Shown one piece after another: positions 1-64,000 of a stretch of 64,000 nucleotides of DNA. The translations under genes and the position numbers were made by a program. Origin of the DNA: Candidatus Bathyarchaeota archaeon (GTDB lineage: Archaea > Thermoproteota > Bathyarchaeia > Hecatellales > Hecatellaceae); contig JBQPWD010000005.1 of the NCBI GenBank assembly GCA_052246995.1, positions 1 through 64,000 of the forward strand. Reading direction: 5' to 3'. The notes beneath the pieces are model-generated. The model was not told where the DNA came from, searched no databases, and saw only the letters and a program-made list of their open reading frames with translations. Positions within the stretch are counted from its first letter, which is position 1; each line of letters begins with the position of its first letter.

Positions 1-126
1 TTAAACTAACCTGCTCTTTTCTTAAACCTTCAATTTCTACCCATATTTTTGTCTGCTCCTCCCTTAAACTAACCTGCTCTTTTCTTAAACCTTCAATTTC
101 TACCCATATTTTTGTCTGCTCCTCTC
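1..126. repeat. 63-bp (21-codon) coding tandem repeat, at least 2 copies
   Basis: Bases 1-63 recur almost exactly at 64-126; encodes LREEQTKIWVEIEGLRKEQVS on the minus strand. Confidence 0.9.
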
Positions 127-262
127 TAAGCTTAACCTGCTCCTCAGCTATACTATCAAGCCTCTTCAGTATTTCAGATAAACCAAGATAGCCAGCAACA
201 GCATAACGAAACTTTAAATCCCTTTCCAGCAGCTCTAAAAACTCCTTTTTTAAAGATTCCAT
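1..262 (-). CDS. 5' part of a heptad-repeat coiled-coil protein (DUF3782/PD-(D/E)XK-type family), runs off window edge
   Basis: Hand translation MESLKKEFLELLERDLKFRYAVAGYLGLSEILKRLDSIAEEQVKLREEQTKIWVEIEGLRKEQVSLREEQ...; N-terminus closely resembles that of 26727..27557. Confidence 0.8.
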   Translation of the reverse strand, partial: MESLKKEFLELLERDLKFRYAVAGYLGLSEILKRLDSIAEEQVKLREEQTKIWVEIEGLRKEQVSLREEQTKIWVEIEGLRKEQVSL

Positions 263-542
263 CACAACCAACTATCATATAAGGGAGACAAACTGACACT
301 AATAAGGATTTTGTGGCAGATGAAAGGTAGGCTTAAACATAAAGTTTTAAGGAAAACGTAGAAGGGATTATTAAGGTGAGGCTTACATATTCAACGTGTT
401 TTTGGCTTTCTACCTTTAACCATGTAAAAAAGCCTTCTATTCTCTAGAGATTTTTCCAGCATGGTCTTTACAAACATAAATAACCTACCCACTACCTTAC
501 ATTTTAAACTTTGGATGATTTTGCTTTCCCTACATTCCACAA

Positions 543-564
543 TTTTGGTATAATTCTGAAAAAT
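543..564 (+). promoter_or_regulatory. Promoter/operator motif shared with 5124..5145
   Basis: TTTTGGTATAATTCTGAAAAAT followed by TATA-like TTTAAGTA; 21/22 identical to the reverse complement of 5124..5145. Confidence 0.55.
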
Positions 565-624
565 GTTTAAGTAGCAGCGTCAAAATTGGATAGTGTTGTA
601 TTGAGTTTGTAATGGTGTAACTTA

Positions 625-2850
625 GTGCCGTTAAAATTACTTGATGTAACTCCGTTAGCGGCAAAATTTTCTTTAAGGAAAACCTTACCGATGGGAATTA
701 TCCTACTATTGCTTACAACCACCTTAGGAGTGCTAATTCCATCTGCAACCGCCGGGTCGGTTTGGACTAGATCTAACTGTGTGGTGGCTAAAGCTGGAGA
801 TACCTTAAGCTTTGACATTACCTTATCTGTATACGCAGGAGTCCAGATAGATGGTTGGTTTGGAGATGTTTACACCTTCATGGTTACCGGATTGCCAAGT
901 GGCTGGTCTGCGAAGTTTTATCTTGGCAATGTTGAAGTAACATCCCTCAACATTAAGCTAGGTGAAACTGTAACCTTAAAGTTGAATATCGCCACATCCC
1001 CAACCACGGCTCCAGGCGACTACTATATAACGTTTACTGCACATTCAAGCTTAACTAGCGACTTATCACTTCCACTAACAGTCACAATACGTCCACCTGA
1101 AAGGCATGTTAAAATTAGTTCAGCATACCCTTACCTATCAAAAAGGGTGGGTGAGGTTCTCAGCTACCCTGTTACAATCTCCAACAATGGAGAGAAAGAT
1201 GAAATTTTAACCTTAAATGCAACTCTCCCGACAGGTTGGAATGTTAACTTCTTAACAGCTGATGGAAAGTCTATACGTGGATTACGTCTCGAGCCAAACC
1301 AATCACAACAACTTACAGTTGAATTTAATCCTCCTAAACTCGGAAAGGCTGGAATGTTAAACTTTACTGTTACTGCTACATCAGAAGATGGGTGTGTAAA
1401 CGCCACCCTCAATCTTAGAGCAGACATTTACGAGTCAAGCGTTGAACTAAAGTCTGCTACACCTCAGCTTTCAGGCTTAGCTGGAAACGTTTTCTCCTAT
1501 CCTATTACCCTCATAAATTACGGTGCGGATACCACCTTTAAAATATCAGCCATTAAGCTGCCAGCTGGATGGCAGGCAACATTTAAACTAGGAGATAAAC
1601 AAGTGCAAACCATATACTTGGAAAAGGGTTCAGCTATATCTTTAATCATGGAGTTAACCACACCATTAACCGCTACACATGGAGTCTACCAAATTGTAGT
1701 AGGCGCATCCTCAGATAATGAATCTACCAGCACCGAGCTTAAGCTTTGGGCCACAATACTACCACCTGAAAGAAAAATTTCAGTCAGCTCTTCCTACACT
1801 AACATCTCCATCCAGCAGGGGCAAACCATATCCATACCTATCACCATAAGCAATGAGGGATCTTGTGATGAACAAGTAAACCTTAACGTGGAGGCGCCTG
1901 AGGGATGGCAAACAATTTTCAAGTTAGAAAACACCAAAGTACAAGGTGTATATTTAAAGGCTGGGTTATCCAGAACTTTAAATGTTGAGTTAACTACACC
2001 CTCAACAACCGTTGGCAACTATCAAATTAAAATCTACATGTTTTCCTCAGACCAAGCTGTAAATGTCATCCAAACTTTTTGGGTGACAGTGCAAAGCCCT
2101 CCTGTTGAAATAAAGCTGAAACCAGTCCCACCATATTTAGACACGTATGGAGGAGTTGAAGCGCAATTTAAAATCCAAGTTTTAAATACAGGCGGGCTTG
2201 ACGTATTGCTTAATTTAGCCGCCGACGGACTTCCATCGGACTTTAGGGTTACCTTCAAAGACTCTGCAGGACGCCAGATAACAGCAATTTATGTGGAAGC
2301 TGGTCAATCAAAGGAGTTTTATGTGTCTGTTTCAACACCTAAGGGGCAGGAGCTAGGTGTAAAGAGATTTAGAGTTTCCGCATTCAACGATAAACTTCAA
2401 GAATACGTAGATTTAACGCTTAACGTTCTAGGCTTCTACAAGATTGAGTTGACAAACCAAAACTTTTACATTTCTACAAGCGTGGGCGGTGAAAACACGT
2501 ACACCTTGTATGTAAAGAATACTGGAAACATGGAGGTAACAAACGTGAAAACCGCAGTAACTGGGTCAACCCCTGACGGTTTCATCGTAAGCGTATCCCC
2601 AGATTCTATACAATCTTTGAAGGTAAACCAAGAGGCAAGCTTTGTAATCACAATTCAAACAGAAACAAATGTAAATGCTGGAAACTACTATGTTAACTTT
2701 CAAGTTATGTCTGACCAAACGGATCCTCTACCCTTTACATTAAGGGTGGAGGTTTTCCAGACTGTAAACTGGATTTTATACGCTGGAATTATTTTCATCG
2801 TTATGATTACAATGTTAATCCTAATTTACAGGAGGTTTGGGAGGAGGTAA
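625..2850 (+). CDS. Membrane-anchored surface protein with tandem NEW3/Ig-like domains (ABC-2 associated)
   Basis: Hydrophobic N-terminus, repeated 'LPxGWxxxF...G.Y.I' beta-sandwich units, C-terminal TM helix ending YRRFGRR; overlaps the ABC ATPase gene. Confidence 0.8.
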   Translation: MPLKLLDVTPLAAKFSLRKTLPMGIILLLLTTTLGVLIPSATAGSVWTRSNCVVAKAGDTLSFDITLSVYAGVQIDGWFGDVYTFMVTGLPSGWSAKFYLGNVEVTSLNIKLGETVTLKLNIATSPTTAPGDYYITFTAHSSLTSDLSLPLTVTIRPPERHVKISSAYPYLSKRVGEVLSYPVTISNNGEKDEILTLNATLPTGWNVNFLTADGKSIRGLRLEPNQSQQLTVEFNPPKLGKAGMLNFTVTATSEDGCVNATLNLRADIYESSVELKSATPQLSGLAGNVFSYPITLINYGADTTFKISAIKLPAGWQATFKLGDKQVQTIYLEKGSAISLIMELTTPLTATHGVYQIVVGASSDNESTSTELKLWATILPPERKISVSSSYTNISIQQGQTISIPITISNEGSCDEQVNLNVEAPEGWQTIFKLENTKVQGVYLKAGLSRTLNVELTTPSTTVGNYQIKIYMFSSDQAVNVIQTFWVTVQSPPVEIKLKPVPPYLDTYGGVEAQFKIQVLNTGGLDVLLNLAADGLPSDFRVTFKDSAGRQITAIYVEAGQSKEFYVSVSTPKGQELGVKRFRVSAFNDKLQEYVDLTLNVLGFYKIELTNQNFYISTSVGGENTYTLYVKNTGNMEVTNVKTAVTGSTPDGFIVSVSPDSIQSLKVNQEASFVITIQTETNVNAGNYYVNFQVMSDQTDPLPFTLRVEVFQTVNWILYAGIIFIVMITMLILIYRRFGRR

Positions 2851-3799
2851 AAAGTTGACGGAATATGTAATTGAAACTGAAGATTTAACCAAGATATACA
2901 AGTCTGAGGGTAAAAATGTGTTGGCACTAGACCATTTAAATCTAAAAGTTAAAAGAAACATAGTGTTTGGGCTGCTGGGCCCTAACGGCTCCGGCAAGAC
3001 AACCCTAATAATGACTTTAACCGGGTTGACTCTTCCAACAAGCGGCTCAGCCAGGGTTCTTGGATTTGACGTGGTGAAAGAATCGTTAAAAATCAGGAGG
3101 AAAGTTGGAGTTCTGCCTGAGGGTGCCGACTTCTACGACCATCTAACCGCTAAACAAAACCTACGATATATAGCTGCTTTAAACGATATCCCAAAAGGGG
3201 ATAGAGAAAAACGTGTAGAGGAAGTGTTAAAAATTGTTGGTTTGGAGGATGTTAAAGACAGGAAGGTTGGCGGATTCTCAAAGGGAATGAAGCAAAGGTT
3301 AGGGATAGCTCAAACCCTCCTAAAAGATCCTGACCTCCTCATATTTGACGAACCTACAGCAGGTTTAGACCCTGAAGCAGCTAAAGCCTTTAAAGAAATG
3401 GTTCTTAGATTTAGAGGTGAAGGAAAAACCGTGATGCTTAGCACTCATCTGCTTTTTGAGGTGGGACCTCTCTGCGACTACGTTGCAATAGTTAACCGCG
3501 GAAAAATAGCAGTTCAAGGAAATGTTAAGGAAATTGCTGAAAAATTTATGGTTGAAGAGGGTTACAATATTCGAGTTTTGGGAAGGGGGAATGTTGGAAA
3601 ATTTATTGAAGCCCTTGTAAACCTAAAGGGTGTGAAAAATGTGAAGTTGGAGAGGGAATACGTTATTATCAATGCGGCTGGTGATGTTAGAGTTGAAGTT
3701 GGTAAACTGGCGTCGGAGTGCGGGGTGGAGGTTGGCACACTAGAATTGTTAATACCATCCTTGGAGGACATCTTTATAAAATACTATAAGGGTGGGTGA
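2837..3799 (+). CDS. ABC-2 type exporter ATP-binding protein
   Basis: Walker A GPNGSGKT, signature FSKGMKQR, Walker B LIFDEP, H-loop LSTH. Confidence 0.95.
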   Translation: MGGGKKLTEYVIETEDLTKIYKSEGKNVLALDHLNLKVKRNIVFGLLGPNGSGKTTLIMTLTGLTLPTSGSARVLGFDVVKESLKIRRKVGVLPEGADFYDHLTAKQNLRYIAALNDIPKGDREKRVEEVLKIVGLEDVKDRKVGGFSKGMKQRLGIAQTLLKDPDLLIFDEPTAGLDPEAAKAFKEMVLRFRGEGKTVMLSTHLLFEVGPLCDYVAIVNRGKIAVQGNVKEIAEKFMVEEGYNIRVLGRGNVGKFIEALVNLKGVKNVKLEREYVIINAAGDVRVEVGKLASECGVEVGTLELLIPSLEDIFIKYYKGG

Positions 3800-4799
3800 T
3801 AACATGGCTGACGTTTTTGTTGTTGCATCAAAAGAATTTTCAGACATTGTAAAAGGTAAAAGGTTTATTATTCTTCTAGCTGTTTTTGCGCTTTTAATGA
3901 CTGCCGCGGTGGCGAGCACATATACATCACAAACTCAAGGGATGTTCACATCGCTTGGACTGTCAAGAGGTTTCCTCCGTTTAGTGGCTTCCACCTTAAC
4001 CACTATGATGGCGTACTTTGCACCTATACTAGGTATAGCCCTAGGTGTTGACACCATCTCAGGGGAAAGGGAGAAGGGTACCCTAAAGATGGTTCTCTCC
4101 CAACCCATTTTTAGAGACACTTTCATCAACGGAAAGTTTTTAGGAACTTTTCTGGCAATCTCCCTGGCGGTGTCGGTAGTTTCATTTATAGAGGTTAGTG
4201 GATGTATACTGGTTCTTGGAATAACACCTACAATCGATGATACTGTTAGACTTGTACTTTTCGTGTTGTTCTCTATACTCTACACCATGACCTACTATGG
4301 TATAGCTGTATTCATCTCAACAGCTGCGAAAAAGACAACGGTAAGCGTTATTGCTAGTGTTATGTTATGGGCTACATTAACGTTTATAATGCCCATTGTT
4401 GCCTCCCTAGTTGCATCGTCCATGGTGCCTATCAGAATACAACCAGGCCAAAACATCACCATCATTCGCCAAGGTGCTGGAAATATAACTATCGAACAAC
4501 AACAATTAATGGAGGCACTTAGCAAACGAGCAGCTATTTCAGAGACAGTAAACATGTTTACACCCAACTACCACTTTACTAGGATTGCCCAGTACATTTT
4601 GCAAGCATATGTAAGGGTGGGATTCGGGGGATTTGTCATTGAAGGTGCTGGCAGGGGTGTAGTAAGTGAAACTCAAAGAGCCGTTTCCATCATGGAAAAT
4701 TTGTCTTCAACTTGGCCAAATATACTGGTGCTAGTAGTTATAACAGCCTTCATATTCATAGCCACATACCTGCTGTTTGTAAGGCAGGAAGCTAGATAA
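3792..4799 (+). CDS. ABC-2 type permease
   Basis: KEF N-terminal motif, DTISGEREKGTLKMVLSQPI motif, about 6 TM helices. Confidence 0.9.
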   Translation: MGDNMADVFVVASKEFSDIVKGKRFIILLAVFALLMTAAVASTYTSQTQGMFTSLGLSRGFLRLVASTLTTMMAYFAPILGIALGVDTISGEREKGTLKMVLSQPIFRDTFINGKFLGTFLAISLAVSVVSFIEVSGCILVLGITPTIDDTVRLVLFVLFSILYTMTYYGIAVFISTAAKKTTVSVIASVMLWATLTFIMPIVASLVASSMVPIRIQPGQNITIIRQGAGNITIEQQQLMEALSKRAAISETVNMFTPNYHFTRIAQYILQAYVRVGFGGFVIEGAGRGVVSETQRAVSIMENLSSTWPNILVLVVITAFIFIATYLLFVRQEAR

Positions 4800-4857
4800 C
4801 CAAAAATATACGTCATCATGGTTACAACATGCAGGATAAAGTGGAATGTTTCCACTG

Positions 4858-5075
4858 TTAAGGCTTTTCGATTACTGTTAATGTCGAATAGCTATTTTTG
4901 CGGTTTTTTCCTGTTCTAAGTCCACCAAAACTATTGTCTGTCCATTTACATCCTTACCCAGCACTATAATAACTGTTACAGCAAAATCTACAACAACGCC
5001 ATCTCCTTTAACAACTGTTGCGAATATTGGCCTGACACGTGTAATGTTGTATCCTTCATTTAAAAGATTTTGACC
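4858..5075 (-). pseudogene. Relic (3' fragment, frameshifted) of a hypothetical gene
   Basis: Start-less frame GQNLLNEGYNITRVRPIFATVVKGDGVVVDFAVTVIIVLGKDVNGQTIVLVDLEQEKTAKIAI, continuing in another frame as TLTVIEKP*; lies downstream of the 5124..5145 motif. Confidence 0.45.
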
Positions 5076-5123
5076 TCCATACTATTAGGTGTTATAAGAC
5101 GAACACTACGGTTTATTTAAAGG

Positions 5124-5177
5124 ATTTTTCAGAATTATATCAAAACATTGTCAAAATTTATCATACGTACAGTATGA
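5124..5177. promoter_or_regulatory. Divergent promoter region with a shared 22-bp motif and a TCATAC-N5-GTATGA palindrome
   Basis: 5124..5145 matches 543..564 in inverted orientation; palindrome at 5161..5177 lies upstream of a TATA-like TTTTTAATA and the HTH gene. Confidence 0.5.
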
Positions 5178-5243
5178 CAAGTCTTTTTAATAAGCGACGG
5201 TACATCTTTTAATCATTAAACTCTAATAAGAAAGGTCAGCCAT

Positions 5244-5588
5244 TTGGGGGCCGTTCAGATGTTTGAAAACACTCGCCCCCTTAAATATCTTCTTGGCTGG
5301 TTGATAGCTGGCACTAGAGGGGGCTCAACACGAGCAAAGATAATTCAAGCCTTAAGGGAGACCCCGCGAAACGCAAATCAACTGGCAAACCTGCTTAAAA
5401 TGGATTATAGAACTATAAGACATCATCTTGAAGTTCTTGAGAAAAACAGGCTTATTGTGTCTGCTGGTGAAGAATATGGGAAAACCTATTTTCTATCCCC
5501 AATTATTGAGGAAAATTACGCCTTGTTTGAGGAAATTTTGAAAAAGTTTGGAAAAAGTAGAAAAGGAGGTAAAGCAAATGAATCATGA
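5244..5588 (+). CDS. Winged-helix (ArsR-like) transcriptional regulator
   Basis: GTRGGSTRAKII..PRNANQLANLLKMDYRTIRHHLEVLEKN HTH; true start may be the ATG of MFENT. Confidence 0.85.
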   Translation: MGAVQMFENTRPLKYLLGWLIAGTRGGSTRAKIIQALRETPRNANQLANLLKMDYRTIRHHLEVLEKNRLIVSAGEEYGKTYFLSPIIEENYALFEEILKKFGKSRKGGKANES

Positions 5589-6030
5589 AATGAATGGAAA
5601 TCCAAGAATTTGGCTACTGCTGGTGCTACTCTCAATTCTGGTAGCTGCCGCCATCTTAACAGCCATATGGGCAGCCTCAACATTCTGGTATCCAAGGCTT
5701 CCATGGCAACCACCGGAACGCCCCCCATACATTCCATGGGATATTGAATTTTTTTACATAGCTAAAACCGTGATCTGCACAATAAACTCAATTATTCTAA
5801 CCTTCTTAGTGTTTGTGTACATCAGTATATACAGAAAAATCCACTCAGAATTCACGTTAGGCCTAACAATTTTTTCGACAGCTCTCCTTCTTTACGCATT
5901 GGCATCTAACCCTATAATAATAAGAGCCTTCGGCTTTAGACTCTTTGGCTTAGGACCGTTTGCATTACTACCAGACCTCTTCACCTTTGCAGCCTTAATT
6001 GTCCTACTTTACCTCAGCATCAAATACTAA
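5578..6030 (+). CDS. Four-TM membrane protein coupled to the HTH regulator
   Basis: GGAGGT SD before ATG 5578; hydrophobic helices; YRKIHSEFTLGL motif. Confidence 0.7.
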   Translation: MNHEMNGNPRIWLLLVLLSILVAAAILTAIWAASTFWYPRLPWQPPERPPYIPWDIEFFYIAKTVICTINSIILTFLVFVYISIYRKIHSEFTLGLTIFSTALLLYALASNPIIIRAFGFRLFGLGPFALLPDLFTFAALIVLLYLSIKY

Positions 6031-6247
6031 CTTAATCTTTCTTTTTCTAAACAACATACTTTGGTTAACCTTTTAGCTTTAGCATTGATGAGGCAGTATA
6101 ATATAACTCAATTTTGATGCTTACTATGCCACCGCAGCTCTAAACCAAGTCCCAGACCACATAATAATCTCAAAAGATACAGTTTTCAACAAGATAGCGG
6201 GAATAAAAAGAAAAACCCACTGCAATTTAAGTTAACTGAAGAAAATT

Positions 6248-7072
6248 TTAGTAGCTTCTTTTTCTACATCCACTTATACAGCCGTTTTTTATCTCATTTG
6301 CAAGCTTAGCTATTTTAGGCAGTTTTTGTAAAGGGTTTTCCAAGTTTTCCGTGTATATTCTTGCGTATGCACTTCCAACAACAACACCATCAGCCCCAGC
6401 AGAAACCAAGGTTTCAGCATGCTTCCTTTTTGAAACTCCAAAACCAACTATTAGGGGTTTGTTAACCGTTTCTTTAACTTTTTCTATCAGCTTAATTGTG
6501 GTTTTTAGGCTTCTTATTTTTGAGCCTGTAACACCTTCAAGACCTATAAGGTATATAAAACCTGAAGCTTCAGCCAATATTTTTTCACATCTTTCTGGAG
6601 ATGTTGTTGGTGCAACTTGAAGTATTAAATGCATTTTTCGCTTTTTAACCATCTCCATAAAGGGTTTTGCCTCTTCAAATGGAAGGTCTGGAATTAAAAC
6701 TGCTTGAACACCGGCTACAGCTATTTTATCTAAAAACTTTTCAAAACCCATTGTGTATGGTATGTTAAAGTAAGTTGTTACAACTATCGGCGTGTCTAAC
6801 CCTTCAAACCTAAGCCTTTCAATACCTTTAATACATTTTTCAGGAGTTACACCAGCTTTTAAGGCTCTTTCACAGGCAGCTTGAAAAGTTGCCCCGTCAG
6901 CTATAGGGTCTGAAAAAGGTATGCCAAACTCTATTATGTCTGCACCGTTTCCAGCCAAAGTTTTTATAAGGCTGATGGAAAAATCCTCGTTTGGGTCACC
7001 ATAGTAAACATGTGCCATGTGGACTCCTTCTGCACGTTTTTTTAATGTTTGGATTTTATCTTCAAGCTCCAT
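6248..7072 (-). CDS. trpA: Tryptophan synthase alpha chain
   Basis: IEFGIPFSDPIADG, VGFGVS and ADGVVVGSA motifs. Confidence 0.97.
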   Translation of the reverse strand: MELEDKIQTLKKRAEGVHMAHVYYGDPNEDFSISLIKTLAGNGADIIEFGIPFSDPIADGATFQAACERALKAGVTPEKCIKGIERLRFEGLDTPIVVTTYFNIPYTMGFEKFLDKIAVAGVQAVLIPDLPFEEAKPFMEMVKKRKMHLILQVAPTTSPERCEKILAEASGFIYLIGLEGVTGSKIRSLKTTIKLIEKVKETVNKPLIVGFGVSKRKHAETLVSAGADGVVVGSAYARIYTENLENPLQKLPKIAKLANEIKNGCISGCRKRSY

Positions 7073-8234
7073 AAAAATACCTCAAAATGGTTTCTATGTC
7101 CTTATCTCCCCTTCCAGAGTAGTTTATAACTACAATCTCATTTTGACCAAATTCTTCAGGATGGTTTAGGACGTAGGCTACGGCGTGAGCCGTTTCAAGT
7201 GCAGGTATAAGCCCCTCTGTTTTACACATAACTTTAACAGCTTCAAACACCTCTTTATCAAAAGCATAGCAGGGTTTAACCCTCCCAATTTCACACAAAT
7301 AAGATATCTCAGGCCCCCTTCCAGGATAGTTTAACCCAGCAGCCCTTGTTTTTGAAGGTCTAATTTGGCCATACTCGTCCTGCAACACCTGCATTAGGCT
7401 TCCATGTAAAACCCCAGGCCTACCAAGTTGAAAGGCTGCAGCGCTGTTTTCCGCGTTTAGGTTTTCTCCACCACCCTCAACAAAATAAAGCCTAACTTCA
7501 GCATTATCAATAAAAGGTTTGAAGGCGCCTATGGCGTTGCTTCCCCCACTTCCACAAGCAACTATGGCGTCTGGAAGGCAGCCTTCCTTTTCAAGAATCT
7601 GTTGTTTAATCTCCTGACCTATCACGCTTTGAAATGTTGCTACAATTGTTGGAAACGGATGAGGCCCAACAGTAGACCCCATCAGGTAGTGGGTTGTTCT
7701 GGAACATGAAGCCCACTCTCTAAGAGTTTCCGATACTGCATCCTTTAAAACACCTGCCCCAGTTTTTATAGGTCTTATTTTTGCCCCAAGAAGCTTCATC
7801 TTTTTAACGTTGGAGGCTTGTCGTTGAATATCCTTTATACCCATAAAAATTTCTGTTTTTAAACCACAAATATTACCAGCCATAACTGTTGCTAAACCAT
7901 GCTGGCCAGCAGCTGTTTCTGTTATTAAACGTTTCTTCCCCATTTTCTTGGCCAGCAACGCTTGTCCTAAGGTGTTGTTAAGCTTATGTGAACCTCCACA
8001 AAGTAAGTCTTCACGTTTAAGGTAAACCTTAAAACCAACAGTTTTGCTAAAGTTTTTAGCATAATAAAGCGGGGTGGGTCTTCCACCATAATCTCTTAAA
8101 AGCCCTGTAAATTCCTGCTGAAACTCTTGAGTTGGATAGATTTTTTCAAAAGCTTCTTCAAGCTCTATTAACGCTTGCATTAAAATTTCACTTACATACT
8201 GCCCACCGTACCTGCCAAACCTTCCCTTTAACAT
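7062..8234 (-). CDS. trpB: Tryptophan synthase beta chain (TrpB1 type)
   Basis: GRFGRYGGQYV, KREDL..GSHKLNN (PLP Lys), SGRGDKD. Confidence 0.97.
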   Translation of the reverse strand: MLKGRFGRYGGQYVSEILMQALIELEEAFEKIYPTQEFQQEFTGLLRDYGGRPTPLYYAKNFSKTVGFKVYLKREDLLCGGSHKLNNTLGQALLAKKMGKKRLITETAAGQHGLATVMAGNICGLKTEIFMGIKDIQRQASNVKKMKLLGAKIRPIKTGAGVLKDAVSETLREWASCSRTTHYLMGSTVGPHPFPTIVATFQSVIGQEIKQQILEKEGCLPDAIVACGSGGSNAIGAFKPFIDNAEVRLYFVEGGGENLNAENSAAAFQLGRPGVLHGSLMQVLQDEYGQIRPSKTRAAGLNYPGRGPEISYLCEIGRVKPCYAFDKEVFEAVKVMCKTEGLIPALETAHAVAYVLNHPEEFGQNEIVVINYSGRGDKDIETILRYFYGA

Positions 8235-8246
8235 CTTAAAACCTCC

Positions 8247-8909
8247 TTAGGTATCTGCTAAACACACTTGTTTTGCGTTTTTTATGAAAGCTTCAACCTT
8301 TGCATAATCCTTCACACCTGGTTTCGCCTCAACCCCTGTTGAAACATCCACCGCATAGGGCTTAACAGTTAAAACGGCTTCTTTAACGTTTTCAGCATTT
8401 AAGCCTCCAGCCAGTATTAACGGCTTAGGATGGATGGCTTCTTTAATGCGTTTGCTTACCATCCAGTTATGGGTTAAACCTGTCCCTCCATGTTTTCCAG
8501 CTATCCAAGAATCTAGTAGGATAGCATCAAAAAACTTTGCAGCTTTAACAGCCTCTTGAACAGCCTCCTCAGATTTAACATTCACACCTTTAACTAGAAT
8601 AGCATCTGAAAGTTTTTCTCTTAATGTTGCTGTTTCAAGGGTAAATTCTCCATGAATTTGAATTATGTCGGGCTTTAACCTTTCATAAAGATTTAAAACT
8701 GTTTCTAAACTTTGGGGAGTGAGCACTAAAACACTTTTCACAAAAATTGGAACACTCCTAAACAGTTCTTCAGCTTTCTCCAACGATAAGTTTCGCGGTG
8801 AACTTGGAACTCCAACAACAAAACCTACGGCGTCAGCACCCAAACTACAAACTACTTCAAGGTCCTTTATACTGGTAATTCCGCAAATCTTAACCTTAAC
8901 TGTTCTCAT
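8247..8909 (-). CDS. trpF: Phosphoribosylanthranilate isomerase
   Basis: VKICGIT, GGTG, LAGGLNAENV, DVSTGVE. Confidence 0.96.
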   Translation of the reverse strand: MRTVKVKICGITSIKDLEVVCSLGADAVGFVVGVPSSPRNLSLEKAEELFRSVPIFVKSVLVLTPQSLETVLNLYERLKPDIIQIHGEFTLETATLREKLSDAILVKGVNVKSEEAVQEAVKAAKFFDAILLDSWIAGKHGGTGLTHNWMVSKRIKEAIHPKPLILAGGLNAENVKEAVLTVKPYAVDVSTGVEAKPGVKDYAKVEAFIKNAKQVCLADT

Positions 8910-9688
8910 AAACCATGCACAAGCTCCCTAACCTTCTTTTCAACATCTTCAGCTAACATAAATGCTGAACCAACAAGAAAAGCATCAGCCCCACAAGCCC
9001 TTAGAAACCTTATATCACAAGCATTTTGGATTCCACTTTCACTTACAACAATTTTTCCGCAATTTTTTACACCAGCTAACACTTGTTCAGTTACTTTTAA
9101 ATCAACTTTTAGGGTTTTTAAGTCTCTGTTGTTTACGCCTATTATGTCGGCATCCGTCTTAAGCGCCGCCATAAACTCGTCTTTAGTATGAGTTTCCAAA
9201 ACTACTTCAAGGCCAAGTTGATGGGCAAGCTGAATTACTTCTTTAAGAGAATGGTTAGTGTAACCTTGTTGAAATATTGCATATATAAGTAATATAGCGT
9301 TGGCGCCAAGTTTTGAAGCAGCCTCCACCTGAAGAAGATCAACAACAACATCCTTCATCAATATTGGAAGGTTGGTGTGGTTTCGCGCTTCTTTAAGGGC
9401 TTTAAGGGATCCTCCAAAGTGTTTAGGTTCCGTCAACACAGATATTCCAACAGCACCTCCACGTTCCAATGCTTTAACAATTTCTGCTAAGTTGCTGATT
9501 TTCCTTAAAACGCCATAAGATGGGGAACGAGGCTTAACTTCAGCAATTATAGGTGTATTTTTACACTTTTTTATAGAGGTTTTTAAGCTTATACGGCATC
9601 TTGGAAAGTTTTCCTCACCTACGTTGTAGTATCCGGACATTACGGTTTTAACGGCATCTTGAGCCAAAATGTCGAGAAAATCAGCCAT
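8906..9688 (-). CDS. trpC: Indole-3-glycerol phosphate synthase
   Basis: IIAEVKPRSPS, SVLTEP, GVNNRDL, VSESGI; start placed at MADFLD, overlapping the trpD stop. Confidence 0.95.
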   Translation of the reverse strand: MADFLDILAQDAVKTVMSGYYNVGEENFPRCRISLKTSIKKCKNTPIIAEVKPRSPSYGVLRKISNLAEIVKALERGGAVGISVLTEPKHFGGSLKALKEARNHTNLPILMKDVVVDLLQVEAASKLGANAILLIYAIFQQGYTNHSLKEVIQLAHQLGLEVVLETHTKDEFMAALKTDADIIGVNNRDLKTLKVDLKVTEQVLAGVKNCGKIVVSESGIQNACDIRFLRACGADAFLVGSAFMLAEDVEKKVRELVHGL

Positions 9689-10745
9689 ATTTGGCTTCCA
9701 ACTCCTCAAGTTTTGAGAGGTTGCTTCCCTCGTAGTAGTGTAGTAAGTCCTTTAACTTCTTGTAGGCGGCTCCACTTTCAATAGATTGACGTGCAAGCTC
9801 CATGGCATAACCATAGTCTTCCGCTTTTCCACCTACAATAATCGCCGCGGCAGCATTTACAAGCACTATATCCTTTTTAGGGTTTCCATTTTTAAAGATG
9901 CCATAAAGAATTTTAAATGTAAGCGTAGCGCTTTCTTCAGGAGCGACTCCTGAAATTTCTTCAGGTTTAGCTTTTCTTACACCAAAATCTTCGGGTGTAA
10001 CCTCTAAAGTTTTAATTTCTCCGCTTCTTAACCATGCAACCAATGTTTTTCCTGTAGTGGATATTTCGTCAAGCCCATCTAACCCATGATAAACCATAGC
10101 TTCTTCAAGGTTGAGATGTTTAAGCACCATTACAACCTTATTCACAAGACTTGCTTCATAAACACCTATTACTCGGGTGTTTGCACATGCAGGGTTTGCC
10201 AATGGCCCAAGAATGTTAAAAACAGTTCTTATGCTTAACTCCTTTCGAACATTAGCCACGTTCTTCATTGCTGGATGGAATGCTGGAGCAAACATAAAAC
10301 CTATACCAATGTTTTCAATTGCCTTTTTAACGGTTTCAGGTTTCACGTTTAGGTTAAGCCCTAACTTTTCAAGGACATCAGCGCTTCCACATTTGCTGGT
10401 AACTGAACGGTTTCCATGTTTTGCTATGGTAACACCTGCTCCAGCAGCTACAAAGGTTGCTGTAGTGCTTATGTTAAAGGTTTTAAGCACATCTCCACCT
10501 GTTCCACATGTATCAACAAGACGACCATTAACTTCAGGTTTGATTTTATAACAAAACTCCATCATCGCAGAGGTGAAGGCGCTTAGCTCCTCTACTGTTT
10601 CACCCTTCATTCTTAAAGCTGTTAGAAAGGAGGCTACTTGAGGTGGAGTGGCCTCTCCAACCATGATTGTCTTCATGGCTTCAAAAGCTTCAGCATATGT
10701 GAGGTCTATTTTTTCCACAAGTTTTTGGATGGCTTTATGAATCAA
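9681..10745 (-). CDS. trpD: Anthranilate phosphoribosyltransferase
   Basis: DTCGTGGD..TFNIST, KHGNRSVTSKCGSAD, RTVFNILGPLANP. Confidence 0.97.
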   Translation of the reverse strand: MIHKAIQKLVEKIDLTYAEAFEAMKTIMVGEATPPQVASFLTALRMKGETVEELSAFTSAMMEFCYKIKPEVNGRLVDTCGTGGDVLKTFNISTTATFVAAGAGVTIAKHGNRSVTSKCGSADVLEKLGLNLNVKPETVKKAIENIGIGFMFAPAFHPAMKNVANVRKELSIRTVFNILGPLANPACANTRVIGVYEASLVNKVVMVLKHLNLEEAMVYHGLDGLDEISTTGKTLVAWLRSGEIKTLEVTPEDFGVRKAKPEEISGVAPEESATLTFKILYGIFKNGNPKKDIVLVNAAAAIIVGGKAEDYGYAMELARQSIESGAAYKKLKDLLHYYEGSNLSKLEELEAKYG

Positions 10746-10749
10746 TTTT

Positions 10750-11331
10750 TCACCAACCGTAAATGAAGTTTTCTAAAATTTTCTTACCGCATTCTGTTAA
10801 GATGGATTCCGGATGGAACTGAACCCCTTCAACAGGGTGTGTTAAATGTCGGATTCCCATTATTTCTCCGTCATCTAAAGCCTCTGCAGTTACTTTTAGA
10901 CAGCTGGGGAGTGAGCTTTTCTTCACAACTAGTGAGTGGTAACGCATGGCGGTAATGGGGTTTTTAACATTTTTGAAGATACCTTCTCCATCATGTTTTA
11001 CTAGGCTGGTTTTCCCATGCATAACCCTCCTAGCCCTTACAATCTTACCGCCGAAAACGGAGGCTATTCCTTGACATCCTAAACAAACACCTAAAGTTGG
11101 GATTTTTGGGCTTATAATCCGTAAAATATCGCTACAGATTCCGAAGTATCGGTTTTTTTCAGGTGTGCCAGGTCCAGGAGAAATAACTATCCTGTCAGGA
11201 TTAATCTCCAAGGTTTTTTTGAGAGTTAGCTTGTTGTTTCTAAACACTATGGGTTTTGCTTTAAGTTCTCCCAAGTATTGTACAAGGTTGTAAACAAAAG
11301 AGTCATAGTTATCAATAACCAAGACTTTCAC
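10750..11331 (-). CDS. trpG: Anthranilate synthase component II
   Basis: IDNYDSFVYNL, SPGPG, GVCLG, RYHSL, QFHPES. Confidence 0.95.
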   Translation of the reverse strand: MKVLVIDNYDSFVYNLVQYLGELKAKPIVFRNNKLTLKKTLEINPDRIVISPGPGTPEKNRYFGICSDILRIISPKIPTLGVCLGCQGIASVFGGKIVRARRVMHGKTSLVKHDGEGIFKNVKNPITAMRYHSLVVKKSSLPSCLKVTAEALDDGEIMGIRHLTHPVEGVQFHPESILTECGKKILENFIYGW

Positions 11332-12722
11332 GACACTTCATCCTCCTTAGCAAGTTGGAGAGCTTTAAACAAGGCTTCAGCCTTATGCTCCGTCTCAAAC
11401 CATTCTTTTTCAGGGTCTGAATCTGCAACTATTCCTGCTCCAGTTTGAATGTAGGCGTAATCTTTACATGCAATCAACGTTCTTATGGTTATGGCGAAAT
11501 CAGCATTCCCGTTAAATGAAAAGTAGCCTACAGCTCCAGCATATGGGCCTCTTCTTACACGTTCACATTCTTCAATGATTTCCATTGCTCTAACTTTTGG
11601 TGCTCCTGAAACAGTTCCAGCTGGAAAAACAGCCTTTAACGTGTCGTAGCTGTCACATCCATTTCTAAGCTTTCCAGTAACTCTTGAAACAATATGCTGA
11701 ACATGGCTGTACTGGTAAACTTTCATAAATTCAGGAACCGAAACTGTGCCGAATTCTGAAACTTTACCAACATCGTTTCTAGCCAAATCTACAAGCATTA
11801 CATGTTCTGCACGTTCCTTAGGGTCTAGGAGAAGTTCTCTTCTTAAAGCCCTGTTTTTAACTGCATCTTTAACACGTGGACGTGTACCGGCAATGGGAAA
11901 GCTTTCAATCCAGCCGTTTTCCACTCTAACAAGCATTTCCGGACTTGAGCCGACGATTTGACGTGGCCCCATTTTTAAGAAGTACATGTAGGGGGATGGG
12001 TTGATTTTCCGTAAAACCTTGTAAAACGGGATTAGACTTCCATGAAACTTAAATTCGTAACGTTTTGAGAGAACAACTTGGAAAATATCGCCAGCAGTTA
12101 TGTACTCTTTAGCCTTAGCAACGTTTTTTTCAAAATCTTTTTTGGTAATGTTAACTTTTAGGTCAGAGTGTTGGAGGGGTTCAACGTTAGATTTTTCATC
12201 AATTACTGCTAATAACTCCGCTAACCTGTTTCTGTTTAGATAGTAGTAGAAGGTTTCTTTCTTTTTATGGTTAAAAATTATGCCATCAAGAAAAATCGCC
12301 ATTTCAATGTCAGGAAAACCTAAATCATCAGTAGCCAAGTTTGGAAGCTTTTCCCAGTAACGGACAGCATCATATGAGATGTAGCCGACACCACCGCCAA
12401 GAAAACGGAAATTGTTTAATGTAACAGTCAATTTTCCGATAATTCTTCTTAGGGTATGTAGAGGATCTTTAACTTCTAAAAACGTTTTTTCTTCCTGAAC
12501 TTTGTTGTAAATTTCAGCCTTCCCATCTTTTATCTTCAAAACTATGTACGGGTCAAAACCGATGAAGGAGTATTCTGCAAGTTTTTTAGGGCCTTCTACG
12601 GACTCTAAAATGTAGATGTAATCGTAATGTTCAAAGATTTTGGTAAACAAGTTAACAGGTGAAGTCTTCCTTTTAAACTTCACAAGCATTGGATGTTCAG
12701 AATGCTTAGATAGGCCAAACAC
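11328..12722 (-). CDS. trpE: Anthranilate synthase component I
   Basis: [38 protein letters not shown]. Confidence 0.96.
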
Positions 12723-12772
12723 AATTCCCCATAGACATCAACATAATATTGGCATATAAGCATATATTTAAG

Positions 12773-12794
12773 CTTTAATGTACATTAAAGTACA
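12773..12794. promoter_or_regulatory. trp operator with TGTACA (TRP-box-like) repeats
   Basis: Perfect 18-bp palindrome CTTTAATGTACATTAAAG (12773..12790); TGTACA-N4-AGTACA directly upstream of the minus-strand TATA-like TTAAATATA. Confidence 0.6.
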
Positions 12795-13348
12795 TAGTAA
12801 AGCCTGCTTACTCTTACACTATTAAACGACATCCATGTTGCTTAAAGCTTTAAGCATAAGAAGATAGACGCATCATATGTATCCAAAATTCGGTTTTTAA
12901 GGAAGATAAACAATGCCAATTTCATAAGATTAAAAACAAACTCTCAAAAACAATAAATAAAAAACATGGTACCACAACTTTTCTACATACTTTAAGCAAC
13001 AACATATCTGAAAAACTGGAAAAGGGGAAATTGTAACAAAAATCTAAGTAACCGTCAACCTAACATTGCTAACCCTTTTATTACAACCCAACAAAAATCA
13101 AAAAGCTATAAAATAGGGAAAATAACCAACTTACTTTACCATATGGTTTAGGAATACATAAGGATTTGAAACGTAAACAAAACATTAACCTACCTTGCCA
13201 TCCAGCTTTATTTTCAAGTAAAATTTTCAAGTCACATATTTTCTAGGTGGTTTGAAGTTTTACATAAAAACTACTTAACTTACAAACTATATATTTGGCT
13301 TGTTCAATTAATTTATTTGCCAAAATGTTTGGTGGGGGCATCTTATTT

Positions 13349-14848
13349 ATGAAAAGTATTTTTCCAAAGAAAGGTTTGAGCAAAGAAGAGGTTTTACATA
13401 AGCTAAAAAACTATGCCACGGATGACCTTGACCCCTACAGTGGAAGACTTTTCACAATTGCGTTTGAGCCTGGAATTGAAGAAGTGCGTGAGGTTGCGTT
13501 TGAAGCGTTTAAGATGTTTGCATTTAAGAACATGCTTGACTTTACAGAGTTTCCAAGCATGATAAGAATGGAGAAGGATATAATAGATTATGCAACCTGC
13601 TTGATGCATGGCGATGATCAGGTTGTGGGGACGTTTACCTTTGGTGGAACTGAAAGTGTTTTTCTTGCAGTAAAAGCCGCAAGAGATAGTTTCCTGCTTA
13701 AGAAAGGTTCAATTACGGTTCCTGAGATAGTTATGCCAGTTACAGGACATCCATGTTATGATAAAGCTGCAGAGTATATGGGTTTAAAAGTTAAGAGGGT
13801 TAGAGTAGATGAAAAAACCTTCACAGCAGATCCGGAGGCAATTAACGAGGCGATAACAAAGGATACTGCAATGATTGTCGGCTCAACTCCAAATTGGCCC
13901 TTCGGCACCATAGACCCAATAAAAGACCTTGCTGACATAGCGGTTGATAAAGGTATATGGCTTCATGTTGACGCGTGTGTAGGTGGATTTGTTCTTCCAT
14001 TTATGAAAAAGTTTGATGAAAGAATTCCTGACTTTGACTTTAGAATTGAGGGGGTTTCTTCAATTTCAATGGATCCACATAAATACGCCTACACTCCAAT
14101 AGGCGCCTCGCTTGTGCTTTTTAGAAAAAAGTTTCATAAAATGTTTTCTCAATTTTCCAATTTGAGGTGGCCAGGTTATCCAATTGTAAACCCTGCAGTT
14201 TTATCCTCCCGTTCTGAGGCTCTTTTAGCTGCAGCATGGGCTACAATGCACTTCCTAGGTGAAGATGGCTACTTAAACCTTGCAAAAAAGATTGTTTCAG
14301 CAAAAAACAAGATAGTAAACGGATTGGGGGAGGCTGGTTACAGTGTTATGGGTGAGCCGTCTGTAATTGTAGCGTTCACGTCAGAGATAAACCTCTTTAA
14401 GCTTTCGGATGAAATGTCAAAAAGGGGATGGTTTTTAATGCCGCAAAAGGGAATTGCAAACATGAAAATACCGCCAAGTATTCATTTAACAATAACTCCA
14501 ATTCATGAAAAGATAGCGGATCTTATGATATCAGACTTGAAGGTGTGTACCGAGGTTGTGAAAAAGTTTCCACGAAACGAGGCTGAAAACCTGCTTGAAA
14601 TCTTCAGCATTGCTCTAGGTATACTTTCACCAGGTGAGATGGATATTGTAGCTCTTTCAAAGCTTTTTACTGAAGCAGAAAAAATCCTTGAAACCCAAGG
14701 AGAAAAAATTCTTCAGGCACTTGGGCTTGAAAAAGGCTTTCCAAAGGAGATGGGTTCAATTTTTCAACTGTTAGCTTCAATTCCACCAGAGATGGCGGAA
14801 CTGCTTGCAAACTATGTTGTGATAGAAATGTTCAAAAAAGGTGTTTAA
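13349..14848 (+). CDS. Group II PLP-dependent decarboxylase / sphingosine-1-phosphate-lyase-like enzyme
   Basis: GGTES, HVDACVGGF, SMDPHKY (PLP Lys); start moved to MKSIFP after GGTGGGG. Confidence 0.85.
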   Translation: MKSIFPKKGLSKEEVLHKLKNYATDDLDPYSGRLFTIAFEPGIEEVREVAFEAFKMFAFKNMLDFTEFPSMIRMEKDIIDYATCLMHGDDQVVGTFTFGGTESVFLAVKAARDSFLLKKGSITVPEIVMPVTGHPCYDKAAEYMGLKVKRVRVDEKTFTADPEAINEAITKDTAMIVGSTPNWPFGTIDPIKDLADIAVDKGIWLHVDACVGGFVLPFMKKFDERIPDFDFRIEGVSSISMDPHKYAYTPIGASLVLFRKKFHKMFSQFSNLRWPGYPIVNPAVLSSRSEALLAAAWATMHFLGEDGYLNLAKKIVSAKNKIVNGLGEAGYSVMGEPSVIVAFTSEINLFKLSDEMSKRGWFLMPQKGIANMKIPPSIHLTITPIHEKIADLMISDLKVCTEVVKKFPRNEAENLLEIFSIALGILSPGEMDIVALSKLFTEAEKILETQGEKILQALGLEKGFPKEMGSIFQLLASIPPEMAELLANYVVIEMFKKGV

Positions 14849-14961
14849 CTGTAAACTAACCTGGTTAACGTTTAAACATTTAAGGGATCAAAATTGGAGT
14901 AAAACTGAAAATGAAAAACATACAAGCTATGCACCACTTACCATCAACATCAACTTTTTAC

Positions 14962-16182
14962 TTACCAGTTGGCTGAAGAACCTAAACCTAACTTAAAAAT
15001 GATAAATGATAATGTAAACAGTATTCCACTTAACATGAATAGTAGGTTAAAGCCCAGAAGCATGGATATAAACCCTCCTACAAGCATACCGGTTGCACTT
15101 CCAAGTTCAATAACACCTGTGTAAAAGCCTACTCTCCCCTCTGGTATTATTTCCATACATAAAACATTGGTTGAAATTGTAAACATAGACCAGAAAACTC
15201 CTATTAAAACTAGGATTAAGATGGCAAGTGTAAGTGAAGCTGTGTAGGGTAGATAGATAAAAGCCGAGATTAAGGGAAAGAGAAATGCACGGAAAAGTGA
15301 GGATACTTGGACGGCCCGTCTTTCACCATGGTTTTCAATCCAGCCTTCACAAAAAATGTAGCCAAAAAGCGAGCCAAGTGAGTTGAATAGGAAGACGAAG
15401 AAGATTGAGGAGGAAGATACGCCAACATTTAGGAAAAAGATTGGAAGAGGCGTAAACGTCATTTGGGTTGCAAAGGAAAACATTAACACTCCAAGACAAA
15501 ACAGGATGGGGCTGTCCGAACCTGTAAACTTCCTGATAAACTGAGGTTTTAGCCTATCCTCCCAGCCAATTATGAAGGATACTCGGTTGACAACACCAAC
15601 AACCCTTTCAAACCTTAAAAATTTCCTCTCAACCATCCAAGGTGGATCCTCAACCAGAAATAGTGAAAGAATGAGGGATGTGAAGATAAAAATCCCTCCT
15701 AAAATGAGAAGCCCACGATAACCGTAGCTGGCAACTAAAAGTGTACCTGTAACCAATCCTATAAGGCTTCCAAGTGCCAAAGTAAACCTGTACCTTGCAA
15801 CATTACTATCCCATTCGCTTCTTGATGTAGACTCGGCAATAAGTATTCCTGCTACTGAAGGAGAAGCTGAACGGAAAACTCCAAGCATAGCACTTAAAAT
15901 TAAAAGTTCACCTATGCTTTTAACCTTGGATAGAAGGATAAATAGGAAGCTTAAAATTAGAAGAGATGATACTACAATTACCTTGCATCTTCTCATCTTA
16001 TCTGAAAGATAACCCCAAAAAATTGAAGCTGGAATTGATGAGAAACCTGCAACTGCAGCCGCCATGCCAACCTCAACTAAACTTCCATTCAACTCCCCAA
16101 CCACGTAAAGCGGTAGAAGAATGGAAAGCAATCCTAAAGCCATTTCCCCTGGAAGTAAAGCATAATACCAAGTCTGCTTCAC
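14962..16182 (-). CDS. MFS transporter
   Basis: GYLSDKMRR motif A, about 12 TM helices. Confidence 0.9.
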   Translation of the reverse strand: MKQTWYYALLPGEMALGLLSILLPLYVVGELNGSLVEVGMAAAVAGFSSIPASIFWGYLSDKMRRCKVIVVSSLLILSFLFILLSKVKSIGELLILSAMLGVFRSASPSVAGILIAESTSRSEWDSNVARYRFTLALGSLIGLVTGTLLVASYGYRGLLILGGIFIFTSLILSLFLVEDPPWMVERKFLRFERVVGVVNRVSFIIGWEDRLKPQFIRKFTGSDSPILFCLGVLMFSFATQMTFTPLPIFFLNVGVSSSSIFFVFLFNSLGSLFGYIFCEGWIENHGERRAVQVSSLFRAFLFPLISAFIYLPYTASLTLAILILVLIGVFWSMFTISTNVLCMEIIPEGRVGFYTGVIELGSATGMLVGGFISMLLGFNLLFMLSGILFTLSFIIFKLGLGSSANW

Positions 16183-16361
16183 TCAGTTTCCCACCTTACC
16201 AAGCTTGTTAGAAACTGTAGCAGGAATGATATTTTACAATAAAGGATATAAAGAATTTAGATGGAAAACTGCTTCCCACTTACTTAAAAAAGGTTGGGTA
16301 AAGGCTAATTTTTAACACATCCACTTAAAAACTGGATGTAAAAATTATGTTTTTTCAGCAT

Positions 16362-18152
16362 TTAAGGTGAAACGTAGTAGTATTCCTCTATCTCTTTCTG
16401 GTATCTATCCATTTTTGAACCTTCCTTGTTAACCCTAGGCCTTCCTGTTGACGGGTCTCTTCTAAACGTTACTCCAACGTCTTTTAGAAAGCTGTTCATT
16501 CCATCTCTAAGGCTTAAAGGTTTACTTGCACATCCATGTTTTCCAGGTTTTCCGCTGAAGCATATAAGCTTATCAGCTATAAAGTCTTGTACGCTAACGT
16601 CATGTTCAACAACTATTGCCGCTGCACCTAAATCTTCAACCCTCTTCCTGATAATTTTTGCAATACTAAGTCTTTCTTCAACATCAAGAAAAGCGCTAGG
16701 CTCGTCAAGCAGGTATAGTTGAAACTTTCCGGATAGGCATAAGGCTACAGCAACTTTTTGGATTTCACCACCGCTAAGCTCATCAGCCTTTCTGTTAAAA
16801 ATTTTTTCAAGCTCAAGAGGGGAAACAATTTCCGACCAGTATAGCGAGGTGTTAAATTCTTCTCCAGCAGCTTTTTTAAGCATTTCCTCAACTGTAAGCT
16901 CAGGGTTTAAGGAGACATATTGAGGTTTATAGCTTACATATTCACCAGAAGGCACGTAAACCTCCCCAACATCAGGTTTAATTTCACCTGAAAGAATTCT
17001 AATAAAGGTTGTTTTACCTATACCGTTTGGACCTAAAACCCCTATAACCTCACCTTTATAGATAACCCCCTCCTCAACCTCAAGGGTAAAATCTTTAAAA
17101 GACTTTTTAAGCCAAGTCCAGCTGAAAAGTGGTTGAACTCCAACCCATGTTGATGTTGGAGGTTTAACGTGAAAACGTATAGGTTCATCTCTAAACCTTA
17201 CGTTGTCATCAACAAGAAAACCTTCAAGGTAGACGTTTATTCCAACTCTAACTCCATGTGGATGGGAAACAATACCGTAAACTCCAGGTTTACCGTAGAT
17301 TATGCAAACCTGGTCTGAAAGGTAGTCTAACATGGCAATATCATGTTCAGCAACAACAACAGTTTTACCCTCCCCGGCAAGACTTCTAATAAGTTTGGCG
17401 GCGTTAAGCCTTTGTTTAACGTCAAGGTAGCTTGAAGGTTCATCAAAAATGTATACGTCAGCCTCCCTGCAAAATGCAACAGCAATAGCCAACCTTTGAA
17501 CTTCACCGCCTGATAAAACCTCAACTTTTCTGTTTAAAACCTCCTCAAGCTCCAGCTTATCAACAACATGGTCAAGTTTTCCACGTTCATCAAACCTTTT
17601 TAAAACATCTTTAACCTCGTCTTTAACAATTTTAGGAATTTTTTCAATATGCTGAGGTTTATGGACAACTTTAACTTTACCATCCTTAAGCCTTGAAAAG
17701 TATTCTTGTAAAGGTGAACCTTTAAAATGCTGTATAACATCGTCCCAGCTGGGCGGGGTGTTAAGTTTTCCAAGGTTAGGTTTAACTTCACCTGACAAAA
17801 TTTTTAAAGCTGTAGTTTTTCCTGTACCATTTTTACCTACAAGACCTGTAACCTTTCCAGGTAACGGTATAGGTAGCCTGTAAAGTTTAAAAGCGTTTTC
17901 CCCATACCTGTGGCTACATTCCTCCTCAAGCTCCTCTGGAAGGTTTACTATGGATAAAGCTTTAAAAGGACATTTTTTAACACAAATTCCACATCCACTA
18001 CACAAAACCTCAACAATTGAAGGTTTACCATCCTCATCCTCAAACTTTACAGCATAAATTTTTGTTCTAACCATTGGACAAAAACGTTGACAAACCTTTC
18101 CACATTCATCAGGTTTACATTTATCCTTATCTAAAACAGCAACCCTAACCAA
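16362..18152 (-). CDS. rli1: Ribosome recycling ATPase ABCE1/Rli1
   Basis: N-terminal Fe-S Cys cluster, two ABC domains (GKNGTGKT, GPNGIGKT), C-terminal RPRVNK. Confidence 0.97.
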   Translation of the reverse strand: MVRVAVLDKDKCKPDECGKVCQRFCPMVRTKIYAVKFEDEDGKPSIVEVLCSGCGICVKKCPFKALSIVNLPEELEEECSHRYGENAFKLYRLPIPLPGKVTGLVGKNGTGKTTALKILSGEVKPNLGKLNTPPSWDDVIQHFKGSPLQEYFSRLKDGKVKVVHKPQHIEKIPKIVKDEVKDVLKRFDERGKLDHVVDKLELEEVLNRKVEVLSGGEVQRLAIAVAFCREADVYIFDEPSSYLDVKQRLNAAKLIRSLAGEGKTVVVAEHDIAMLDYLSDQVCIIYGKPGVYGIVSHPHGVRVGINVYLEGFLVDDNVRFRDEPIRFHVKPPTSTWVGVQPLFSWTWLKKSFKDFTLEVEEGVIYKGEVIGVLGPNGIGKTTFIRILSGEIKPDVGEVYVPSGEYVSYKPQYVSLNPELTVEEMLKKAAGEEFNTSLYWSEIVSPLELEKIFNRKADELSGGEIQKVAVALCLSGKFQLYLLDEPSAFLDVEERLSIAKIIRKRVEDLGAAAIVVEHDVSVQDFIADKLICFSGKPGKHGCASKPLSLRDGMNSFLKDVGVTFRRDPSTGRPRVNKEGSKMDRYQKEIEEYYYVSP

Positions 18153-18223
18153 AAAAAGACACCAGTTAAATTTGAGAAGAAGAAGGGGAGGGTAAAAAAT
18201 TAATCTGATTTTAGTTTAAAGTT

Positions 18224-18340
18224 TCACCATTCCTCTTCTTCTTCCTCCCACTCTTCCTCCTCGCCCCATTCCTCCTCTTCTAATCCTTCTTCCTCCCACT
18301 CTTCTTCTTCGCTCCAATCGTCTTCCTCAAATTCTTCCAT
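18224..18340 (-). CDS. Highly acidic, Trp-punctuated microprotein (38 aa; in-frame upstream ATGs at 18361 and 18388)
   Basis: MEEFEEDDWSEEEEWEEEGLEEEEWGEEEEWEEEEEEW*; mixed GAA/GAG codons; co-oriented upstream of ABCE1. Confidence 0.6.
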   Translation of the reverse strand: MEEFEEDDWSEEEEWEEEGLEEEEWGEEEEWEEEEEEW

Positions 18341-18562
18341 TTTTACGAAATCCTTCAGCATGTTTTTTCCCCCAACCTCTATAAGCATTGTTTTTTGAGA
18401 GGTTGTTCTACTACTTAAATTTTACCGTTACTTTTTAACAGCCCCCTGAGTATTTAGTTATTTTGTGTAGATTTTAACAGAAAAAAAGTAATTAGCTTGT
18501 AGACTTCTTTCTTAGCTAAAGAATGTTTAATCCACTTGAAGAGTTAAAAAGATGATTTAAAA

Positions 18563-19174
18563 ATGATTGTTCCATTAAATGATGAAAACCTTAAGCTTGC
18601 AGCATCAATTGTGAAAAGGAATGGGCTTGTAGTTTACCCTACTGAAACAGTTTACGGGCTTGGGGCAAACCCTTTTAGCATGGAGGCTGTTAAAAAAGTT
18701 TTTAATGTAAAAGGAAGAAAAGAAGATAAACCCATACCTATAATTGTTTCAAGCCTAGATGAAGCGTTAAAACTAGCCTACTTCTCGGAAAAAGCTTTAA
18801 AGCTTGCAGAAAATTTTTGGCCTGGCCCGTTAACCATTATTCTTCCCCGTAAACCTTTAACACCAGATTTTCTTGGCAGTAGGGAGTTTGTGGGGGTTAG
18901 AGTTCCAAATAACGCTTCAACCCTTAAACTTGTAAAGATTTGTGGGGGATTTTTAACTGGGACAAGTGCAAACGTTAGCGGTCAACCTGCACCAGTAACA
19001 GCTGAAGAAGCTGAAAGACAGATTGGGAAGCATGTTGACTTGATAATTGACGGTGGAAGAACATTTTACGGTTTAAGCTCAACAGTTGTAGACCTTTCAT
19101 CAGGAGAGGTTAAGGTTTTAAGGGTAGGGCCGATTAAAATTGAGGACATTTTAAAAGTTTTAAGTAACATATAA
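18563..19174 (+). CDS. tsaC: Threonylcarbamoyl-AMP synthase (TsaC/YrdC, short form)
   Basis: PTETVYGLG, KGR, WPGPLT, TSANVSG, SSTVVD. Confidence 0.93.
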   Translation: MIVPLNDENLKLAASIVKRNGLVVYPTETVYGLGANPFSMEAVKKVFNVKGRKEDKPIPIIVSSLDEALKLAYFSEKALKLAENFWPGPLTIILPRKPLTPDFLGSREFVGVRVPNNASTLKLVKICGGFLTGTSANVSGQPAPVTAEEAERQIGKHVDLIIDGGRTFYGLSSTVVDLSSGEVKVLRVGPIKIEDILKVLSNI

Positions 19175-19233
19175 CTTTTTAAGTTGTTAACACCAAAATT
19201 TGTCAAGGTTAGTCTGTTTGGAGGCTGTCACTT

Positions 19234-20256
19234 TTGATGAAGTCTGAATTTAACATTTTTCAGTTGAAGGTTTCTCTACCTAGAAGCCCCTTACGTTATT
19301 TAAACTCCTATCTTATTGTTAATGGTGATGATAACCTTCTGATTGATACAGGTATTTTTTCTGAGAAGGCTTTTAACTCGTTAAAAAGTGAACTGGGTAG
19401 GGTTGGATTTAATGTTAAAGATGTAAAAAAGGTTTTGTTAACCCATTTTCACGCTGACCATGTTGGTTTAGCTGGAGTTGTTAAGTTGGAGTCTAATGCT
19501 GAAGTAATGATGAGCGACTTGGAGTATAGGTTGCTTAAAAAGTTTATAGTAGGTTTTAAGGAGAATTTTCAGGAAAAAGTTGATTTTTGTGTTAGTAACG
19601 GTTTACCGGAGGATTTAGCCTTAAAAATGTTAAAACTTCATCCTGCAACTAGGACTGTTAAGGCTTATAACCAGTTTTTAAATGTTGATAAGGCTCTTAA
19701 AGATGGGGATGAGGTTAAGGTTGGTGAGAAAAGCTTTAAAGCTGTTTTAACACCTGGACATACCCCTGGACATGTTTGTCTTTATGATGAAGATGATAAA
19801 ATTCTTTTTGCGGGAGACCATATACTTTTAACCATAACCCCAAACATAGCATTACCAGATAAAGGTTATGAGGTTCATCGTCCACTTAAAAGCTACCTTA
19901 ACAGTTTAGCTAAAATTAAGGATTTTGATGTTAAAACAGTTTTACCTGGTCATGGCAAAATTTTCTCAAACTTTAAAGGTAGAGTTGAAGAGTTATTTTT
20001 ACACCATAAACAGAGATGTATGGAAATTGTTGAAAAACTTAAAAAAGAGGATTTAACAGCCTACCAGATAGCTTCAAAAATTACATGGAATGTTAAGTAT
20101 TCATCTTGGGATAGGTATCCCCTTATGCAAAAATATTTTGCGTTTGCTGAAACAATGTCTCATTTACAGTTTTTAAAGGATAAAAAAGTTGTTGAAGAGG
20201 TTGAACGTGGAGGAGTAATCTACTACCACCTTTTAAACTTAAATTTTAAATTTTAA
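19234..20256 (+). CDS. Metallo-beta-lactamase-fold hydrolase with C-terminal winged helix
   Basis: THFHADH, PGHTPGH, GDH, PGHG. Confidence 0.9.
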   Translation: MMKSEFNIFQLKVSLPRSPLRYLNSYLIVNGDDNLLIDTGIFSEKAFNSLKSELGRVGFNVKDVKKVLLTHFHADHVGLAGVVKLESNAEVMMSDLEYRLLKKFIVGFKENFQEKVDFCVSNGLPEDLALKMLKLHPATRTVKAYNQFLNVDKALKDGDEVKVGEKSFKAVLTPGHTPGHVCLYDEDDKILFAGDHILLTITPNIALPDKGYEVHRPLKSYLNSLAKIKDFDVKTVLPGHGKIFSNFKGRVEELFLHHKQRCMEIVEKLKKEDLTAYQIASKITWNVKYSSWDRYPLMQKYFAFAETMSHLQFLKDKKVVEEVERGGVIYYHLLNLNFKF

Positions 20257-20392
20257 CCTTCATCCTTCCTTTAAGGAGATCTAGCTAACAGCTAAAGCAT
20301 CAACAACTTTTTATCTAAGCAATGTAGAGCTAAGGTCCTAGACCTCGGGTTGAAGGGCAAGTATGGCTTAGAATAGTCGGGTAGGTTGCTGC

Positions 20393-20806
20393 TTATATCA
20401 TTACCCAGTAACGTTCTTTTCTTAAACCTTTCTCTTTCAACTCTAAAAGCCTCTTCCTTGCCTCATCATAGAATCCGTTATCATGTAAAACCTTTCCCTC
20501 CTCGATTGCATCTAATGCTGTTGGAGAAAGATTCTCCATTGCCTTCAGAAACTCCTCTTGGGTAAAGGCTAGAATGTCCAAGGGTAGAAACTCTTCATTT
20601 AGCTTGTAAACCTGTTTTGTCCTTTCTAAAGGGTTACCTTTTAACTTGTTTGAGATTAGAACCAGGTCGTAGTCGCTGGCTTTGTTAAAGTCTCCTTTAG
20701 CGTAGGAACCAAACAGGATTACAGTAACATCTCCATCAAAGTATTTCAATAACCTCTTAAGAAAAGGTTTAAGGGCTTCCAAACTCATTGGCTGTACACT
20801 CCACAA
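20393..20806 (-). CDS. Minimal nucleotidyltransferase (MNT) antitoxin
   Basis: LFGSYAKG...SDYDL; overlaps the HEPN gene; true start likely MSLEAL. Confidence 0.88.
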   Translation of the reverse strand: MWSVQPMSLEALKPFLKRLLKYFDGDVTVILFGSYAKGDFNKASDYDLVLISNKLKGNPLERTKQVYKLNEEFLPLDILAFTQEEFLKAMENLSPTALDAIEEGKVLHDNGFYDEARKRLLELKEKGLRKERYWVMI

Positions 20807-21179
20807 AACTAATTATTTTCTCTGCGTAGGATATTAATCTTTTAGCTATTTCTTCAGAGTAGTATTCAAAAGGAGAACCCTCAGCATATGCATCAGGATA
20901 ACGTGGGGCAATGTAGTTTCTATCAAGCTCCATGGCTAGGTTTAAAAGTTCTTTTGGAACCTTACAGAAATTTTCCAGTTCTTTAAGAAGCCTTGTCACA
21001 GAATGATCTGTTGAAGCTATTCCCAAGGCTCTTAAAATCCCTTTTGTTGCAAGTTCAGCAGACTGCTGAGCCTTAAAACTGGCCCATTCATAGTAGCCAC
21101 TGTCTAAATCCGATTGTGCGGATTGAAGAGTTCTTTTTGCCTCATTAATCCACCTTTCAAGCTCTCTTCTCTTAAACAT
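20769..21179 (-). CDS. HEPN domain protein
   Basis: A..DL..GYYEWASFKAQQSAE..K, HSV, LDRNYIAPRYPD. Confidence 0.9.
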   Translation of the reverse strand: MFKRRELERWINEAKRTLQSAQSDLDSGYYEWASFKAQQSAELATKGILRALGIASTDHSVTRLLKELENFCKVPKELLNLAMELDRNYIAPRYPDAYAEGSPFEYYSEEIAKRLISYAEKIISFVECTANEFGSP

Positions 21180-21600
21180 GTTTTCACCAAACCTTTAAGT
21201 GGGGCAACTCATTTACAGTAGCGATGTCTTCCTCTTTGGTAGAATAAACTACGGCTGGCCTTAATTTAGTTATTTTATTTCCCCCTTTTGCCAGATAGAA
21301 AAAAAAGCCAGTTATTGGCGTAAGCTCGGCATGTTTTTGTTGAGTTTCAAAATCTTCATGAGAAAACATGGAATAGGCTTGGCAATATAATGCTAGGTTT
21401 CTCACGGGTATGATGGTTGTGATGAAGTTTGTTGTAAACTATGTTGATGTCCACTCTAAAGCTCTAATAGGATTGATACAGGTTGGCAAAATACATAATC
21501 ATAAGCCAAAACCCAGGACTGGTTAAGCTTTAGGTAAACTTAAAATTTTCAATTTTATCTTTAATTTTAGGTTAAACTGTTTTAACAGTTGTGAGACGGT

Positions 21601-22125
21601 ATGCTTGAAGATTTTAACCTTTTAGTTTCAACTCGTAGGGGAGAGGAAAATGCTGCATGCTCCGAGTTTTGGTATTTGCTTAAGGAGGTAGGTGACCCTG
21701 AACCTTTAACGGATATAACACCTGTAAGGGGGCTTATTGTTGCTAAAACAAGTTTAGACCCTTTTGAGGTTGTTAAAAAGCTTAAAAGTTTTTTGGAGGA
21801 AAAACCTGAGGAGTTTCAGTATACTTTAAAGGTTATCCCTATTCAGAAGGTTGTAAAAACTAGGATTGAAGATATTAAGGAGACTGTTAAACAGCTTGCG
21901 GAAAAAATTGGTGTTGAGGAAAAGTTTAGGGTTACTGTTGAAAAAAGGCATACTGAGCTTGACAGAATGGAGGTTATAAAGGCTGTTGCTGAGGAAATAG
22001 ATAGAAAGGTTGATTTAAAAAATCCTGACAAAATTTTGTTAATAGAAATTGTTGGAGGTTTAACTGGAATTTCTGTTTTAAGGCCGCAAGATATTCTTTC
22101 AATTGTTAAGGAGAAGAGTATTTAA
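21601..22125 (+). CDS. THUMP domain RNA-binding protein
   Basis: FRVTVEKR...VDLKNPDKILLIEIVG. Confidence 0.88.
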   Translation: MLEDFNLLVSTRRGEENAACSEFWYLLKEVGDPEPLTDITPVRGLIVAKTSLDPFEVVKKLKSFLEEKPEEFQYTLKVIPIQKVVKTRIEDIKETVKQLAEKIGVEEKFRVTVEKRHTELDRMEVIKAVAEEIDRKVDLKNPDKILLIEIVGGLTGISVLRPQDILSIVKEKSI

Positions 22126-22176
22126 ACGTTTACCTTAGCTTAAATATTATCTAATTTTATTCAATTTTCGGGGAAA

Positions 22177-22617
22177 ATGATGGATGAGGTTGATGTAAAG
22201 ATTCTTAAGGAGCTTGTTAAAAATTCACGTCAATCTTTTCGTGAAATAGCAAAAAAACTTGATATGGCTGTTGGAACAGTGGTTAACAGGGTTAGAAATC
22301 TTGAGAAGACTGGGGTGATTAAAGGTTACTCTGTAGTGGTTGACCACGAAAAACTTGGCTACGAGTTAACAGCCATAATAGAGGTTACCGTTGCTAAGGG
22401 AAAGCTTTTAGAGGTTGATGAAAAAGTTGCTAAGGAACCTACTGTTTGCGCTGTTTACGATACAACAGGGGTTACAGATGCAATAGTTATAGCAAAATTT
22501 AAGACACGTGAAGATTTAAGCAAGTTTGTTAAAAACCTGCTTTCAAACCCTTATGTTGAAAGAACAAACACCCATATAGTTTTAACAACAGTTAAAGAGG
22601 ATTATGGGATTTTATAG
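22177..22617 (+). CDS. Lrp/AsnC family regulator
   Basis: MDEVDVKILKEL..NSR.SFREIAK HTH plus RAM domain (YDTTGVTD). Confidence 0.93.
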   Translation: MMDEVDVKILKELVKNSRQSFREIAKKLDMAVGTVVNRVRNLEKTGVIKGYSVVVDHEKLGYELTAIIEVTVAKGKLLEVDEKVAKEPTVCAVYDTTGVTDAIVIAKFKTREDLSKFVKNLLSNPYVERTNTHIVLTTVKEDYGIL

Positions 22618-22627
22618 GTGAGTTGAG

Positions 22628-23224
22628 ATTAAGGTTTTAATTATAGATTACAGGATGGGTAACATTAAAAGCGTGTACAACGCGTTTAAGGCTATTAAAG
22701 CTAAACCTGTTGTTGTTGATAAACCTGAAGACGTTAAAACAGAAAGAATAGTTATTCCAGGTGTTGGAGGTTTTACTGATGGCGTAAAAAACATTCAACC
22801 GTTTACTCAAAAAATTGTTGAAGCATTAAAATCTGACGTTCCAATTTTAGGTATATGTATAGGTGAACAAGTGTTTTTTGAGGAGTCTGAGGAGTCTTTA
22901 AGCAAAGTTAAAGGTTTAGGGTTTTTTAAGGGTAGGGTGGTTAAGCTTAAAACAAGTTTAAAGGTGCCTCACATGGGTTGGAACAAGCTAAAAATAGAAA
23001 AGCCTGAATGCCCACTTTTCCAAGGTCTTGGTGAAGGATATGTTTACTTTGCCCATTCATACCATGCTAAACCTTTAGAGGATGTTGTTGCCGCCAAAGC
23101 AGAATATGGGGAAGAAAAAGTTACAGCTGCAGTTTGGAAAAAAAACGTTTACGGTGTACAGTTTCACCCTGAAAAAAGTGGAAGATATGGTTTAAGTATT
23201 CTTAAAAACTTTTTAAATGCGTAG
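22628..23224 (+). CDS. hisH: Imidazole glycerol phosphate synthase glutaminase subunit (probable ATT start)
   Basis: IKVLIIDYRMGNIKSV, PGVG, GICIG, PHMGWN, QFHPEKS; first conserved strand lies upstream of ATG 22655. Confidence 0.92.
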   Translation: MKVLIIDYRMGNIKSVYNAFKAIKAKPVVVDKPEDVKTERIVIPGVGGFTDGVKNIQPFTQKIVEALKSDVPILGICIGEQVFFEESEESLSKVKGLGFFKGRVVKLKTSLKVPHMGWNKLKIEKPECPLFQGLGEGYVYFAHSYHAKPLEDVVAAKAEYGEEKVTAAVWKKNVYGVQFHPEKSGRYGLSILKNFLNA

Positions 23225-23239
23225 AAGTGGGGGGTAAAA

Positions 23240-24064
23240 ATGTTTTGTAAAAGAATTATTCCATGTCTTGACTGTGACCTTGCAGTACCTGGAGGACGTG
23301 TAGTTAAAGGGATAGAGTTTAAACAGATAAAGTATGCTGGGGAGCCTTGGAGGCTTGCAAAAAAGTATTATGAGGATGGTGCTGACGAGATTGTTTTTCT
23401 TGATATTACTGCAAGCCATGAGAAAAGAGAAACAATGGTTAAAGTTGTAGAGGAAACAGCTAAACATGTTTTTGTACCTTTAACTGTTGGAGGGGGGATT
23501 AAAAGTCTTGAGGATGCTAGAAAAGTTTTTAATGTTGGTGCTGACAAGGTTTCAATCAACACTGCTGCAATTCAAAACCCTAACCTTATAAACCAGATGG
23601 CTAAATACTTTGGAAGTCAAGCATGTGTTGTAGCTATTGATGCTAAAAGAAGGTATGTTAAATCTCCAACTGAAGTTGAAGATAAAGTTGTTGTTAAAAC
23701 ACCTGAAGGCTACTGCTGGTTTGAATGTTCAATTTATGGTGGAAGAAAGTTTACAGGTGTTGATGCTGTAAAATGGGCTATGGAGGTTGAGGAGAGGGGG
23801 GCTGGAGAAATTTTACTTACAAGCATGGATAGAGATGGAACTGTTAAAGGATATGATATACCTTTAACAGGGGAGATTAGTAGAAGGGTTAAAATTCCAG
23901 TTATAGCTTCAGGTGGATGTGGAAGCCCTGAACACATGTATGAAGTTTTTAACCAAACAGAGGCTGCGGCAGCTTTAGCTGCAAGCATCTTTCACTATGA
24001 AAAGTGGACGATTAACCGGGTTAAGGAGTATTTAGCCGTTAAGGGTATACCTGTAAGGCTGTAG
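23240..24064 (+). CDS. hisF: Imidazole glycerol phosphate synthase cyclase subunit
   Basis: [38 protein letters not shown]. Confidence 0.97.
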
Positions 24065-24089
24065 CAAACATGGTTTTACCAGCTATTTT

Positions 24090-24836
24090 TTATGTAACGT
24101 AGAAGTCTCCACCTCTAAAGATGTTGTCTAAAACCCCGCCTACGGTAAGCATTTCAACCTTCTCCCTAAACCTTTTACACTCATCTAAAACGTTGTCTAG
24201 GTGGATGTTGACACCTAAAATTGACGTAAACTTTTTAAGTAGATGGTATGCGGTTAAAACATCTGGTGTTTTAAGGTGGGTTGAAGCTAAGTAGTTTTTA
24301 TAGGGTACATGACCCCATAGACTTACACCTTCAACGTTAACCTTTTTAAGACTATCCAAGATTATGGAGTAGATGCTACATGGTCCATCATAGTTTACAG
24401 GTTCAACTCCAAAGCTTTTAAGTAAACTTTTCAGGTTTTCACTACTTACTAAACCTGAAATTCTCGGTTCTGTAACGTAGTCTACAAGGCCGCCTAGGCA
24501 GTAGAGTCTTTTAACCTTAAAACTTTCAACCAGGTTTAAAACCTCATCCACAAACTTAAACCATTTAAAGTTAGGTTCAAACCCGTAAACAACCAAGATG
24601 TTAAAGTTTTTAGAGTAGAAAACGTCTATTCCAGGTGGTTTAACATCCTTAATCAACCCGTCTTCAACAACCACAAACGGTCTACTTAACATGTAATCGT
24701 AAAATTCTTCACCAAAACTTTTAACCTTTTCAACTTCGCCAAGCGATTTTAAAAGGTATTCAATACTAAAGGTTACAACCATTCCAGCATCAGAGTAACC
24801 TTTAAAACCTAAAACCATGTAGTCAGCCTTACCCAT
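24090..24836 (-). CDS. PAC2 family (proteasome assembly chaperone-like) protein
   Basis: GF.G..DAG, FYDY...RP, EP, LGG, LWGHVP. Confidence 0.75.
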   Translation of the reverse strand: MGKADYMVLGFKGYSDAGMVVTFSIEYLLKSLGEVEKVKSFGEEFYDYMLSRPFVVVEDGLIKDVKPPGIDVFYSKNFNILVVYGFEPNFKWFKFVDEVLNLVESFKVKRLYCLGGLVDYVTEPRISGLVSSENLKSLLKSFGVEPVNYDGPCSIYSIILDSLKKVNVEGVSLWGHVPYKNYLASTHLKTPDVLTAYHLLKKFTSILGVNIHLDNVLDECKRFREKVEMLTVGGVLDNIFRGGDFYVT

Positions 24837-25009
24837 AAAAACACCTACAAAACTTGGTAGCTACATCCTCTTAAACTTTCCAGTAGAGGTGTAGGTGAGA
24901 AGGGTAAAGTTAAACTTTAGGTTTAATTAGGTTTGAGGGAAAGAAAACGCTTTAATCTCTTTACAACTTAAAGGAGATAGAAGAGGTTTTAGGTGTAGGT
25001 TGAGGTTTT

Positions 25010-26086
25010 TTGAAGATTTTAGCTTTAGATGTTGGCGCCGGGACGAAGGATGTTTTACTTTATGATGATTCTGTAAACGTTGAAAACTGTGTTAAGCTTG
25101 TTTTACCCTCACCTTCAAAGGTTTACGCTGAAAGGGTTAGACAGGTAACAGGTAAAGGTAGAAATCTGCTTGTTAAAGGTGAAACTATTGGTGGAGGGGT
25201 TTTAACGGTTTCAATTTTAAACCATTTAAGAAGAGGTTTTAAGGTTGTAATGACTGTTGATGCAGCGTATACTGTAAGAAACAGGTTGGAGGATGTTGAA
25301 GCCTACGGGATTAAGGTTGTTAAGGATGAAGGTGAATTGGAGAAGTTTGACGGGGAAGTTTTAGAGTTAAGGGAAATCATGATTAACCCAATTGCAGGTT
25401 TTCTGGAAAACTTTAACGTTAAAGTTTTAGATGTTGACTTTGTTGGTGTAGGGGTTCAGGATAGTGGAGTTTACCCTAAAGGTGTTGAAAATAGAAGGTT
25501 TAGGCTTCAAAAGATGAAGGAGTTTTTGGAAAAAAACCCTAAAGTTGAAAGTTTAGCTTTTAAGGAGGATGAGGTTCCAGAGTTCTTTTTAAGGATGAAG
25601 TCTGCAGTTAAGGCTGTTAAAAACCAGCTTCCCAAGGTTAAAGTTTTGGTTATGGATACTGCTCCCGCGGCAATTTTAGGATGTTTAACAGATTTTAAAG
25701 TTAAAAATGTTAAACATGCTTTAATTGTTAACGCAGGTAACGCTCACACCCTATTCTCCATAATCTTGGATGGGGAAGTGGCTGGAATGGTTGAACATCA
25801 CACTCAACAACTTAACAGTGGAAGAATAGATTGGCTTGTAAAGGGATTTTTATCTGGAAAGCTTAAAGATGAGGATGTTTTTAACGATGGAGGGCATGGA
25901 CTATTCTACTTGGAAAACTTTAAACCTGTAGAAGTTGATGATGTTACGGTTGCAGTAACAGGGCCAAATAGGGCTGTTTTTAGCAACGTAAACTTTAAAG
26001 TTTACTTTCCATCTCCAGGTGGAGATGTAATGATGACTGGAACGTTTGGCTTGGTTGAAGCTGTTAAAAGAAAATTTTTAAGGTGA
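25010..26086 (+). CDS. DUF1786 family ASKHA-fold protein
   Basis: ILALDVGAGTKD, MDT..AA, VNAGNAHT, EHHT, DGGHG, GDVMMTG. Confidence 0.8.
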   Translation: MKILALDVGAGTKDVLLYDDSVNVENCVKLVLPSPSKVYAERVRQVTGKGRNLLVKGETIGGGVLTVSILNHLRRGFKVVMTVDAAYTVRNRLEDVEAYGIKVVKDEGELEKFDGEVLELREIMINPIAGFLENFNVKVLDVDFVGVGVQDSGVYPKGVENRRFRLQKMKEFLEKNPKVESLAFKEDEVPEFFLRMKSAVKAVKNQLPKVKVLVMDTAPAAILGCLTDFKVKNVKHALIVNAGNAHTLFSIILDGEVAGMVEHHTQQLNSGRIDWLVKGFLSGKLKDEDVFNDGGHGLFYLENFKPVEVDDVTVAVTGPNRAVFSNVNFKVYFPSPGGDVMMTGTFGLVEAVKRKFLR

Positions 26087-26508
26087 AGTTTTTGGCTAAA
26101 GGTAAGAAAAGACCTGTTTTAGCTGTGGATGCTGTTGTAAAGTTTAAGGATGGATTTGTTTTTGTTAAAAGAGGTAAAGAGCCGTATAAAGGTTGGTGGG
26201 CTTTACCTGGAGGAGTAGTTGAATACGGGGAAACAGTGGAGGAGGCTGTTAAAAGAGAGGTTAAAGAGGAAACAGGTTTAGATGTTAAAATCATCAAGCT
26301 TCTTGGAATATACTCTAAACCTGATAGAGACCCTAGAGGACACTACGTCTCCATAGTTTACCTTGTAGAGGCAGTTTCAGATAGGCTTAAAGCCTCCTCA
26401 GATGCTGAAGATGCAAAGGTTTTTACCGGTAAACCTGAAAAACTGGCTTTTGACCATGATAAAATTTTTGAAGATGCAATGAAAATCCTGGAAAGTCAGC
26501 GTTATTAA
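26083..26508 (+). CDS. Nudix hydrolase (ADP-ribose pyrophosphatase-like)
   Basis: Nudix box GGVVEYGETVEEAVKREVKEETG, RDPR, LAFDH. Confidence 0.92.
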   Translation: MKFLAKGKKRPVLAVDAVVKFKDGFVFVKRGKEPYKGWWALPGGVVEYGETVEEAVKREVKEETGLDVKIIKLLGIYSKPDRDPRGHYVSIVYLVEAVSDRLKASSDAEDAKVFTGKPEKLAFDHDKIFEDAMKILESQRY

Positions 26509-26726
26509 TGGAAAACGTGAGACTTTTAGTGTAGGTGCAGGTATAATGTTTTTTAAGCCTTAACTCACCTTTTATCTTTTAAAGTTTTATTTTATGTAAA
26601 GTTGAAGTGGAAAATTTAAGTCTGAGCTTATAATTTTCTAATTTCCTCAATAAGGTTGAAAAAGTTTAGCTTAAACAAAAACAACGTTAATATTCCTCTT
26701 CACACTTTATTCTTTAGCTGGTTGTT

Positions 26727-27557
26727 TTGAGTTTAAAAGATGAATTTTTAAGGCTTCTGGAAACTGATAAAGAGTTTCGTTACGCTATTCTAGGCTTTTT
26801 AGGTATAGAAGAGATTCTTAAAGCCATAAGGTCTCTTCAAGAACAGGTTGTAGACAACTCTAAGGCTATAAGAGCTTTACAGGAACAGGTTGAACAACAT
26901 TCTAAGGTTTTAAGTGAACATTCTAGGGCTATAAGGTCTCTTCAGGAAGCTGTTGAACAACACTCCAGGGTTTTAAGTGAACATTCTAGGATTTTAAGTG
27001 AACACTCAAAGGCTATTATGTCTCTTCAGGAAGCTGTTATGGAGCATTCAAAGGTTATAAGTGAACATTCTAAGGTTTTAAGTGAACATTCTAGGGCTAT
27101 AAGGTCTCTTCAAGAGGTGGTTAAAGAACATTCTAAGGTTTTAAGTGAACATTCTAGAAGGATAGAGGTGCTTACAAGGCTTGTTCATGCTTTGGGTGCA
27201 CGTTGGGGTTTGATGGCTGAGGATGCTTTTAGAAGCGGTATGAAGGGTTTGGTTGAAAGGTATTTTGGTGGGAGGGTTGAAAGGTGGGTTTATGATGATG
27301 TTGAGGGTTTTGTTTTTGGACGTCCTTGTGTTGTTGAGGTTGACCTTGTAGTTAAGGATATGGGGCATGTTCTTGTTGAGGTTAAGTCAAGCATATCAAA
27401 GGCGGACGTGTCCAAGCTTTTGAGGATAGGTCAGCTGTACGAGAAGGTTAGGCTTGTAAAACCTAAACTTGCAGTAGTTTCACCCTACATTGATGATGAT
27501 GCTAAAAAGTTTGCTGAGGAGTTGGGTATAGAAACGTATACGGCGTTAGAAGGTTAA
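26727..27557 (+). CDS. DUF3782-type protein: heptad coiled coil plus PD-(D/E)XK nuclease domain
   Basis: Repeats EHSKVLS/EHSRAIRSLQE; LGARWG..AEDAFR; EVDLVV...VEVKSS. Confidence 0.85.
   Translation: MSLKDEFLRLLETDKEFRYAILGFLGIEEILKAIRSLQEQVVDNSKAIRALQEQVEQHSKVLSEHSRAIRSLQEAVEQHSRVLSEHSRILSEHSKAIMSLQEAVMEHSKVISEHSKVLSEHSRAIRSLQEVVKEHSKVLSEHSRRIEVLTRLVHALGARWGLMAEDAFRSGMKGLVERYFGGRVERWVYDDVEGFVFGRPCVVEVDLVVKDMGHVLVEVKSSISKADVSKLLRIGQLYEKVRLVKPKLAVVSPYIDDDAKKFAEELGIETYTALEG
26825..27165 (+). repeat. Mosaic 21-bp (heptad) coding repeats
   Basis: Units GAACATTCTAAGGTTTTAAGT and GCTATAAGGTCTCTTCAGGAA recur many times. Confidence 0.85.
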
Positions 27558-27571
27558 TGTTAACATAAACT

Positions 27572-28267
27572 TTAAGTGTTGCTGGAAAGGTATTTTAAAA
27601 CTTCCTCGTCTGTTAGGTCATACCAGTTTTCATATGCATCTGCAACGGCAAAAACAGGTCCGCCACGTATGTTTAAGCATACTATAAGGTTGATGTTGGG
27701 GTTTGAGGTTAACAGGTTTACTGCGCTTAAAGAGCCTGTTGGGGATGCTACAACAATTTTTTTAGGTTTATGTTTGGCTACGATTTCAACGGCGGTAAGC
27801 ATGGTGTAACCTGTGGCTAAGCCGTCGTCGACAAGGATTACAACTTTTTCTTCCAGGTTTGGGATGGGTTTACCTTGTCTAAGCTTTTTAACTCTTTCTT
27901 CAAGTTTTAGCATTGTTAACTTGATGGATTTGTTTATCTCATCCTTTGTTAAGCCTATGTTGTCTATCAGTTGCTGGTTTAAAATTGTGGTGCCATTCCA
28001 GCCTACAGCTCCAAACCCTGCTTCACTATCCCATGGAATCTGAATTTTTCTGACGATTAGGACGTCTAAGGGTGTTTTAAGTTTTTTAGAAACCATCCAG
28101 CCTACAGGAACACCTCCAGCTGGGATTGCTAAAACAATTCCGTTTAAAGGTTTTTCTAAGGTTTTTTCAAGTTGTAAGGCTAACTTTTCACCAGCATCCA
28201 GTCTATCCTTGAAAACGTAAAGCTTGTTACGTAGGCTTGGCTCGTCGATAAGCTTCAAACTAAACAT
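27572..28267 (-). CDS. Phosphoribosyltransferase family protein
   Basis: FKDRLDAG, IPAGGVPV, PRPP loop ILVDDGLATGYT. Confidence 0.9.
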   Translation of the reverse strand: MFSLKLIDEPSLRNKLYVFKDRLDAGEKLALQLEKTLEKPLNGIVLAIPAGGVPVGWMVSKKLKTPLDVLIVRKIQIPWDSEAGFGAVGWNGTTILNQQLIDNIGLTKDEINKSIKLTMLKLEERVKKLRQGKPIPNLEEKVVILVDDGLATGYTMLTAVEIVAKHKPKKIVVASPTGSLSAVNLLTSNPNINLIVCLNIRGGPVFAVADAYENWYDLTDEEVLKYLSSNT

Positions 28268-28334
28268 GCACGTTTACAACTTTTACATCAACGTTTAAGC
28301 TTAAAAATGTGTGGAATGTTTTTGTTGTTAGCTT

Positions 28335-28684
28335 CTACCCATCGATTATTTCAATTGTTCCTTCTTTTACAATTATTAGTTTTTCCTCAAAATTTTTAAT
28401 TTTAGTTAAAAGTGATTCGATTTCCTTTATTAGTTTTCAGCTTTTGGAGGGTGTATGTGAAGGAGTATTATGCCGTGAAACTGTTTTGGAGGATATGAGA
28501 TGGTGTTGGTGAAGTCGAAACCTCTGGTTAGTAAGATACATCTTTCTCTAATTGCCAGGGAGGCTAGCTCTTGGTTTTTAACACCCATTGGTGAATAGTT
28601 GACAGTATAACCCTTTAATTCTAGGAAGTTTTTAACAAGTTTTGGAATGTTTTCGTCAAGTAAGAACTTTAGTGTATTTGACGT
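28335..28684 (-). pseudogene. Inactivated DUF5615/VapC45-like PIN toxin
   Basis: (ACG)SNTLKFLLDENIPK...ILLTRGFDF..YPPKQFHGIILL, frameshift in an A-run near 28435, then LIKEIESLL...IDG*; start codon reads ACG. Confidence 0.7.
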
Positions 28685-28904
28685 GGTGCTCGCCTCTGAT
28701 GATTTTTGCAGCCCAGTCTAATGCTTCTTTAATCATGTCTTTGTTTAGGGTTGGATAGTAGTCTTGGATAATTTCTTCCATGGATAGGTCTGCGGCCAGA
28801 AACTCTAATATATCGCTAACAAGTATTCTTGTATCTCTAAATACTGGTTTTCCATGGCAGATTTCGTCATCCACAACTATGTATTTGCCAAACTCAACTC
28901 TCAT
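28656..28904 (-). CDS. DUF433 family antitoxin
   Basis: IVVDDEICHGKPVFRDTRILV..IL..LA...EEI..YP.L. Confidence 0.9.
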   Translation of the reverse strand: MRVEFGKYIVVDDEICHGKPVFRDTRILVSDILEFLAADLSMEEIIQDYYPTLNKDMIKEALDWAAKIIRGEHHVKYTKVLT

Positions 28905-29171
28905 ACAGTTTCATCATAATTTCTAAGTAAATGTCATTTAAAAACTTTCAACTATGTTAAAATTAAGTTTCCGTAAAATACTCCAAGTTTAATGGAGAGG
29001 TTTGTTAGCGGGGCTTTAGCTAAGCGTTAACAGGAAGTTAGCGGTTGTTTCGTAGAAGATTGCTTACGCTTTTTCCTCTTTTTCTTTATTTTTCTGTGCT
29101 TTGTTTGTTTTTGTCTAGGTAGGGTTGCGGGGTATTCAACTTTAGGCTTAACGAAGAGGGTGTGAAGTGTG

Positions 29172-30233
29172 CTAAACTTTTTTTAGGTTGAAGTTTAGTT
29201 TTCCAGCTCCAGTTTTTTCTGCGGCTTTTAAATGTGTTTTTGGGTCTACGTTGTTTACTTCTTTTAGGTTTTTAAATCCTAGAAGGTTTTTTTCTATTTC
29301 AACTATTGATGCGTGGTCTACGGCCACGGGGTCTTGGGATGCAAGTATACCTGAGTCTTTGGCTATGGTTTCGTTTAAGCCTGGGGCGCAGTCGCAGAAT
29401 CTTGTAACTTTTTCAGCAACGTTTACAAAGATGAATGGTTTGTTTTTTAAAGCCTCCAAGATTGCTCCGCAGCATTCACCTATTCTTTTGTTGAATTCTT
29501 CCAGGTTTTCCATGGATAGTGTTAGTGAGCCTGTTGGGCATGATATGATGCAACTTCCACATCCAACACATTTGTTGTAGTCTATTTTGGCTTTACCGTT
29601 GCTTATGGTTATGGCGTTGAAGCCGCATGCTTTAAGGCATGAGCCACATCCGTTGCATGTTTCAATGTTTGTTTTTGGCTGGTTAACTTTATGCATGTAT
29701 GCTTTAAGTTTTTTTGCTGCAAAACCCATGGCAACGTTTTTTACAGCACCTCCAAAACCTGAGGCTAGGTGTCCTTTACAGTGTGATAGGACTATGAAGC
29801 CTTCAGCCTCGTACAATGCCCTACCTATCATTGATTCTTCAAGTTTGCATCCTTCAACCTTGATGTTAACTCCGTTTTCACCCCAGATTCCGTCGGCGAT
29901 GATGATGGGTGCGTTTAGGCTTGAAGATGTAAAACCGTTTTCAGCTGCAACTTCCAAGTAGCCTACCCCTGTAGCTCTAGGCCCGTTGTAGAGTGTTGTT
30001 GTGTCTGTAACAAATGGTTTGGCTCCAGCATCCCTTAAAATTCTTACCAAAGCCCTTGCATAGGATGGGTGGAGGTGGGTTCTGTTTCCCCTTTCACCCA
30101 TGTGAAGCTTTACGGCGACAACCTTACCTTTAAACATGTTTTCCAGGTTAAACTCTCCTAAAACCTTTTTTAAACCTCTAAAGGGTGAAACAACATCTAC
30201 AGGTGGGGCTGTATAAACAAGGCTCAAAAACAA
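29172..30233 (-). CDS. DUF362 domain iron-sulfur protein
   Basis: VAVKLHMGE, SHCKGH..GFGGAVKN, two CxxCxxCxxxC ferredoxin motifs, CDC, DPVAVD. Confidence 0.88.
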   Translation of the reverse strand: MFLSLVYTAPPVDVVSPFRGLKKVLGEFNLENMFKGKVVAVKLHMGERGNRTHLHPSYARALVRILRDAGAKPFVTDTTTLYNGPRATGVGYLEVAAENGFTSSSLNAPIIIADGIWGENGVNIKVEGCKLEESMIGRALYEAEGFIVLSHCKGHLASGFGGAVKNVAMGFAAKKLKAYMHKVNQPKTNIETCNGCGSCLKACGFNAITISNGKAKIDYNKCVGCGSCIISCPTGSLTLSMENLEEFNKRIGECCGAILEALKNKPFIFVNVAEKVTRFCDCAPGLNETIAKDSGILASQDPVAVDHASIVEIEKNLLGFKNLKEVNNVDPKTHLKAAEKTGAGKLNFNLKKV

Positions 30234-30321
30234 TTCACCAAAAAATTTTAGAAGTTTTAGCCTTATTTAAACATTAAAAAAAATTATTTTTAAAAAGAAA
30301 AGTTTAGGAAAAGTTTTGTTG

Positions 30322-30741
30322 TTAAGTTGCGGTGTACGGGCCTTCGGTGTATGTGCCGTCAACACAAACAACCCTTACCACATACGTTGTCCCTGCAGTT
30401 AACGTAACACCATTAATTGATTCGTCGATTATCTCTGCAACCTCGCCTGGATTTACCGCTGTATTGAGATTCGAAGCCGCAAGAACGTTGTTTACATAAA
30501 TTCTATCTACTGTTAGGCTGGTTGTTCCTACGTTTCTCACATACAAAGTAATTTTATTCCCAGTAGAATTAAGCGTTGCTGCTTCTATTCTTAATGCTTT
30601 TCCTGTTTGTGTTACTGTTGTTGTTGTAAAACCCATAACCCACCCGTAAACTATTAACGCTGCCACTACGGCTAAAGCCACCATGAGTAGGGTTGCTATT
30701 ACAGGTGAAACCGCCTTCTTATCCTTTAAAAGTTTAACCAT
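30322..30741 (-). CDS. Archaeal type IV pilin
   Basis: Class III signal peptide KDKKA|VSPVIATLLMVALAVVAALIVY followed by a beta-rich domain (LYVRNVG). Confidence 0.9.
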   Translation of the reverse strand: MVKLLKDKKAVSPVIATLLMVALAVVAALIVYGWVMGFTTTTVTQTGKALRIEAATLNSTGNKITLYVRNVGTTSLTVDRIYVNNVLAASNLNTAVNPGEVAEIIDESINGVTLTAGTTYVVRVVCVDGTYTEGPYTAT

Positions 30742-30853
30742 TTCTTATCCCGTGTAGACAAATTTTCTCGGTACATTTAATTTACAACGCAAATATATAT
30801 GTTTTACTTTTTCTATGTAAGCTTTACCATGCATGTTGATACATCTTACAATC

Positions 30854-32350
30854 TCACCATATATAGCTTGTTTCTTCTTTCTCGTAGAAGGTTTCAATTT
30901 TTAGCCTAACCTTGTTGATTGCAAATCTGCCTGTTAAATTGTCGCATCCTGTCCATGGTGGCATGGATATGGCGAAGGCTATACGTTTCATGCAACCGTA
31001 GGTTTGGCTGTAAGTGATTTGTCCCGCCGCTCCTGATGTATAGGCTAGAGGGTTGGCTGTTTGTCCTCGTAAACCTGAACACCATCCTGTAAAATGCTTG
31101 TTCCAATAGCCTGTGCCGTAGGCTTTGTAAACTGTTGTTCCATCCAGGAATGTTAATGAAGGCCTGTTTGTGTCGTCATCGTTTGGTGGGACGTTCCAGC
31201 ATTCAGGGTTTCCACCATGGCTACACCAGCCATAGCCTTGTGGTTGGCTTTTATATCCTACATTTGGCACATAACTGTAAATGTTCCCCCCTGATTGTGA
31301 AAAATACCAAGGTTTTTTAATGTTGTCTGGTGTTTGGACTTCCAGTTTTGTCCAATGTCCAAAGTCAAACCCTCCACGGTCAAGGTAGTAGACACCTGAA
31401 CCCGTGTAGAAGTAGATAAGCATGATGTAAAGGCTTGTATAGTTGAATGTTCCCCCTTTCCCGTCTGGGTTTCGTAAAGGTAAAACTATTCTACGCCAAC
31501 CAACCCAATTATCGTATGTTGTCCAGGCAATCCAAACAAGTGAACCATCATGGAGTACAACATCTATTTGTGTACCACTATTTTGGCCATAGAACCAGAA
31601 AGCTAAATAATCATAGCTTGAAATGTCAATTGTAGGTGAAAACTCTTTACGAATGGATGGACGGTAATATGTCCCATTTTCATCCAACACAATTTTTAAA
31701 CAGTTGCTTCCACGCATCAACGGGTTTGTTACATTTGTTATACTTGCGATTCTCCTGTTTCCTGTACCGCTTCCGCTTATACTCCAAAAACTTGTTTGGT
31801 TATCATCAAATAGAGTATAGAAGTTTTCTGATTCTTCTTTTTCGTTTACAAGTATAAGTTCCCATGAAAACTTTTTACTTGTACGGTCGACAACAAAGTT
31901 ATACCTGCCATGTGTAGGGTAGATTTCTCTAGCCTTGTTTTGGTAGTCTAAATCTGTTAAATAGACGTTTTCACCTTCAAGTATGCTTGTTGTACCCCAG
32001 AAAGGCAGTTCAGACAGTTCAAGCCTATACCTGGTAAACTTTTCCCCTGATTCACTTGGAATCTCCAAGTTTGTAATTTTTCCTGCAACCGTAAAGCTGC
32101 TTGTTTCCAGGATAACGGTTTTTTGGCTTTGATATAGGTTTAAAAGTTTCTGTATGTTCTCATTTACATTTTGACTTATCAAGCCTTCAATTGTGTAAAG
32201 CGTTTCAGCCGTGCCTAAAGGCTGTAAAACTGTATGTCTAAAGGGTATTTGATGTCTAGCGTAGGTTTTAACTGGTTTTCTGGTTATTCTGGTTACGTTG
32301 CCTATGTTTAAAAGGTCTATTACGTTTTCATCTAGGCCTATTTTAACCAT
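30854..32350 (-). CDS. Distal-tail/receptor-binding protein with a carbohydrate-binding-like insert
   Basis: Last tail gene; N-terminal tail-tip-like beta region; DISSYDYLAFWFYG...WVGWRRIVLPL resembles a CBM11/galactose-binding fold. Confidence 0.6.
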   Translation of the reverse strand: MVKIGLDENVIDLLNIGNVTRITRKPVKTYARHQIPFRHTVLQPLGTAETLYTIEGLISQNVNENIQKLLNLYQSQKTVILETSSFTVAGKITNLEIPSESGEKFTRYRLELSELPFWGTTSILEGENVYLTDLDYQNKAREIYPTHGRYNFVVDRTSKKFSWELILVNEKEESENFYTLFDDNQTSFWSISGSGTGNRRIASITNVTNPLMRGSNCLKIVLDENGTYYRPSIRKEFSPTIDISSYDYLAFWFYGQNSGTQIDVVLHDGSLVWIAWTTYDNWVGWRRIVLPLRNPDGKGGTFNYTSLYIMLIYFYTGSGVYYLDRGGFDFGHWTKLEVQTPDNIKKPWYFSQSGGNIYSYVPNVGYKSQPQGYGWCSHGGNPECWNVPPNDDDTNRPSLTFLDGTTVYKAYGTGYWNKHFTGWCSGLRGQTANPLAYTSGAAGQITYSQTYGCMKRIAFAISMPPWTGCDNLTGRFAINKVRLKIETFYEKEETSYIW

Positions 32351-34149
32351 TCCTCAATCACCCTGATTTTTAAAACCTCATCCAAAATTGTTTCAGGTTT
32401 ATCTCCAAGGGTTATACTCCAAACTTCCCCACCAGAGTCAAGGTTTATTGATATTTTCTGAACCTGGTAAGCCTTGTTTAAGCCTATTTTTCCACATTTA
32501 ACCGTAATTTTATCTCCAACCTGGAAAATTTTGGTTGGGATAATTGTCAAGGTAACTGTTTCCCTTGGGTTTTTATACAGGTTTAAAAGGTTTAAGGCTA
32601 GGGTTGAAGCCATACCTACATCTGTTATGTTCTTGTCAACCTTCACACTTTCCCTAACCCCATATGAAGCTTGACCTGGAAGGTCTTCGGCTAAAGCCTC
32701 AATTCTACTTTCTCCTACAACTTCCCCTATCACTTTAACCTTGTTGACAATTTTTAAACCGTCTAAGGCTAGAGTAGGATTAAAATAGTCTTTTTCAGCA
32801 TCTAAAACCACACTTGAACTTAAATCTTGCCCCCTAGTTTTCTTAAAATGCAGCCTTCCATCAACGTCAACCCAAAACTTTCCGTCAACTAGACTGGCCA
32901 ACCTTTTTAAAGCTTCAAAAACAACTTCAAAATCAACTTCAAACTTGGTTACCAGGTCTTGCCTGAAAACTATACGCCAAGCGTGAAGTCTAGGGTAGTT
33001 TGCTTGTGAAGTTTGGAATTTAGCTTTCAGTTTGATTGCTGTTTGAGATATGTTTGTCATGTTGTAGGGTAGTTGACTTGGCAGGATATCCTGCACAACT
33101 ACGTTATTACTTGAATCTAGAATGTCAAATTTTAAGGTTTGATTGTTAAGCGTATAATCAGCCTCCAACCTATCCCAACAAATGAAGTTTGACGGCTGGA
33201 TTAGGCTGGAAGCCATATCTCCAGTTAAAGGTTGATATCTAACTTTTACACCTAAATCGTTGTTTGGTGCATCTGTCCATGTCTGACCAGAGTTATCTGA
33301 GTAGTGTCTCATACCGTAATCGTAAACACTTATAGGTGTACGTGGAGTATAAAGTGGGTTGCTTGATGATGCGTCAGGTGACCAGAAAATTACATATCTG
33401 GTTGTGTTTGCTGAAACGTAAACTGGATTTTCGAATTCAAATGTCTGCCAAATACTATACTTGACAAATTTTGTTGTTGAAGCTAAAATGTTACCTGTTA
33501 AACCATCCCTAAGCTGCACGGTAACATTATGTCCATAAGTAGAACTAAAAAATATGTTAAAACCATAGATATAGCCGTTTTCAGGAAGTTGAAAACTTTG
33601 AGCTTCTCTTCGTGTTGAACTTGTAATATCCATACCTGGATTCTCTGAATCATAGATAACATGCAACTTCTCGTTTGTTAAGCTTACATAGGCAGTTATA
33701 CCTGAACCGTAAACCTTAGTCTGGTTAAAAGTGTTAGGAGAGAATTCCGTATCTGTTTCCTGAACCCAGCGGGCGTAAACTGGAAAAGGATCCTGCACGG
33801 TTCCAAGTGTCAGGTCTGTTAGGCTTACCAGGTCTTGAACAATTTCTTTAACCTTCTTGTTTTCATAGGTTTTTTTGCCTGTAATTTTCCAGAAAAGTTT
33901 TTGGCTTAAATCTCTACCTGAAACAGTTAAAACCAGACCTTGACCTGTAAGTTTTAAAGTTTTCTTTTCTACCAGTCCCGTGAAAATCTTTAAACCATTC
34001 CTGTAAACTTCAACCTGGTCGCCTATGTTTATGTTTTCCAGGCTTGGAATGGAGATTTCAAAACTCTCGGGAGGGTAAAGTTCAAAATCAAGCCTTAAAC
34101 CTGTAAAAGGATGTTTTCTTTCAGCAATTTTAACTTCAAAAAAAGACAT
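32338..34149 (-). CDS. Baseplate hub/tail-tip protein with inserted beta-sandwich domain
   Basis: GDQVEVY..IFTG.V, GRDLS..L, FWVDVDGRLHF, NKVKVIG, YGVRE, GDKITV; follows the tape measure gene. Confidence 0.7.
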   Translation of the reverse strand: MSFFEVKIAERKHPFTGLRLDFELYPPESFEISIPSLENINIGDQVEVYRNGLKIFTGLVEKKTLKLTGQGLVLTVSGRDLSQKLFWKITGKKTYENKKVKEIVQDLVSLTDLTLGTVQDPFPVYARWVQETDTEFSPNTFNQTKVYGSGITAYVSLTNEKLHVIYDSENPGMDITSSTRREAQSFQLPENGYIYGFNIFFSSTYGHNVTVQLRDGLTGNILASTTKFVKYSIWQTFEFENPVYVSANTTRYVIFWSPDASSSNPLYTPRTPISVYDYGMRHYSDNSGQTWTDAPNNDLGVKVRYQPLTGDMASSLIQPSNFICWDRLEADYTLNNQTLKFDILDSSNNVVVQDILPSQLPYNMTNISQTAIKLKAKFQTSQANYPRLHAWRIVFRQDLVTKFEVDFEVVFEALKRLASLVDGKFWVDVDGRLHFKKTRGQDLSSSVVLDAEKDYFNPTLALDGLKIVNKVKVIGEVVGESRIEALAEDLPGQASYGVRESVKVDKNITDVGMASTLALNLLNLYKNPRETVTLTIIPTKIFQVGDKITVKCGKIGLNKAYQVQKISINLDSGGEVWSITLGDKPETILDEVLKIRVIEEWLK

Positions 34150-34152
34150 TTA

Positions 34153-35466
34153 CTATAATCCACCCTTCTTTTTCTCTATTTCATCGCCAAGTGTTTCCGC
34201 AAGCCGTATAATGTCAATCTCGCTTGAAACATTTTCAATATTCACGTTAATTTCCATAGGGTTTTCCCTGGTAACCGTTACACCTACCATCCGTCTAACC
34301 AGCTCATCCCAATAACCTAAGGTTTCAGGAGGCTTAACGGCTTCAACTGTTGCCACGTTTTTTTGAGTTATAAGCCTTCTAGTCATCTCATCCAGGTAGC
34401 CTAAAGTTTCACCAACATCTTTAGCCGTCTGTTTTTGCCCTAACATTCTCCTTCCAAGTTCATCCATCTTAAGCATGGCTTCAGTTGTAGCCTTGTTTAA
34501 GCCTTCCAAGGAAGTTTTAACGCTGGTAACAGATTCAACCACTTTTCTATTGGATTCCTCAATGCTTTTATTGTAGCCTAAAATGTTTTCTTTCAAAGTT
34601 TTCCAAGCATTATCAAGTCCAGGTAGGAGTGTTTTGGCAACAATGAAAAGGGGATTGTTTTCAACCCACCATAACAGCTTATCAGCCAACCAGGATAAAG
34701 CTCCCCATATCTGGTTACCAAGCCATTCAAAACCGTTTTTAATAGCCTCTAGTCCAGGTTTGATATGGTTTTCATAAATCCCTCCGAAAAACTGGCAAAA
34801 ACCTTCAACCTTCTCCCTAATCCCGCCCCAATTATTTGCCCAAGCTAATGCAAAAACACCTATGGCTGCAGTTAAAGCCATCAAAATTAGACCTATAGGT
34901 CCAAGGCTAACCATAAAACCTTGAATGGCAACTCCCGCAGCCTTGGTTGCAGGTATAAACGTGGCAATCTTAGCCATGCTTAAATTTTGAATTGCTGAGG
35001 TAACCAGGGGGACGGTTGATAAAGCCATTTGGATATATGCCTTGTTAACCTCTTCCTGTGCATTTTTCAACTGGTCTGAGGCTACTTGAACTCTAAGTTC
35101 CGCAGCCTGTAACTGTTCAAGTGTTAACCTATATTCTTCACTTCCTTCTTTACCCTGTTCAACCAGTTTATTCAGCTTTTCCTGTAGGTTGGCTACTTGA
35201 ACCCTAGCCTTGATTAAGGTGGCTTCAGCGGATGCAACCCTGGTTTGAGCGTCCCCTATACGGTCGTAGGCGTTGTAAAGATTCATGGCTGAGCTTACCA
35301 TGTTAGCCATGCTTGTAACAGCTTTTGCAGCCTGCTCCCTGGTAACCGTGAAAGTTTTTTCGGCTTGTTGTTCAAGTCCTTGAAGGTTTTGCCTAGCCTG
35401 GTCTAACCCTTCCTTAGTCTGGTCATAAGCCTTTAAATAAATAGCCACATCTACAGGTGTGGACAT
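34153..35466 (-). CDS. Tail tape measure protein (short, 437 aa)
   Basis: A.D.T N-terminus, Ala/Gln-rich helices, GPIGLILMAL..AWANNWGGIRE TM motif, Trp periodicity, INVNI C-terminus; follows the chaperone pair. Confidence 0.85.
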   Translation of the reverse strand: MSTPVDVAIYLKAYDQTKEGLDQARQNLQGLEQQAEKTFTVTREQAAKAVTSMANMVSSAMNLYNAYDRIGDAQTRVASAEATLIKARVQVANLQEKLNKLVEQGKEGSEEYRLTLEQLQAAELRVQVASDQLKNAQEEVNKAYIQMALSTVPLVTSAIQNLSMAKIATFIPATKAAGVAIQGFMVSLGPIGLILMALTAAIGVFALAWANNWGGIREKVEGFCQFFGGIYENHIKPGLEAIKNGFEWLGNQIWGALSWLADKLLWWVENNPLFIVAKTLLPGLDNAWKTLKENILGYNKSIEESNRKVVESVTSVKTSLEGLNKATTEAMLKMDELGRRMLGQKQTAKDVGETLGYLDEMTRRLITQKNVATVEAVKPPETLGYWDELVRRMVGVTVTRENPMEINVNIENVSSEIDIIRLAETLGDEIEKKKGGL

Positions 35467-35529
35467 GGAAAAACACTTTTCAAAATTTTTTTATAAAAAA
35501 CTAAGAGTAAAAACGCAGAAAATTGTAAA

Positions 35530-35742
35530 TTAAACTATTAACCCTAATTCTCGCCTTTTTAACCTAATTTGGTCTGAAAGGTGTAAGCTTAAAGCCTCTT
35601 TTTCCTCTTCAAAAGTTTCGCTTAGAAGTTTTAAATCCCAAGTTAAAAATTCAATAGGCCTATCCAGGAAAAAGCTTGGTGGAAGATTATAGTTTTTAGC
35701 TAGAATTTTAAATGTCTTTTTCAGGTTTAACAGGATTTCCAA
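35530..35742 (-). CDS. Tail assembly chaperone, downstream frame (gpT-like, probably reached by frameshift)
   Basis: Overlaps the upstream ORF in the +1 frame; LAKNYNLPPS..L..P motif; directly before the tape measure gene. Confidence 0.6.
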   Translation of the reverse strand: MEILLNLKKTFKILAKNYNLPPSFFLDRPIEFLTWDLKLLSETFEEEKEALSLHLSDQIRLKRRELGLIV

Positions 35743-36079
35743 AGGCTGGTTGCCGAAAAAAGCTTAACTTTTCAACTATAGCCTGGAAAATTACCGCTCT
35801 ATCCTCCTCAAAAATCTCGTCAAACCCTATTTCACTTGGAATTTTAGGTTCTAAAACATATTCCTGGAAAAGTTCTTTCATCAATTCTCTAACCCTTTTA
35901 GCCAGCTCTAAAGTTTCAAGTTCATAAGGCTTTTCCAAACCATGTTTCCTTGAAAGCTCCAAAAAGGGGATTGAATCAGTTAAAACCCTAACCTTCACGG
36001 TTAAACCGTTAGGTGTATTCACAATTTTAACAGTTTTACGTCTATAATCCTCCAGAAAAACTTTCTTGGCTTTAACCAT
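35708..36079 (-). CDS. Tail assembly chaperone (gpG-like)
   Basis: Between tail tube and tape measure genes; VKVRVL, VLEPK; slippery TTT TTT CGG near the end. Confidence 0.65.
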   Translation of the reverse strand: MVKAKKVFLEDYRRKTVKIVNTPNGLTVKVRVLTDSIPFLELSRKHGLEKPYELETLELAKRVRELMKELFQEYVLEPKIPSEIGFDEIFEEDRAVIFQAIVEKLSFFRQPAFGNPVKPEKDI

Positions 36080-36124
36080 AAAAACACCACCTTTTTCAGC
36101 CTAGGTTTTTAGGATTTTTACTGT

Positions 36125-36602
36125 TTATTTTTGGTCAAGTTGATGTTGTTTACGGTATGCTGGTTTTCTTCCCTTAGCTTTGCAGTATTCTTCGTATGCT
36201 TGTCTGCTTAAGCTGTCAGCTTCCTTGTTTTGTTCTCTTGGAATCCATACAAAGAAAATGTTGGAAAAATGTTGAGTAAGCTTAACTGCCTCAACATAGT
36301 ATGGGTAGTATAAGCCTTCATATGCCTTCCACAACCTGTTCATCTGGTTGACAAGAAGTTGACTGTCTGAGAATATGACAACTTTTTCATTATGCCAACC
36401 ATGTTTAACCAGCTTTTTTAACGCCTTAACTAAGGCTGAATATTCTGCAACATTGTTACTCATTTCAGCACCCTCGCCTACAACACCCTTACCAGTAAAC
36501 AGTTTAACGTTATGCTTGTAAACAACAAAACCCCAACATGCAACTCCTCCAGGATTGACTGGTTCACTAGCAAAGCCCATCAATGTAGACTATGATGGGC
36601 AT
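36125..36602 (-). pseudogene. rnhA: Archaeal-type ribonuclease HI with a 4-nt insertion
   Basis: GGAGGTGGTGA SD, then MPIIVYIDGLC[TAGT]EPVNPGGVA..SNNVAEY..SDSQLLVNQM..WIPREQNKEADSLS; removing 4 nt restores one 157-aa frame. Confidence 0.85.
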
Positions 36603-36658
36603 TGTTTCACCACCTCCATTTTTCTGGTAAGGAAAAACTGTAAAGGGGAAAATGGTTG

Positions 36659-37390
36659 TTAAAACCATTTTTCAATCTTTCCTTGGCTTTTTTCCGTTAA
36701 AAATGGGGATAGTTCTTTTTTTATGAAGTAGTTTACTCCATGTTTATCCATAAACTCAACCAGTTTTGGCAACTCAGTTTTATAGTATTCTGGATGTAGC
36801 GGCCTGAGTTTGTAGTTGTGTGAACCTACAATCCACCAGTCAACTGTATCCATCAGTTTTTCAACTATGATTATAGGGTTGGTGTAGTCTTTAAGCCAAG
36901 GTTCAAGGGATATAAAGGTTTTAATACCTAAGTTTTTAGCCTTTTTTAAAGCTTGAATTCTCAATTCAGGCGGAGGGGCGTAGGGTTCATAAGGGTTTTT
37001 TGTCAAGCTTACAATTGTAAACCCAACCTGGACGTTTTTATACTGCAATATTAAGTCGTAGTCTTTTTCAACAAGGTTTGACTTTGTTAAAATTAAAATT
37101 TCATGTTTAGACTGTAAAAGCCTTTCAAGCCAAAACCTTGTTTGCCTTAAAATCCAGTCTACAGCCTGGTAGGCATCACCTATATCTTCAAAAAAAACTT
37201 TACCTTTAGGTTGTTTAACAAGCCCCCTAAACCTTTCCTCATTATTTTTTAACAGTTTAGGGTTTTTCCAGTCATCAGTCCACCTTACCTGCCTATTCAT
37301 GTCTTTAGCGTAACAGTAAAGGCAGTCATGAATACATCCAGCAAAAAAGTTGAAAACATAGTTACACCAGTCTACACCTGAAAGCCTCAA
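36659..37390 (-). CDS. Radical SAM protein, DUF5131 (phage Gp37/Gp68)/SPL-like
   Basis: NFFAGCIHDCLYCYA (CxxxCxxC), ILTK, FISLEP, DWWIVGS. Confidence 0.75.
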   Translation of the reverse strand: MRLSGVDWCNYVFNFFAGCIHDCLYCYAKDMNRQVRWTDDWKNPKLLKNNEERFRGLVKQPKGKVFFEDIGDAYQAVDWILRQTRFWLERLLQSKHEILILTKSNLVEKDYDLILQYKNVQVGFTIVSLTKNPYEPYAPPPELRIQALKKAKNLGIKTFISLEPWLKDYTNPIIIVEKLMDTVDWWIVGSHNYKLRPLHPEYYKTELPKLVEFMDKHGVNYFIKKELSPFLTEKSQGKIEKWF

Positions 37391-37433
37391 AAACCATCAA
37401 AAAACTTGGCAAACAATTAAAATTTAAACTTTG

Positions 37434-38336
37434 CTAGTAGCTTGAAATGTTATTCTTCAGCTTTAAGGCAACCTCGTATTGGCTGGTTGAATCGTAGAGG
37501 ACAAGCATGGGTGCAGTTATCCTTAAAGGTTCATTACGGTCTATATGGGGTGCTGCGTCGCTCCTGATAACCATTTTTGGCAGGTGAATTTCAAACTCAT
37601 AGGTGCCTTTAGTGAATTTTAAGCTTAGTGAAACCTCGTTTCCAGCTAAGAATTTATCATATTCGCTTGTATCTGGAAAAGCCATTTCCAACTCAGCCTC
37701 AACAGTCCTACCACGTACAACCATGGTTGTAGGTGTATTATCGCTAAAACCGTATAGTTCATCTTCAGGAATGTTGTTGTTTATTGTCAGCCTTAAGGCT
37801 TTGAGATACTTGGACCTGTCTATACCAGCCAGGGTTAAAACTCCTTCCTTGAAAACGAATGGTGCTAATGTTGAAATTGTAGGTGTATAGTTTGAAGTGT
37901 CCTTTTCCTCTTTTTTGGCTATGATGTCTATGCCTCCCGTGACAATGTCTAAGGCTGTTTCAATTGTAAGCCTGTTTATCAGGCAGCCTGTTATTCTTCT
38001 CTGGACTGTTTCGCTTTTAACAATCATGCTGAAGCTTTTAATCGTGTCTGCACCTTTAAAGGTGTGTTGATATGGTCCTGTACCTGTGGTTGTAACCGAA
38101 CCTAAAGCCCACTTAAAAAATTGGCCGACATTTTCAGGTTCAACTGTAAAATCTATGCTTCCAGTAACCCTGCTCCTTCCTTCAACATACTTTCTAATAT
38201 CCCTGGAATAGACTGTTTCAACTGGTATATAGCCCTTGTCAAAGCTAACCCTTTCCCGTAGAATGTCTACGTATCTGCTTGGGGATACAAATGTTCCATA
38301 GCTTGTTTCCTCAGCTACACCTATCCATCTAGACAT
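37434..38336 (-). CDS. Major tail tube protein
   Basis: IGVAEETSYGT N-terminus, GSIDF, HTF, GCLINRLTI, LTINNN; position. Confidence 0.85.
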   Translation of the reverse strand: MSRWIGVAEETSYGTFVSPSRYVDILRERVSFDKGYIPVETVYSRDIRKYVEGRSRVTGSIDFTVEPENVGQFFKWALGSVTTTGTGPYQHTFKGADTIKSFSMIVKSETVQRRITGCLINRLTIETALDIVTGGIDIIAKKEEKDTSNYTPTISTLAPFVFKEGVLTLAGIDRSKYLKALRLTINNNIPEDELYGFSDNTPTTMVVRGRTVEAELEMAFPDTSEYDKFLAGNEVSLSLKFTKGTYEFEIHLPKMVIRSDAAPHIDRNEPLRITAPMLVLYDSTSQYEVALKLKNNISSY

Positions 38337-38339
38337 TTT

Positions 38340-38594
38340 TTACTTTACCACCTCCTCCAAGTTTTGGTTTTCAAGTTCACGTTTAAGCTGTGTAAGTTTC
38401 ACTTCCGCCCTTCTCATGGCAACCTGTTTTTTAATGTTTTTTACAATATCCTCTTTTTCCACGTCAACAGGAAAAGCTAGGCTGGATTTTTCAACATTTC
38501 CACCTGCCAAGTCATAGCTAAAGTTTACAACTATTTGCATGTTTTCCATGTCAAAATCTACACTTTCAACTTTAATCATTTTTCTTTTTTCCAC
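38340..38594 (-). CDS. Hypothetical viral protein
   Basis: Fills the gap in the tail operon; GGAGGTG SD. Confidence 0.6.
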   Translation of the reverse strand: MEKRKMIKVESVDFDMENMQIVVNFSYDLAGGNVEKSSLAFPVDVEKEDIVKNIKKQVAMRRAEVKLTQLKRELENQNLEEVVK

Positions 38595-38600
38595 CTCCTT

Positions 38601-39011
38601 CTAAACTGTTTTTAAAGCTGTAACTGTAACTAAAGCTCCCACAATAATTCCACCCTTCTCCAACCCTCCCGCTTCACTTGATATTTCGCTTACATAGGCA
38701 TAATCAACAAGACCGTCAAGGCTGAGGTTTTCAGTTAAAACCTGGTCAACCCTTTCAACCATACTTAGAACATTTATTTCAGCCTCATCTTCACGCATTT
38801 TCGCATCCACAACAAGAATTTCGAAAAACATTTCATATCTTTCCTTAAGTGTTGTTTCACTTGTAACCCTACACCCTCTAAACTTTACACCAATATAAGG
38901 GAAAACTTGAGGTTCAACTGGAAAACCAAAATACCATTTCCTAACCTTAGCTGCAAGTTCTTCATCATTTTTCAATAAATCTAAAATTTTGTTTATGATT
39001 TCCTCAAACAT
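38601..39011 (-). CDS. Tail terminator/completion protein
   Basis: Acidic 136 aa, FPYIGV, L..N.SLDGLV; upstream of the tail tube gene. Confidence 0.6.
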   Translation of the reverse strand: MFEEIINKILDLLKNDEELAAKVRKWYFGFPVEPQVFPYIGVKFRGCRVTSETTLKERYEMFFEILVVDAKMREDEAEINVLSMVERVDQVLTENLSLDGLVDYAYVSEISSEAGGLEKGGIIVGALVTVTALKTV

Positions 39012-39096
39012 TTAAAAAAACACTTTAAGGTTAAGCTTAAACTTAAAACCAACCTAAAAAAATAAAAAAGTAAAAACTGGAAAAATGTTAAAACAT

Positions 39097-39225
39097 CTAT
39101 CCCTTTAATGCGTCCCAGCAACTTTTGCAGTAGAATCTAACGTAGTCTTCCATCTCAACCTTAATAAAATCTTTTTTATTGTTAATCACTTTTTGGCAGT
39201 TGTAACAGTAAACTTCGCTGGACAT
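39097..39225 (-). CDS. Zinc-finger microprotein (42 aa), paralog of 39374..39580
   Basis: MSSEVYCYNCQKVINNKKDFIKVEMEDYVRFYCKSCWDALKG*. Confidence 0.75.
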   Translation of the reverse strand: MSSEVYCYNCQKVINNKKDFIKVEMEDYVRFYCKSCWDALKG

Positions 39226-39373
39226 TTACCATTAACCCCCTTTTATCCCTTAAATTTTCCTTCAAAAAGTAATTAAAGCTTACCTTCCAAATGTTCTGTT
39301 TTTAAGCTTAAACAGCCAATTTTCACAAGCTGGAAAGTTTACACATTCCTCATTTTTACAGTAAAAAGTTAAC

Positions 39374-39580
39374 CTATCTGACAACGGTTCTTAACTCTTC
39401 AGTTTTTATGGTTTCACTATACCGAGTTTTAGGTGTTCGAGCATGTAACCGTCTACTTTTTAACATACTCCAACAACTTTTACAGTAAAACTTGATCCTA
39501 CCGTCTACCCTAACCTTAACAACGTCTTCCCTATTGCCAACTACCTTTTGACATTCGTAGCAGTATACTTCGCTGAACAT
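39374..39580 (-). CDS. Zinc-finger small protein
   Basis: CYEC...YCKSCW; GGAGGT SD. Confidence 0.75.
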   Translation of the reverse strand: MFSEVYCYECQKVVGNREDVVKVRVDGRIKFYCKSCWSMLKSRRLHARTPKTRYSETIKTEELRTVVR

Positions 39581-39640
39581 TTAACCATCAACCTCCAAGT
39601 TTTTTAACCATTTTAACAGTTCAACTCTGACATTGTAGTT

Positions 39641-39666
39641 TTTAACTCTAATATATTAGAGTTAAA
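39641..39666. repeat. Perfect 26-bp palindrome
   Basis: TTTAACTCTAATA|TATTAGAGTTAAA. Confidence 0.85.
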
Positions 39667-39789
39667 GCAGGCTTTTAAATTTTCAATAAAATTTATAAAA
39701 AACAACAAATAAATATTAACCCCTTTAAAATGCTTGTTTTTAAGCCTAAACCAGTCTGAAGGTATCAAAATTACGCTTAAAGGTGTAAA

Positions 39790-39996
39790 TCAACCTTGCT
39801 TTTCCAACATTAAATCTAGAATTTTTTTGAAAACGACATCGCTTAACCTTTCAGGTAGACTTTTAACTTTTATACTGTAGTTTTGATATTTTATTTCAGG
39901 TTCTTCTATTTGTATTTTCAACAGGAAAAGGTTGTAAAGCTTTACAGCCTCAAAAATCTTGTTTAAAATCTCCTCTTCTGCCATTTTTTTATTCAC
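39790..39996 (-). CDS. Hypothetical viral protein
   Basis: ORF track; GGAGGTGA SD; tightly packed. Confidence 0.55.
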   Translation of the reverse strand: MNKKMAEEEILNKIFEAVKLYNLFLLKIQIEEPEIKYQNYSIKVKSLPERLSDVVFKKILDLMLEKQG

Positions 39997-39999
39997 CTC

Positions 40000-40218
40000 C
40001 TACAAGAGAGTTAAAAAAATGCTTGTAAATGTTAAACCAAGCGAATACTCTAAAATGTCTCCAATAAAAAACTCAAATTTTTCTTTTGGACGTTTCAGAA
40101 TAAACTCGATAAACTCGTAAAAAATGAATAAAACAAAAATTAAAGGAAAAATCAGGGTTAAAACTCCAAGCACTGTATGGATAAGACTCCAAACATCGTC
40201 AAAAACTTCAACCTTCAA
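40000..40218 (-). CDS. Small membrane protein
   Basis: DVWSLIH..G, YEFIE, GDILEY with hydrophobic helices; 4-nt overlap with the upstream ORF. Confidence 0.65.
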   Translation of the reverse strand: MKVEVFDDVWSLIHTVLGVLTLIFPLIFVLFIFYEFIEFILKRPKEKFEFFIGDILEYSLGLTFTSIFLTLL

Positions 40219-40421
40219 CTTTTCTCGCCATAGGTATATGTATAATACCTGGTTTCCAGGGTTTGTAAAGCCATAAAAATATTATACTCTAATGCTTTTA
40301 AAATCCATACAATCTCCATCACCGTTAAATTTTCCAGTAGCTTTTCAATTTCCTTTAAAACTTGGTTTAGCTTTTTTAAGTCAACTTTAACCTCTATTTT
40401 AGGCTTATTTTGGTTTTCCAT
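40215..40421 (-). CDS. Hypothetical viral protein
   Basis: GGGTGA SD, operon packing. Confidence 0.55.
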   Translation of the reverse strand: MENQNKPKIEVKVDLKKLNQVLKEIEKLLENLTVMEIVWILKALEYNIFMALQTLETRYYTYTYGEKS

Positions 40422-40424
40422 TTT

Positions 40425-40835
40425 TCACCCCTTTATAACCAGTTGTTTTAAAACTTCAACCAGTCTTTGTCTAGCCTCACCTAGGCTTTTTGCAACCCAT
40501 TTTTGGCCTTTAAAACCTGGATGTTCAACTTTTCTTGTGAAAACAGTTTTTTTGCCAACCTTGAAAACTAAAACCTTAGCCTTTTTAGGTAGAATTGTAT
40601 AAGGTTTAACCCCATATTCCGTATATTTCCAATGGGGAGTCATTAGAATGTTTAAGCCTCTTACGGTTATGCTTCTCCTAAGCCTACCAGTCTTAACTGT
40701 AACATTACGTCTTAAAGTTTCAGCAATAACTTCACCTAGTTTTATACTTTTAGGGATGTTTTCAATGTTAAGTCTAAGCCTTCCAAGCAGTTTTAAAACT
40801 TCATCGGTTTTAACAACTATCTCCAGTTTTTTCAA
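40425..40835 (-). CDS. HK97 gp10-like neck/tail completion protein
   Basis: VKTGRLRRSI, YTEYG, I.PK.AKVL.F, V.HPG..GQ. Confidence 0.8.
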   Translation of the reverse strand: MKKLEIVVKTDEVLKLLGRLRLNIENIPKSIKLGEVIAETLRRNVTVKTGRLRRSITVRGLNILMTPHWKYTEYGVKPYTILPKKAKVLVFKVGKKTVFTRKVEHPGFKGQKWVAKSLGEARQRLVEVLKQLVIKG

Positions 40836-41458
40836 ACCATCACTATGGAAACATGTTTTTCAAAAAATTGCTCTAACTCTTTAACCCTGGTTTTCAACTC
40901 TTCATACAACTTGGACATATAGCCTTGTGAAAGGTCAACCCTGTAATTTTCGTTAAAGCTGCGGACAATTAAAACTTCCAAGGCCACCCGTTTAGTTGCA
41001 TACTCTTCCAAAATTTTTTGTTCAAAATTAAAACCATAGGTGTATGTTACCCTGATTCTAGCCCTACCTCTTGGAGGAATATTATCATAGAAATATAAAC
41101 CTATGCCTAAAAGCTTTCCAGCAAAGTTTTTCTTGACAACTATAAAACTTGAACCTTCCCCTGGCCCCTCAACCAGTTCCTGCCAATCTGGTTTTTGACT
41201 TGGATCTGCAAAGTTAACTTCTACCCTAGAAACCTGGATTATGGGTAGAAAGTTAGGCTGGATAAAAGCCTCACCATCACTACCTACAAGCTCGTTTTCA
41301 GAGGTGTATACGCCTAAAAGCCTGGTATCCATGTCTTTATCTACACGTTCAATAATGTCTAAAAGCTGCCCACTTGTAGGTACGCTATCCTCGCCAATAT
41401 CAATTTGAAGTAAAGCCTCAATTTTCATTTCATTCGTGTATTTAGGCTGGTAACTCAT
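40832..41458 (-). CDS. Head-tail adaptor protein
   Basis: Position after capsid; PII.V..V, IRVTYTYG motif. Confidence 0.7.
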   Translation of the reverse strand: MSYQPKYTNEMKIEALLQIDIGEDSVPTSGQLLDIIERVDKDMDTRLLGVYTSENELVGSDGEAFIQPNFLPIIQVSRVEVNFADPSQKPDWQELVEGPGEGSSFIVVKKNFAGKLLGIGLYFYDNIPPRGRARIRVTYTYGFNFEQKILEEYATKRVALEVLIVRSFNENYRVDLSQGYMSKLYEELKTRVKELEQFFEKHVSIVMV

Positions 41459-41535
41459 AAAACAACGCTTTCAAAAATTGTTTTTAAAAAAAAGTTTTGA
41501 AAAAGAATTTTAAAATTCTAAAAATTTGTTGGTTT

Positions 41536-41796
41536 TTATTGTGGTGTGCAAACAGCAAAAACATATAGTTGTGTGCCGTTTGTTGCTGTAACTTTAATTG
41601 TTACAGTTTTCCCGCTTATTGAAGCCAAAGGTACACTTGAACCTCCTCCGTCTGTTGTTCCCACAATTTGAACCCATGCACGTTCAACAGGATGGTCAAA
41701 GGTTGCTGTGGCTTGGTTGCTGGATACTGATACAGTTTTCCAGTCTAAAATTTTACCCCGTAGGCTTCCAGGATGGTCTGTAGGTGTAATAGGCAT
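41536..41796 (-). CDS. Putative capsid decoration/spike protein
   Basis: Small Thr/Ser/Val beta-rich ORF directly after the capsid gene; GAGGTG SD. Confidence 0.45.
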   Translation of the reverse strand: MPITPTDHPGSLRGKILDWKTVSVSSNQATATFDHPVERAWVQIVGTTDGGGSSVPLASISGKTVTIKVTATNGTQLYVFAVCTPQ

Positions 41797-41818
41797 TGGT
41801 CAACCACCTCTATCTAGT

Positions 41819-42859
41819 TTATGTTGCAGATTCAGGGGTTTGTATTACAATGTTTGCAGCTGGATCTACAACGGCTACTCCAAAACTGTAGCTTGCGGTT
41901 ATTCTAACTTTCAACTCTTTAACAAGCCTTTGAGTTTCAAAAAGCATTTCCCGTTTAGGTGCGAAAACTACAGCCCTTCTGTTAATCATAACAGCTGACT
42001 TTTTGCTGTTTGATGTGTGGCTTGGTAGTAGGTCTTTAGGTAGTACAAGTATTTTAACACCCATAAACTCTTGAACTAAGCCATCTCTTACAATGTCAGG
42101 CCTGGCAAACACAAGTGCTTGTGAACTTGCTACATCTTTATACAATGCTAAATACTGGTTGGGAGTTAAAACAAGAACGTAGTCCTGGGGCCTAATGTCG
42201 TTGCCTGTTGTATTCATGGCTTCAGCAATCCAGTCAACGTCAAAATTGACGCTTTCACTACCCTTTGAAAGGCTTGATACACCTGAAGCACTGTTGACGG
42301 CTGAAACTATTGCAGCATCTACAGCCCTGATAATACCTACTCTGAAAGCGTTTTCAATTTCAGCAAGTAAATCTTCGCTTAGCTTTTCAACATCTGAATA
42401 GGGTATATCTGAATAGGCTCCCCGTGTGTCAAGTGTTGTTGTTGCAACCCCGTAAAGGTTTCCAGTTTGAATTGCCTGCAGTTCTCCAGTTGAAAGGGTT
42501 AAACCTGTAACATCTTTAACGTATGGTATGCTTACAACATCACCCATCTGGCCTTGCATAGCCCTTGAAACTGTAACATAGTTTATCAAGCTTGCAACTG
42601 GGGCTTGTGGTATACTTAAAGGAGCCTCCCATTGTTCTCGTATGCTTCCAGCCCTCAAAGATTCAACAATTTTAGCCAGTCTTGACTTTTCCTGATTTTC
42701 AATTATACCTTTACCTTTAGGTTCGTCATGTTTAACCAGTTTCTCCCTTATTTCAGCTATCTCTTTGGTTAACTGGTCAAGCCTAGCCTGTAAAGGTGAA
42801 AAGTCTATAACTATTTCCTCCTCCCTCTTCTCCTGACTCATATTTTTCACGTATAACAT
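41819..42859 (-). CDS. Major capsid protein (HK97 fold)
   Basis: N-terminal coiled-coil scaffold, GDVVSIP, VDAAI, LVLTPNQY..L, G.VQEFMGVKI, SYSFGVAVVDP; follows the protease. Confidence 0.88.
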   Translation of the reverse strand: MLYVKNMSQEKREEEIVIDFSPLQARLDQLTKEIAEIREKLVKHDEPKGKGIIENQEKSRLAKIVESLRAGSIREQWEAPLSIPQAPVASLINYVTVSRAMQGQMGDVVSIPYVKDVTGLTLSTGELQAIQTGNLYGVATTTLDTRGAYSDIPYSDVEKLSEDLLAEIENAFRVGIIRAVDAAIVSAVNSASGVSSLSKGSESVNFDVDWIAEAMNTTGNDIRPQDYVLVLTPNQYLALYKDVASSQALVFARPDIVRDGLVQEFMGVKILVLPKDLLPSHTSNSKKSAVMINRRAVVFAPKREMLFETQRLVKELKVRITASYSFGVAVVDPAANIVIQTPESAT

Positions 42860-43011
42860 GGCTTACCCTTCCACTTTCACCTTAAACCCTACCCTGGAAA
42901 GGCTAACATGGTGAGGGGTGAAGGGCAGCCCTATTTAACCCTCAACACAGCCTAACCAACATTAAAAAATTCCAGGTTTGTTTGTTGGCTAGGTCTGTCA
43001 TCATCGGGTTA
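42860..43011 (-). ncRNA. Structured RNA leader of the capsid gene: K-turn hairpin plus a second stem abutting the start codon
   Basis: UAACCC-GAUGAUGA-CAG-A-CCUAGCCAACA...UGUUGGUUAGG-CUG-UG-UUGA-GGGUUA, then GGCUGCCCUUCAC..UCACC pairing with GGUGA..GUGGAAGGGUAAGCC. Confidence 0.5.
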
Positions 43012-43027
43012 GCTTTAAAAATTAAAG

Positions 43028-44044
43028 TTAGGTTTTAATTCGGATTTTTCTTGTTTTTGGTAAAAGGCTTTCCAAGATTGTGTTAACCTTTACGCTTAAC
43101 CTTTCAACCTCGTCAACCAGCTTCTCCATCCTCTCATTTAAATCCTCAAGCTTAAAGACAATAGTAGCTGATTCAAATGTGGGAGGTTCACGTTCAAACT
43201 CTCTGTAATGCTGAGCTAAATGATTATACACGCCTTTTCTATCTTCGTCTGGAATGTCTACTCCTCCCCTTGCCCCGAAAAGTGCAGCCATAGCCGCAGC
43301 CACACCTCTCCAAACCACGCTAAACCTTCCACCGACAAACTTGTGGTGAGGTAGTTTATATCCTGCTTTGACATCAGCTTTTTCAGGATCGTACCATACA
43401 TGGGCTTCACGATATAATTCCCACCCTCCCTTGTCCAGGATAAAATTTCCATCGTCAGCGGTGAAACTCCATTCTGTGTCTTCTGGTGCTTTATCATAGT
43501 TTCTTGTATGTTTTACAACTTTTTCTTTAACCTGGTTTTCCAGTTTTTTATCCACCTCCTTACCAGTTTTATAAGTGTTAACTTTTTCAAACAGTTTCTC
43601 CAAAACCTGGATGTTTGTTTCTGGAACACCTGGTACGGCTACAAGGCTAAGCTCTTTAAACCCAAGGCCTCTTGGAATTCTCCCGTTAACTGGTTCTATG
43701 AGTTCATAGTTGGCTGCAATTGAAACATGCTGGATAAGACCAGTCTTAATCTTGTTTGCTACCTCATCATCGTAAATTTCAGCCTCATACATGATAGCCT
43801 TCTCCTTGTCATCCCACCAGGCGTTTACAACTTTCCCTACCGCCTTGTCCGCTGAAACATGCTCTATGTAAACTGGTTGCCCTACCAGGCTTTGAACAGC
43901 CTTTTTCAACTCTTCTTCGATGTATACGTTATAGTTTCTTGAAACTCCAGCCTTTACAGCTATTCCCCTAATCCTAAGAACTGGTTGGATTTGGGTTTTC
44001 TCTAAGGTTTCAAGCCAAACAAAACTATCCATTTTCAACTTCAC
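43028..44044 (-). CDS. Prohead maturation protease with C-terminal extra domain
   Basis: G.A...GVSRN...Y..EEL, IEH, VGKV, VSI, ELSLVAVPGVP; C-terminal YKLPHH..VVWRGV..GARGG..HL..HY. Confidence 0.88.
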   Translation of the reverse strand: MKLKMDSFVWLETLEKTQIQPVLRIRGIAVKAGVSRNYNVYIEEELKKAVQSLVGQPVYIEHVSADKAVGKVVNAWWDDKEKAIMYEAEIYDDEVANKIKTGLIQHVSIAANYELIEPVNGRIPRGLGFKELSLVAVPGVPETNIQVLEKLFEKVNTYKTGKEVDKKLENQVKEKVVKHTRNYDKAPEDTEWSFTADDGNFILDKGGWELYREAHVWYDPEKADVKAGYKLPHHKFVGGRFSVVWRGVAAAMAALFGARGGVDIPDEDRKGVYNHLAQHYREFEREPPTFESATIVFKLEDLNERMEKLVDEVERLSVKVNTILESLLPKTRKIRIKT

Positions 44045-45476
44045 CCTCCAAACATTTTAAAAACTCGTAAACTAGGGGAAAGTTTTCCCTATACCAAGCC
44101 TTAGCCAAGTCTAACGTCCAGTTGTATACGCTTTTGTCAAATATGATTTGTATAACCCTTCTTCCTAACCCTGTAATCCATGCTGTTTGCATAGATACAC
44201 CTTTATCCGAGTCTAAAGGCTGGTAACGTATGGTTGAAGTGTCAACCTGGTCTGGATCCTGTAGTTGAAGTATAACCTGGTTTGTCAAGTTATACCATCT
44301 TGGCGTCCAAACCTGGAATTGTTCTTCTAAACCTTCCTTGGGAATTTCTGGTTCGGGGACAGGTATACCCATCATCTGCAACATCTTTATGACTTGTAAA
44401 CGGCTAAGAATTCCAACATCCGCTTTAGCCAAGTTTACCAGGTCGGAAATTTTCAAATCTTCTATGCCGCTTCTAGGATAACCCCAATTCAGTTTTACGT
44501 GGACATCATTTAAATCACAAGCCTTCAGAAGAGGTTTCCAGATTTCACCCTCCACTTTCCTTTTAATATAACGTTGTAAAGCCTTCACGTCACGGTCTAC
44601 ACATTCAAGCATAACTTTAGCCGAGGCTTCAGTTGCATTGCGTAGATAGGACAGTAGTGGACCTCTCATCCCCTCAAAAATTTTTCTTTCCACAGCCTCC
44701 AGGAGTTCGCCAAACCTTACACGGCTATCAACCTGGATTACGTTTGTTTCTATTTCTCCTGTAGCCAGAATTGGATCTCCAGGTTTCCTTTTCTTTAAAA
44801 CTTCCATGAAATAGTCAACATCAGCCTTATTCTTAAATGTGAAAACAGGGATTGGGTAGGCTGTTTTATAGACAACTTCAACCATGTTTTCCATGTTTTT
44901 TATGTCAAAATCAAGGAAACGGGCGACAGGTTCAACTATTCCAACCCCATACCCCGACATTTCTACATCATTCCATTTAAAATGAACTATCTCCTCAGGA
45001 TTAAACTCAACTCTAGCTCCTGTAGCCTCCTCCACGTAGCCTTGAATCTCGCCAAACCTATCCCTAACAATTTTCATTTTGGCTGTTGGTAGTCTTTTAA
45101 CCCTGGTAAGCCTACCATTCTCATTAAAAATTTTCTCCAGAAAACTGTTTCCAGTTATAAGCATATCTTTCACTATTTCCAGTAAAAGCTCATCCATGTT
45201 GACTTTAGCGTTAAACTCGTCAACAATTTCTTTAGCCCTGGTTTGCCTGGAATCCTCACCATTATCTACAGTAGTGTAAAACCCTGGTCCTGCAACCATC
45301 CCCGCCAAACTATCCACACTTGATTTTACCAAGGGATGGGTTTTATAATAGCCATAAAGCTGACTGTAGCTTACAGGTTGAGGTTTTCCCCATGTAGACC
45401 AAAACTCAAAATAAGGTTCTACAACACCTTTCTGTTCACGTATAAACAGTTTCCTAAGTCTTTCAAAAACACCCAA
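44025..45476 (-). CDS. Portal protein
   Basis: HPLVKSSVD, D.LITGNSFLE, EIVHFKWN...YGVGI; between terL and protease. Confidence 0.9.
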   Translation of the reverse strand: MGVFERLRKLFIREQKGVVEPYFEFWSTWGKPQPVSYSQLYGYYKTHPLVKSSVDSLAGMVAGPGFYTTVDNGEDSRQTRAKEIVDEFNAKVNMDELLLEIVKDMLITGNSFLEKIFNENGRLTRVKRLPTAKMKIVRDRFGEIQGYVEEATGARVEFNPEEIVHFKWNDVEMSGYGVGIVEPVARFLDFDIKNMENMVEVVYKTAYPIPVFTFKNKADVDYFMEVLKKRKPGDPILATGEIETNVIQVDSRVRFGELLEAVERKIFEGMRGPLLSYLRNATEASAKVMLECVDRDVKALQRYIKRKVEGEIWKPLLKACDLNDVHVKLNWGYPRSGIEDLKISDLVNLAKADVGILSRLQVIKMLQMMGIPVPEPEIPKEGLEEQFQVWTPRWYNLTNQVILQLQDPDQVDTSTIRYQPLDSDKGVSMQTAWITGLGRRVIQIIFDKSVYNWTLDLAKAWYRENFPLVYEFLKCLEGEVENG

Positions 45477-45616
45477 AAAAACACCTCTAAATTAAAATAG
45501 AAAACAGGAAAAAGCTGGTTTTGAAAAGTTAAACTTAAAAAAAGTTTAAGCTTGTAGCTTTATAGGTGAAAAAAAGTTTTTTGTTTTAAGGTTTCAGCTG
45601 GGAGGGTTGTGTTGGC

Positions 45617-45688
45617 TTATTTTGCACACTTACTTTTCTCTTCTTTTTTCTTCTCTTCTTTTTTCTTCACTTCTTTTTTCTTAGCCAT
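45617..45688 (-). CDS. Lys/Glu-rich micropeptide (23 aa)
   Basis: AAGGAGA SD, then MAKKKEVKKKEEKKKEEKSKCAK*; TATA-like TTTTAAATA upstream. Confidence 0.45.
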   Translation of the reverse strand: MAKKKEVKKKEEKKKEEKSKCAK

Positions 45689-45742
45689 GGTCTCCTTCAT
45701 TTAAAAATATAGAGATAGTTATTTAAAAGTTTTTACTACTTT

Positions 45743-47038
45743 TCACCATTTCCATTGTTCAGCAGTTGTAACTTCAAGCTTTTCTTCCCTAGTTGCATAA
45801 ATGGCTAAGGCTAGACTCCATACACGGTCGTCATGGCTACCCTCAGGATGGTAAAACTTTATACTTCCATCTTTGGCTAATTCAAATTTTTCATTGTTCA
45901 ATTCGGCTAGAAGTTCAGCATCATAAGGAATTTTCAGGTTTTTATTTTGCATTTGTTGTTTTAAAAACCCTAAAATTTCCTGTTTACGGGGCATGGTTAA
46001 AATTACCCCCTGGACACCTGGAATCCCGCTGTTTCTCATATCTTCCAAGATGTACTCTCCAACACCTGTCTGGTCGATTAAAACCTGGTAAACAGTTTTA
46101 TAACGGTCTGTAAGAGTTTTAACATAACCTATAACACTAGCATAAGGAGTTTCCAAGGGAAACCTGTACATGTGAACCAGTTTAAACCCATCCTCCTGCC
46201 TATCTACCACGCTTACAACTGAATAGTCAACCTTTTTACCCAGGTCAACACCTATGTAAAAGTTTCCTTGAACATGGTCTTCAAAGTCATAATATTCCAG
46301 TTCTGCGTCTATACATTGGGTTATCAAACTTCTAGGCAAATAGCTATCACTATCCTCTGTAAACCTGGCTTCAAACTCCCTTTCAAAACGTTCCAAGGGG
46401 AGAACCCTTCGCATCTCCTCAATAAATTCTTTCTTTATCAGGCCTGCTTTAACCACATCCCTCCAGGTTACAACATGCTTGGAAAAACCTGGATCCTGAA
46501 ACATTTTGTAAAAAACGCTATCTATGGACCAGGGTGTACTGGAAACTATTAAGTAGCCGTCGGTTGTTGAAAGCATAGGGTAAAGCACATTGTAAAACAC
46601 TACTTCATCCTCACGGAAAAATGCAGCCTCATCAGCTATAACCATGTGGGCAGTATAACCTCTTAAAAGGTTTGGACTGTTAGGCAAGGCAACAATTTGC
46701 GAGTCGTTTTTAAACCTTACAACTGTCCGCTGCATTTTAGCTATCATATGTTTTTGAAGCTGTCTGGGTATTCGATGTAGGAAGACTTGCAGCCTATCCA
46801 TCATAATCATGCTTTGCCTTAGGCTGGGTGAAACGATTAGGGTTAAAGTTTTAGGATGGGTTACCACAAACCATATCGCCTTGACGGCTAGTGTAGATGT
46901 TTTCCCCGCCTGCCTCGACATTATGACACATATACGTTTACTTTTATCGTTTAAAAGCTTCTCCTGGTAAAATGTCGGCTTAAAACCAAGAAGCTTCTCA
47001 GCAAAAAGCGAGGGGTTTTGACGTAAAACCTCAACCAT
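45743..47038 (-). CDS. terL: Terminase large subunit
   Basis: P..YQ, Walker A SRQAGKT, LRG, Walker B IADEAAF, SSTP, nuclease GVDLG, DQTGVG, HDDRVWSLALA. Confidence 0.95.
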   Translation of the reverse strand: MVEVLRQNPSLFAEKLLGFKPTFYQEKLLNDKSKRICVIMSRQAGKTSTLAVKAIWFVVTHPKTLTLIVSPSLRQSMIMMDRLQVFLHRIPRQLQKHMIAKMQRTVVRFKNDSQIVALPNSPNLLRGYTAHMVIADEAAFFREDEVVFYNVLYPMLSTTDGYLIVSSTPWSIDSVFYKMFQDPGFSKHVVTWRDVVKAGLIKKEFIEEMRRVLPLERFEREFEARFTEDSDSYLPRSLITQCIDAELEYYDFEDHVQGNFYIGVDLGKKVDYSVVSVVDRQEDGFKLVHMYRFPLETPYASVIGYVKTLTDRYKTVYQVLIDQTGVGEYILEDMRNSGIPGVQGVILTMPRKQEILGFLKQQMQNKNLKIPYDAELLAELNNEKFELAKDGSIKFYHPEGSHDDRVWSLALAIYATREEKLEVTTAEQWKW

Positions 47039-47045
47039 ACGGTTT

Positions 47046-47393
47046 TTAACCCTTTCTACCTATCTCAGCCAGTTCTTCTTTTGCTCTAGTATATTTGTTG
47101 CAAGATTTGTAGAGACCAAAGCAGATTAGAATGTCGGGGTAGGAGATTGGTTGAGGACGTTTTTCGGCTTCACATCTACCGTTTATAAAAAAGAGACAGC
47201 CATCCTGTTCTTTTAACGTTGAAAAATGTTGTATACAAAAGCTTGAAAGTAGGGTTGCAGCCTGCTCGTTATAGTCTAGTTTTAGCTTTTTACAAACATT
47301 TTTGAAAACAATTGTAATATAGTTTGGAATGGAAAAACTACAATTAACCTTCTTTTTTAAATCTTCAACCCTTTTTCTACCCATAAAAACCAC
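47046..47393 (-). CDS. Putative ribbon-helix-helix DNA-binding protein with Cys-rich C-terminal domain
   Basis: Basic N-terminus, beta strand VNCSFSIP then two helices; four Cys in GCLFFINGRC...ICFGLYKSC. Confidence 0.5.
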   Translation of the reverse strand: MVFMGRKRVEDLKKKVNCSFSIPNYITIVFKNVCKKLKLDYNEQAATLLSSFCIQHFSTLKEQDGCLFFINGRCEAEKRPQPISYPDILICFGLYKSCNKYTRAKEELAEIGRKG

Positions 47394-47421
47394 TTGCTTT
47401 TTAACTTGGTCAGCTTAGATG

Positions 47422-47739
47422 GCTAAAGTAGTATTTTTGTAAGAATTTTGGTGAAAAACCGGAAATTTTTGTATACAAAAATATTTTTAGATTTTTTTAT
47501 TATATACAACCTCTAATTGAATTTTTTTATTTATCTTATTCTATTCTCTAAGGTTAACCAATTCTACACTTTATTCTCCATTTTTTTAATTTTTAGTTTA
47601 TTTTTGGTTTAAAACCTAGAATTTTCACCTTCTTTAAGTTGTCCAAGTTTTCTTTTTTTGTTTTAAGCTTCGAAAATATTTTTGTATACAAAAATATTGA
47701 GTTTTTGAGTGATATTCTTACAAAAAATGTTACTTTAGC
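47422..47739. repeat. ~66-bp imperfect inverted repeats with palindromic cores around an AT-rich spacer
   Basis: Arms 47422..47487 and 47673..47739; both contain ATTTTTGTATACAAAAAT. Confidence 0.85.
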
Positions 47740-47776
47740 GATTTTTCTGGTGGTTTTGACGTAGCTTTTTCAACCA

Positions 47777-48187
47777 TCACATTCCCATAAGCTCTTTTAC
47801 CATGTTGTCAACCATGTCAACAACTTTTTGCTGCTGTTTTAGGCTTAGCCTTTCCTTTCTTGTTAAAGCTAAACCTTCAATCCAGTCTAAAATTATTCTG
47901 CAAAGTTTTTCATAACTTCCAACATAGCTGGAAAGTTTACCATGTTTAAGCTCCTTAACTGGTTTGTTTAACTCGTCAAAAATCAGTTTACGTAGTTTTT
48001 GAAGTAAAACCAGGTTTTTAGCTGTTTCATCAACCATTAAAACGTCTACTTCAGCTTCAACACCAAGATTTTTCAATGTTTCCATGATTTTACTTTTAAC
48101 TTTTTCAACATCCTCGTCAGCTATTTTCCTCCAACCAGGGGGGAGAATGTTTACAATTTTACATCTAACCTGTTTTTCCAGTTTCAC
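47777..48187 (-). CDS. Candidate terminase small subunit
   Basis: Helical 136 aa upstream of terL; LALTRKER resembles the P27-type GLTPxxR motif. Confidence 0.5.
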   Translation of the reverse strand: MKLEKQVRCKIVNILPPGWRKIADEDVEKVKSKIMETLKNLGVEAEVDVLMVDETAKNLVLLQKLRKLIFDELNKPVKELKHGKLSSYVGSYEKLCRIILDWIEGLALTRKERLSLKQQQKVVDMVDNMVKELMGM

Positions 48188-48503
48188 CTTTTAAACCCTC
48201 CAAAAGTTTGCCAATAAAATCCATGGTTGGAACTTTAGCTGGTATTAGGCATAATATTCCCCTGGACGTTTCAACATAGGCAAAATTTACATCTTCAAAA
48301 AACCTGTGAAACTCTTTGGGAATGTAAATTCTCATGCGTTTTTTATCCTTGTTGATTTTTAAAAATTTACCCAATGCCCTATTTACCCTTTTACCCTCAT
48401 ACCCTCCAGACTTTTGAATTTTAAATTGTTTTCCAGTATTTTGGATTTTTAGTTTCCACCAGTTTTTTAACTTCGCTTGCCAGGTTGAGGCTGCAAGTTT
48501 CAC
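48165..48503 (-). CDS. AbrB/SpoVT-like DNA-binding protein (start probably further downstream)
   Basis: RMRIYIPKEF...AYVE...ILCLIP swapped-hairpin pattern. Confidence 0.45.
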   Translation of the reverse strand: MKLAASTWQAKLKNWWKLKIQNTGKQFKIQKSGGYEGKRVNRALGKFLKINKDKKRMRIYIPKEFHRFFEDVNFAYVETSRGILCLIPAKVPTMDFIGKLLEGLKGETGKTG

Positions 48504-48630
48504 ATAAAATCATTGTTGGCCTTTCTCTTTTAGTGAAAATTGAGAAAATCAAACATTCAGTATTGTAAAATGTTTTTTCACAGCTTCCACATCTAAACGC
48601 TTTAAAGGTTTCTTTAGCGATTTTAAGCAT
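48421..48630 (-). CDS. Zinc-finger protein
   Basis: CGSC...LCETC. Confidence 0.65.
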   Translation of the reverse strand: MLKIAKETFKAFRCGSCEKTFYNTECLIFSIFTKRERPTMILCETCSLNLASEVKKLVETKNPKYWKTI

Positions 48631-48642
48631 TTAAATCCCTCT

Positions 48643-48873
48643 TCACGTCTTACTCCTGGTAACCATGCCTGTTAAATGTCCTATAAGGGCCATGGTTAGG
48701 CTGAGGATGGTTGGTTCAAACTCTCCATGCTGTATATAATACAGTATATTTAATATTAGGAGAGCTGTTAGGCAAACCAAGTTTGTTATAAAAATACCCT
48801 CAGCTTTTGAAGACTCCTCCCTACTTGTTTTTCTAAACTCTAAAAGCTTATCCAGGCCTAACATGGTAAACAT
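48643..48873 (-). CDS. Two-TM small membrane protein (holin-like topology)
   Basis: Two hydrophobic helices with charged ends. Confidence 0.5.
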   Translation of the reverse strand: MFTMLGLDKLLEFRKTSREESSKAEGIFITNLVCLTALLILNILYYIQHGEFEPTILSLTMALIGHLTGMVTRSKT

Positions 48874-49228
48874 CCCTAGCCTTAAGCAGAAAACCCTCTA
48901 AAGGCAGCTCGGAAACTAGGCTTTTAAACGTGAAATCTTTTTCATAACTCATTTTTTCAAAGTTGTTTTCAACAACCTTCACCTTTTTAATACTTTTAAT
49001 ACAGCCTAAAGGTATGGCAACTTTGAAGTGCTCCGCCAAACCCCTTTCACTTGTTATAATCAATTTGCCTTTAACAACGTCAACAACAAAACCAACATCA
49101 ACAATCTCGGCGAAAGGATCCTCCTTAAAGGCTTTAGCATCCTCCCAGATAATCATGACGAAGTCTCCTTTCCTCAGTCTTCTAACTTTTTTCAAAATTT
49201 CCTCAAAATCTTCAAGCTTTTCAGCCAT
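48848..49228 (-). CDS. Hypothetical viral protein (small beta-barrel-like)
   Basis: LRKGDFVMIIWEDA...VGFVV...IPLGCIKSI. Confidence 0.6.
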   Translation of the reverse strand: MAEKLEDFEEILKKVRRLRKGDFVMIIWEDAKAFKEDPFAEIVDVGFVVDVVKGKLIITSERGLAEHFKVAIPLGCIKSIKKVKVVENNFEKMSYEKDFTFKSLVSELPLEGFLLKARDVYHVRPG

Positions 49229-49231
49229 GAA

Positions 49232-50035
49232 TTAACCCTCCAAGGCTTTTTTACCTTTTTCCCCAGCTTTTTCCATGGTTTTCAAGCCAACATAACGTTT
49301 AAAATCCACGTTACCAACAACTTTAGGCAAAAAAAGGTAGCAACTGTAGGCTGAAGTACATCGAGCGTTAATTTTGAAATAGATTGGGTAGGATTGTAGC
49401 CCATGATGCATAGCTAAAATATTCATAAAGTTTTCCTGAATTTTCTGGCAATATTCACCTAAATGCTGAATGCTTTTAAACTTACCATGTTTAACAGGAA
49501 AACTTTGTAAATAGTGTTTTTCCAGGTTTGTGTTGCTTAAACGTCTAAAGTTTAAGATAAAACCATCAGTCAGGAAACATATAAGAAAGCTTTTAGGACT
49601 GTAAACCTGGAAAAACTTTTTCACTTGGGCAGTTGGAGAACCGAAAGCGTCAAAGTCAACATGGGTTATGGGTTCGTCAAGGCTGAGGTTTTTCTCCAAA
49701 AACTCCATGTTATCCATGTTGTAAAACTCTGTAGGACATTTATTTTTAAACTCAGCCAGGTTTTCCTTTAAAACTTGGAAAAAACGTTTATCCTTTTCAA
49801 CACAGATAAGCTTTTCACAACCATGCTTCGCATACAAATACGCCAAAAAACCTTTACCTGAAAAAAGGTCTAAAACAGTTTTTCTTGGAAACATCAGGTA
49901 AACCTGCATACGTAAATTTATCTTATCCTGGTCAGCTTGTTCAAGCTTATAGCCGTCTTTACCAACATAGCTTGGACCTTGAAAAAGCTTTCTAGGCAAT
50001 TTCCAACGTGAACTGTATAAGCCTTTTCCAGTCAA
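49232..50035 (-). CDS. Class I SAM-dependent methyltransferase-like protein
   Basis: VLDLFSGKG (motif I), CVEKD, DN..FL, VDFDAFGSP, FLTDG. Confidence 0.75.
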   Translation of the reverse strand: MTGKGLYSSRWKLPRKLFQGPSYVGKDGYKLEQADQDKINLRMQVYLMFPRKTVLDLFSGKGFLAYLYAKHGCEKLICVEKDKRFFQVLKENLAEFKNKCPTEFYNMDNMEFLEKNLSLDEPITHVDFDAFGSPTAQVKKFFQVYSPKSFLICFLTDGFILNFRRLSNTNLEKHYLQSFPVKHGKFKSIQHLGEYCQKIQENFMNILAMHHGLQSYPIYFKINARCTSAYSCYLFLPKVVGNVDFKRYVGLKTMEKAGEKGKKALEG

Positions 50036-50037
50036 AA

Positions 50038-50247
50038 CTAATCAACCAAACATGGATGAATATACCTTGGAAAAGCAAACAAAACATCTCCACATTCAAC
50101 ATTCAAAACATGATAGTCTTTTAAGGCTACAAGCTCTCCCCTTTCACGATCATAGAAGGCTTCACGAAAAACCCTTCTCCTCTCCAGCCTAACCAGTCTA
50201 CACATCTCCCTCATTTTTTCAGCTTTTTTAGAACGTTTATGAGGCAT
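50038..50247 (-). CDS. Small basic hypothetical protein, first gene of the cluster
   Basis: MPHKRSKKAEKMREMCRL...; GTGG SD-like before ATG 50247. Confidence 0.5.
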   Translation of the reverse strand: MPHKRSKKAEKMREMCRLVRLERRRVFREAFYDRERGELVALKDYHVLNVECGDVLFAFPRYIHPCLVD

Positions 50248-50427
50248 AAAAACCACTAACCAAGCCACACAACCCAGCATTAAAAACAAGAAAAAGCTGG
50301 GAGGCAGCTGACACCTAAAAAACAAAACAAAAAGGAAATATTTAAACACCATTACGTTTAAAAAACATTAAAAAACATCTAAAAACATTAAAAATTAAAA
50401 GTTGTTAATAAAAATTAAAAGTTAATT

Positions 50428-50512
50428 GCGGGGGTCGCCAAGCCTGGTTAAAGGCGCGAGGTTCAGGACCTCGTCCCGTAGGGGTTCGTGGGTTCAAATC
50501 CCACCCCCCGCA
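50428..50512 (+). tRNA. tRNA-Leu(CAG), intronless
   Basis: Acceptor GCGGGGG/CCCCCGC-A, anticodon arm CGAGG-TTCAGGA-CCTCG, long variable arm, T arm GTGGG-TTCAAAT-CCCAC. Confidence 0.97.
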
Positions 50513-50610
50513 CTGGATACATCAATCCCACTTCCCCGCCGAGTCTTTTTGCGCACATGGTTCAATAAATGACGAGCATCAATCAAGAGGTCTTCTTTTA
50601 GGACTTGAAG

Positions 50611-50936
50611 AAAGCCCCGCGAGGAAAATATGTAACATCAGCCTTAACGCTATACCAAACAATGGTAATAATGGCGGGCTTAACAGGGAAAACCTAAAAA
50701 ACCAAAAACTAATTGAAGAGTTGGTAAACTCGATAAAAAGCCTACTCGGCTTGAGGATAACACCTCTAACACTGGAAGATATAACCCAAGCAGCCAAACT
50801 GATGAAAAAATACAACCTAGACTACGAAGACGCGATACGCTTGGCTTCTGTATTAAGTAGTAAGGCGAAAGAAATAATATCCAATGACGAGTTCTTTGAT
50901 AGAACTACATTAAAGGATTTAGCTAAAAAGCAGTAA
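50611..50936 (+). pseudogene. Truncated, frameshifted VapC/PIN toxin
   Basis: KAPRGKYVTSALTLYQ...GK, frameshift, then NLKNQKLIEEL...LDYEDAI..S..IISND.FFD; N-terminal catalytic Asp missing. Confidence 0.7.
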
Positions 50937-50985
50937 AAACTCTAAACCTACCTTATTAGGCTGAAAGGTTTGTTTTCAGCTTTTG

Positions 50986-53900
50986 TCAGGTTATCTTTCG
51001 TCTTTTCAAGTATAAAGCAGAAAGCAGGACTGTTAGAAACAGTGTTATGGCTATGATGACGAAGACGGTATAGTTCTGTACACCTTCTTCAGACGGTTTT
51101 AACGTTGGACCTTCCCCCGTACTGAAGCAAATTTCCACGTAATGTTTTGAGTGGTCATATGTAAAGGTTATATTTACATATCCAACACCTTCACTTACGT
51201 TAAAATGTATGGGTTTACCGTCAAACAACACACTTGTTTGCCCGCTTACAATACTTTTTGGAACTGTAAGGTTGACAAAACCCTTTGTTCCAGTTTTTCC
51301 TTGAACATAGAAGGACAAGGTTTGATTCTTCAAGTCATATTTGAGGTTCAATATCACCGAGTTGGAGGTTAGCAAGATAGTTCGTTCTTGAATGGTGTGG
51401 TTAATGGTCATCAAAGGAAGGTTGCTGGTTGGCTCCATAAGGGGGTAACGATCAACCGCATCCCCACCAACCTTGTAGGGTTTATCACCTATACCGTCGG
51501 CACCTGGCTGGTTTTGCTCCACCCCACTTTTCTCATCCACTCCCACATAATCACTCCAGTAGTTTCCTCCAGAGGGGTAGCCGTTGTCCCAAACACATCT
51601 AGGCGGGTCGCCGCATGCTTGTTTATTCCCTACAAAGTTGTTATGAAAAATGTATACAATCACATCAGGAAGGTAATCAGTCTCCACAAAAACACTAAAG
51701 TTGTTCATTACAAAGTTGTTTTCTACAACCACGTGATTTTTGTTCCAGCCAGCTGTCATGTAAACACCCACGTCGTTTTCAATAAAGTTGTTTCCGCGGA
51801 TTTCAACACCATTTGACAACCCCTCTACAAAGACACCGTTACAGCAACGTGTAATGTTGTTTTGTTGAACTACAGAATGAATCTGCTCTGCGAAAAACTC
51901 CTCACCTGTTAAATAGATTCCAATTGATGCGTTGACGATGTTGTTGCCTGTGATGTTGCCGTAGCAGTAGCTTACACCGTAGACGCAGTTTAATATACTG
52001 TTTCCAATGATGTTACCACCTCCAATTATGCCTCGGGTGCAGCTTAAAACCTCATTTTCAGAAACACTACAACCTTCCAACAGTATACCGAATTCTGAAC
52101 AGTCAGCCACACGGTTACGTGAAATCTGGACGGAGAAACCCCGCATGTCTATTCCTGAACTACAGTTTAGAATTGTGTTTCCAAGGATAACTTTCTCTCC
52201 AGTTTGTCCAGTGCTAATTATACCATGCGCGCACTGAACAATGTTATTATGGGAAATCGTCTCCATTACTCCTTCCGCCCTCACCCCCTCTCCGTTGCCT
52301 ACTAAAAGGTTTCGCGTTATGTTGTTTGGTCCCCAGCAGCCGTCGTCAAATATTCCCACCTCACACGCAAGAATGATGTTTTCAGAGATGACGTTTTGCT
52401 CTGTAGACACACAATAATGACCGTTACGGAGGTAAACTCCAATTCCTAAGCCAGTGTTTGTTATGTTGTTTCTCAACATCACACATGACCTCGCCCCTAC
52501 GGCGGCTACACCTACTTGACAGCCGACAATAGTATTGTTAAAGATGGTTACGTTAACTACATCATTCAGAAAAATGCCATGTTTATCGTAAGAGTTTAAG
52601 GTAAGCGTCCAGATTCCGGCAATATGGTAGAGTGTTAAGCCGTCTAAGCCACCCTCCACCCTCATTGACGTAACCGTAACATTCTTTCTACAAGTCCCAC
52701 CAGTTTGCACAACAGCAACTCCTCCGTTAACCCTGTGACCATGTCCATCAAGGACAATGTTGTCCCTTTCAACCAAGATGGTGGTTTCAGCGTCACCTGT
52801 GAGGCTGTAAACCCTAAAGTCTCTGGAAACAATTAACAGCGTAGGTGGGGAAACGCATCCATCCGACCTTATGGTTATAACGTTTTCCACGGGATACGGG
52901 TCGTGATAGTCAAGGAGGATGCCACCTATCCACATCCCTCCATCTGGAAGGTTGACAACGCTGAACCCAAGGTTGTCAAAAACTGAACTTCCAAAGGGAC
53001 ATTCCCCCCAGAAGTTCACTATTGCCCCGCTCAACCCAGCCGACGCAATCTCAGCGTAAGAGTTGAAGTAGACAATGAAGCTTTCACCCACTGAAACATC
53101 CTTAAAGACCAAAATTTTGCTTTCAGCCACTGTTTCGTCAAAGCCTAAAGTTAGGATTATATCCACTAGGTCTAGGATGAACTTCACATAACCCAAAGCT
53201 TCAAGAGCTTTTTTAGCAATTGGCGACTCGACAACTTCCTGGACAACTTCCATCAAAATGTCGGCGCTTCCGCTGGCAGCCTCGTCGGCGACAAGCGGCG
53301 GGCCGCCTTTCTCAACCATGTAAACTGTTTCCTGGATGTGAGAGGCAATCGCTTCATTGAGGGTCTGGCCAGCACCAACTCCAACATTGATCTTACACCT
53401 GTAGTTTCCCTGGCCAGCGAAAAGTTCTGGCGCGATGTTTACGCCTCCCGCATACCCAACCTCAACATAAACGTCAGGCTTATATGCCAAACTTGGTGGG
53501 TGAATCCTTTTTCCAAAACACCATGTAAGACTGGAGCTCATCGGCTGGTCTCCAACTGGAGTGCCAAAAGATACAAGGCACATGCTCCCTTTACAATCAT
53601 CCGAAACGGTGTACGTGTACCAACCCTTACTCCCAACTTCCATCGGCCCAACAATGTCCATAAAGGGATTCCACTCCCTCATGTAGGATCTGGATGTGTC
53701 CAAACGTGGCTTGCTGTGGATGGCGTGTAGAGTTATGTTCACGTATGAAACAAAACTGTCCTTTGGAAGGGCATAGTAGACACCGTGAACTCCACCGACG
53801 CTTTTTTCACCATCTTCCTTATAACCTATCTTTGCAAGTCCAACTATCGGCTCCACAACATATTGTCCCTCGGAAGTCGCAACCAAAACAGGGCTGCTTA

Positions 53901-54183
53901 CAAGCGTAAACCCTATCCAGTCGTCGTTGAAAACCAGCCAATTCTCTTTTGCATAACTGTCATCCGTGCTTATGTAAAGCCAAATCTCCAAGCCTGAAAC
54001 ATGCTTGCCGACGTTAAAGCGGTATGCAGATTCATCGTCACCCTCATAGTAAACCAGCCAACCATCAACAACTTCAGCCGCCTCAGCCACATTAACCTTC
54101 AAACAAACCGCCAAGTTGCAAAACAACGGTTGAATTAAAAGGAGAAGTATTATAAAAAGGGAGAATACTGCTTTTTTGTTCAA
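50986..54183 (-). CDS. Large secreted, membrane-anchored protein with NosD/right-handed beta-helix repeats
   Basis: Signal peptide, many N.I.N...GI repeats, WDNGYPSGGNYWSDY...DGIGDKPY...DRYPLM, C-terminal TM plus KRRK. Confidence 0.85.
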   Translation of the reverse strand: MNKKAVFSLFIILLLLIQPLFCNLAVCLKVNVAEAAEVVDGWLVYYEGDDESAYRFNVGKHVSGLEIWLYISTDDSYAKENWLVFNDDWIGFTLVSSPVLVATSEGQYVVEPIVGLAKIGYKEDGEKSVGGVHGVYYALPKDSFVSYVNITLHAIHSKPRLDTSRSYMREWNPFMDIVGPMEVGSKGWYTYTVSDDCKGSMCLVSFGTPVGDQPMSSSLTWCFGKRIHPPSLAYKPDVYVEVGYAGGVNIAPELFAGQGNYRCKINVGVGAGQTLNEAIASHIQETVYMVEKGGPPLVADEAASGSADILMEVVQEVVESPIAKKALEALGYVKFILDLVDIILTLGFDETVAESKILVFKDVSVGESFIVYFNSYAEIASAGLSGAIVNFWGECPFGSSVFDNLGFSVVNLPDGGMWIGGILLDYHDPYPVENVITIRSDGCVSPPTLLIVSRDFRVYSLTGDAETTILVERDNIVLDGHGHRVNGGVAVVQTGGTCRKNVTVTSMRVEGGLDGLTLYHIAGIWTLTLNSYDKHGIFLNDVVNVTIFNNTIVGCQVGVAAVGARSCVMLRNNITNTGLGIGVYLRNGHYCVSTEQNVISENIILACEVGIFDDGCWGPNNITRNLLVGNGEGVRAEGVMETISHNNIVQCAHGIISTGQTGEKVILGNTILNCSSGIDMRGFSVQISRNRVADCSEFGILLEGCSVSENEVLSCTRGIIGGGNIIGNSILNCVYGVSYCYGNITGNNIVNASIGIYLTGEEFFAEQIHSVVQQNNITRCCNGVFVEGLSNGVEIRGNNFIENDVGVYMTAGWNKNHVVVENNFVMNNFSVFVETDYLPDVIVYIFHNNFVGNKQACGDPPRCVWDNGYPSGGNYWSDYVGVDEKSGVEQNQPGADGIGDKPYKVGGDAVDRYPLMEPTSNLPLMTINHTIQERTILLTSNSVILNLKYDLKNQTLSFYVQGKTGTKGFVNLTVPKSIVSGQTSVLFDGKPIHFNVSEGVGYVNITFTYDHSKHYVEICFSTGEGPTLKPSEEGVQNYTVFVIIAITLFLTVLLSALYLKRRKIT

Positions 54184-54608
54184 CTACTATCCCCCCTAAC
54201 GTTTAATTCTACACTTATAGTGAAGGAAGGTTTCCACGTATATACCGTATAAAGTAAACCGTCAAAAACGTCAAAACTTTCAACAAAAACGTTTTCCACA
54301 TGGCGCATGTATGGGCTACGGCGTCTTCCGTCTCCCATCCGGCAGCCCTCTACGATTATGTTCCTTAACTCATATAGTAGGAGGAGGTCAACAAATATTT
54401 ATCGTAACCGTAATACGTGGCGATAAATTGAGGATATTGTCCGTAAGAGGGGATGTTTGAAAGGTGGAAACTTCTTTACGTTTAGGTGATGGATGTGTCA
54501 AAGAGGAGGGTACTCGGTAGCCTCCTCAACCTGGCTAAAAACAAAAAAGAAGAAGCAAGGTTGAGCACCTCCAAAATAACCTAAAAATACCAGTCTAGCC
54601 AATACATT

Positions 54609-55388
54609 TCACTTAAACCTTATCATAAACCTTACAGTTGCAACCATTAAAACTAACCCAAGTATGGGTTTTAAATACTGTTCATGTGTAAATAACGCTA
54701 AAAAGGTTCCTATAAAGGCTCCTAATACAGAACCAACAGCCATGGATAAGGTAACCCATGTAAAATTAACTTTAAAATAACCCATACGGAAATGTTTTAA
54801 AAAGCCTACACCAACAGTTGCCATGGATGCAAAAAGGCTGGCAGTTCCAGCATGCTTTACTCCAAGACCAAAAAACATTATAAGAATAGGGATACGTATC
54901 TCTCCACCTGCAACACCAAACATTGTGGATAGTACACCAACCAAGAAGCCAAAAACGATTAAGTAGAAGGGAACCATGTTTTTTTGAAACAAAAGATTTT
55001 CATGGATTTCCCCTATTAAAGGCTCAAAGGTAAACCTTAACCCTACTATTAACAGGTATGCAACCACCATCAACCTAAGCATCCTATCTGAAAACTTTCC
55101 TGCCATCAAAGCCCCTAAATAAGCTCCAAAAATTGAGCCTATAGAAAGATAAACACCATGTAAAACGGCATCACCTCCAGCCAAACCTACCGATAAACGT
55201 AGAAAAAAGGAAACAACAACCGTAAAAAAGCCTATTAGAAGGTTTGATGCTGCAACACTAGCCATAGAACCCTTCAAAAGGTAGGTTAAAGCCGGTATTC
55301 TAAACTCTCCTCCCCCAACCCCTACCATACCTGCAACTATCCCTACCACTACTCCCAAAATGAAGCTTAACACAACCACTTTTTTCAT
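54609..55388 (-). CDS. TSUP (TauE/SafE) family membrane transporter
   Basis: Duplicated G.GGGE.RIP motifs, about 8 TM helices. Confidence 0.9.
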   Translation of the reverse strand: MKKVVVLSFILGVVVGIVAGMVGVGGGEFRIPALTYLLKGSMASVAASNLLIGFFTVVVSFFLRLSVGLAGGDAVLHGVYLSIGSIFGAYLGALMAGKFSDRMLRLMVVAYLLIVGLRFTFEPLIGEIHENLLFQKNMVPFYLIVFGFLVGVLSTMFGVAGGEIRIPILIMFFGLGVKHAGTASLFASMATVGVGFLKHFRMGYFKVNFTWVTLSMAVGSVLGAFIGTFLALFTHEQYLKPILGLVLMVATVRFMIRFK

Positions 55389-55487
55389 GGATTACATGCT
55401 ATATGTTACCAAGAAATTTAAAAGATGTGGTTTTTACAGATAAAATTGCTTATATACAAAAAAGTTATAAATTCTTATTAAGAATTT

Positions 55488-55871
55488 TTGGAGTTGGCTA
55501 AAATGTCTACAGACGTTAATCCTGCTGTTGAGGTTTTTCGCGAGATTTTTAGAAAGATTGTTTATTCTTCACTTGGTGAATCTGCTGGAGAGGTTTTAAT
55601 GTTTTTTCTACAGAAGGATTTAGGACGTGACCCGTTTAACATATTCTGGGAAAACCCGGAAGCTTTCTACTACACTATAAAAAAGGTTTTCGGCGTTGGA
55701 GCAGAGGTTTTAATCAACCTCCTAGTGGGAGAAATTAACAAGGGATGTGGTTTAAACATAAACCAGGAACATTTTTTAGAGCTTATATGTAGCGGCAGCC
55801 AAGGTTGTGTTGAGGAGCTACATAACTTCTTAAAAAAGGTAGCTGAGTTGTATAGGAGGGAGGGTACGTAA
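55488..55871 (+). CDS. Small helical protein associated with a KaiC-like ATPase
   Basis: SLGES...PEAF...IKKVFGVGAEVL pattern; co-oriented upstream of the ATPase. Confidence 0.6.
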   Translation: MELAKMSTDVNPAVEVFREIFRKIVYSSLGESAGEVLMFFLQKDLGRDPFNIFWENPEAFYYTIKKVFGVGAEVLINLLVGEINKGCGLNINQEHFLELICSGSQGCVEELHNFLKKVAELYRREGT

Positions 55872-56005
55872 TGATTAGCAGTATTATGTTCCAACCTGGA
55901 TAAGCAGCTTAGATAGGCTTAATCTCACTAATAATCTAAATCCAGTAAAATATATGTCCATGTTATGAACATTATTTACCTGTAGTATAAGGGTGTAAAA
56001 ATATT

Positions 56006-57427
56006 TTGAACATAAACCGTATATCTACTGGAAGTGTGATGCTTGATTCCACCCTTAACGGTGGTTTTCCAGCTGGAAGCCTAATAACCGTTACCGGTCC
56101 TCCAGGCTCTGGTAAAACGGTTTTCGCGGCAAACTGGATTTACAATGGTATTGAGAAACATGGTTTAAATGGTGTATACATGAGCTTTATTGAGGGATAT
56201 AAAAGCTTTATTAAGAATATGCATGGTTTAGGCTTAGATTTTGAAAAGCTTGAAAATACTGGAAAGTTTAGGTTTATGGAGATGGCTACACTTAGGGAGG
56301 TTAGTGTTCCAACTGTTTTTGAACAGATACTACAAGAGGTTTATAACGTAAAAGCAAGCATGCTTGTCATAGACTCCTTCTCAGCAATCTCACAAGTTAT
56401 GGAAAAACCCTACGACCCACGTATACTTATCCACACAGTTCTAGGTAAGATTGTAAGGGAAGTAGACTGCACAACAATGCTAATAATTGAAAAAACGAGT
56501 GTTGAGGAAACCTACGAGTCGGCGGAGTTTTTATCCGACTTTATAATCCACCTTTCTAAGGTTGAGGTTGACGGGGTACATCTAAGAACCCTAAAAATAG
56601 TAAAGGCTCGTGGAACAGAAATACAGCAGCCACAAGTAGCCTTCACATTAAAAGGCGGGTTTAAGGCTTTTCAGCCGCTAAACGTTAAACTTCTCGAGTC
56701 CATAAAAAAGTTTAAAATTGTCCCTCACGGTAAAGACTACTATTCCTCAGGTATTCAAGACCTTGACAACATGTTAGGTGTAATGTTTAAATGTGGAAGC
56801 TACAACCTTCTAGAAGTTGAAACAGATGTGACACTACCACCCGAACATCTACTACGGGTAACCATCTCCAACGCGTTAAACCAAGGAACTTGTGTTGTTA
56901 TTCTTCCACATCAAGGCTTAAGCGCACCAACTGTTTGGAAGTCGCTAGAACCACTTGTTTACGAGGATGCTTTAAAGGATAATCTTAAAGTTGTTGATTT
57001 TAAGGTAGTTGGTGAAGCTGTTGAAATTACCGAGCCATACGTAATACTGTTTGAGGGTAGGTCGTTAAGAAAGGATATGGTAAACCTCTGGGACACCATT
57101 TCAGAACTTAGAAATAAAAGTGGAAAACCAGTTTTAACAGTTGCCGGCTTTGACACACTAGAATACGTTTACGGGTTAAATGAAATTTTAAAGGTTTTAG
57201 GTGAAGACCTAGCAAAAACAAGAAACCTTGGAGATGTTAGACTGAATATTGTTAGACCAGAATGTGCCATAGCTGCCCACTTAAGGTCTCTAGCCAACAC
57301 CCATATGGTTGTTAGGGAAAGGTATGGTGCAGTCTTCCTCCAAGGAAAGAAACCCAAAACCCCGCTACTCAACATTGAGCTTCATACAAACGAAGAATCA
57401 GAAGTTAAGTTAATACCAGTATTGTAG
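56006..57427 (+). CDS. KaiC/RAD55-like ATPase with degenerate second (GvpD-like) domain
   Basis: RISTG..LD..L.GG, GPPGSGKT, VIDS, KARG; second domain starts SSGIQDLD but lacks Walker A. Confidence 0.85.
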   Translation: MNINRISTGSVMLDSTLNGGFPAGSLITVTGPPGSGKTVFAANWIYNGIEKHGLNGVYMSFIEGYKSFIKNMHGLGLDFEKLENTGKFRFMEMATLREVSVPTVFEQILQEVYNVKASMLVIDSFSAISQVMEKPYDPRILIHTVLGKIVREVDCTTMLIIEKTSVEETYESAEFLSDFIIHLSKVEVDGVHLRTLKIVKARGTEIQQPQVAFTLKGGFKAFQPLNVKLLESIKKFKIVPHGKDYYSSGIQDLDNMLGVMFKCGSYNLLEVETDVTLPPEHLLRVTISNALNQGTCVVILPHQGLSAPTVWKSLEPLVYEDALKDNLKVVDFKVVGEAVEITEPYVILFEGRSLRKDMVNLWDTISELRNKSGKPVLTVAGFDTLEYVYGLNEILKVLGEDLAKTRNLGDVRLNIVRPECAIAAHLRSLANTHMVVRERYGAVFLQGKKPKTPLLNIELHTNEESEVKLIPVL

Positions 57428-57516
57428 CCTTATTTCATACAAGATAACTTACCCTGTTTATAGAAAAAGATTTTTCACATGGGCTACTACTTCAACATCT
57501 CAAAAATTTTAGGTTG

Positions 57517-57777
57517 CTATTGATAAATTCTTTTTCTTACGTCTATTTTAGCGACAACTATTATTTTTTCTTACTCGTAAACTTTGAGTAGCGCTCTATA
57601 TTTTCCCACGCGTAACCTGAAGGTGTTCGCCTCACCTGCAATTTTAACTATGTCAAGTTTAACAACAGGAAAATTCTCCAGCTGTTTAAGCTTTTCAACC
57701 ATGCGTTGCTTGTCTTCAAGGTTGATTCTCTTTAAAAATTCATCCGCTCTCTTTTAGAGGAGAACTCTAAACTTCAT
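57517..57777 (-). pseudogene. relE: RelE/ParE family toxin with two in-frame TAA stops
   Basis: MKFRVLL*KRADEFLKRIN...DIVKIAGEANTFRLRVGKYRALLKVYE*EKIIVVAKIDVRKRIYQ*. Confidence 0.85.
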
Positions 57778-57952
57778 TGAGGGATTTCAACTCGTCAAAA
57801 CGCTTTTCCTTAACTATTTCATCAATCTCTTTCAGTAAGACGTACTCTTCAACGGTTAGAAAAACATCTTCAAGAAAATCTCTTAACTCATCAAGCTTCC
57901 TACTGATTTCCTCAACCTTCTCCAAAACTATTTCACCCAAAAAACCACCCAA
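57767..57952 (-). CDS. Putative RelB-like antitoxin
   Basis: Short acidic ORF overlapping the relE start. Confidence 0.65.
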   Translation of the reverse strand: MGGFLGEIVLEKVEEISRKLDELRDFLEDVFLTVEEYVLLKEIDEIVKEKRFDELKSLNEV

Positions 57953-58069
57953 GTAAACGAATACAAATACACCCTAATAACACTTACTTCCCCCAACAGT
58001 TAACACACCTAAGAAGGGCTACAAAATTAACAAACCTTTTTTTGGGAAAAATTTATTAATTTAAAGCAA

Positions 58070-58099
58070 AGTATTATCTTCCTATAGAAAAGTAATACT
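58070..58099. promoter_or_regulatory. NikR-type operator
   Basis: AGTATTA-N16-TAATACT between TATA-like elements and the SD of the FmdE gene. Confidence 0.7.
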
Positions 58100-58101
58100 A
58101 G

Positions 58102-58782
58102 GTGGAAGGGATGGTTAATCAGGCTTTAATTGAAAAGGCAAGGGAGTTGCATGGCCACGTATGCCCCTTTGTGGTTTTGGGTTTAAGGGCTTCTGAAATT
58201 GCCATGAAAAAGCTTGGAGTAAGAAGGGTTGGGGGGATGGAAACCGTGGGTGAAGAGGTTTTGGCCATTATTGAGTGTAACAACTGTTTTGCTGACGGTG
58301 TTCAAGTGGCTACAGGTTGCACCCTTGGAAACAATTGCCTAATATACCTAGATGTTGGAAAAAACGCGTTAACGCTTGTCAAGAGAAGCGACTGGAAAGG
58401 TGTAAGAGTTTACGTTGACGGGGATAAACTTCGTGATAAATACTTTAAAAAAGAGACATTAAATCTTTTTGAAAAAGTTGTTGTAAAAAGAGAGGGAACA
58501 GCTGAAGACGTTGAAAAGCTACGGAAAATGTGGACAGAGATAGGCTATGTAATGAGCAACCTTCCTGAAGAAGAATTCAAAATTGAAGAGGTTTATGTGA
58601 AAGAAATTGAAAGGGCTCCAATTTTTGAAAGTGTTAGGTGTGAAAAATGTGGAGAACTAGCCATGAAAACTAGGGTTAAATTTGTTGATGGAAAGCCTGT
58701 ATGTCTAAGTTGCCATGGAGAATGTGAAGCCGTCATCGGGAGAGGTATAACACCAAACTTTAAGCTTCCATATGTCAGGTGA
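58102..58782 (+). CDS. FmdE family metal-binding protein with C-terminal zinc finger
   Basis: HGHVCP..LG, CFADGVQ..TGCTLG, CEKCGE...CLSC. Confidence 0.9.
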   Translation: MEGMVNQALIEKARELHGHVCPFVVLGLRASEIAMKKLGVRRVGGMETVGEEVLAIIECNNCFADGVQVATGCTLGNNCLIYLDVGKNALTLVKRSDWKGVRVYVDGDKLRDKYFKKETLNLFEKVVVKREGTAEDVEKLRKMWTEIGYVMSNLPEEEFKIEEVYVKEIERAPIFESVRCEKCGELAMKTRVKFVDGKPVCLSCHGECEAVIGRGITPNFKLPYVR

Positions 58783-59933
58783 AAAGCATGAAGAAAAAAG
58801 GTGTAACAAAAATTCAAGCAGCAGTCCTGATGATAATCATAGCTGTTGCAGTTGTAGGAGCATATTTAACGTTTAATTTTCACTCACCACCTGAACAAAA
58901 AACATCGTCAAAAAATTATGTCGTGGATGTTTTAGGGAGAAATGTTACACTTCCCGAGAAAGTTACTCGTGTGGTAGCCATCGGCCCTGGAATGCTTAGA
59001 CTGGTTTGCTACTTAAACGCTTACAACCTACTTGTCGGTGTTGAGGAAAGTGAGGTAAAATGGGGCTTTACAGGTAGAGACTATGCTATGGCTTTAGGCC
59101 AAAAACTTGAAAATCTTCCCATAATAGGTCCAGGAGGACCAGGTAAACCTCCAACACCAGAGTTAATTTTAACCGTAAAGCCAGACCTCATAATAATGTC
59201 ACGTACATACGCAGAAATGTACAATCCAGATAGGCTGCAAAGTGAAACAAACTCTACTGTTATTGTTATGGATTATGGTCCAGCTGGACAATTAGACGTT
59301 AAAGGGTTTGCTAACGCCTTAAGGATTTTAGGGCAAGCTTTAAACAGGGAGGAGAGAGCTGAAGAACTAATCAGCTTTGTAAACAACCTATGTAAAGATT
59401 TAGAAGCTAGAACCAGAGAAGCTTCTCCACGGCCCAAGGTTTATGTTGGCGCAGTATCCTACAAAGGTCCTCAACCGTTCACCACCACCCAAACACCCTT
59501 CCCGCCTCTCACCCTCCTTTACACTTCCTCCATCGCTGACAAATACTCAAACCAAACAGGTGTCTTCTTTTGGGATTTTGAAGCTATACTCCAAGAACAG
59601 CCTAACATAGTGTTTATCGACGAAGGAAACTTAAACACAGTAAAACAAGACTTTGACAAAGATCCATCAAAATACTTGCAGTTAAACGCCTTCAAAAACG
59701 GCCAAGTTTACGGTACACTTCCCTACAACTACTACCACACAAATATTGCGGTAGCTTTAGCTGACGCATACTACATTGGTAAGGCATTGTATCCAGACAA
59801 ATTCGTCGACATAGACCCGGAAAAGAAAGCTGATGAAATATTCAACGCTTTCCTTGGTAAACCACTTTACCAGTCTTATAAAGAGGCTTATGGTGGTTTT
59901 AAGAACCTCTCCGAATTCTTCACGGTGCCATAG
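58779..59933 (+). CDS. Metal-chelate ABC transporter substrate-binding protein (FhuD/BtuF class)
   Basis: D.LGR.V..P..V.RVVA, E.I..KPDLII, L.A.KNG.VY; class III-like leader KKG|VTKIQ. Confidence 0.88.
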   Translation: MKSMKKKGVTKIQAAVLMIIIAVAVVGAYLTFNFHSPPEQKTSSKNYVVDVLGRNVTLPEKVTRVVAIGPGMLRLVCYLNAYNLLVGVEESEVKWGFTGRDYAMALGQKLENLPIIGPGGPGKPPTPELILTVKPDLIIMSRTYAEMYNPDRLQSETNSTVIVMDYGPAGQLDVKGFANALRILGQALNREERAEELISFVNNLCKDLEARTREASPRPKVYVGAVSYKGPQPFTTTQTPFPPLTLLYTSSIADKYSNQTGVFFWDFEAILQEQPNIVFIDEGNLNTVKQDFDKDPSKYLQLNAFKNGQVYGTLPYNYYHTNIAVALADAYYIGKALYPDKFVDIDPEKKADEIFNAFLGKPLYQSYKEAYGGFKNLSEFFTVP

Positions 59934-59935
59934 CT

Positions 59936-60985
59936 TTGGCTACATCAAGCTCAAAAAGGAAGAAGCAGCTAGCCTTAACTACCCTAATTTTTTTAACCCT
60001 TTTTCTAATTCCTGTTTCCGTGGCTTCAGGATGGTATAAAGCCTCGCTTTTAGACATTGTTCGGGTTTTGTTTATACCTGACAACAGCACCTTATCAACA
60101 GTTGTTTGGGATTTAAGGCTTAGACGTGTTTTAGCTGCATGTGTTGTAGGTGCAATACTAGGCGGATCAGGTGCTGCAATACAAGCCTCTATGAGAAACC
60201 CCTTGGCTTCTCCGTTCACCTTTGGGCTTTCCTTTGCAGCCTCTTTAGGTGTTGCAACAGCCCTTCTAGTTCTTCATGGAGGGGAAATTCAAAGGTTTCA
60301 AATACTGGTTTACAACCCGTTTGTTGTTTCCATGTTTGCGTTTATCTTCTCCCTCATCCAGGTTATGGTTATCCTTATCCTCGCATACAAGGCCGGGTTA
60401 AGTTCAGGAGCTCTTGTTCTTTCAGCCATCGCTGTTTCCTTTGCATACCAAGCTATCCTTTACTTGTTACAGTACCTCTACCTAAACGAGGTGCTTGTTT
60501 CAACAGTTGTTTTCTGGACTTTCGGCGATTTGGGAAGAATTGCGTGGATTGAGTTTAACCTTGTAACCATAGTATCCTTGACAATTGTTATTCCCTACTT
60601 CTTGTTAAGAAGCTTGGATTACGACTTAATTTTAAGCGGAGACGAGTTGGCGAAATCTGCCGGTGTAAACCCACAGAAAATTAGGTTTGAAACAACGGTA
60701 ATAGCGGCGTTGGCAACAGCCCTTGCCACATCCTTTGTAGGCGTTATAGGGTTTGTTTGCCTTATTGCACCTCACGCTTCTCGGCTAATTTTTGGAGGAG
60801 GCCATAGATATTTAATGCCTGCCTCCATGGTTATGGGTTCGTTAATCCTACTCCTTTCAGATACTGTTGGTAGAACCATTATAGCTCCTACAATAATTCC
60901 AGTTGGGATAATGACTTCACTTGTCGGTGTTCCACTGCTTGTTTACCTTCTTCTTAAAGGTGGGAGACATGGTTATAGAGATTAA
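59936..60985 (+). CDS. FecCD/BtuC family ABC permease
   Basis: RL.R, RNPLASPFTFG, A.S.GV, G.IGFV.L.APH. Confidence 0.93.
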   Translation: MATSSSKRKKQLALTTLIFLTLFLIPVSVASGWYKASLLDIVRVLFIPDNSTLSTVVWDLRLRRVLAACVVGAILGGSGAAIQASMRNPLASPFTFGLSFAASLGVATALLVLHGGEIQRFQILVYNPFVVSMFAFIFSLIQVMVILILAYKAGLSSGALVLSAIAVSFAYQAILYLLQYLYLNEVLVSTVVFWTFGDLGRIAWIEFNLVTIVSLTIVIPYFLLRSLDYDLILSGDELAKSAGVNPQKIRFETTVIAALATALATSFVGVIGFVCLIAPHASRLIFGGGHRYLMPASMVMGSLILLLSDTVGRTIIAPTIIPVGIMTSLVGVPLLVYLLLKGGRHGYRD

Positions 60986-61748
60986 TGTTAAAGATGTAAA
61001 GGTTTATTATCAAAGTGTTAAGGCTTTAGATGGTGTATCATTAAACGTGTGTGCTGGCGAAATACTTTCTGTCATAGGGCCTAACGGTGCAGGTAAAAGC
61101 ACGCTTTTAAAGGTTATTAACGGGGTTTTGAAGCCGCAAATGGGTGTAATATACATTGACAAAAAACCTTTAAACGAAATTCCTAGAAGAGAAGTTGCAC
61201 GTAAAACCGGGGTTGTTCCGCAGAGAATTCACAATTCAGGAATGTTGTCTGTCTACGATTTTGTGATGACTGGTAGAAGACCCTACATAGAGTTTACCAC
61301 CTCAAGAGCTGATGAGGAGAAGGTTTACGAGGCTTTAAAAACAGTTGACGCCGTTAACCTTGCAGAAAGAAGCTTGGAAGAGCTCAGCGGGGGTGAGCTT
61401 CAACGGGTTATAATTGCAAGAGCTTTAGCCGGAGAACCTGAAGTAATGCTTCTAGATGAGCCGACAAGCAGCCTAGACCTTAAACATCAGCTGGAAACCT
61501 TAAACCTGATAAAGTCGTTACGTTCAAAAGGCTTAGCCATAATTATGGCTATACATGACCTTACCCAAGCATACAGGGTGTCTGATAAGGTTTTACTGTT
61601 AAACGGCGGGAAGGTTTTCGCGGCTGGAAAGCCTGACGACGTGCTTAACCCAAAAACCCTTTTTGAAGTTTACAAGGTTCCGATAATTATAATCAATGAG
61701 TATAAGGTTGTTGTCCCCATCGAGGTTTTTAAGGAGCTTTCACTCTGA
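60969..61748 (+). CDS. FecE/BtuD family ABC ATPase
   Basis: GPNGAGKS, LSGGELQR, LLDEPTSSLD, IHDL; start moved to MVIEI. Confidence 0.93.
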   Translation: MVIEINVKDVKVYYQSVKALDGVSLNVCAGEILSVIGPNGAGKSTLLKVINGVLKPQMGVIYIDKKPLNEIPRREVARKTGVVPQRIHNSGMLSVYDFVMTGRRPYIEFTTSRADEEKVYEALKTVDAVNLAERSLEELSGGELQRVIIARALAGEPEVMLLDEPTSSLDLKHQLETLNLIKSLRSKGLAIIMAIHDLTQAYRVSDKVLLLNGGKVFAAGKPDDVLNPKTLFEVYKVPIIIINEYKVVVPIEVFKELSL

Positions 61749-61898
61749 ATTTTGTGGGGACAATTAACACCTCTTTTCTGATTTCTTCTTAACCGGCTTT
61801 TTCATCTCGCCAATAAAGGTTGTAATCTAGCTGGACTAACTACTTATTTAGATGACTGTTAATTTACTTTATATCTTAACTTATCTGGTGATGAAAAC

Positions 61899-62150
61899 AT
61901 GATGTTTAAAGCTAATGTGGAGGTTAAGCTTAAACCTGGCTTTTTTGACCCTGAAGGTGAAGCTGCCAAAGAAGCCTTAAACGACCTTGGTTATCAAGTA
62001 TACAACGTAAGAGTTAGTAAGCTTTATTCAATAGAGTTTAAGGCTTCTTCGCTTGAAGATGCCAAAAAACTTGTAGATGAGATGTGTAGAAGGTTGCTGA
62101 CCAATCCAACAAAAGACCTTTACAAGGTGGAGGTGCAACCATCTGACTAA
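61899..62150 (+). CDS. purS: Phosphoribosylformylglycinamidine synthase subunit PurS
   Basis: V.LKPG..DPEG, MC.RLL.NP. Confidence 0.95.
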   Translation: MMFKANVEVKLKPGFFDPEGEAAKEALNDLGYQVYNVRVSKLYSIEFKASSLEDAKKLVDEMCRRLLTNPTKDLYKVEVQPSD

Positions 62151-64000
62151 CCCCTATAAAAAGTTGAGTCTTCCATTTGATGTTTACGAGGTTAACATCT
62201 TAGAGGCAGACGATAACATGCTTATGAGGATAAGTGTTGAAACAGGGATTGGGTTAAGCTTAAAAGAGATGAAGGCTGTTAAGGCTTACTTTCAAAAAGA
62301 GAAAAAAAACCCTACAGATGTAGAAATTCAAACCATAGGTCAAACATGGTCTGAACATTGTTACCATAAAACGTTTAAAGGTATAGTTAAGACAAACGAT
62401 GGAAGAATTGTAGACAACATGTTTAAAACGTACATAGCATCAGTTGTCAAGGAGTTAAAACCAGAATGGTGTATTTCAGTTTTTGAGGACAACGCAGGAA
62501 TAGTAGATTTCTCCGACGGCTACGCCATAGCTGTTAAAGTTGAAACCCACAACCACCCTTCAGCCATAGAACCATTTGGAGGTGCTTCAACAGGCATAGG
62601 CGGTATAATAAGAGATATACTTGGAGTTTGGGCTGACCCGATAGCCAACACCGATGTTCTATGTTTTGGCCCTCTTAACTACGACTACTCAAAGCTTCCC
62701 CCAGGTGTTAAACATCCAAAATATCTTTTTAAAGGAGTTGTGGCGGGAATAGGACATTACGGCAACAACATGGGTATCCCAACAGTTAACGGAGCAATAT
62801 ACTTTGACGAAGGCTACGTTGGCAACGTGGTTGTTTACTGTGGTTGTGTAGGCATTCTACCCAAAAACAAGTATTTTAGGAAAGTTAAACCTGGCGACTC
62901 AATAATCATAGCTGGAGGAAAAACTGGGAGAGATGGAATTCATGGTGTAACATTTGCATCAGCCGAGTTGACGGAGGAGTCGGAGGAAACTTCAAGGTCA
63001 GCTGTTCAGATACCCAACCCAATTGAAGAGGAAAAGCTAAAAAGAGCAATAATAAGGATAAGAGATGAAGAACTCGGTTCAGGGATAACAGACCTAGGTG
63101 GAGGCGGGCTTTCAAGTTCTACAGGAGAAATGGCCAACAAGTATAATTGTGGTGTAGTTGTTGAGTTGTCAAAAGTAAAACTAAAAGACCCTGACATGAA
63201 ACCATGGGAAATATGGGTTTCAGAATCTCAAGAAAGAATGTTCATAGCCTCCCCACAAGAAAACGTTAAAAGGATAATTGAAATATTCGAGGAAGAAGAT
63301 GTGGAGGCTGTAGAAATAGGCAGATTTACAGATGACCGTAGACTTAAAGTTTTGTATAAAGGTTATGTTGTAGCAGACTTATCACTAGACTTCCTTTTCA
63401 ACCCGCCACGGGTAACATGGATAGCCAATGTTGAAAACAACTTGGAACGTGAAGTTGAATTTGAAAAACCTAAAAACTTAGATGAAGTTTTGCTTAAACT
63501 CTTAAAGTCACCTAACATCGCCAGTAAAGAGGCTGTAATAAGAACCTACGACCATGAAGTTAAGGGAATGACAGCCATAAAGCCTCTTCAAGGTTGGAGA
63601 GCAGGCCCTAACGATGCAGCTGTCCTAAAACCCTTACCCTCCTCCTGGACAGGTGTAGTTGTATCATGTGGTATAAAGCCAAGCTATGGGAAGATAAACA
63701 CATACCATATGGCGGCTTCAAGCATCGACGAAGCCATAAGAAACAACATATGCGTGGGAGGGAGAAGATGGGCATTACTGGACAACTTTACCTGGGGAAG
63801 TCCAGAAAAACCTGATAGAATGGGTAGTTTGCTAAAGGCAGTTGAAGCCTGCTACCATACAGCCAAACTTCTCGGAAGCCCTTTTATATCAGGTAAAGAC
63901 AGCTTGTACAACGAGTCTCCTCTTGGACCTGTAACGCCAACCCTGCTTATAACAGCCATCGGCATAATACCAGATGTGAGAAAAGCAATAACAATGGAGT
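62143..64000 (+). CDS. purL: Phosphoribosylformylglycinamidine synthase subunit PurL (partial, runs off window)
   Basis: Hand translation: NPTDVE..QTWSEHCYHKTF, DNAG, KVETHNHPSAIEPFGG, SESQERM, YDHEV; start CTG 62143 (after GGAGGTG) or TTG 62164. Confidence 0.95.
   Translation, partial: MTNPYKKLSLPFDVYEVNILEADDNMLMRISVETGIGLSLKEMKAVKAYFQKEKKNPTDVEIQTIGQTWSEHCYHKTFKGIVKTNDGRIVDNMFKTYIASVVKELKPEWCISVFEDNAGIVDFSDGYAIAVKVETHNHPSAIEPFGGASTGIGGIIRDILGVWADPIANTDVLCFGPLNYDYSKLPPGVKHPKYLFKGVVAGIGHYGNNMGIPTVNGAIYFDEGYVGNVVVYCGCVGILPKNKYFRKVKPGDSIIIAGGKTGRDGIHGVTFASAELTEESEETSRSAVQIPNPIEEEKLKRAIIRIRDEELGSGITDLGGGGLSSSTGEMANKYNCGVVVELSKVKLKDPDMKPWEIWVSESQERMFIASPQENVKRIIEIFEEEDVEAVEIGRFTDDRRLKVLYKGYVVADLSLDFLFNPPRVTWIANVENNLEREVEFEKPKNLDEVLLKLLKSPNIASKEAVIRTYDHEVKGMTAIKPLQGWRAGPNDAAVLKPLPSSWTGVVVSCGIKPSYGKINTYHMAASSIDEAIRNNICVGGRRWALLDNFTWGSPEKPDRMGSLLKAVEACYHTAKLLGSPFISGKDSLYNESPLGPVTPTLLITAIGIIPDVRKAITME

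What the first reader, a model, noticed from the sequence alone, without database searches (positions are those of the whole stretch)
30322..50427. Intact head-tail morphogenesis cluster with no integrase, replicon or att sites: candidate archaeal gene transfer agent or domesticated provirus
Seen: ~20 kb, all on one strand, with apparently uninterrupted terL, portal, protease, capsid, adaptor, neck, terminator, tail tube, chaperone pair, tape measure and two tail-tip genes. No recombinase, MCM/helicase, primase, polymerase or Orc1/Cdc6 is recognisable. Both flanks are in the window (DUF362/pilin and tRNA-Leu), and I see no direct repeat joining them. The cluster lies 5' of the tRNA, not at the 3' side where tRNA-targeting proviruses normally sit. 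The only replication-related gene, RNase HI, is broken. By eye the codon style resembles the neighbouring host genes. Known: RcGTA-type agents are compact head-tail clusters with short tails and no replication or integration genes, and the Methanococcus voltae VTA is the archaeal precedent. Inference: a host-maintained particle system in a TACK lineage. The 437-aa tape measure implies a tail of roughly 60-65 nm at about 0.15 nm per residue. The many small accessory ORFs are more provirus-like, so a deleted or helper-dependent provirus remains a real alternative.
Basis: partly seen in the sequence, partly recalled or inferred. Interest (0 to 1): 0.88.

Follow-up and report, generated by a model that had tools for sequence, protein, structure and literature searches.

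The report
Integrase-less tailed provirus-like element in Bathyarchaeia
A 20-kb block of intact virus head and tail genes sits in the chromosome of a hot-spring archaeon without any gene for cutting itself in or out or for copying itself, and it belongs to a whole lineage of such stripped-down elements that still swap parts like viruses, so it is not yet shown to be a host-owned gene transfer agent.

Summary
Window 30.3-50.35 kb (minus strand) encodes TerL, portal, an assemblin-fold protease, an HK97-type capsid protein, Neck1, tail tube, tape measure, a hub/tail-tip protein and a methyltransferase. No integrase or replication gene was found, the RNase HI is frameshifted, and tRNA-Leu(CAG) lies on the 5' side.

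The host is a Bathyarchaeia MAG (1.53 Mb). Compact elements of the same layout (about 16-20 kb) lie between housekeeping genes, without an integrase, in sister genera (G002, G003). TerL relatives occur in 35 of 61 related genomes.

For long residence:
- dN/dS is 0.07-0.30.
- Element GC tracks each host's GC (38-62%).
- The two genus-g6 elements have diverged about as much as their hosts.

Against a strictly host-inherited GTA:
- The TerL tree rejects the host (PolD) grouping (AU p 5.5e-46).
- Head modules are exchanged between genera. Capsid identity is 43% within the genus, against 80-89% for host proteins.
- The flanks differ in five genera.
- Accessory genes turn over.
- Integrase-bearing relatives exist.

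Best reading (0.5): a resident tailed provirus of an integrase-less lineage that depends on host or helper functions. A GTA-like or domesticated system stays open (0.3). Particle DNA content would decide.

The parts
50428..50513 (+). tRNA-Leu(CAG). Host gene that bounds the element on the upstream (early-gene) side. The element lies on its 5' side.
   Evidence: ARAGORN. It is the only CAG copy in the genome. tRNA-Leu(CAG) is present in 8 other family genomes and is not next to the element where both loci are known, in G002, G003 and G009.
50038..50352 (-). First gene of the element: a small basic protein. Only the C-terminal ~68 aa (from 50247) is conserved. Function unknown.
   Evidence: phrog_17707, 2e-6. 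Homologues sit at the same end position in G002, G003, G009, G022 and G032 and in G007. In G003 it lies in one ORF with the methyltransferase.
49232..50035 (-). SAM-dependent methyltransferase, conserved in the lineage.
   Evidence: Pfam Cons_hypoth95 6.9e-9. Identity is 49-59% to G002, G003 and G009 homologues at the same position.
47777..49228 (-). Five small ORFs (126, 76, 69, 112 and 136 aa) of unknown function. The 136-aa ORF 47777-48187 abuts TerL in the same-genus relative and is a small-terminase candidate by position only.
   Evidence: No Pfam or PHROG family at the cut-offs used; the 69-aa ORF has only a sub-cut-off Zn_ribbon_12 hit (0.0058). G001 has the homologue directly upstream of TerL, 62% identity. 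Alignment.
47046..47776 (-). Insert specific to G000: a 115-aa ORF (47046-47393) plus an ORF-free stretch with ~70-nt inverted repeats (47419-47487 and 47673-47742).
   Evidence: Absent between the 136-aa ORF and TerL in G001. Inverted repeat 81% identical, sequences. Fold z-score -5.4.
45743..47038 (-). Large terminase (TerL).
   Evidence: Pfam Terminase_6N 7.5e-15 and 6C 1.5e-5. 80% identical to G001 and 59% to an IMG/VR provirus record.
44025..45476 (-). Portal protein.
   Evidence: Pfam Phage_portal 9.3e-9, below the curated cut-off. Position after TerL. Homologues in relatives.
43028..44044 (-). Capsid maturation protease (N-terminal ~135 aa) fused to a helical, scaffold-like C-terminal part.
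   Evidence: No sequence family. Alignment A2 has invariant His62 and Ser108. AF2 model pLDDT is 67-90 over most of residues 21-135 (a dip at 34-38 and 113-125), mean 49.7 overall. Best fold match is the Epstein-Barr virus protease, E 4.9e-4, followed by other herpesvirus proteases.
41819..42859 (-). Major capsid protein (HK97-type family).
   Evidence: Pfam Phage_capsid_2 1.8e-8. phrog_544 and phrog_267, major head protein.
40425..41796 (-). Head-tail joining genes: 86 aa and 208 aa (unknown) and a 136-aa Neck1/tail-completion protein.
   Evidence: phrog_5, 7e-10. HK97-gp10_like 7.9e-4, just below cut-off. The other two are assigned by position only.
39011..40421 (-). Low-GC block of five tiny ORFs (51-72 aa), a decayed partial duplicate and a perfect 26-bp palindrome (39641-39666). 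Not present as a block in G001.
   Evidence: ORFs. No Pfam family at or above its curated cut-off; only hits at E about 0.03-0.04. Duplicate 39100-39225. Palindrome. G001 gene order. GC 0.32-0.34.
38340..39011 (-). Two neck/tail-terminator candidates (136 aa and 84 aa).
   Evidence: phrog_8346, 8e-5. Conserved upstream of the tube gene in G001, G003, G006 and G009.
37434..38336 (-). Tail tube protein.
   Evidence: Pfam Phage_tube_2 5.9e-29. phrog_290, 3e-33. Identity to relatives 55-71%.
36125..37390 (-). Two accessory genes inserted between the tube and chaperone genes: radical SAM/DUF5131 (36659-37390) and a frameshifted RNase HI (N-terminal 11 codons at 36602-36570, rest at 36583-36125).
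   Evidence: Pfam. PDB match to Sulfolobus tokodaii RNase HI, 5e-24, starting at chain residue 10. Frames. Absent at this place in G003 and G006.
35530..36079 (-). Overlapping pair of ORFs (123 aa and 70 aa) at the tail-chaperone position. A T6 run lies in the overlap. The downstream frame would need a +1 or -2 shift.
   Evidence: No family. The overlapping pair is conserved in G006 and G009. Frames. The function is inferred from position.
34153..35466 (-). Tape measure protein, 437 aa.
   Evidence: Five PHROG tape-measure families, best 2e-10.
30854..34149 (-). Tail-tip genes: a 603-aa hub/tail protein and a 498-aa distal protein (receptor-binding candidate). This is the most variable part.
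   Evidence: YQBQ-like 1.5e-11. phrog_400 and phrog_177. The 498-aa protein has no family. Identity to G001 is 54-58%.
30322..30741 (-). Archaeal type IV pilin-like gene at the tail end. Whether it belongs to the element is uncertain.
   Evidence: Pilin_N 3e-7. Paralogue on C4, 32%. No counterpart at the ends of the G002 and G003 elements.

Best explanation
This is a chromosomally resident, siphovirus-like (tube, tape measure, no sheath) head-tail element of a Bathyarchaeia-specific virus lineage. The members of this lineage carry a full particle-building module plus a methyltransferase, but no integrase and no replication genes of their own.

Shown:
- The gene set is present and full-length.
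- Selection is purifying.
- The compact integrase-less layout is shared by elements in sister genera, which sit at different chromosomal places.
- The lineage evolves as part of a virus gene pool, with module exchange, accessory-gene turnover and a TerL history that conflicts with the host's.

Inferred:
- The element can still build particles.
- It is copied by the host replisome as part of the chromosome.
- Any movement relies on recombination functions supplied in trans (host or helper virus) or on homologous recombination with incoming relatives.

It is therefore best called a minimal, dependent or cryptic provirus, not a demonstrated gene transfer agent.
For: Gene content.

No integrase or replicon:
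- 31 of 32 element ORFs scanned show none.
- PF00589 hits only C2 in G000.
- No hit in the window with three related integrase queries.

Lineage-wide layout:
- The G003 element (~16.3 kb) lies between KaiC/MEDS genes and DUF4143, FTR1, CN-hydrolase and PolD genes.
- The G002 element lies between sugar-nucleotide genes and a CRISPR array plus S6e and Rpb7 genes.
- There is no PF00589 hit on either contig.

Virus-like evolution:
- G000 against G001: host proteins are 80-89% identical. Element proteins are 40-80%, with capsid at 43% and tape measure at 40%.
- Element pS is 0.59-0.76, against 0.42-0.64 for flank genes and 0.45 for PolD.
- In the TerL tree of 33 rows, g1 groups with an IMG/VR provirus and g6 groups with g2, g3 and g5 (100*). 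The host PolD tree has g1 and g6 as sisters (99*).
- An AU test on TerL rejects the g1+g6 grouping, p 5.5e-46.
- G011 (genus g6; PolD ~77% to G006) has G000-type head genes (protease 68-72%, portal C-terminus 81%) and none matching G006.

Different flanks in g1, g2, g3, g5 and g7, next to blocks that G000 keeps elsewhere without an element:
- PolD block at C5:113.8-118.5k.
- C4:185.8-187.9k.

Accessory genes differ:
- Radical SAM plus RNase H only in G000.
- DUF362 and other radical SAM genes in g6 and g7.

Other points:
- Codon use is atypical for the genome: only 1.2% of 500 host blocks are as deviant, and GC3 is at the 99.8th percentile.
- Integrase-bearing relatives exist in the wider TerL clade: L052, and G040:C3 next to tRNA-Arg.
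- The nearest TerL outside the genus lies in a record that IMG/VR classes as a provirus. It carries a Cas4-like nuclease and a phosphoesterase upstream of TerL.
- dN/dS is 0.07-0.30 in 10 of 12 element segments; dS is saturated in the other 2.
Against: - No integration mechanism was found. There is no integrase, no convincing att repeat and no conserved terminal sequences among six elements.
- No free viral contig of this type was found. The tube alignment gave 0 relatives in IMG/VR, and its 10 metagenome hits are host-sized or short contigs. That search works through short peptide patterns and is not exhaustive.
- No CRISPR spacer of G000 matches the element or its relatives.
- No convincing spacer-type match was seen in 401 class genomes.
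- Each family genome that has a TerL match shows exactly one.
- The two g6 elements are collinear, with pS 0.35-0.53 against host PolD 0.52.
- Element GC follows host GC from 38% to 62%.
- In g6 and g7 the only DUF362 gene of the genome lies inside the element, which suggests fixation.
- Apart from g1, the TerL topology is compatible with the host tree, and TerL monophyly of the family is not rejected (p 0.06).

These points fit a long-resident, possibly domesticated element as well.
Confidence: 0.5

Rival explanations
1. It is a domesticated particle system, either a GTA-like agent or a PBSX-like defective-phage particle. On this reading the host family keeps one integrase-free, replicon-free head-tail cluster per genome. 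It expresses the cluster under host control and packages host DNA, or uses the particles against competitors. Modules are occasionally refreshed by recombination with related viruses.
For: - No integrase or replication genes here or in the G002 and G003 elements.
- One TerL match in each family genome that has a match. TerL was found in 9 of 13 family genomes, two of them a distant type at 26-27%.
- Purifying selection.
- GC tracks the host.
- The g6 pair has diverged like its hosts.
- The sole DUF362 gene is embedded in the element in g6 and g7.
- No free viral contig and no spacer matches.
- Tube identity to G000 follows host kinship: G001 71%, g6 66-67%, g3 55%.
Against: - The TerL and host trees conflict.
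- Head modules are exchanged between genera, and the capsid is only 43% identical within the genus.
- Flanks differ in five genera, although neighbouring host blocks are conserved.
- Accessory genes turn over, and a methyltransferase is conserved. A particle that carries host DNA would not obviously need one (inference).
- Codon use is atypical for the genome.
- G007 has lost TerL at the expected place, so the system is dispensable there.
- The defining property, packaging of random host DNA in pieces too small to encode the system, is untested.
Confidence: 0.3
2. It is a dead remnant: an ordinary temperate virus that lost its integrase and early region by deletion and is now decaying.
For: - RNase HI is frameshifted.
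- A decayed gene duplicate lies at 39100-39225.
- A non-coding insert with inverted repeats lies upstream of TerL.
- A truncated PIN gene sits beside the tRNA.
- Relatives with more early genes or with integrases exist.
- TerL fragments with stop codons occur in several class genomes.
- G007 lacks TerL.
Against: - All structural genes are full-length compared with their homologues.
- dN/dS is 0.07-0.30.
- The same reduced layout, with the same first gene, recurs in at least five genera. Independent deletions would not produce that.
- The breaks seen are in accessory genes only.
Confidence: 0.15
3. It is an assembly or binning artefact: a viral contig wrongly joined to host DNA.
For: The genome is a MAG of 17 contigs. 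The same-genus MAG breaks into small contigs across the element.
Against: - The element lies inside a 196.6-kb contig, with host genes on both sides.
- Short contigs of four public runs cover flank and element at similar depth.
- Related elements lie inside contigs of 47 to 481 kb.
Confidence: 0.03

Closest known systems
RcGTA-type gene transfer agents (Rhodobacter capsulatus and relatives)
   Same: A compact (~15-20 kb) one-strand head-tail cluster with TerL, portal, protease, HK97-type capsid, tube and tape measure, and without integrase or replication genes. Selection is purifying. There is one copy per genome.
   Different: The review passages I read (PMC11841831) describe co-evolution with hosts by vertical inheritance, particles holding 4-14 kb of DNA, and small terminases without a DNA-binding domain. 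Here TerL conflicts with the host tree, modules are exchanged, flanks differ, and DNA content and the small terminase are untested. No sequence relationship to RcGTA was tested.
Methanococcus voltae VTA, the archaeal GTA precedent
   Same: An archaeal host and a head-tail particle idea.
   Different: I saw VTA only as a mention in PMC11841831. No VTA sequence was compared here. The host is a methanogen, not a member of the Thermoproteota.
PBSX-like defective prophages of Bacillus (recalled, not from a call)
   Same: A resident phage-like cluster that lacks integration and replication functions yet is kept intact. The tail-tip protein here matches the YQBQ-like Pfam family.
   Different: PBSX is, as I recall, contractile-tailed. 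No sheath gene is present here. A killing function or host-DNA packaging is untested.
Described Bathyarchaeia tailed (pro)viruses: Kunpengvirus, Fuxivirus, BATPV1 and BATPV2
   Same: The same host class and the same hallmark genes of tailed viruses. They are found as proviruses in MAGs (passages of PMC10848311 and PMC11705971).
   Different: Kunpengvirus is described with an integrase, an MCM-like helicase and a family B polymerase. This element has none of these and is about 20 kb. Sequence identity to those viruses was not tested. Their supplementary tables were closed, so this very provirus could be listed there.

Membership tests
Gene transfer agent | Head-tail structural cluster without DNA replication genes | tested here: met
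   31 of 32 element ORFs scanned against Pfam show no helicase, primase, polymerase or Orc1/Cdc6. PHROGs gave structural families only.
Gene transfer agent | No integrase or excision functions; immobile in the chromosome | tested here: inconclusive
   No integrase was found. But related elements lie at different places in five genera, so the lineage has moved or the genomes have rearranged.
Gene transfer agent | Vertical inheritance and co-evolution with the host | tested here: not met
   TerL rejects the host g1+g6 grouping (AU p 5.5e-46). G011 carries g1-type head genes. The G000 and G001 elements are more diverged than their hosts. Partial counter-evidence: the g6 pair matches host divergence.
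Gene transfer agent | Particles carry random host DNA in pieces too small to encode the system (4-14 kb) | not testable with these tools
   This needs particle DNA. The public runs held only short contigs.
Gene transfer agent | Small terminase without a DNA-binding domain | not tested
   The small terminase is not identified; the 136-aa ORF 47777-48187 is a candidate by position only.
Integrated temperate tailed virus (Caudoviricetes provirus) | TerL, portal, maturation protease, HK97-type capsid and a tail module | tested here: met
Integrated temperate tailed virus (Caudoviricetes provirus) | Own integrase | tested here: not met
Integrated temperate tailed virus (Caudoviricetes provirus) | att direct repeats at both junctions, usually at the 3' end of a tRNA | tested here: inconclusive
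   No repeat of any part of the tRNA of 11 nt or more occurs in the window. A 13-nt AT-rich repeat lies at 30269 and 50363 but occurs 14 times in the genome. The element lies 5' of the tRNA.
Integrated temperate tailed virus (Caudoviricetes provirus) | Replication or lysogeny-control module | tested here: not met
   Only small unknown ORFs and a methyltransferase lie upstream of TerL.
Integrated temperate tailed virus (Caudoviricetes provirus) | Absent from the same site in close relatives (empty site) | tested here: inconclusive
   In G001 the DUF362 gene is followed by the orthologue of a G000 C3 gene, not by pilin and tail genes. G001 also holds a related element on small contigs, and its local gene order is rearranged.

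The most novel reading that the evidence does not exclude
A family of hot-spring Bathyarchaeia keeps one chromosomally fixed head-tail particle system per genome, with no integrase and no replicon. This would be the first GTA-like or domesticated virus-particle system in Thermoproteota (TACK archaea). Its head and tail modules would be renewed from time to time by recombination with circulating viruses.
Probability: 0.3. Interest if true: 0.85.

Novelty: new variant of a known kind. Interest (0 to 1): 0.55.

Why it matters
Tailed proviruses of Bathyarchaeia are already in print. What I did not find described is a lineage of 16-20 kb elements with a full morphogenesis module and no integration or replication genes, present singly in most genomes of one family.

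Basis for 'not found':
- A search for 'gene transfer agent' + 'archaea' + 'bathyarchaeota' gave 5 papers, none on this by title or abstract.
- The phrase 'gene transfer agent' occurs 0 times in the three (pro)virus papers I queried.

If the particles carry their own DNA, these are among the smallest archaeal tailed viruses and must enter chromosomes by an unknown route. If they carry host DNA, they are a gene-exchange system in an abundant, uncultured archaeal class. Either outcome can be tested with particle DNA from hot-spring samples or enrichments.

Tried and rejected
**att sites**
- No k-mer of 11 nt or more from the tRNA recurs in the window.
- The 13-nt flanking repeat is a common AT-rich word, found 14 times in the genome.
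- The G002 and G003 junctions share only 10-mers, at chance level.

**Conserved element ends**
- Pairwise comparison of the upstream ends of six elements and the downstream ends of three found nothing.

**Public reads**
- One search found 6 hot-spring runs from 2 studies.
- Four runs of one study were laid on 28300-48299. They hold only short low-depth contigs.
- Depth is similar in flank and element.
- The only joint listed (28370 to 38877) rests on 21 letters on its shorter side. No joint links the two ends of the element, and the 20-kb limit kept the right-hand junction out of the laid stretch.
- No loose end was listed at the left junction, but 56 rows were not shown.
- The tail-tip stretch 30.3-33.6 kb had little or no cover. 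I draw nothing from this.

**CRISPR**
- G000 has arrays on C14 and C8. No spacer matches the window or any fetched locus; the best match is 18 nt.
- The class-wide DNA search (401 genomes, 68 with matches) gave only homologous stretches and a few 27-33 nt matches at 91-96%, near chance level.

**Synteny leads that did not hold**
- The KaiC-like neighbour in G003 is 43% identical to window 56006-57427, and G000 has at least five paralogues. It is probably a paralogue.
- The NUDIX gene next to the G007 tail end is 65% identical to window 26083-26508, but a G000 paralogue is at 57% and the next genes map to C7.
- The surroundings of tRNA-Leu(CAG) are not conserved between genera.

**Other dead ends**
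- The G009 integrase is separated from the element by tRNA-Val and an aminotransferase, and faces away from it.
- The pS comparison of G013 against G008 gave an implausible segment and was dropped.
- Sequence searches of the PDB for the 338-aa and 498-aa proteins gave nothing useful.
- TerL tree: 4 of 37 rows shorter than 330 aa were left out (G027 C76, G027 C96, JAWBRY, G008). G027 C76 is 67% identical over residues 5-271, closer than any same-family genus. It could not be placed in the tree.
- The AU group (g1+g6) was taken from the host tree after I had seen the TerL tree.

- The protein-atlas search could not read the sequence.
- Supplementary tables of the provirus papers were closed and may list this element.

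Full report
**What is there**

The window is the first 64 kb of a 196.6-kb contig (C5) of a 1.53-Mb, 17-contig genome with 36% GC. Relatives found with TerL carry record titles naming Candidatus Bathyarchaeia. The public runs that hold the sequence are hot-spring metagenomes.

From 30322 to 50352 every ORF lies on the minus strand. Family searches identify:
- large terminase, portal, capsid protein, a gp10-like/Neck1 protein, tail tube, tape measure, and a hub/tail-tip protein;
- a radical SAM/DUF5131 protein, an RNase HI, a methyltransferase, and a pilin-like protein at the tail end.

The 338-aa protein between the portal and capsid genes has no sequence family.
- An alignment of seven homologues has invariant His62 and Ser108.
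- A model is confident only in the N-terminal domain (pLDDT 67-90 over most of residues 21-135; mean 49.7 overall).
- It matches herpesvirus assemblin proteases best (E 4.9e-4). To my knowledge that is the fold of prohead proteases of tailed viruses.

No sheath gene was seen, so the tail is of the non-contractile kind. A tail of about 65 nm, from 437 residues at 0.15 nm each, is arithmetic on a recalled rule of thumb.

**What is missing**

- 31 of the 32 ORFs in the block were scanned against Pfam. None matches a recombinase, helicase, primase, polymerase or Orc1/Cdc6. The 50-aa ORF 30745-30897 was not scanned.
- A six-frame search for the tyrosine-recombinase family finds one gene in the whole genome, on contig C2.
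- Three integrases taken from this genome and two relatives find nothing in the window.
Its first 11 codons, including the catalytic aspartate that aligns with the Sulfolobus tokodaii enzyme, lie in another frame at 36602-36570 and run into a stop. The rest reads from 36583.

**Boundaries**

The upstream boundary is tight. tRNA-Leu(CAG) at 50428-50513 (+) lies 75 bp from the first ORF, with the element on its 5' side.
- It is the only CAG copy in the genome.
- It is a conserved host tRNA in eight other genomes of the family. In G002, G003 and G009, where both loci are known, it is not next to the element.
- Directly 3' of it lies the C-terminal half of a PIN-domain gene.

The downstream boundary lies between 30234 and 30853. 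Whether the pilin-like gene belongs to the element is open. A 13-nt AT-rich repeat sits at both junctions but occurs 14 times in the genome, so I do not count it as an att site.

**Relatives**

- TerL homologues occur in 35 of 61 related genomes, G000 included. That is 9 of 13 other genomes of the same family. Several genomes of other families have multiple copies or fragments with stop codons.
- DNA-level matches to the element occur in 68 of 401 genomes of the class.
- Elements with the same layout (small first gene, methyltransferase, small ORFs, TerL, portal ... tube, chaperone pair, tape measure, tip genes) are found in G002, G003, G006, G007, G009, G011 and G013.
- In G003 the ~16.3-kb element lies between KaiC/MEDS genes and DUF4143, FTR1, CN-hydrolase, radical SAM and PolD genes.
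- In G002 it lies between sugar-nucleotide genes and a CRISPR array followed by S6e and Rpb7 genes.
- Neither of those contigs has an integrase.

The lack of integrase and replicon is therefore a trait of the lineage, not an accident of this copy.

Integrase-bearing relatives do exist further out in the TerL clade:
- L052 has an integrase 8.8 kb from its TerL.
- G040:C3 has one beside tRNA-Arg.
- The closest TerL outside the genus (59%) lies in a record that IMG/VR classes as a provirus. Its 10 kb upstream of TerL include a Cas4-like nuclease and a phosphoesterase.

**Tests of vertical inheritance**

A host marker, the PolD large subunit, gives a family clade in which genus g1 (G000, G001) is sister to g6 (99*).

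The TerL tree has 33 rows; 4 short rows were left out.
- It places g1 with the IMG/VR provirus.
- It places g6 with g2, g3 and g5 (100*).
- An AU test rejects g1+g6 on the TerL data (p 5.5e-46).
- Family monophyly is not rejected (p 0.06).

Within the genus, host proteins are 80-89% identical. Element proteins range from 80% (TerL) down to 43% (capsid) and 40% (tape measure). Synonymous difference is 0.59-0.76, against 0.42-0.64 for five flank genes and 0.45 for PolD.

G011, a g6 genome by label, has PolD ~77% identical to G006 against roughly 66-74% to G000. It carries head genes of the G000 type (protease 68-72%, portal C-terminus 81%) and none that match G006.

Flanking genes differ in g1, g2, g3, g5 and g7. 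Yet neighbouring host blocks are conserved in G000 at other places without an element: the PolD block, and C4:185.8-187.9k. In G001 the DUF362 gene is followed by the orthologue of a G000 C3 gene, not by pilin and tail genes.

Accessory genes differ from element to element.

**Signals of long residence**

- dN/dS is 0.07-0.30 wherever dS could be estimated, in 10 of 12 element segments.
- The g6 pair G006/G009 is collinear, at 67-92% identity and pS 0.35-0.53. Host PolD is at 83% and 0.52.
- Element GC follows host GC: 0.377 against 0.393 in G000, 0.623 against 0.581 in G003, 0.516 against 0.472 in G002, 0.381 against 0.395 in G009.
- DUF362 is single-copy in every family genome that has a match, 12 of 14 with G000. 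In G006, G007 and G009 that single copy lies directly upstream of the portal gene (after TerL in G006 and G009). In G000 it lies just beyond the tail end.
- G007 has no TerL at the expected place.
- The tube alignment found no relative in IMG/VR, and its 10 metagenome hits are host-sized or short contigs.
- No CRISPR spacer evidence was found.
- The element's codon use is unusual for the genome: L1 distance 0.26 against 0.128 +/- 0.031, GC3 0.362 against 0.277 +/- 0.019. Its window neighbours are also GC3-rich.

**Verdict**

The block is a real, intact, virus-derived head-tail element of a lineage that has no integration or replication genes of its own. Its history is not that of a host gene. 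Modules and whole head regions move between genera, and positions differ. So a strictly vertically inherited GTA is not supported.

The lineage is also long associated with its hosts, kept under selection, single-copy, and unseen as free virus. A domesticated particle system therefore remains a serious rival.

My odds:
- dependent or cryptic provirus of an integrase-less virus lineage, 0.5;
- GTA-like or domesticated system, 0.3;
- decaying remnant, 0.15;
- artefact, 0.03.

The decisive datum is what DNA the particles carry.

**Literature**

I saw search listings and passages only of:
- PMC10848311 (Bathyarchaeia viruses; Kunpengvirus with integrase, MCM-like helicase and PolB);
- PMC11705971 (38 head-tailed proviruses, eight of them in Bathyarchaeia);
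- PMC13573593;
- PMC11841831 (GTA review: 4-14 kb DNA, no replication genes, vertical inheritance, small terminase without a DNA-binding domain).

None of the three (pro)virus papers contains the phrase 'gene transfer agent'.

Noticed in passing
window 50721-50936 (+): C-terminal half of a PIN-domain (VapC-like) gene (profile positions 64-117 of 120) directly 3' of tRNA-Leu(CAG). The N-terminal half is missing. It may be a scar of an earlier insertion at this tRNA.
   Followed up: partly
window 50986-54183 (-): A 1065-aa NosD/beta-helix protein with GC 0.44-0.47 and GC3 0.467, far above the genome. A 58-65% identical copy on C1:167.7-169.2k is split over several frames. No DNA match in the same-genus genome.
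   Followed up: partly
window 47394-47776: An ORF-free stretch with ~70-nt inverted repeats (47419-47487 and 47673-47742, 81% identical). Each arm holds a small palindrome. The fold z-score is -5.4. Together with the 115-aa ORF 47046-47393 it is absent from the same place in G001. It could be a MITE-like insert or a packaging or regulatory site.
   Followed up: partly
window 39011-40421: The lowest-GC part of the element (0.32-0.34). It holds five ORFs of 51-72 aa, a perfect 26-bp palindrome (39641-39666) and a decayed copy (39100-39225) of the start of ORF 39374-39580.
   Followed up: no
window 28309-28904: A DUF433 gene plus a 67-aa ORF (a possible toxin-antitoxin pair) lie between the PRTase and DUF362 genes in G000. 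In G001 those two genes are 91 bp apart.
   Followed up: no
L037:8335-9411, L038:11908-12963, L136:3358-4416: In G006, G009 and G007 the only DUF362 (4Fe-4S) gene of the genome lies inside the element, directly upstream of the portal gene. In G000 the orthologue (56-57% identical) lies just outside the tail end. G007 has no TerL at that place.
   Followed up: partly
L036:10141-10600 (G002): A CRISPR-like array, whose repeat is ~89% like that of the G000 C8 array, directly abuts the tail end of the G002 element.
   Followed up: no
G000 C14:1-2900 and C8:18850-19750: Two CRISPR arrays: at least 43 repeats with a ~66-bp period, and 12 repeats with a ~76-bp period. No spacer matches the element.
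   Followed up: yes
L033:11054-12469 (G003), window 56006-57427, L045:14530-15909 (G022): A KaiC-like ATPase lies within 0.7-5.6 kb of the element's upstream end in G000 and G003, and about 175 bp beyond a tRNA-Arg some 23 kb downstream of TerL in G022. It is probably a set of paralogues (32-43% identity; at least five copies in G000), but the recurrence is unexplained.
   Followed up: partly
G001 (whole assembly): No tRNA-Leu(CAG) was found in the same-genus assembly (97% complete). Its matches to the window tRNA are a GAG tRNA, a CAA tRNA and one short 36-nt match that was not identified. The element there is spread over contigs of 2.9-6.1 kb that break at portal, between tube and tape measure, and in the tip gene.
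   Followed up: partly
L049:10001-11356 (IMG/VR record): The TerL closest to G000's outside the genus appears as two same-frame ORFs (10001-10423 and 10469-11356). That suggests an in-frame stop, which I did not inspect.
   Followed up: no
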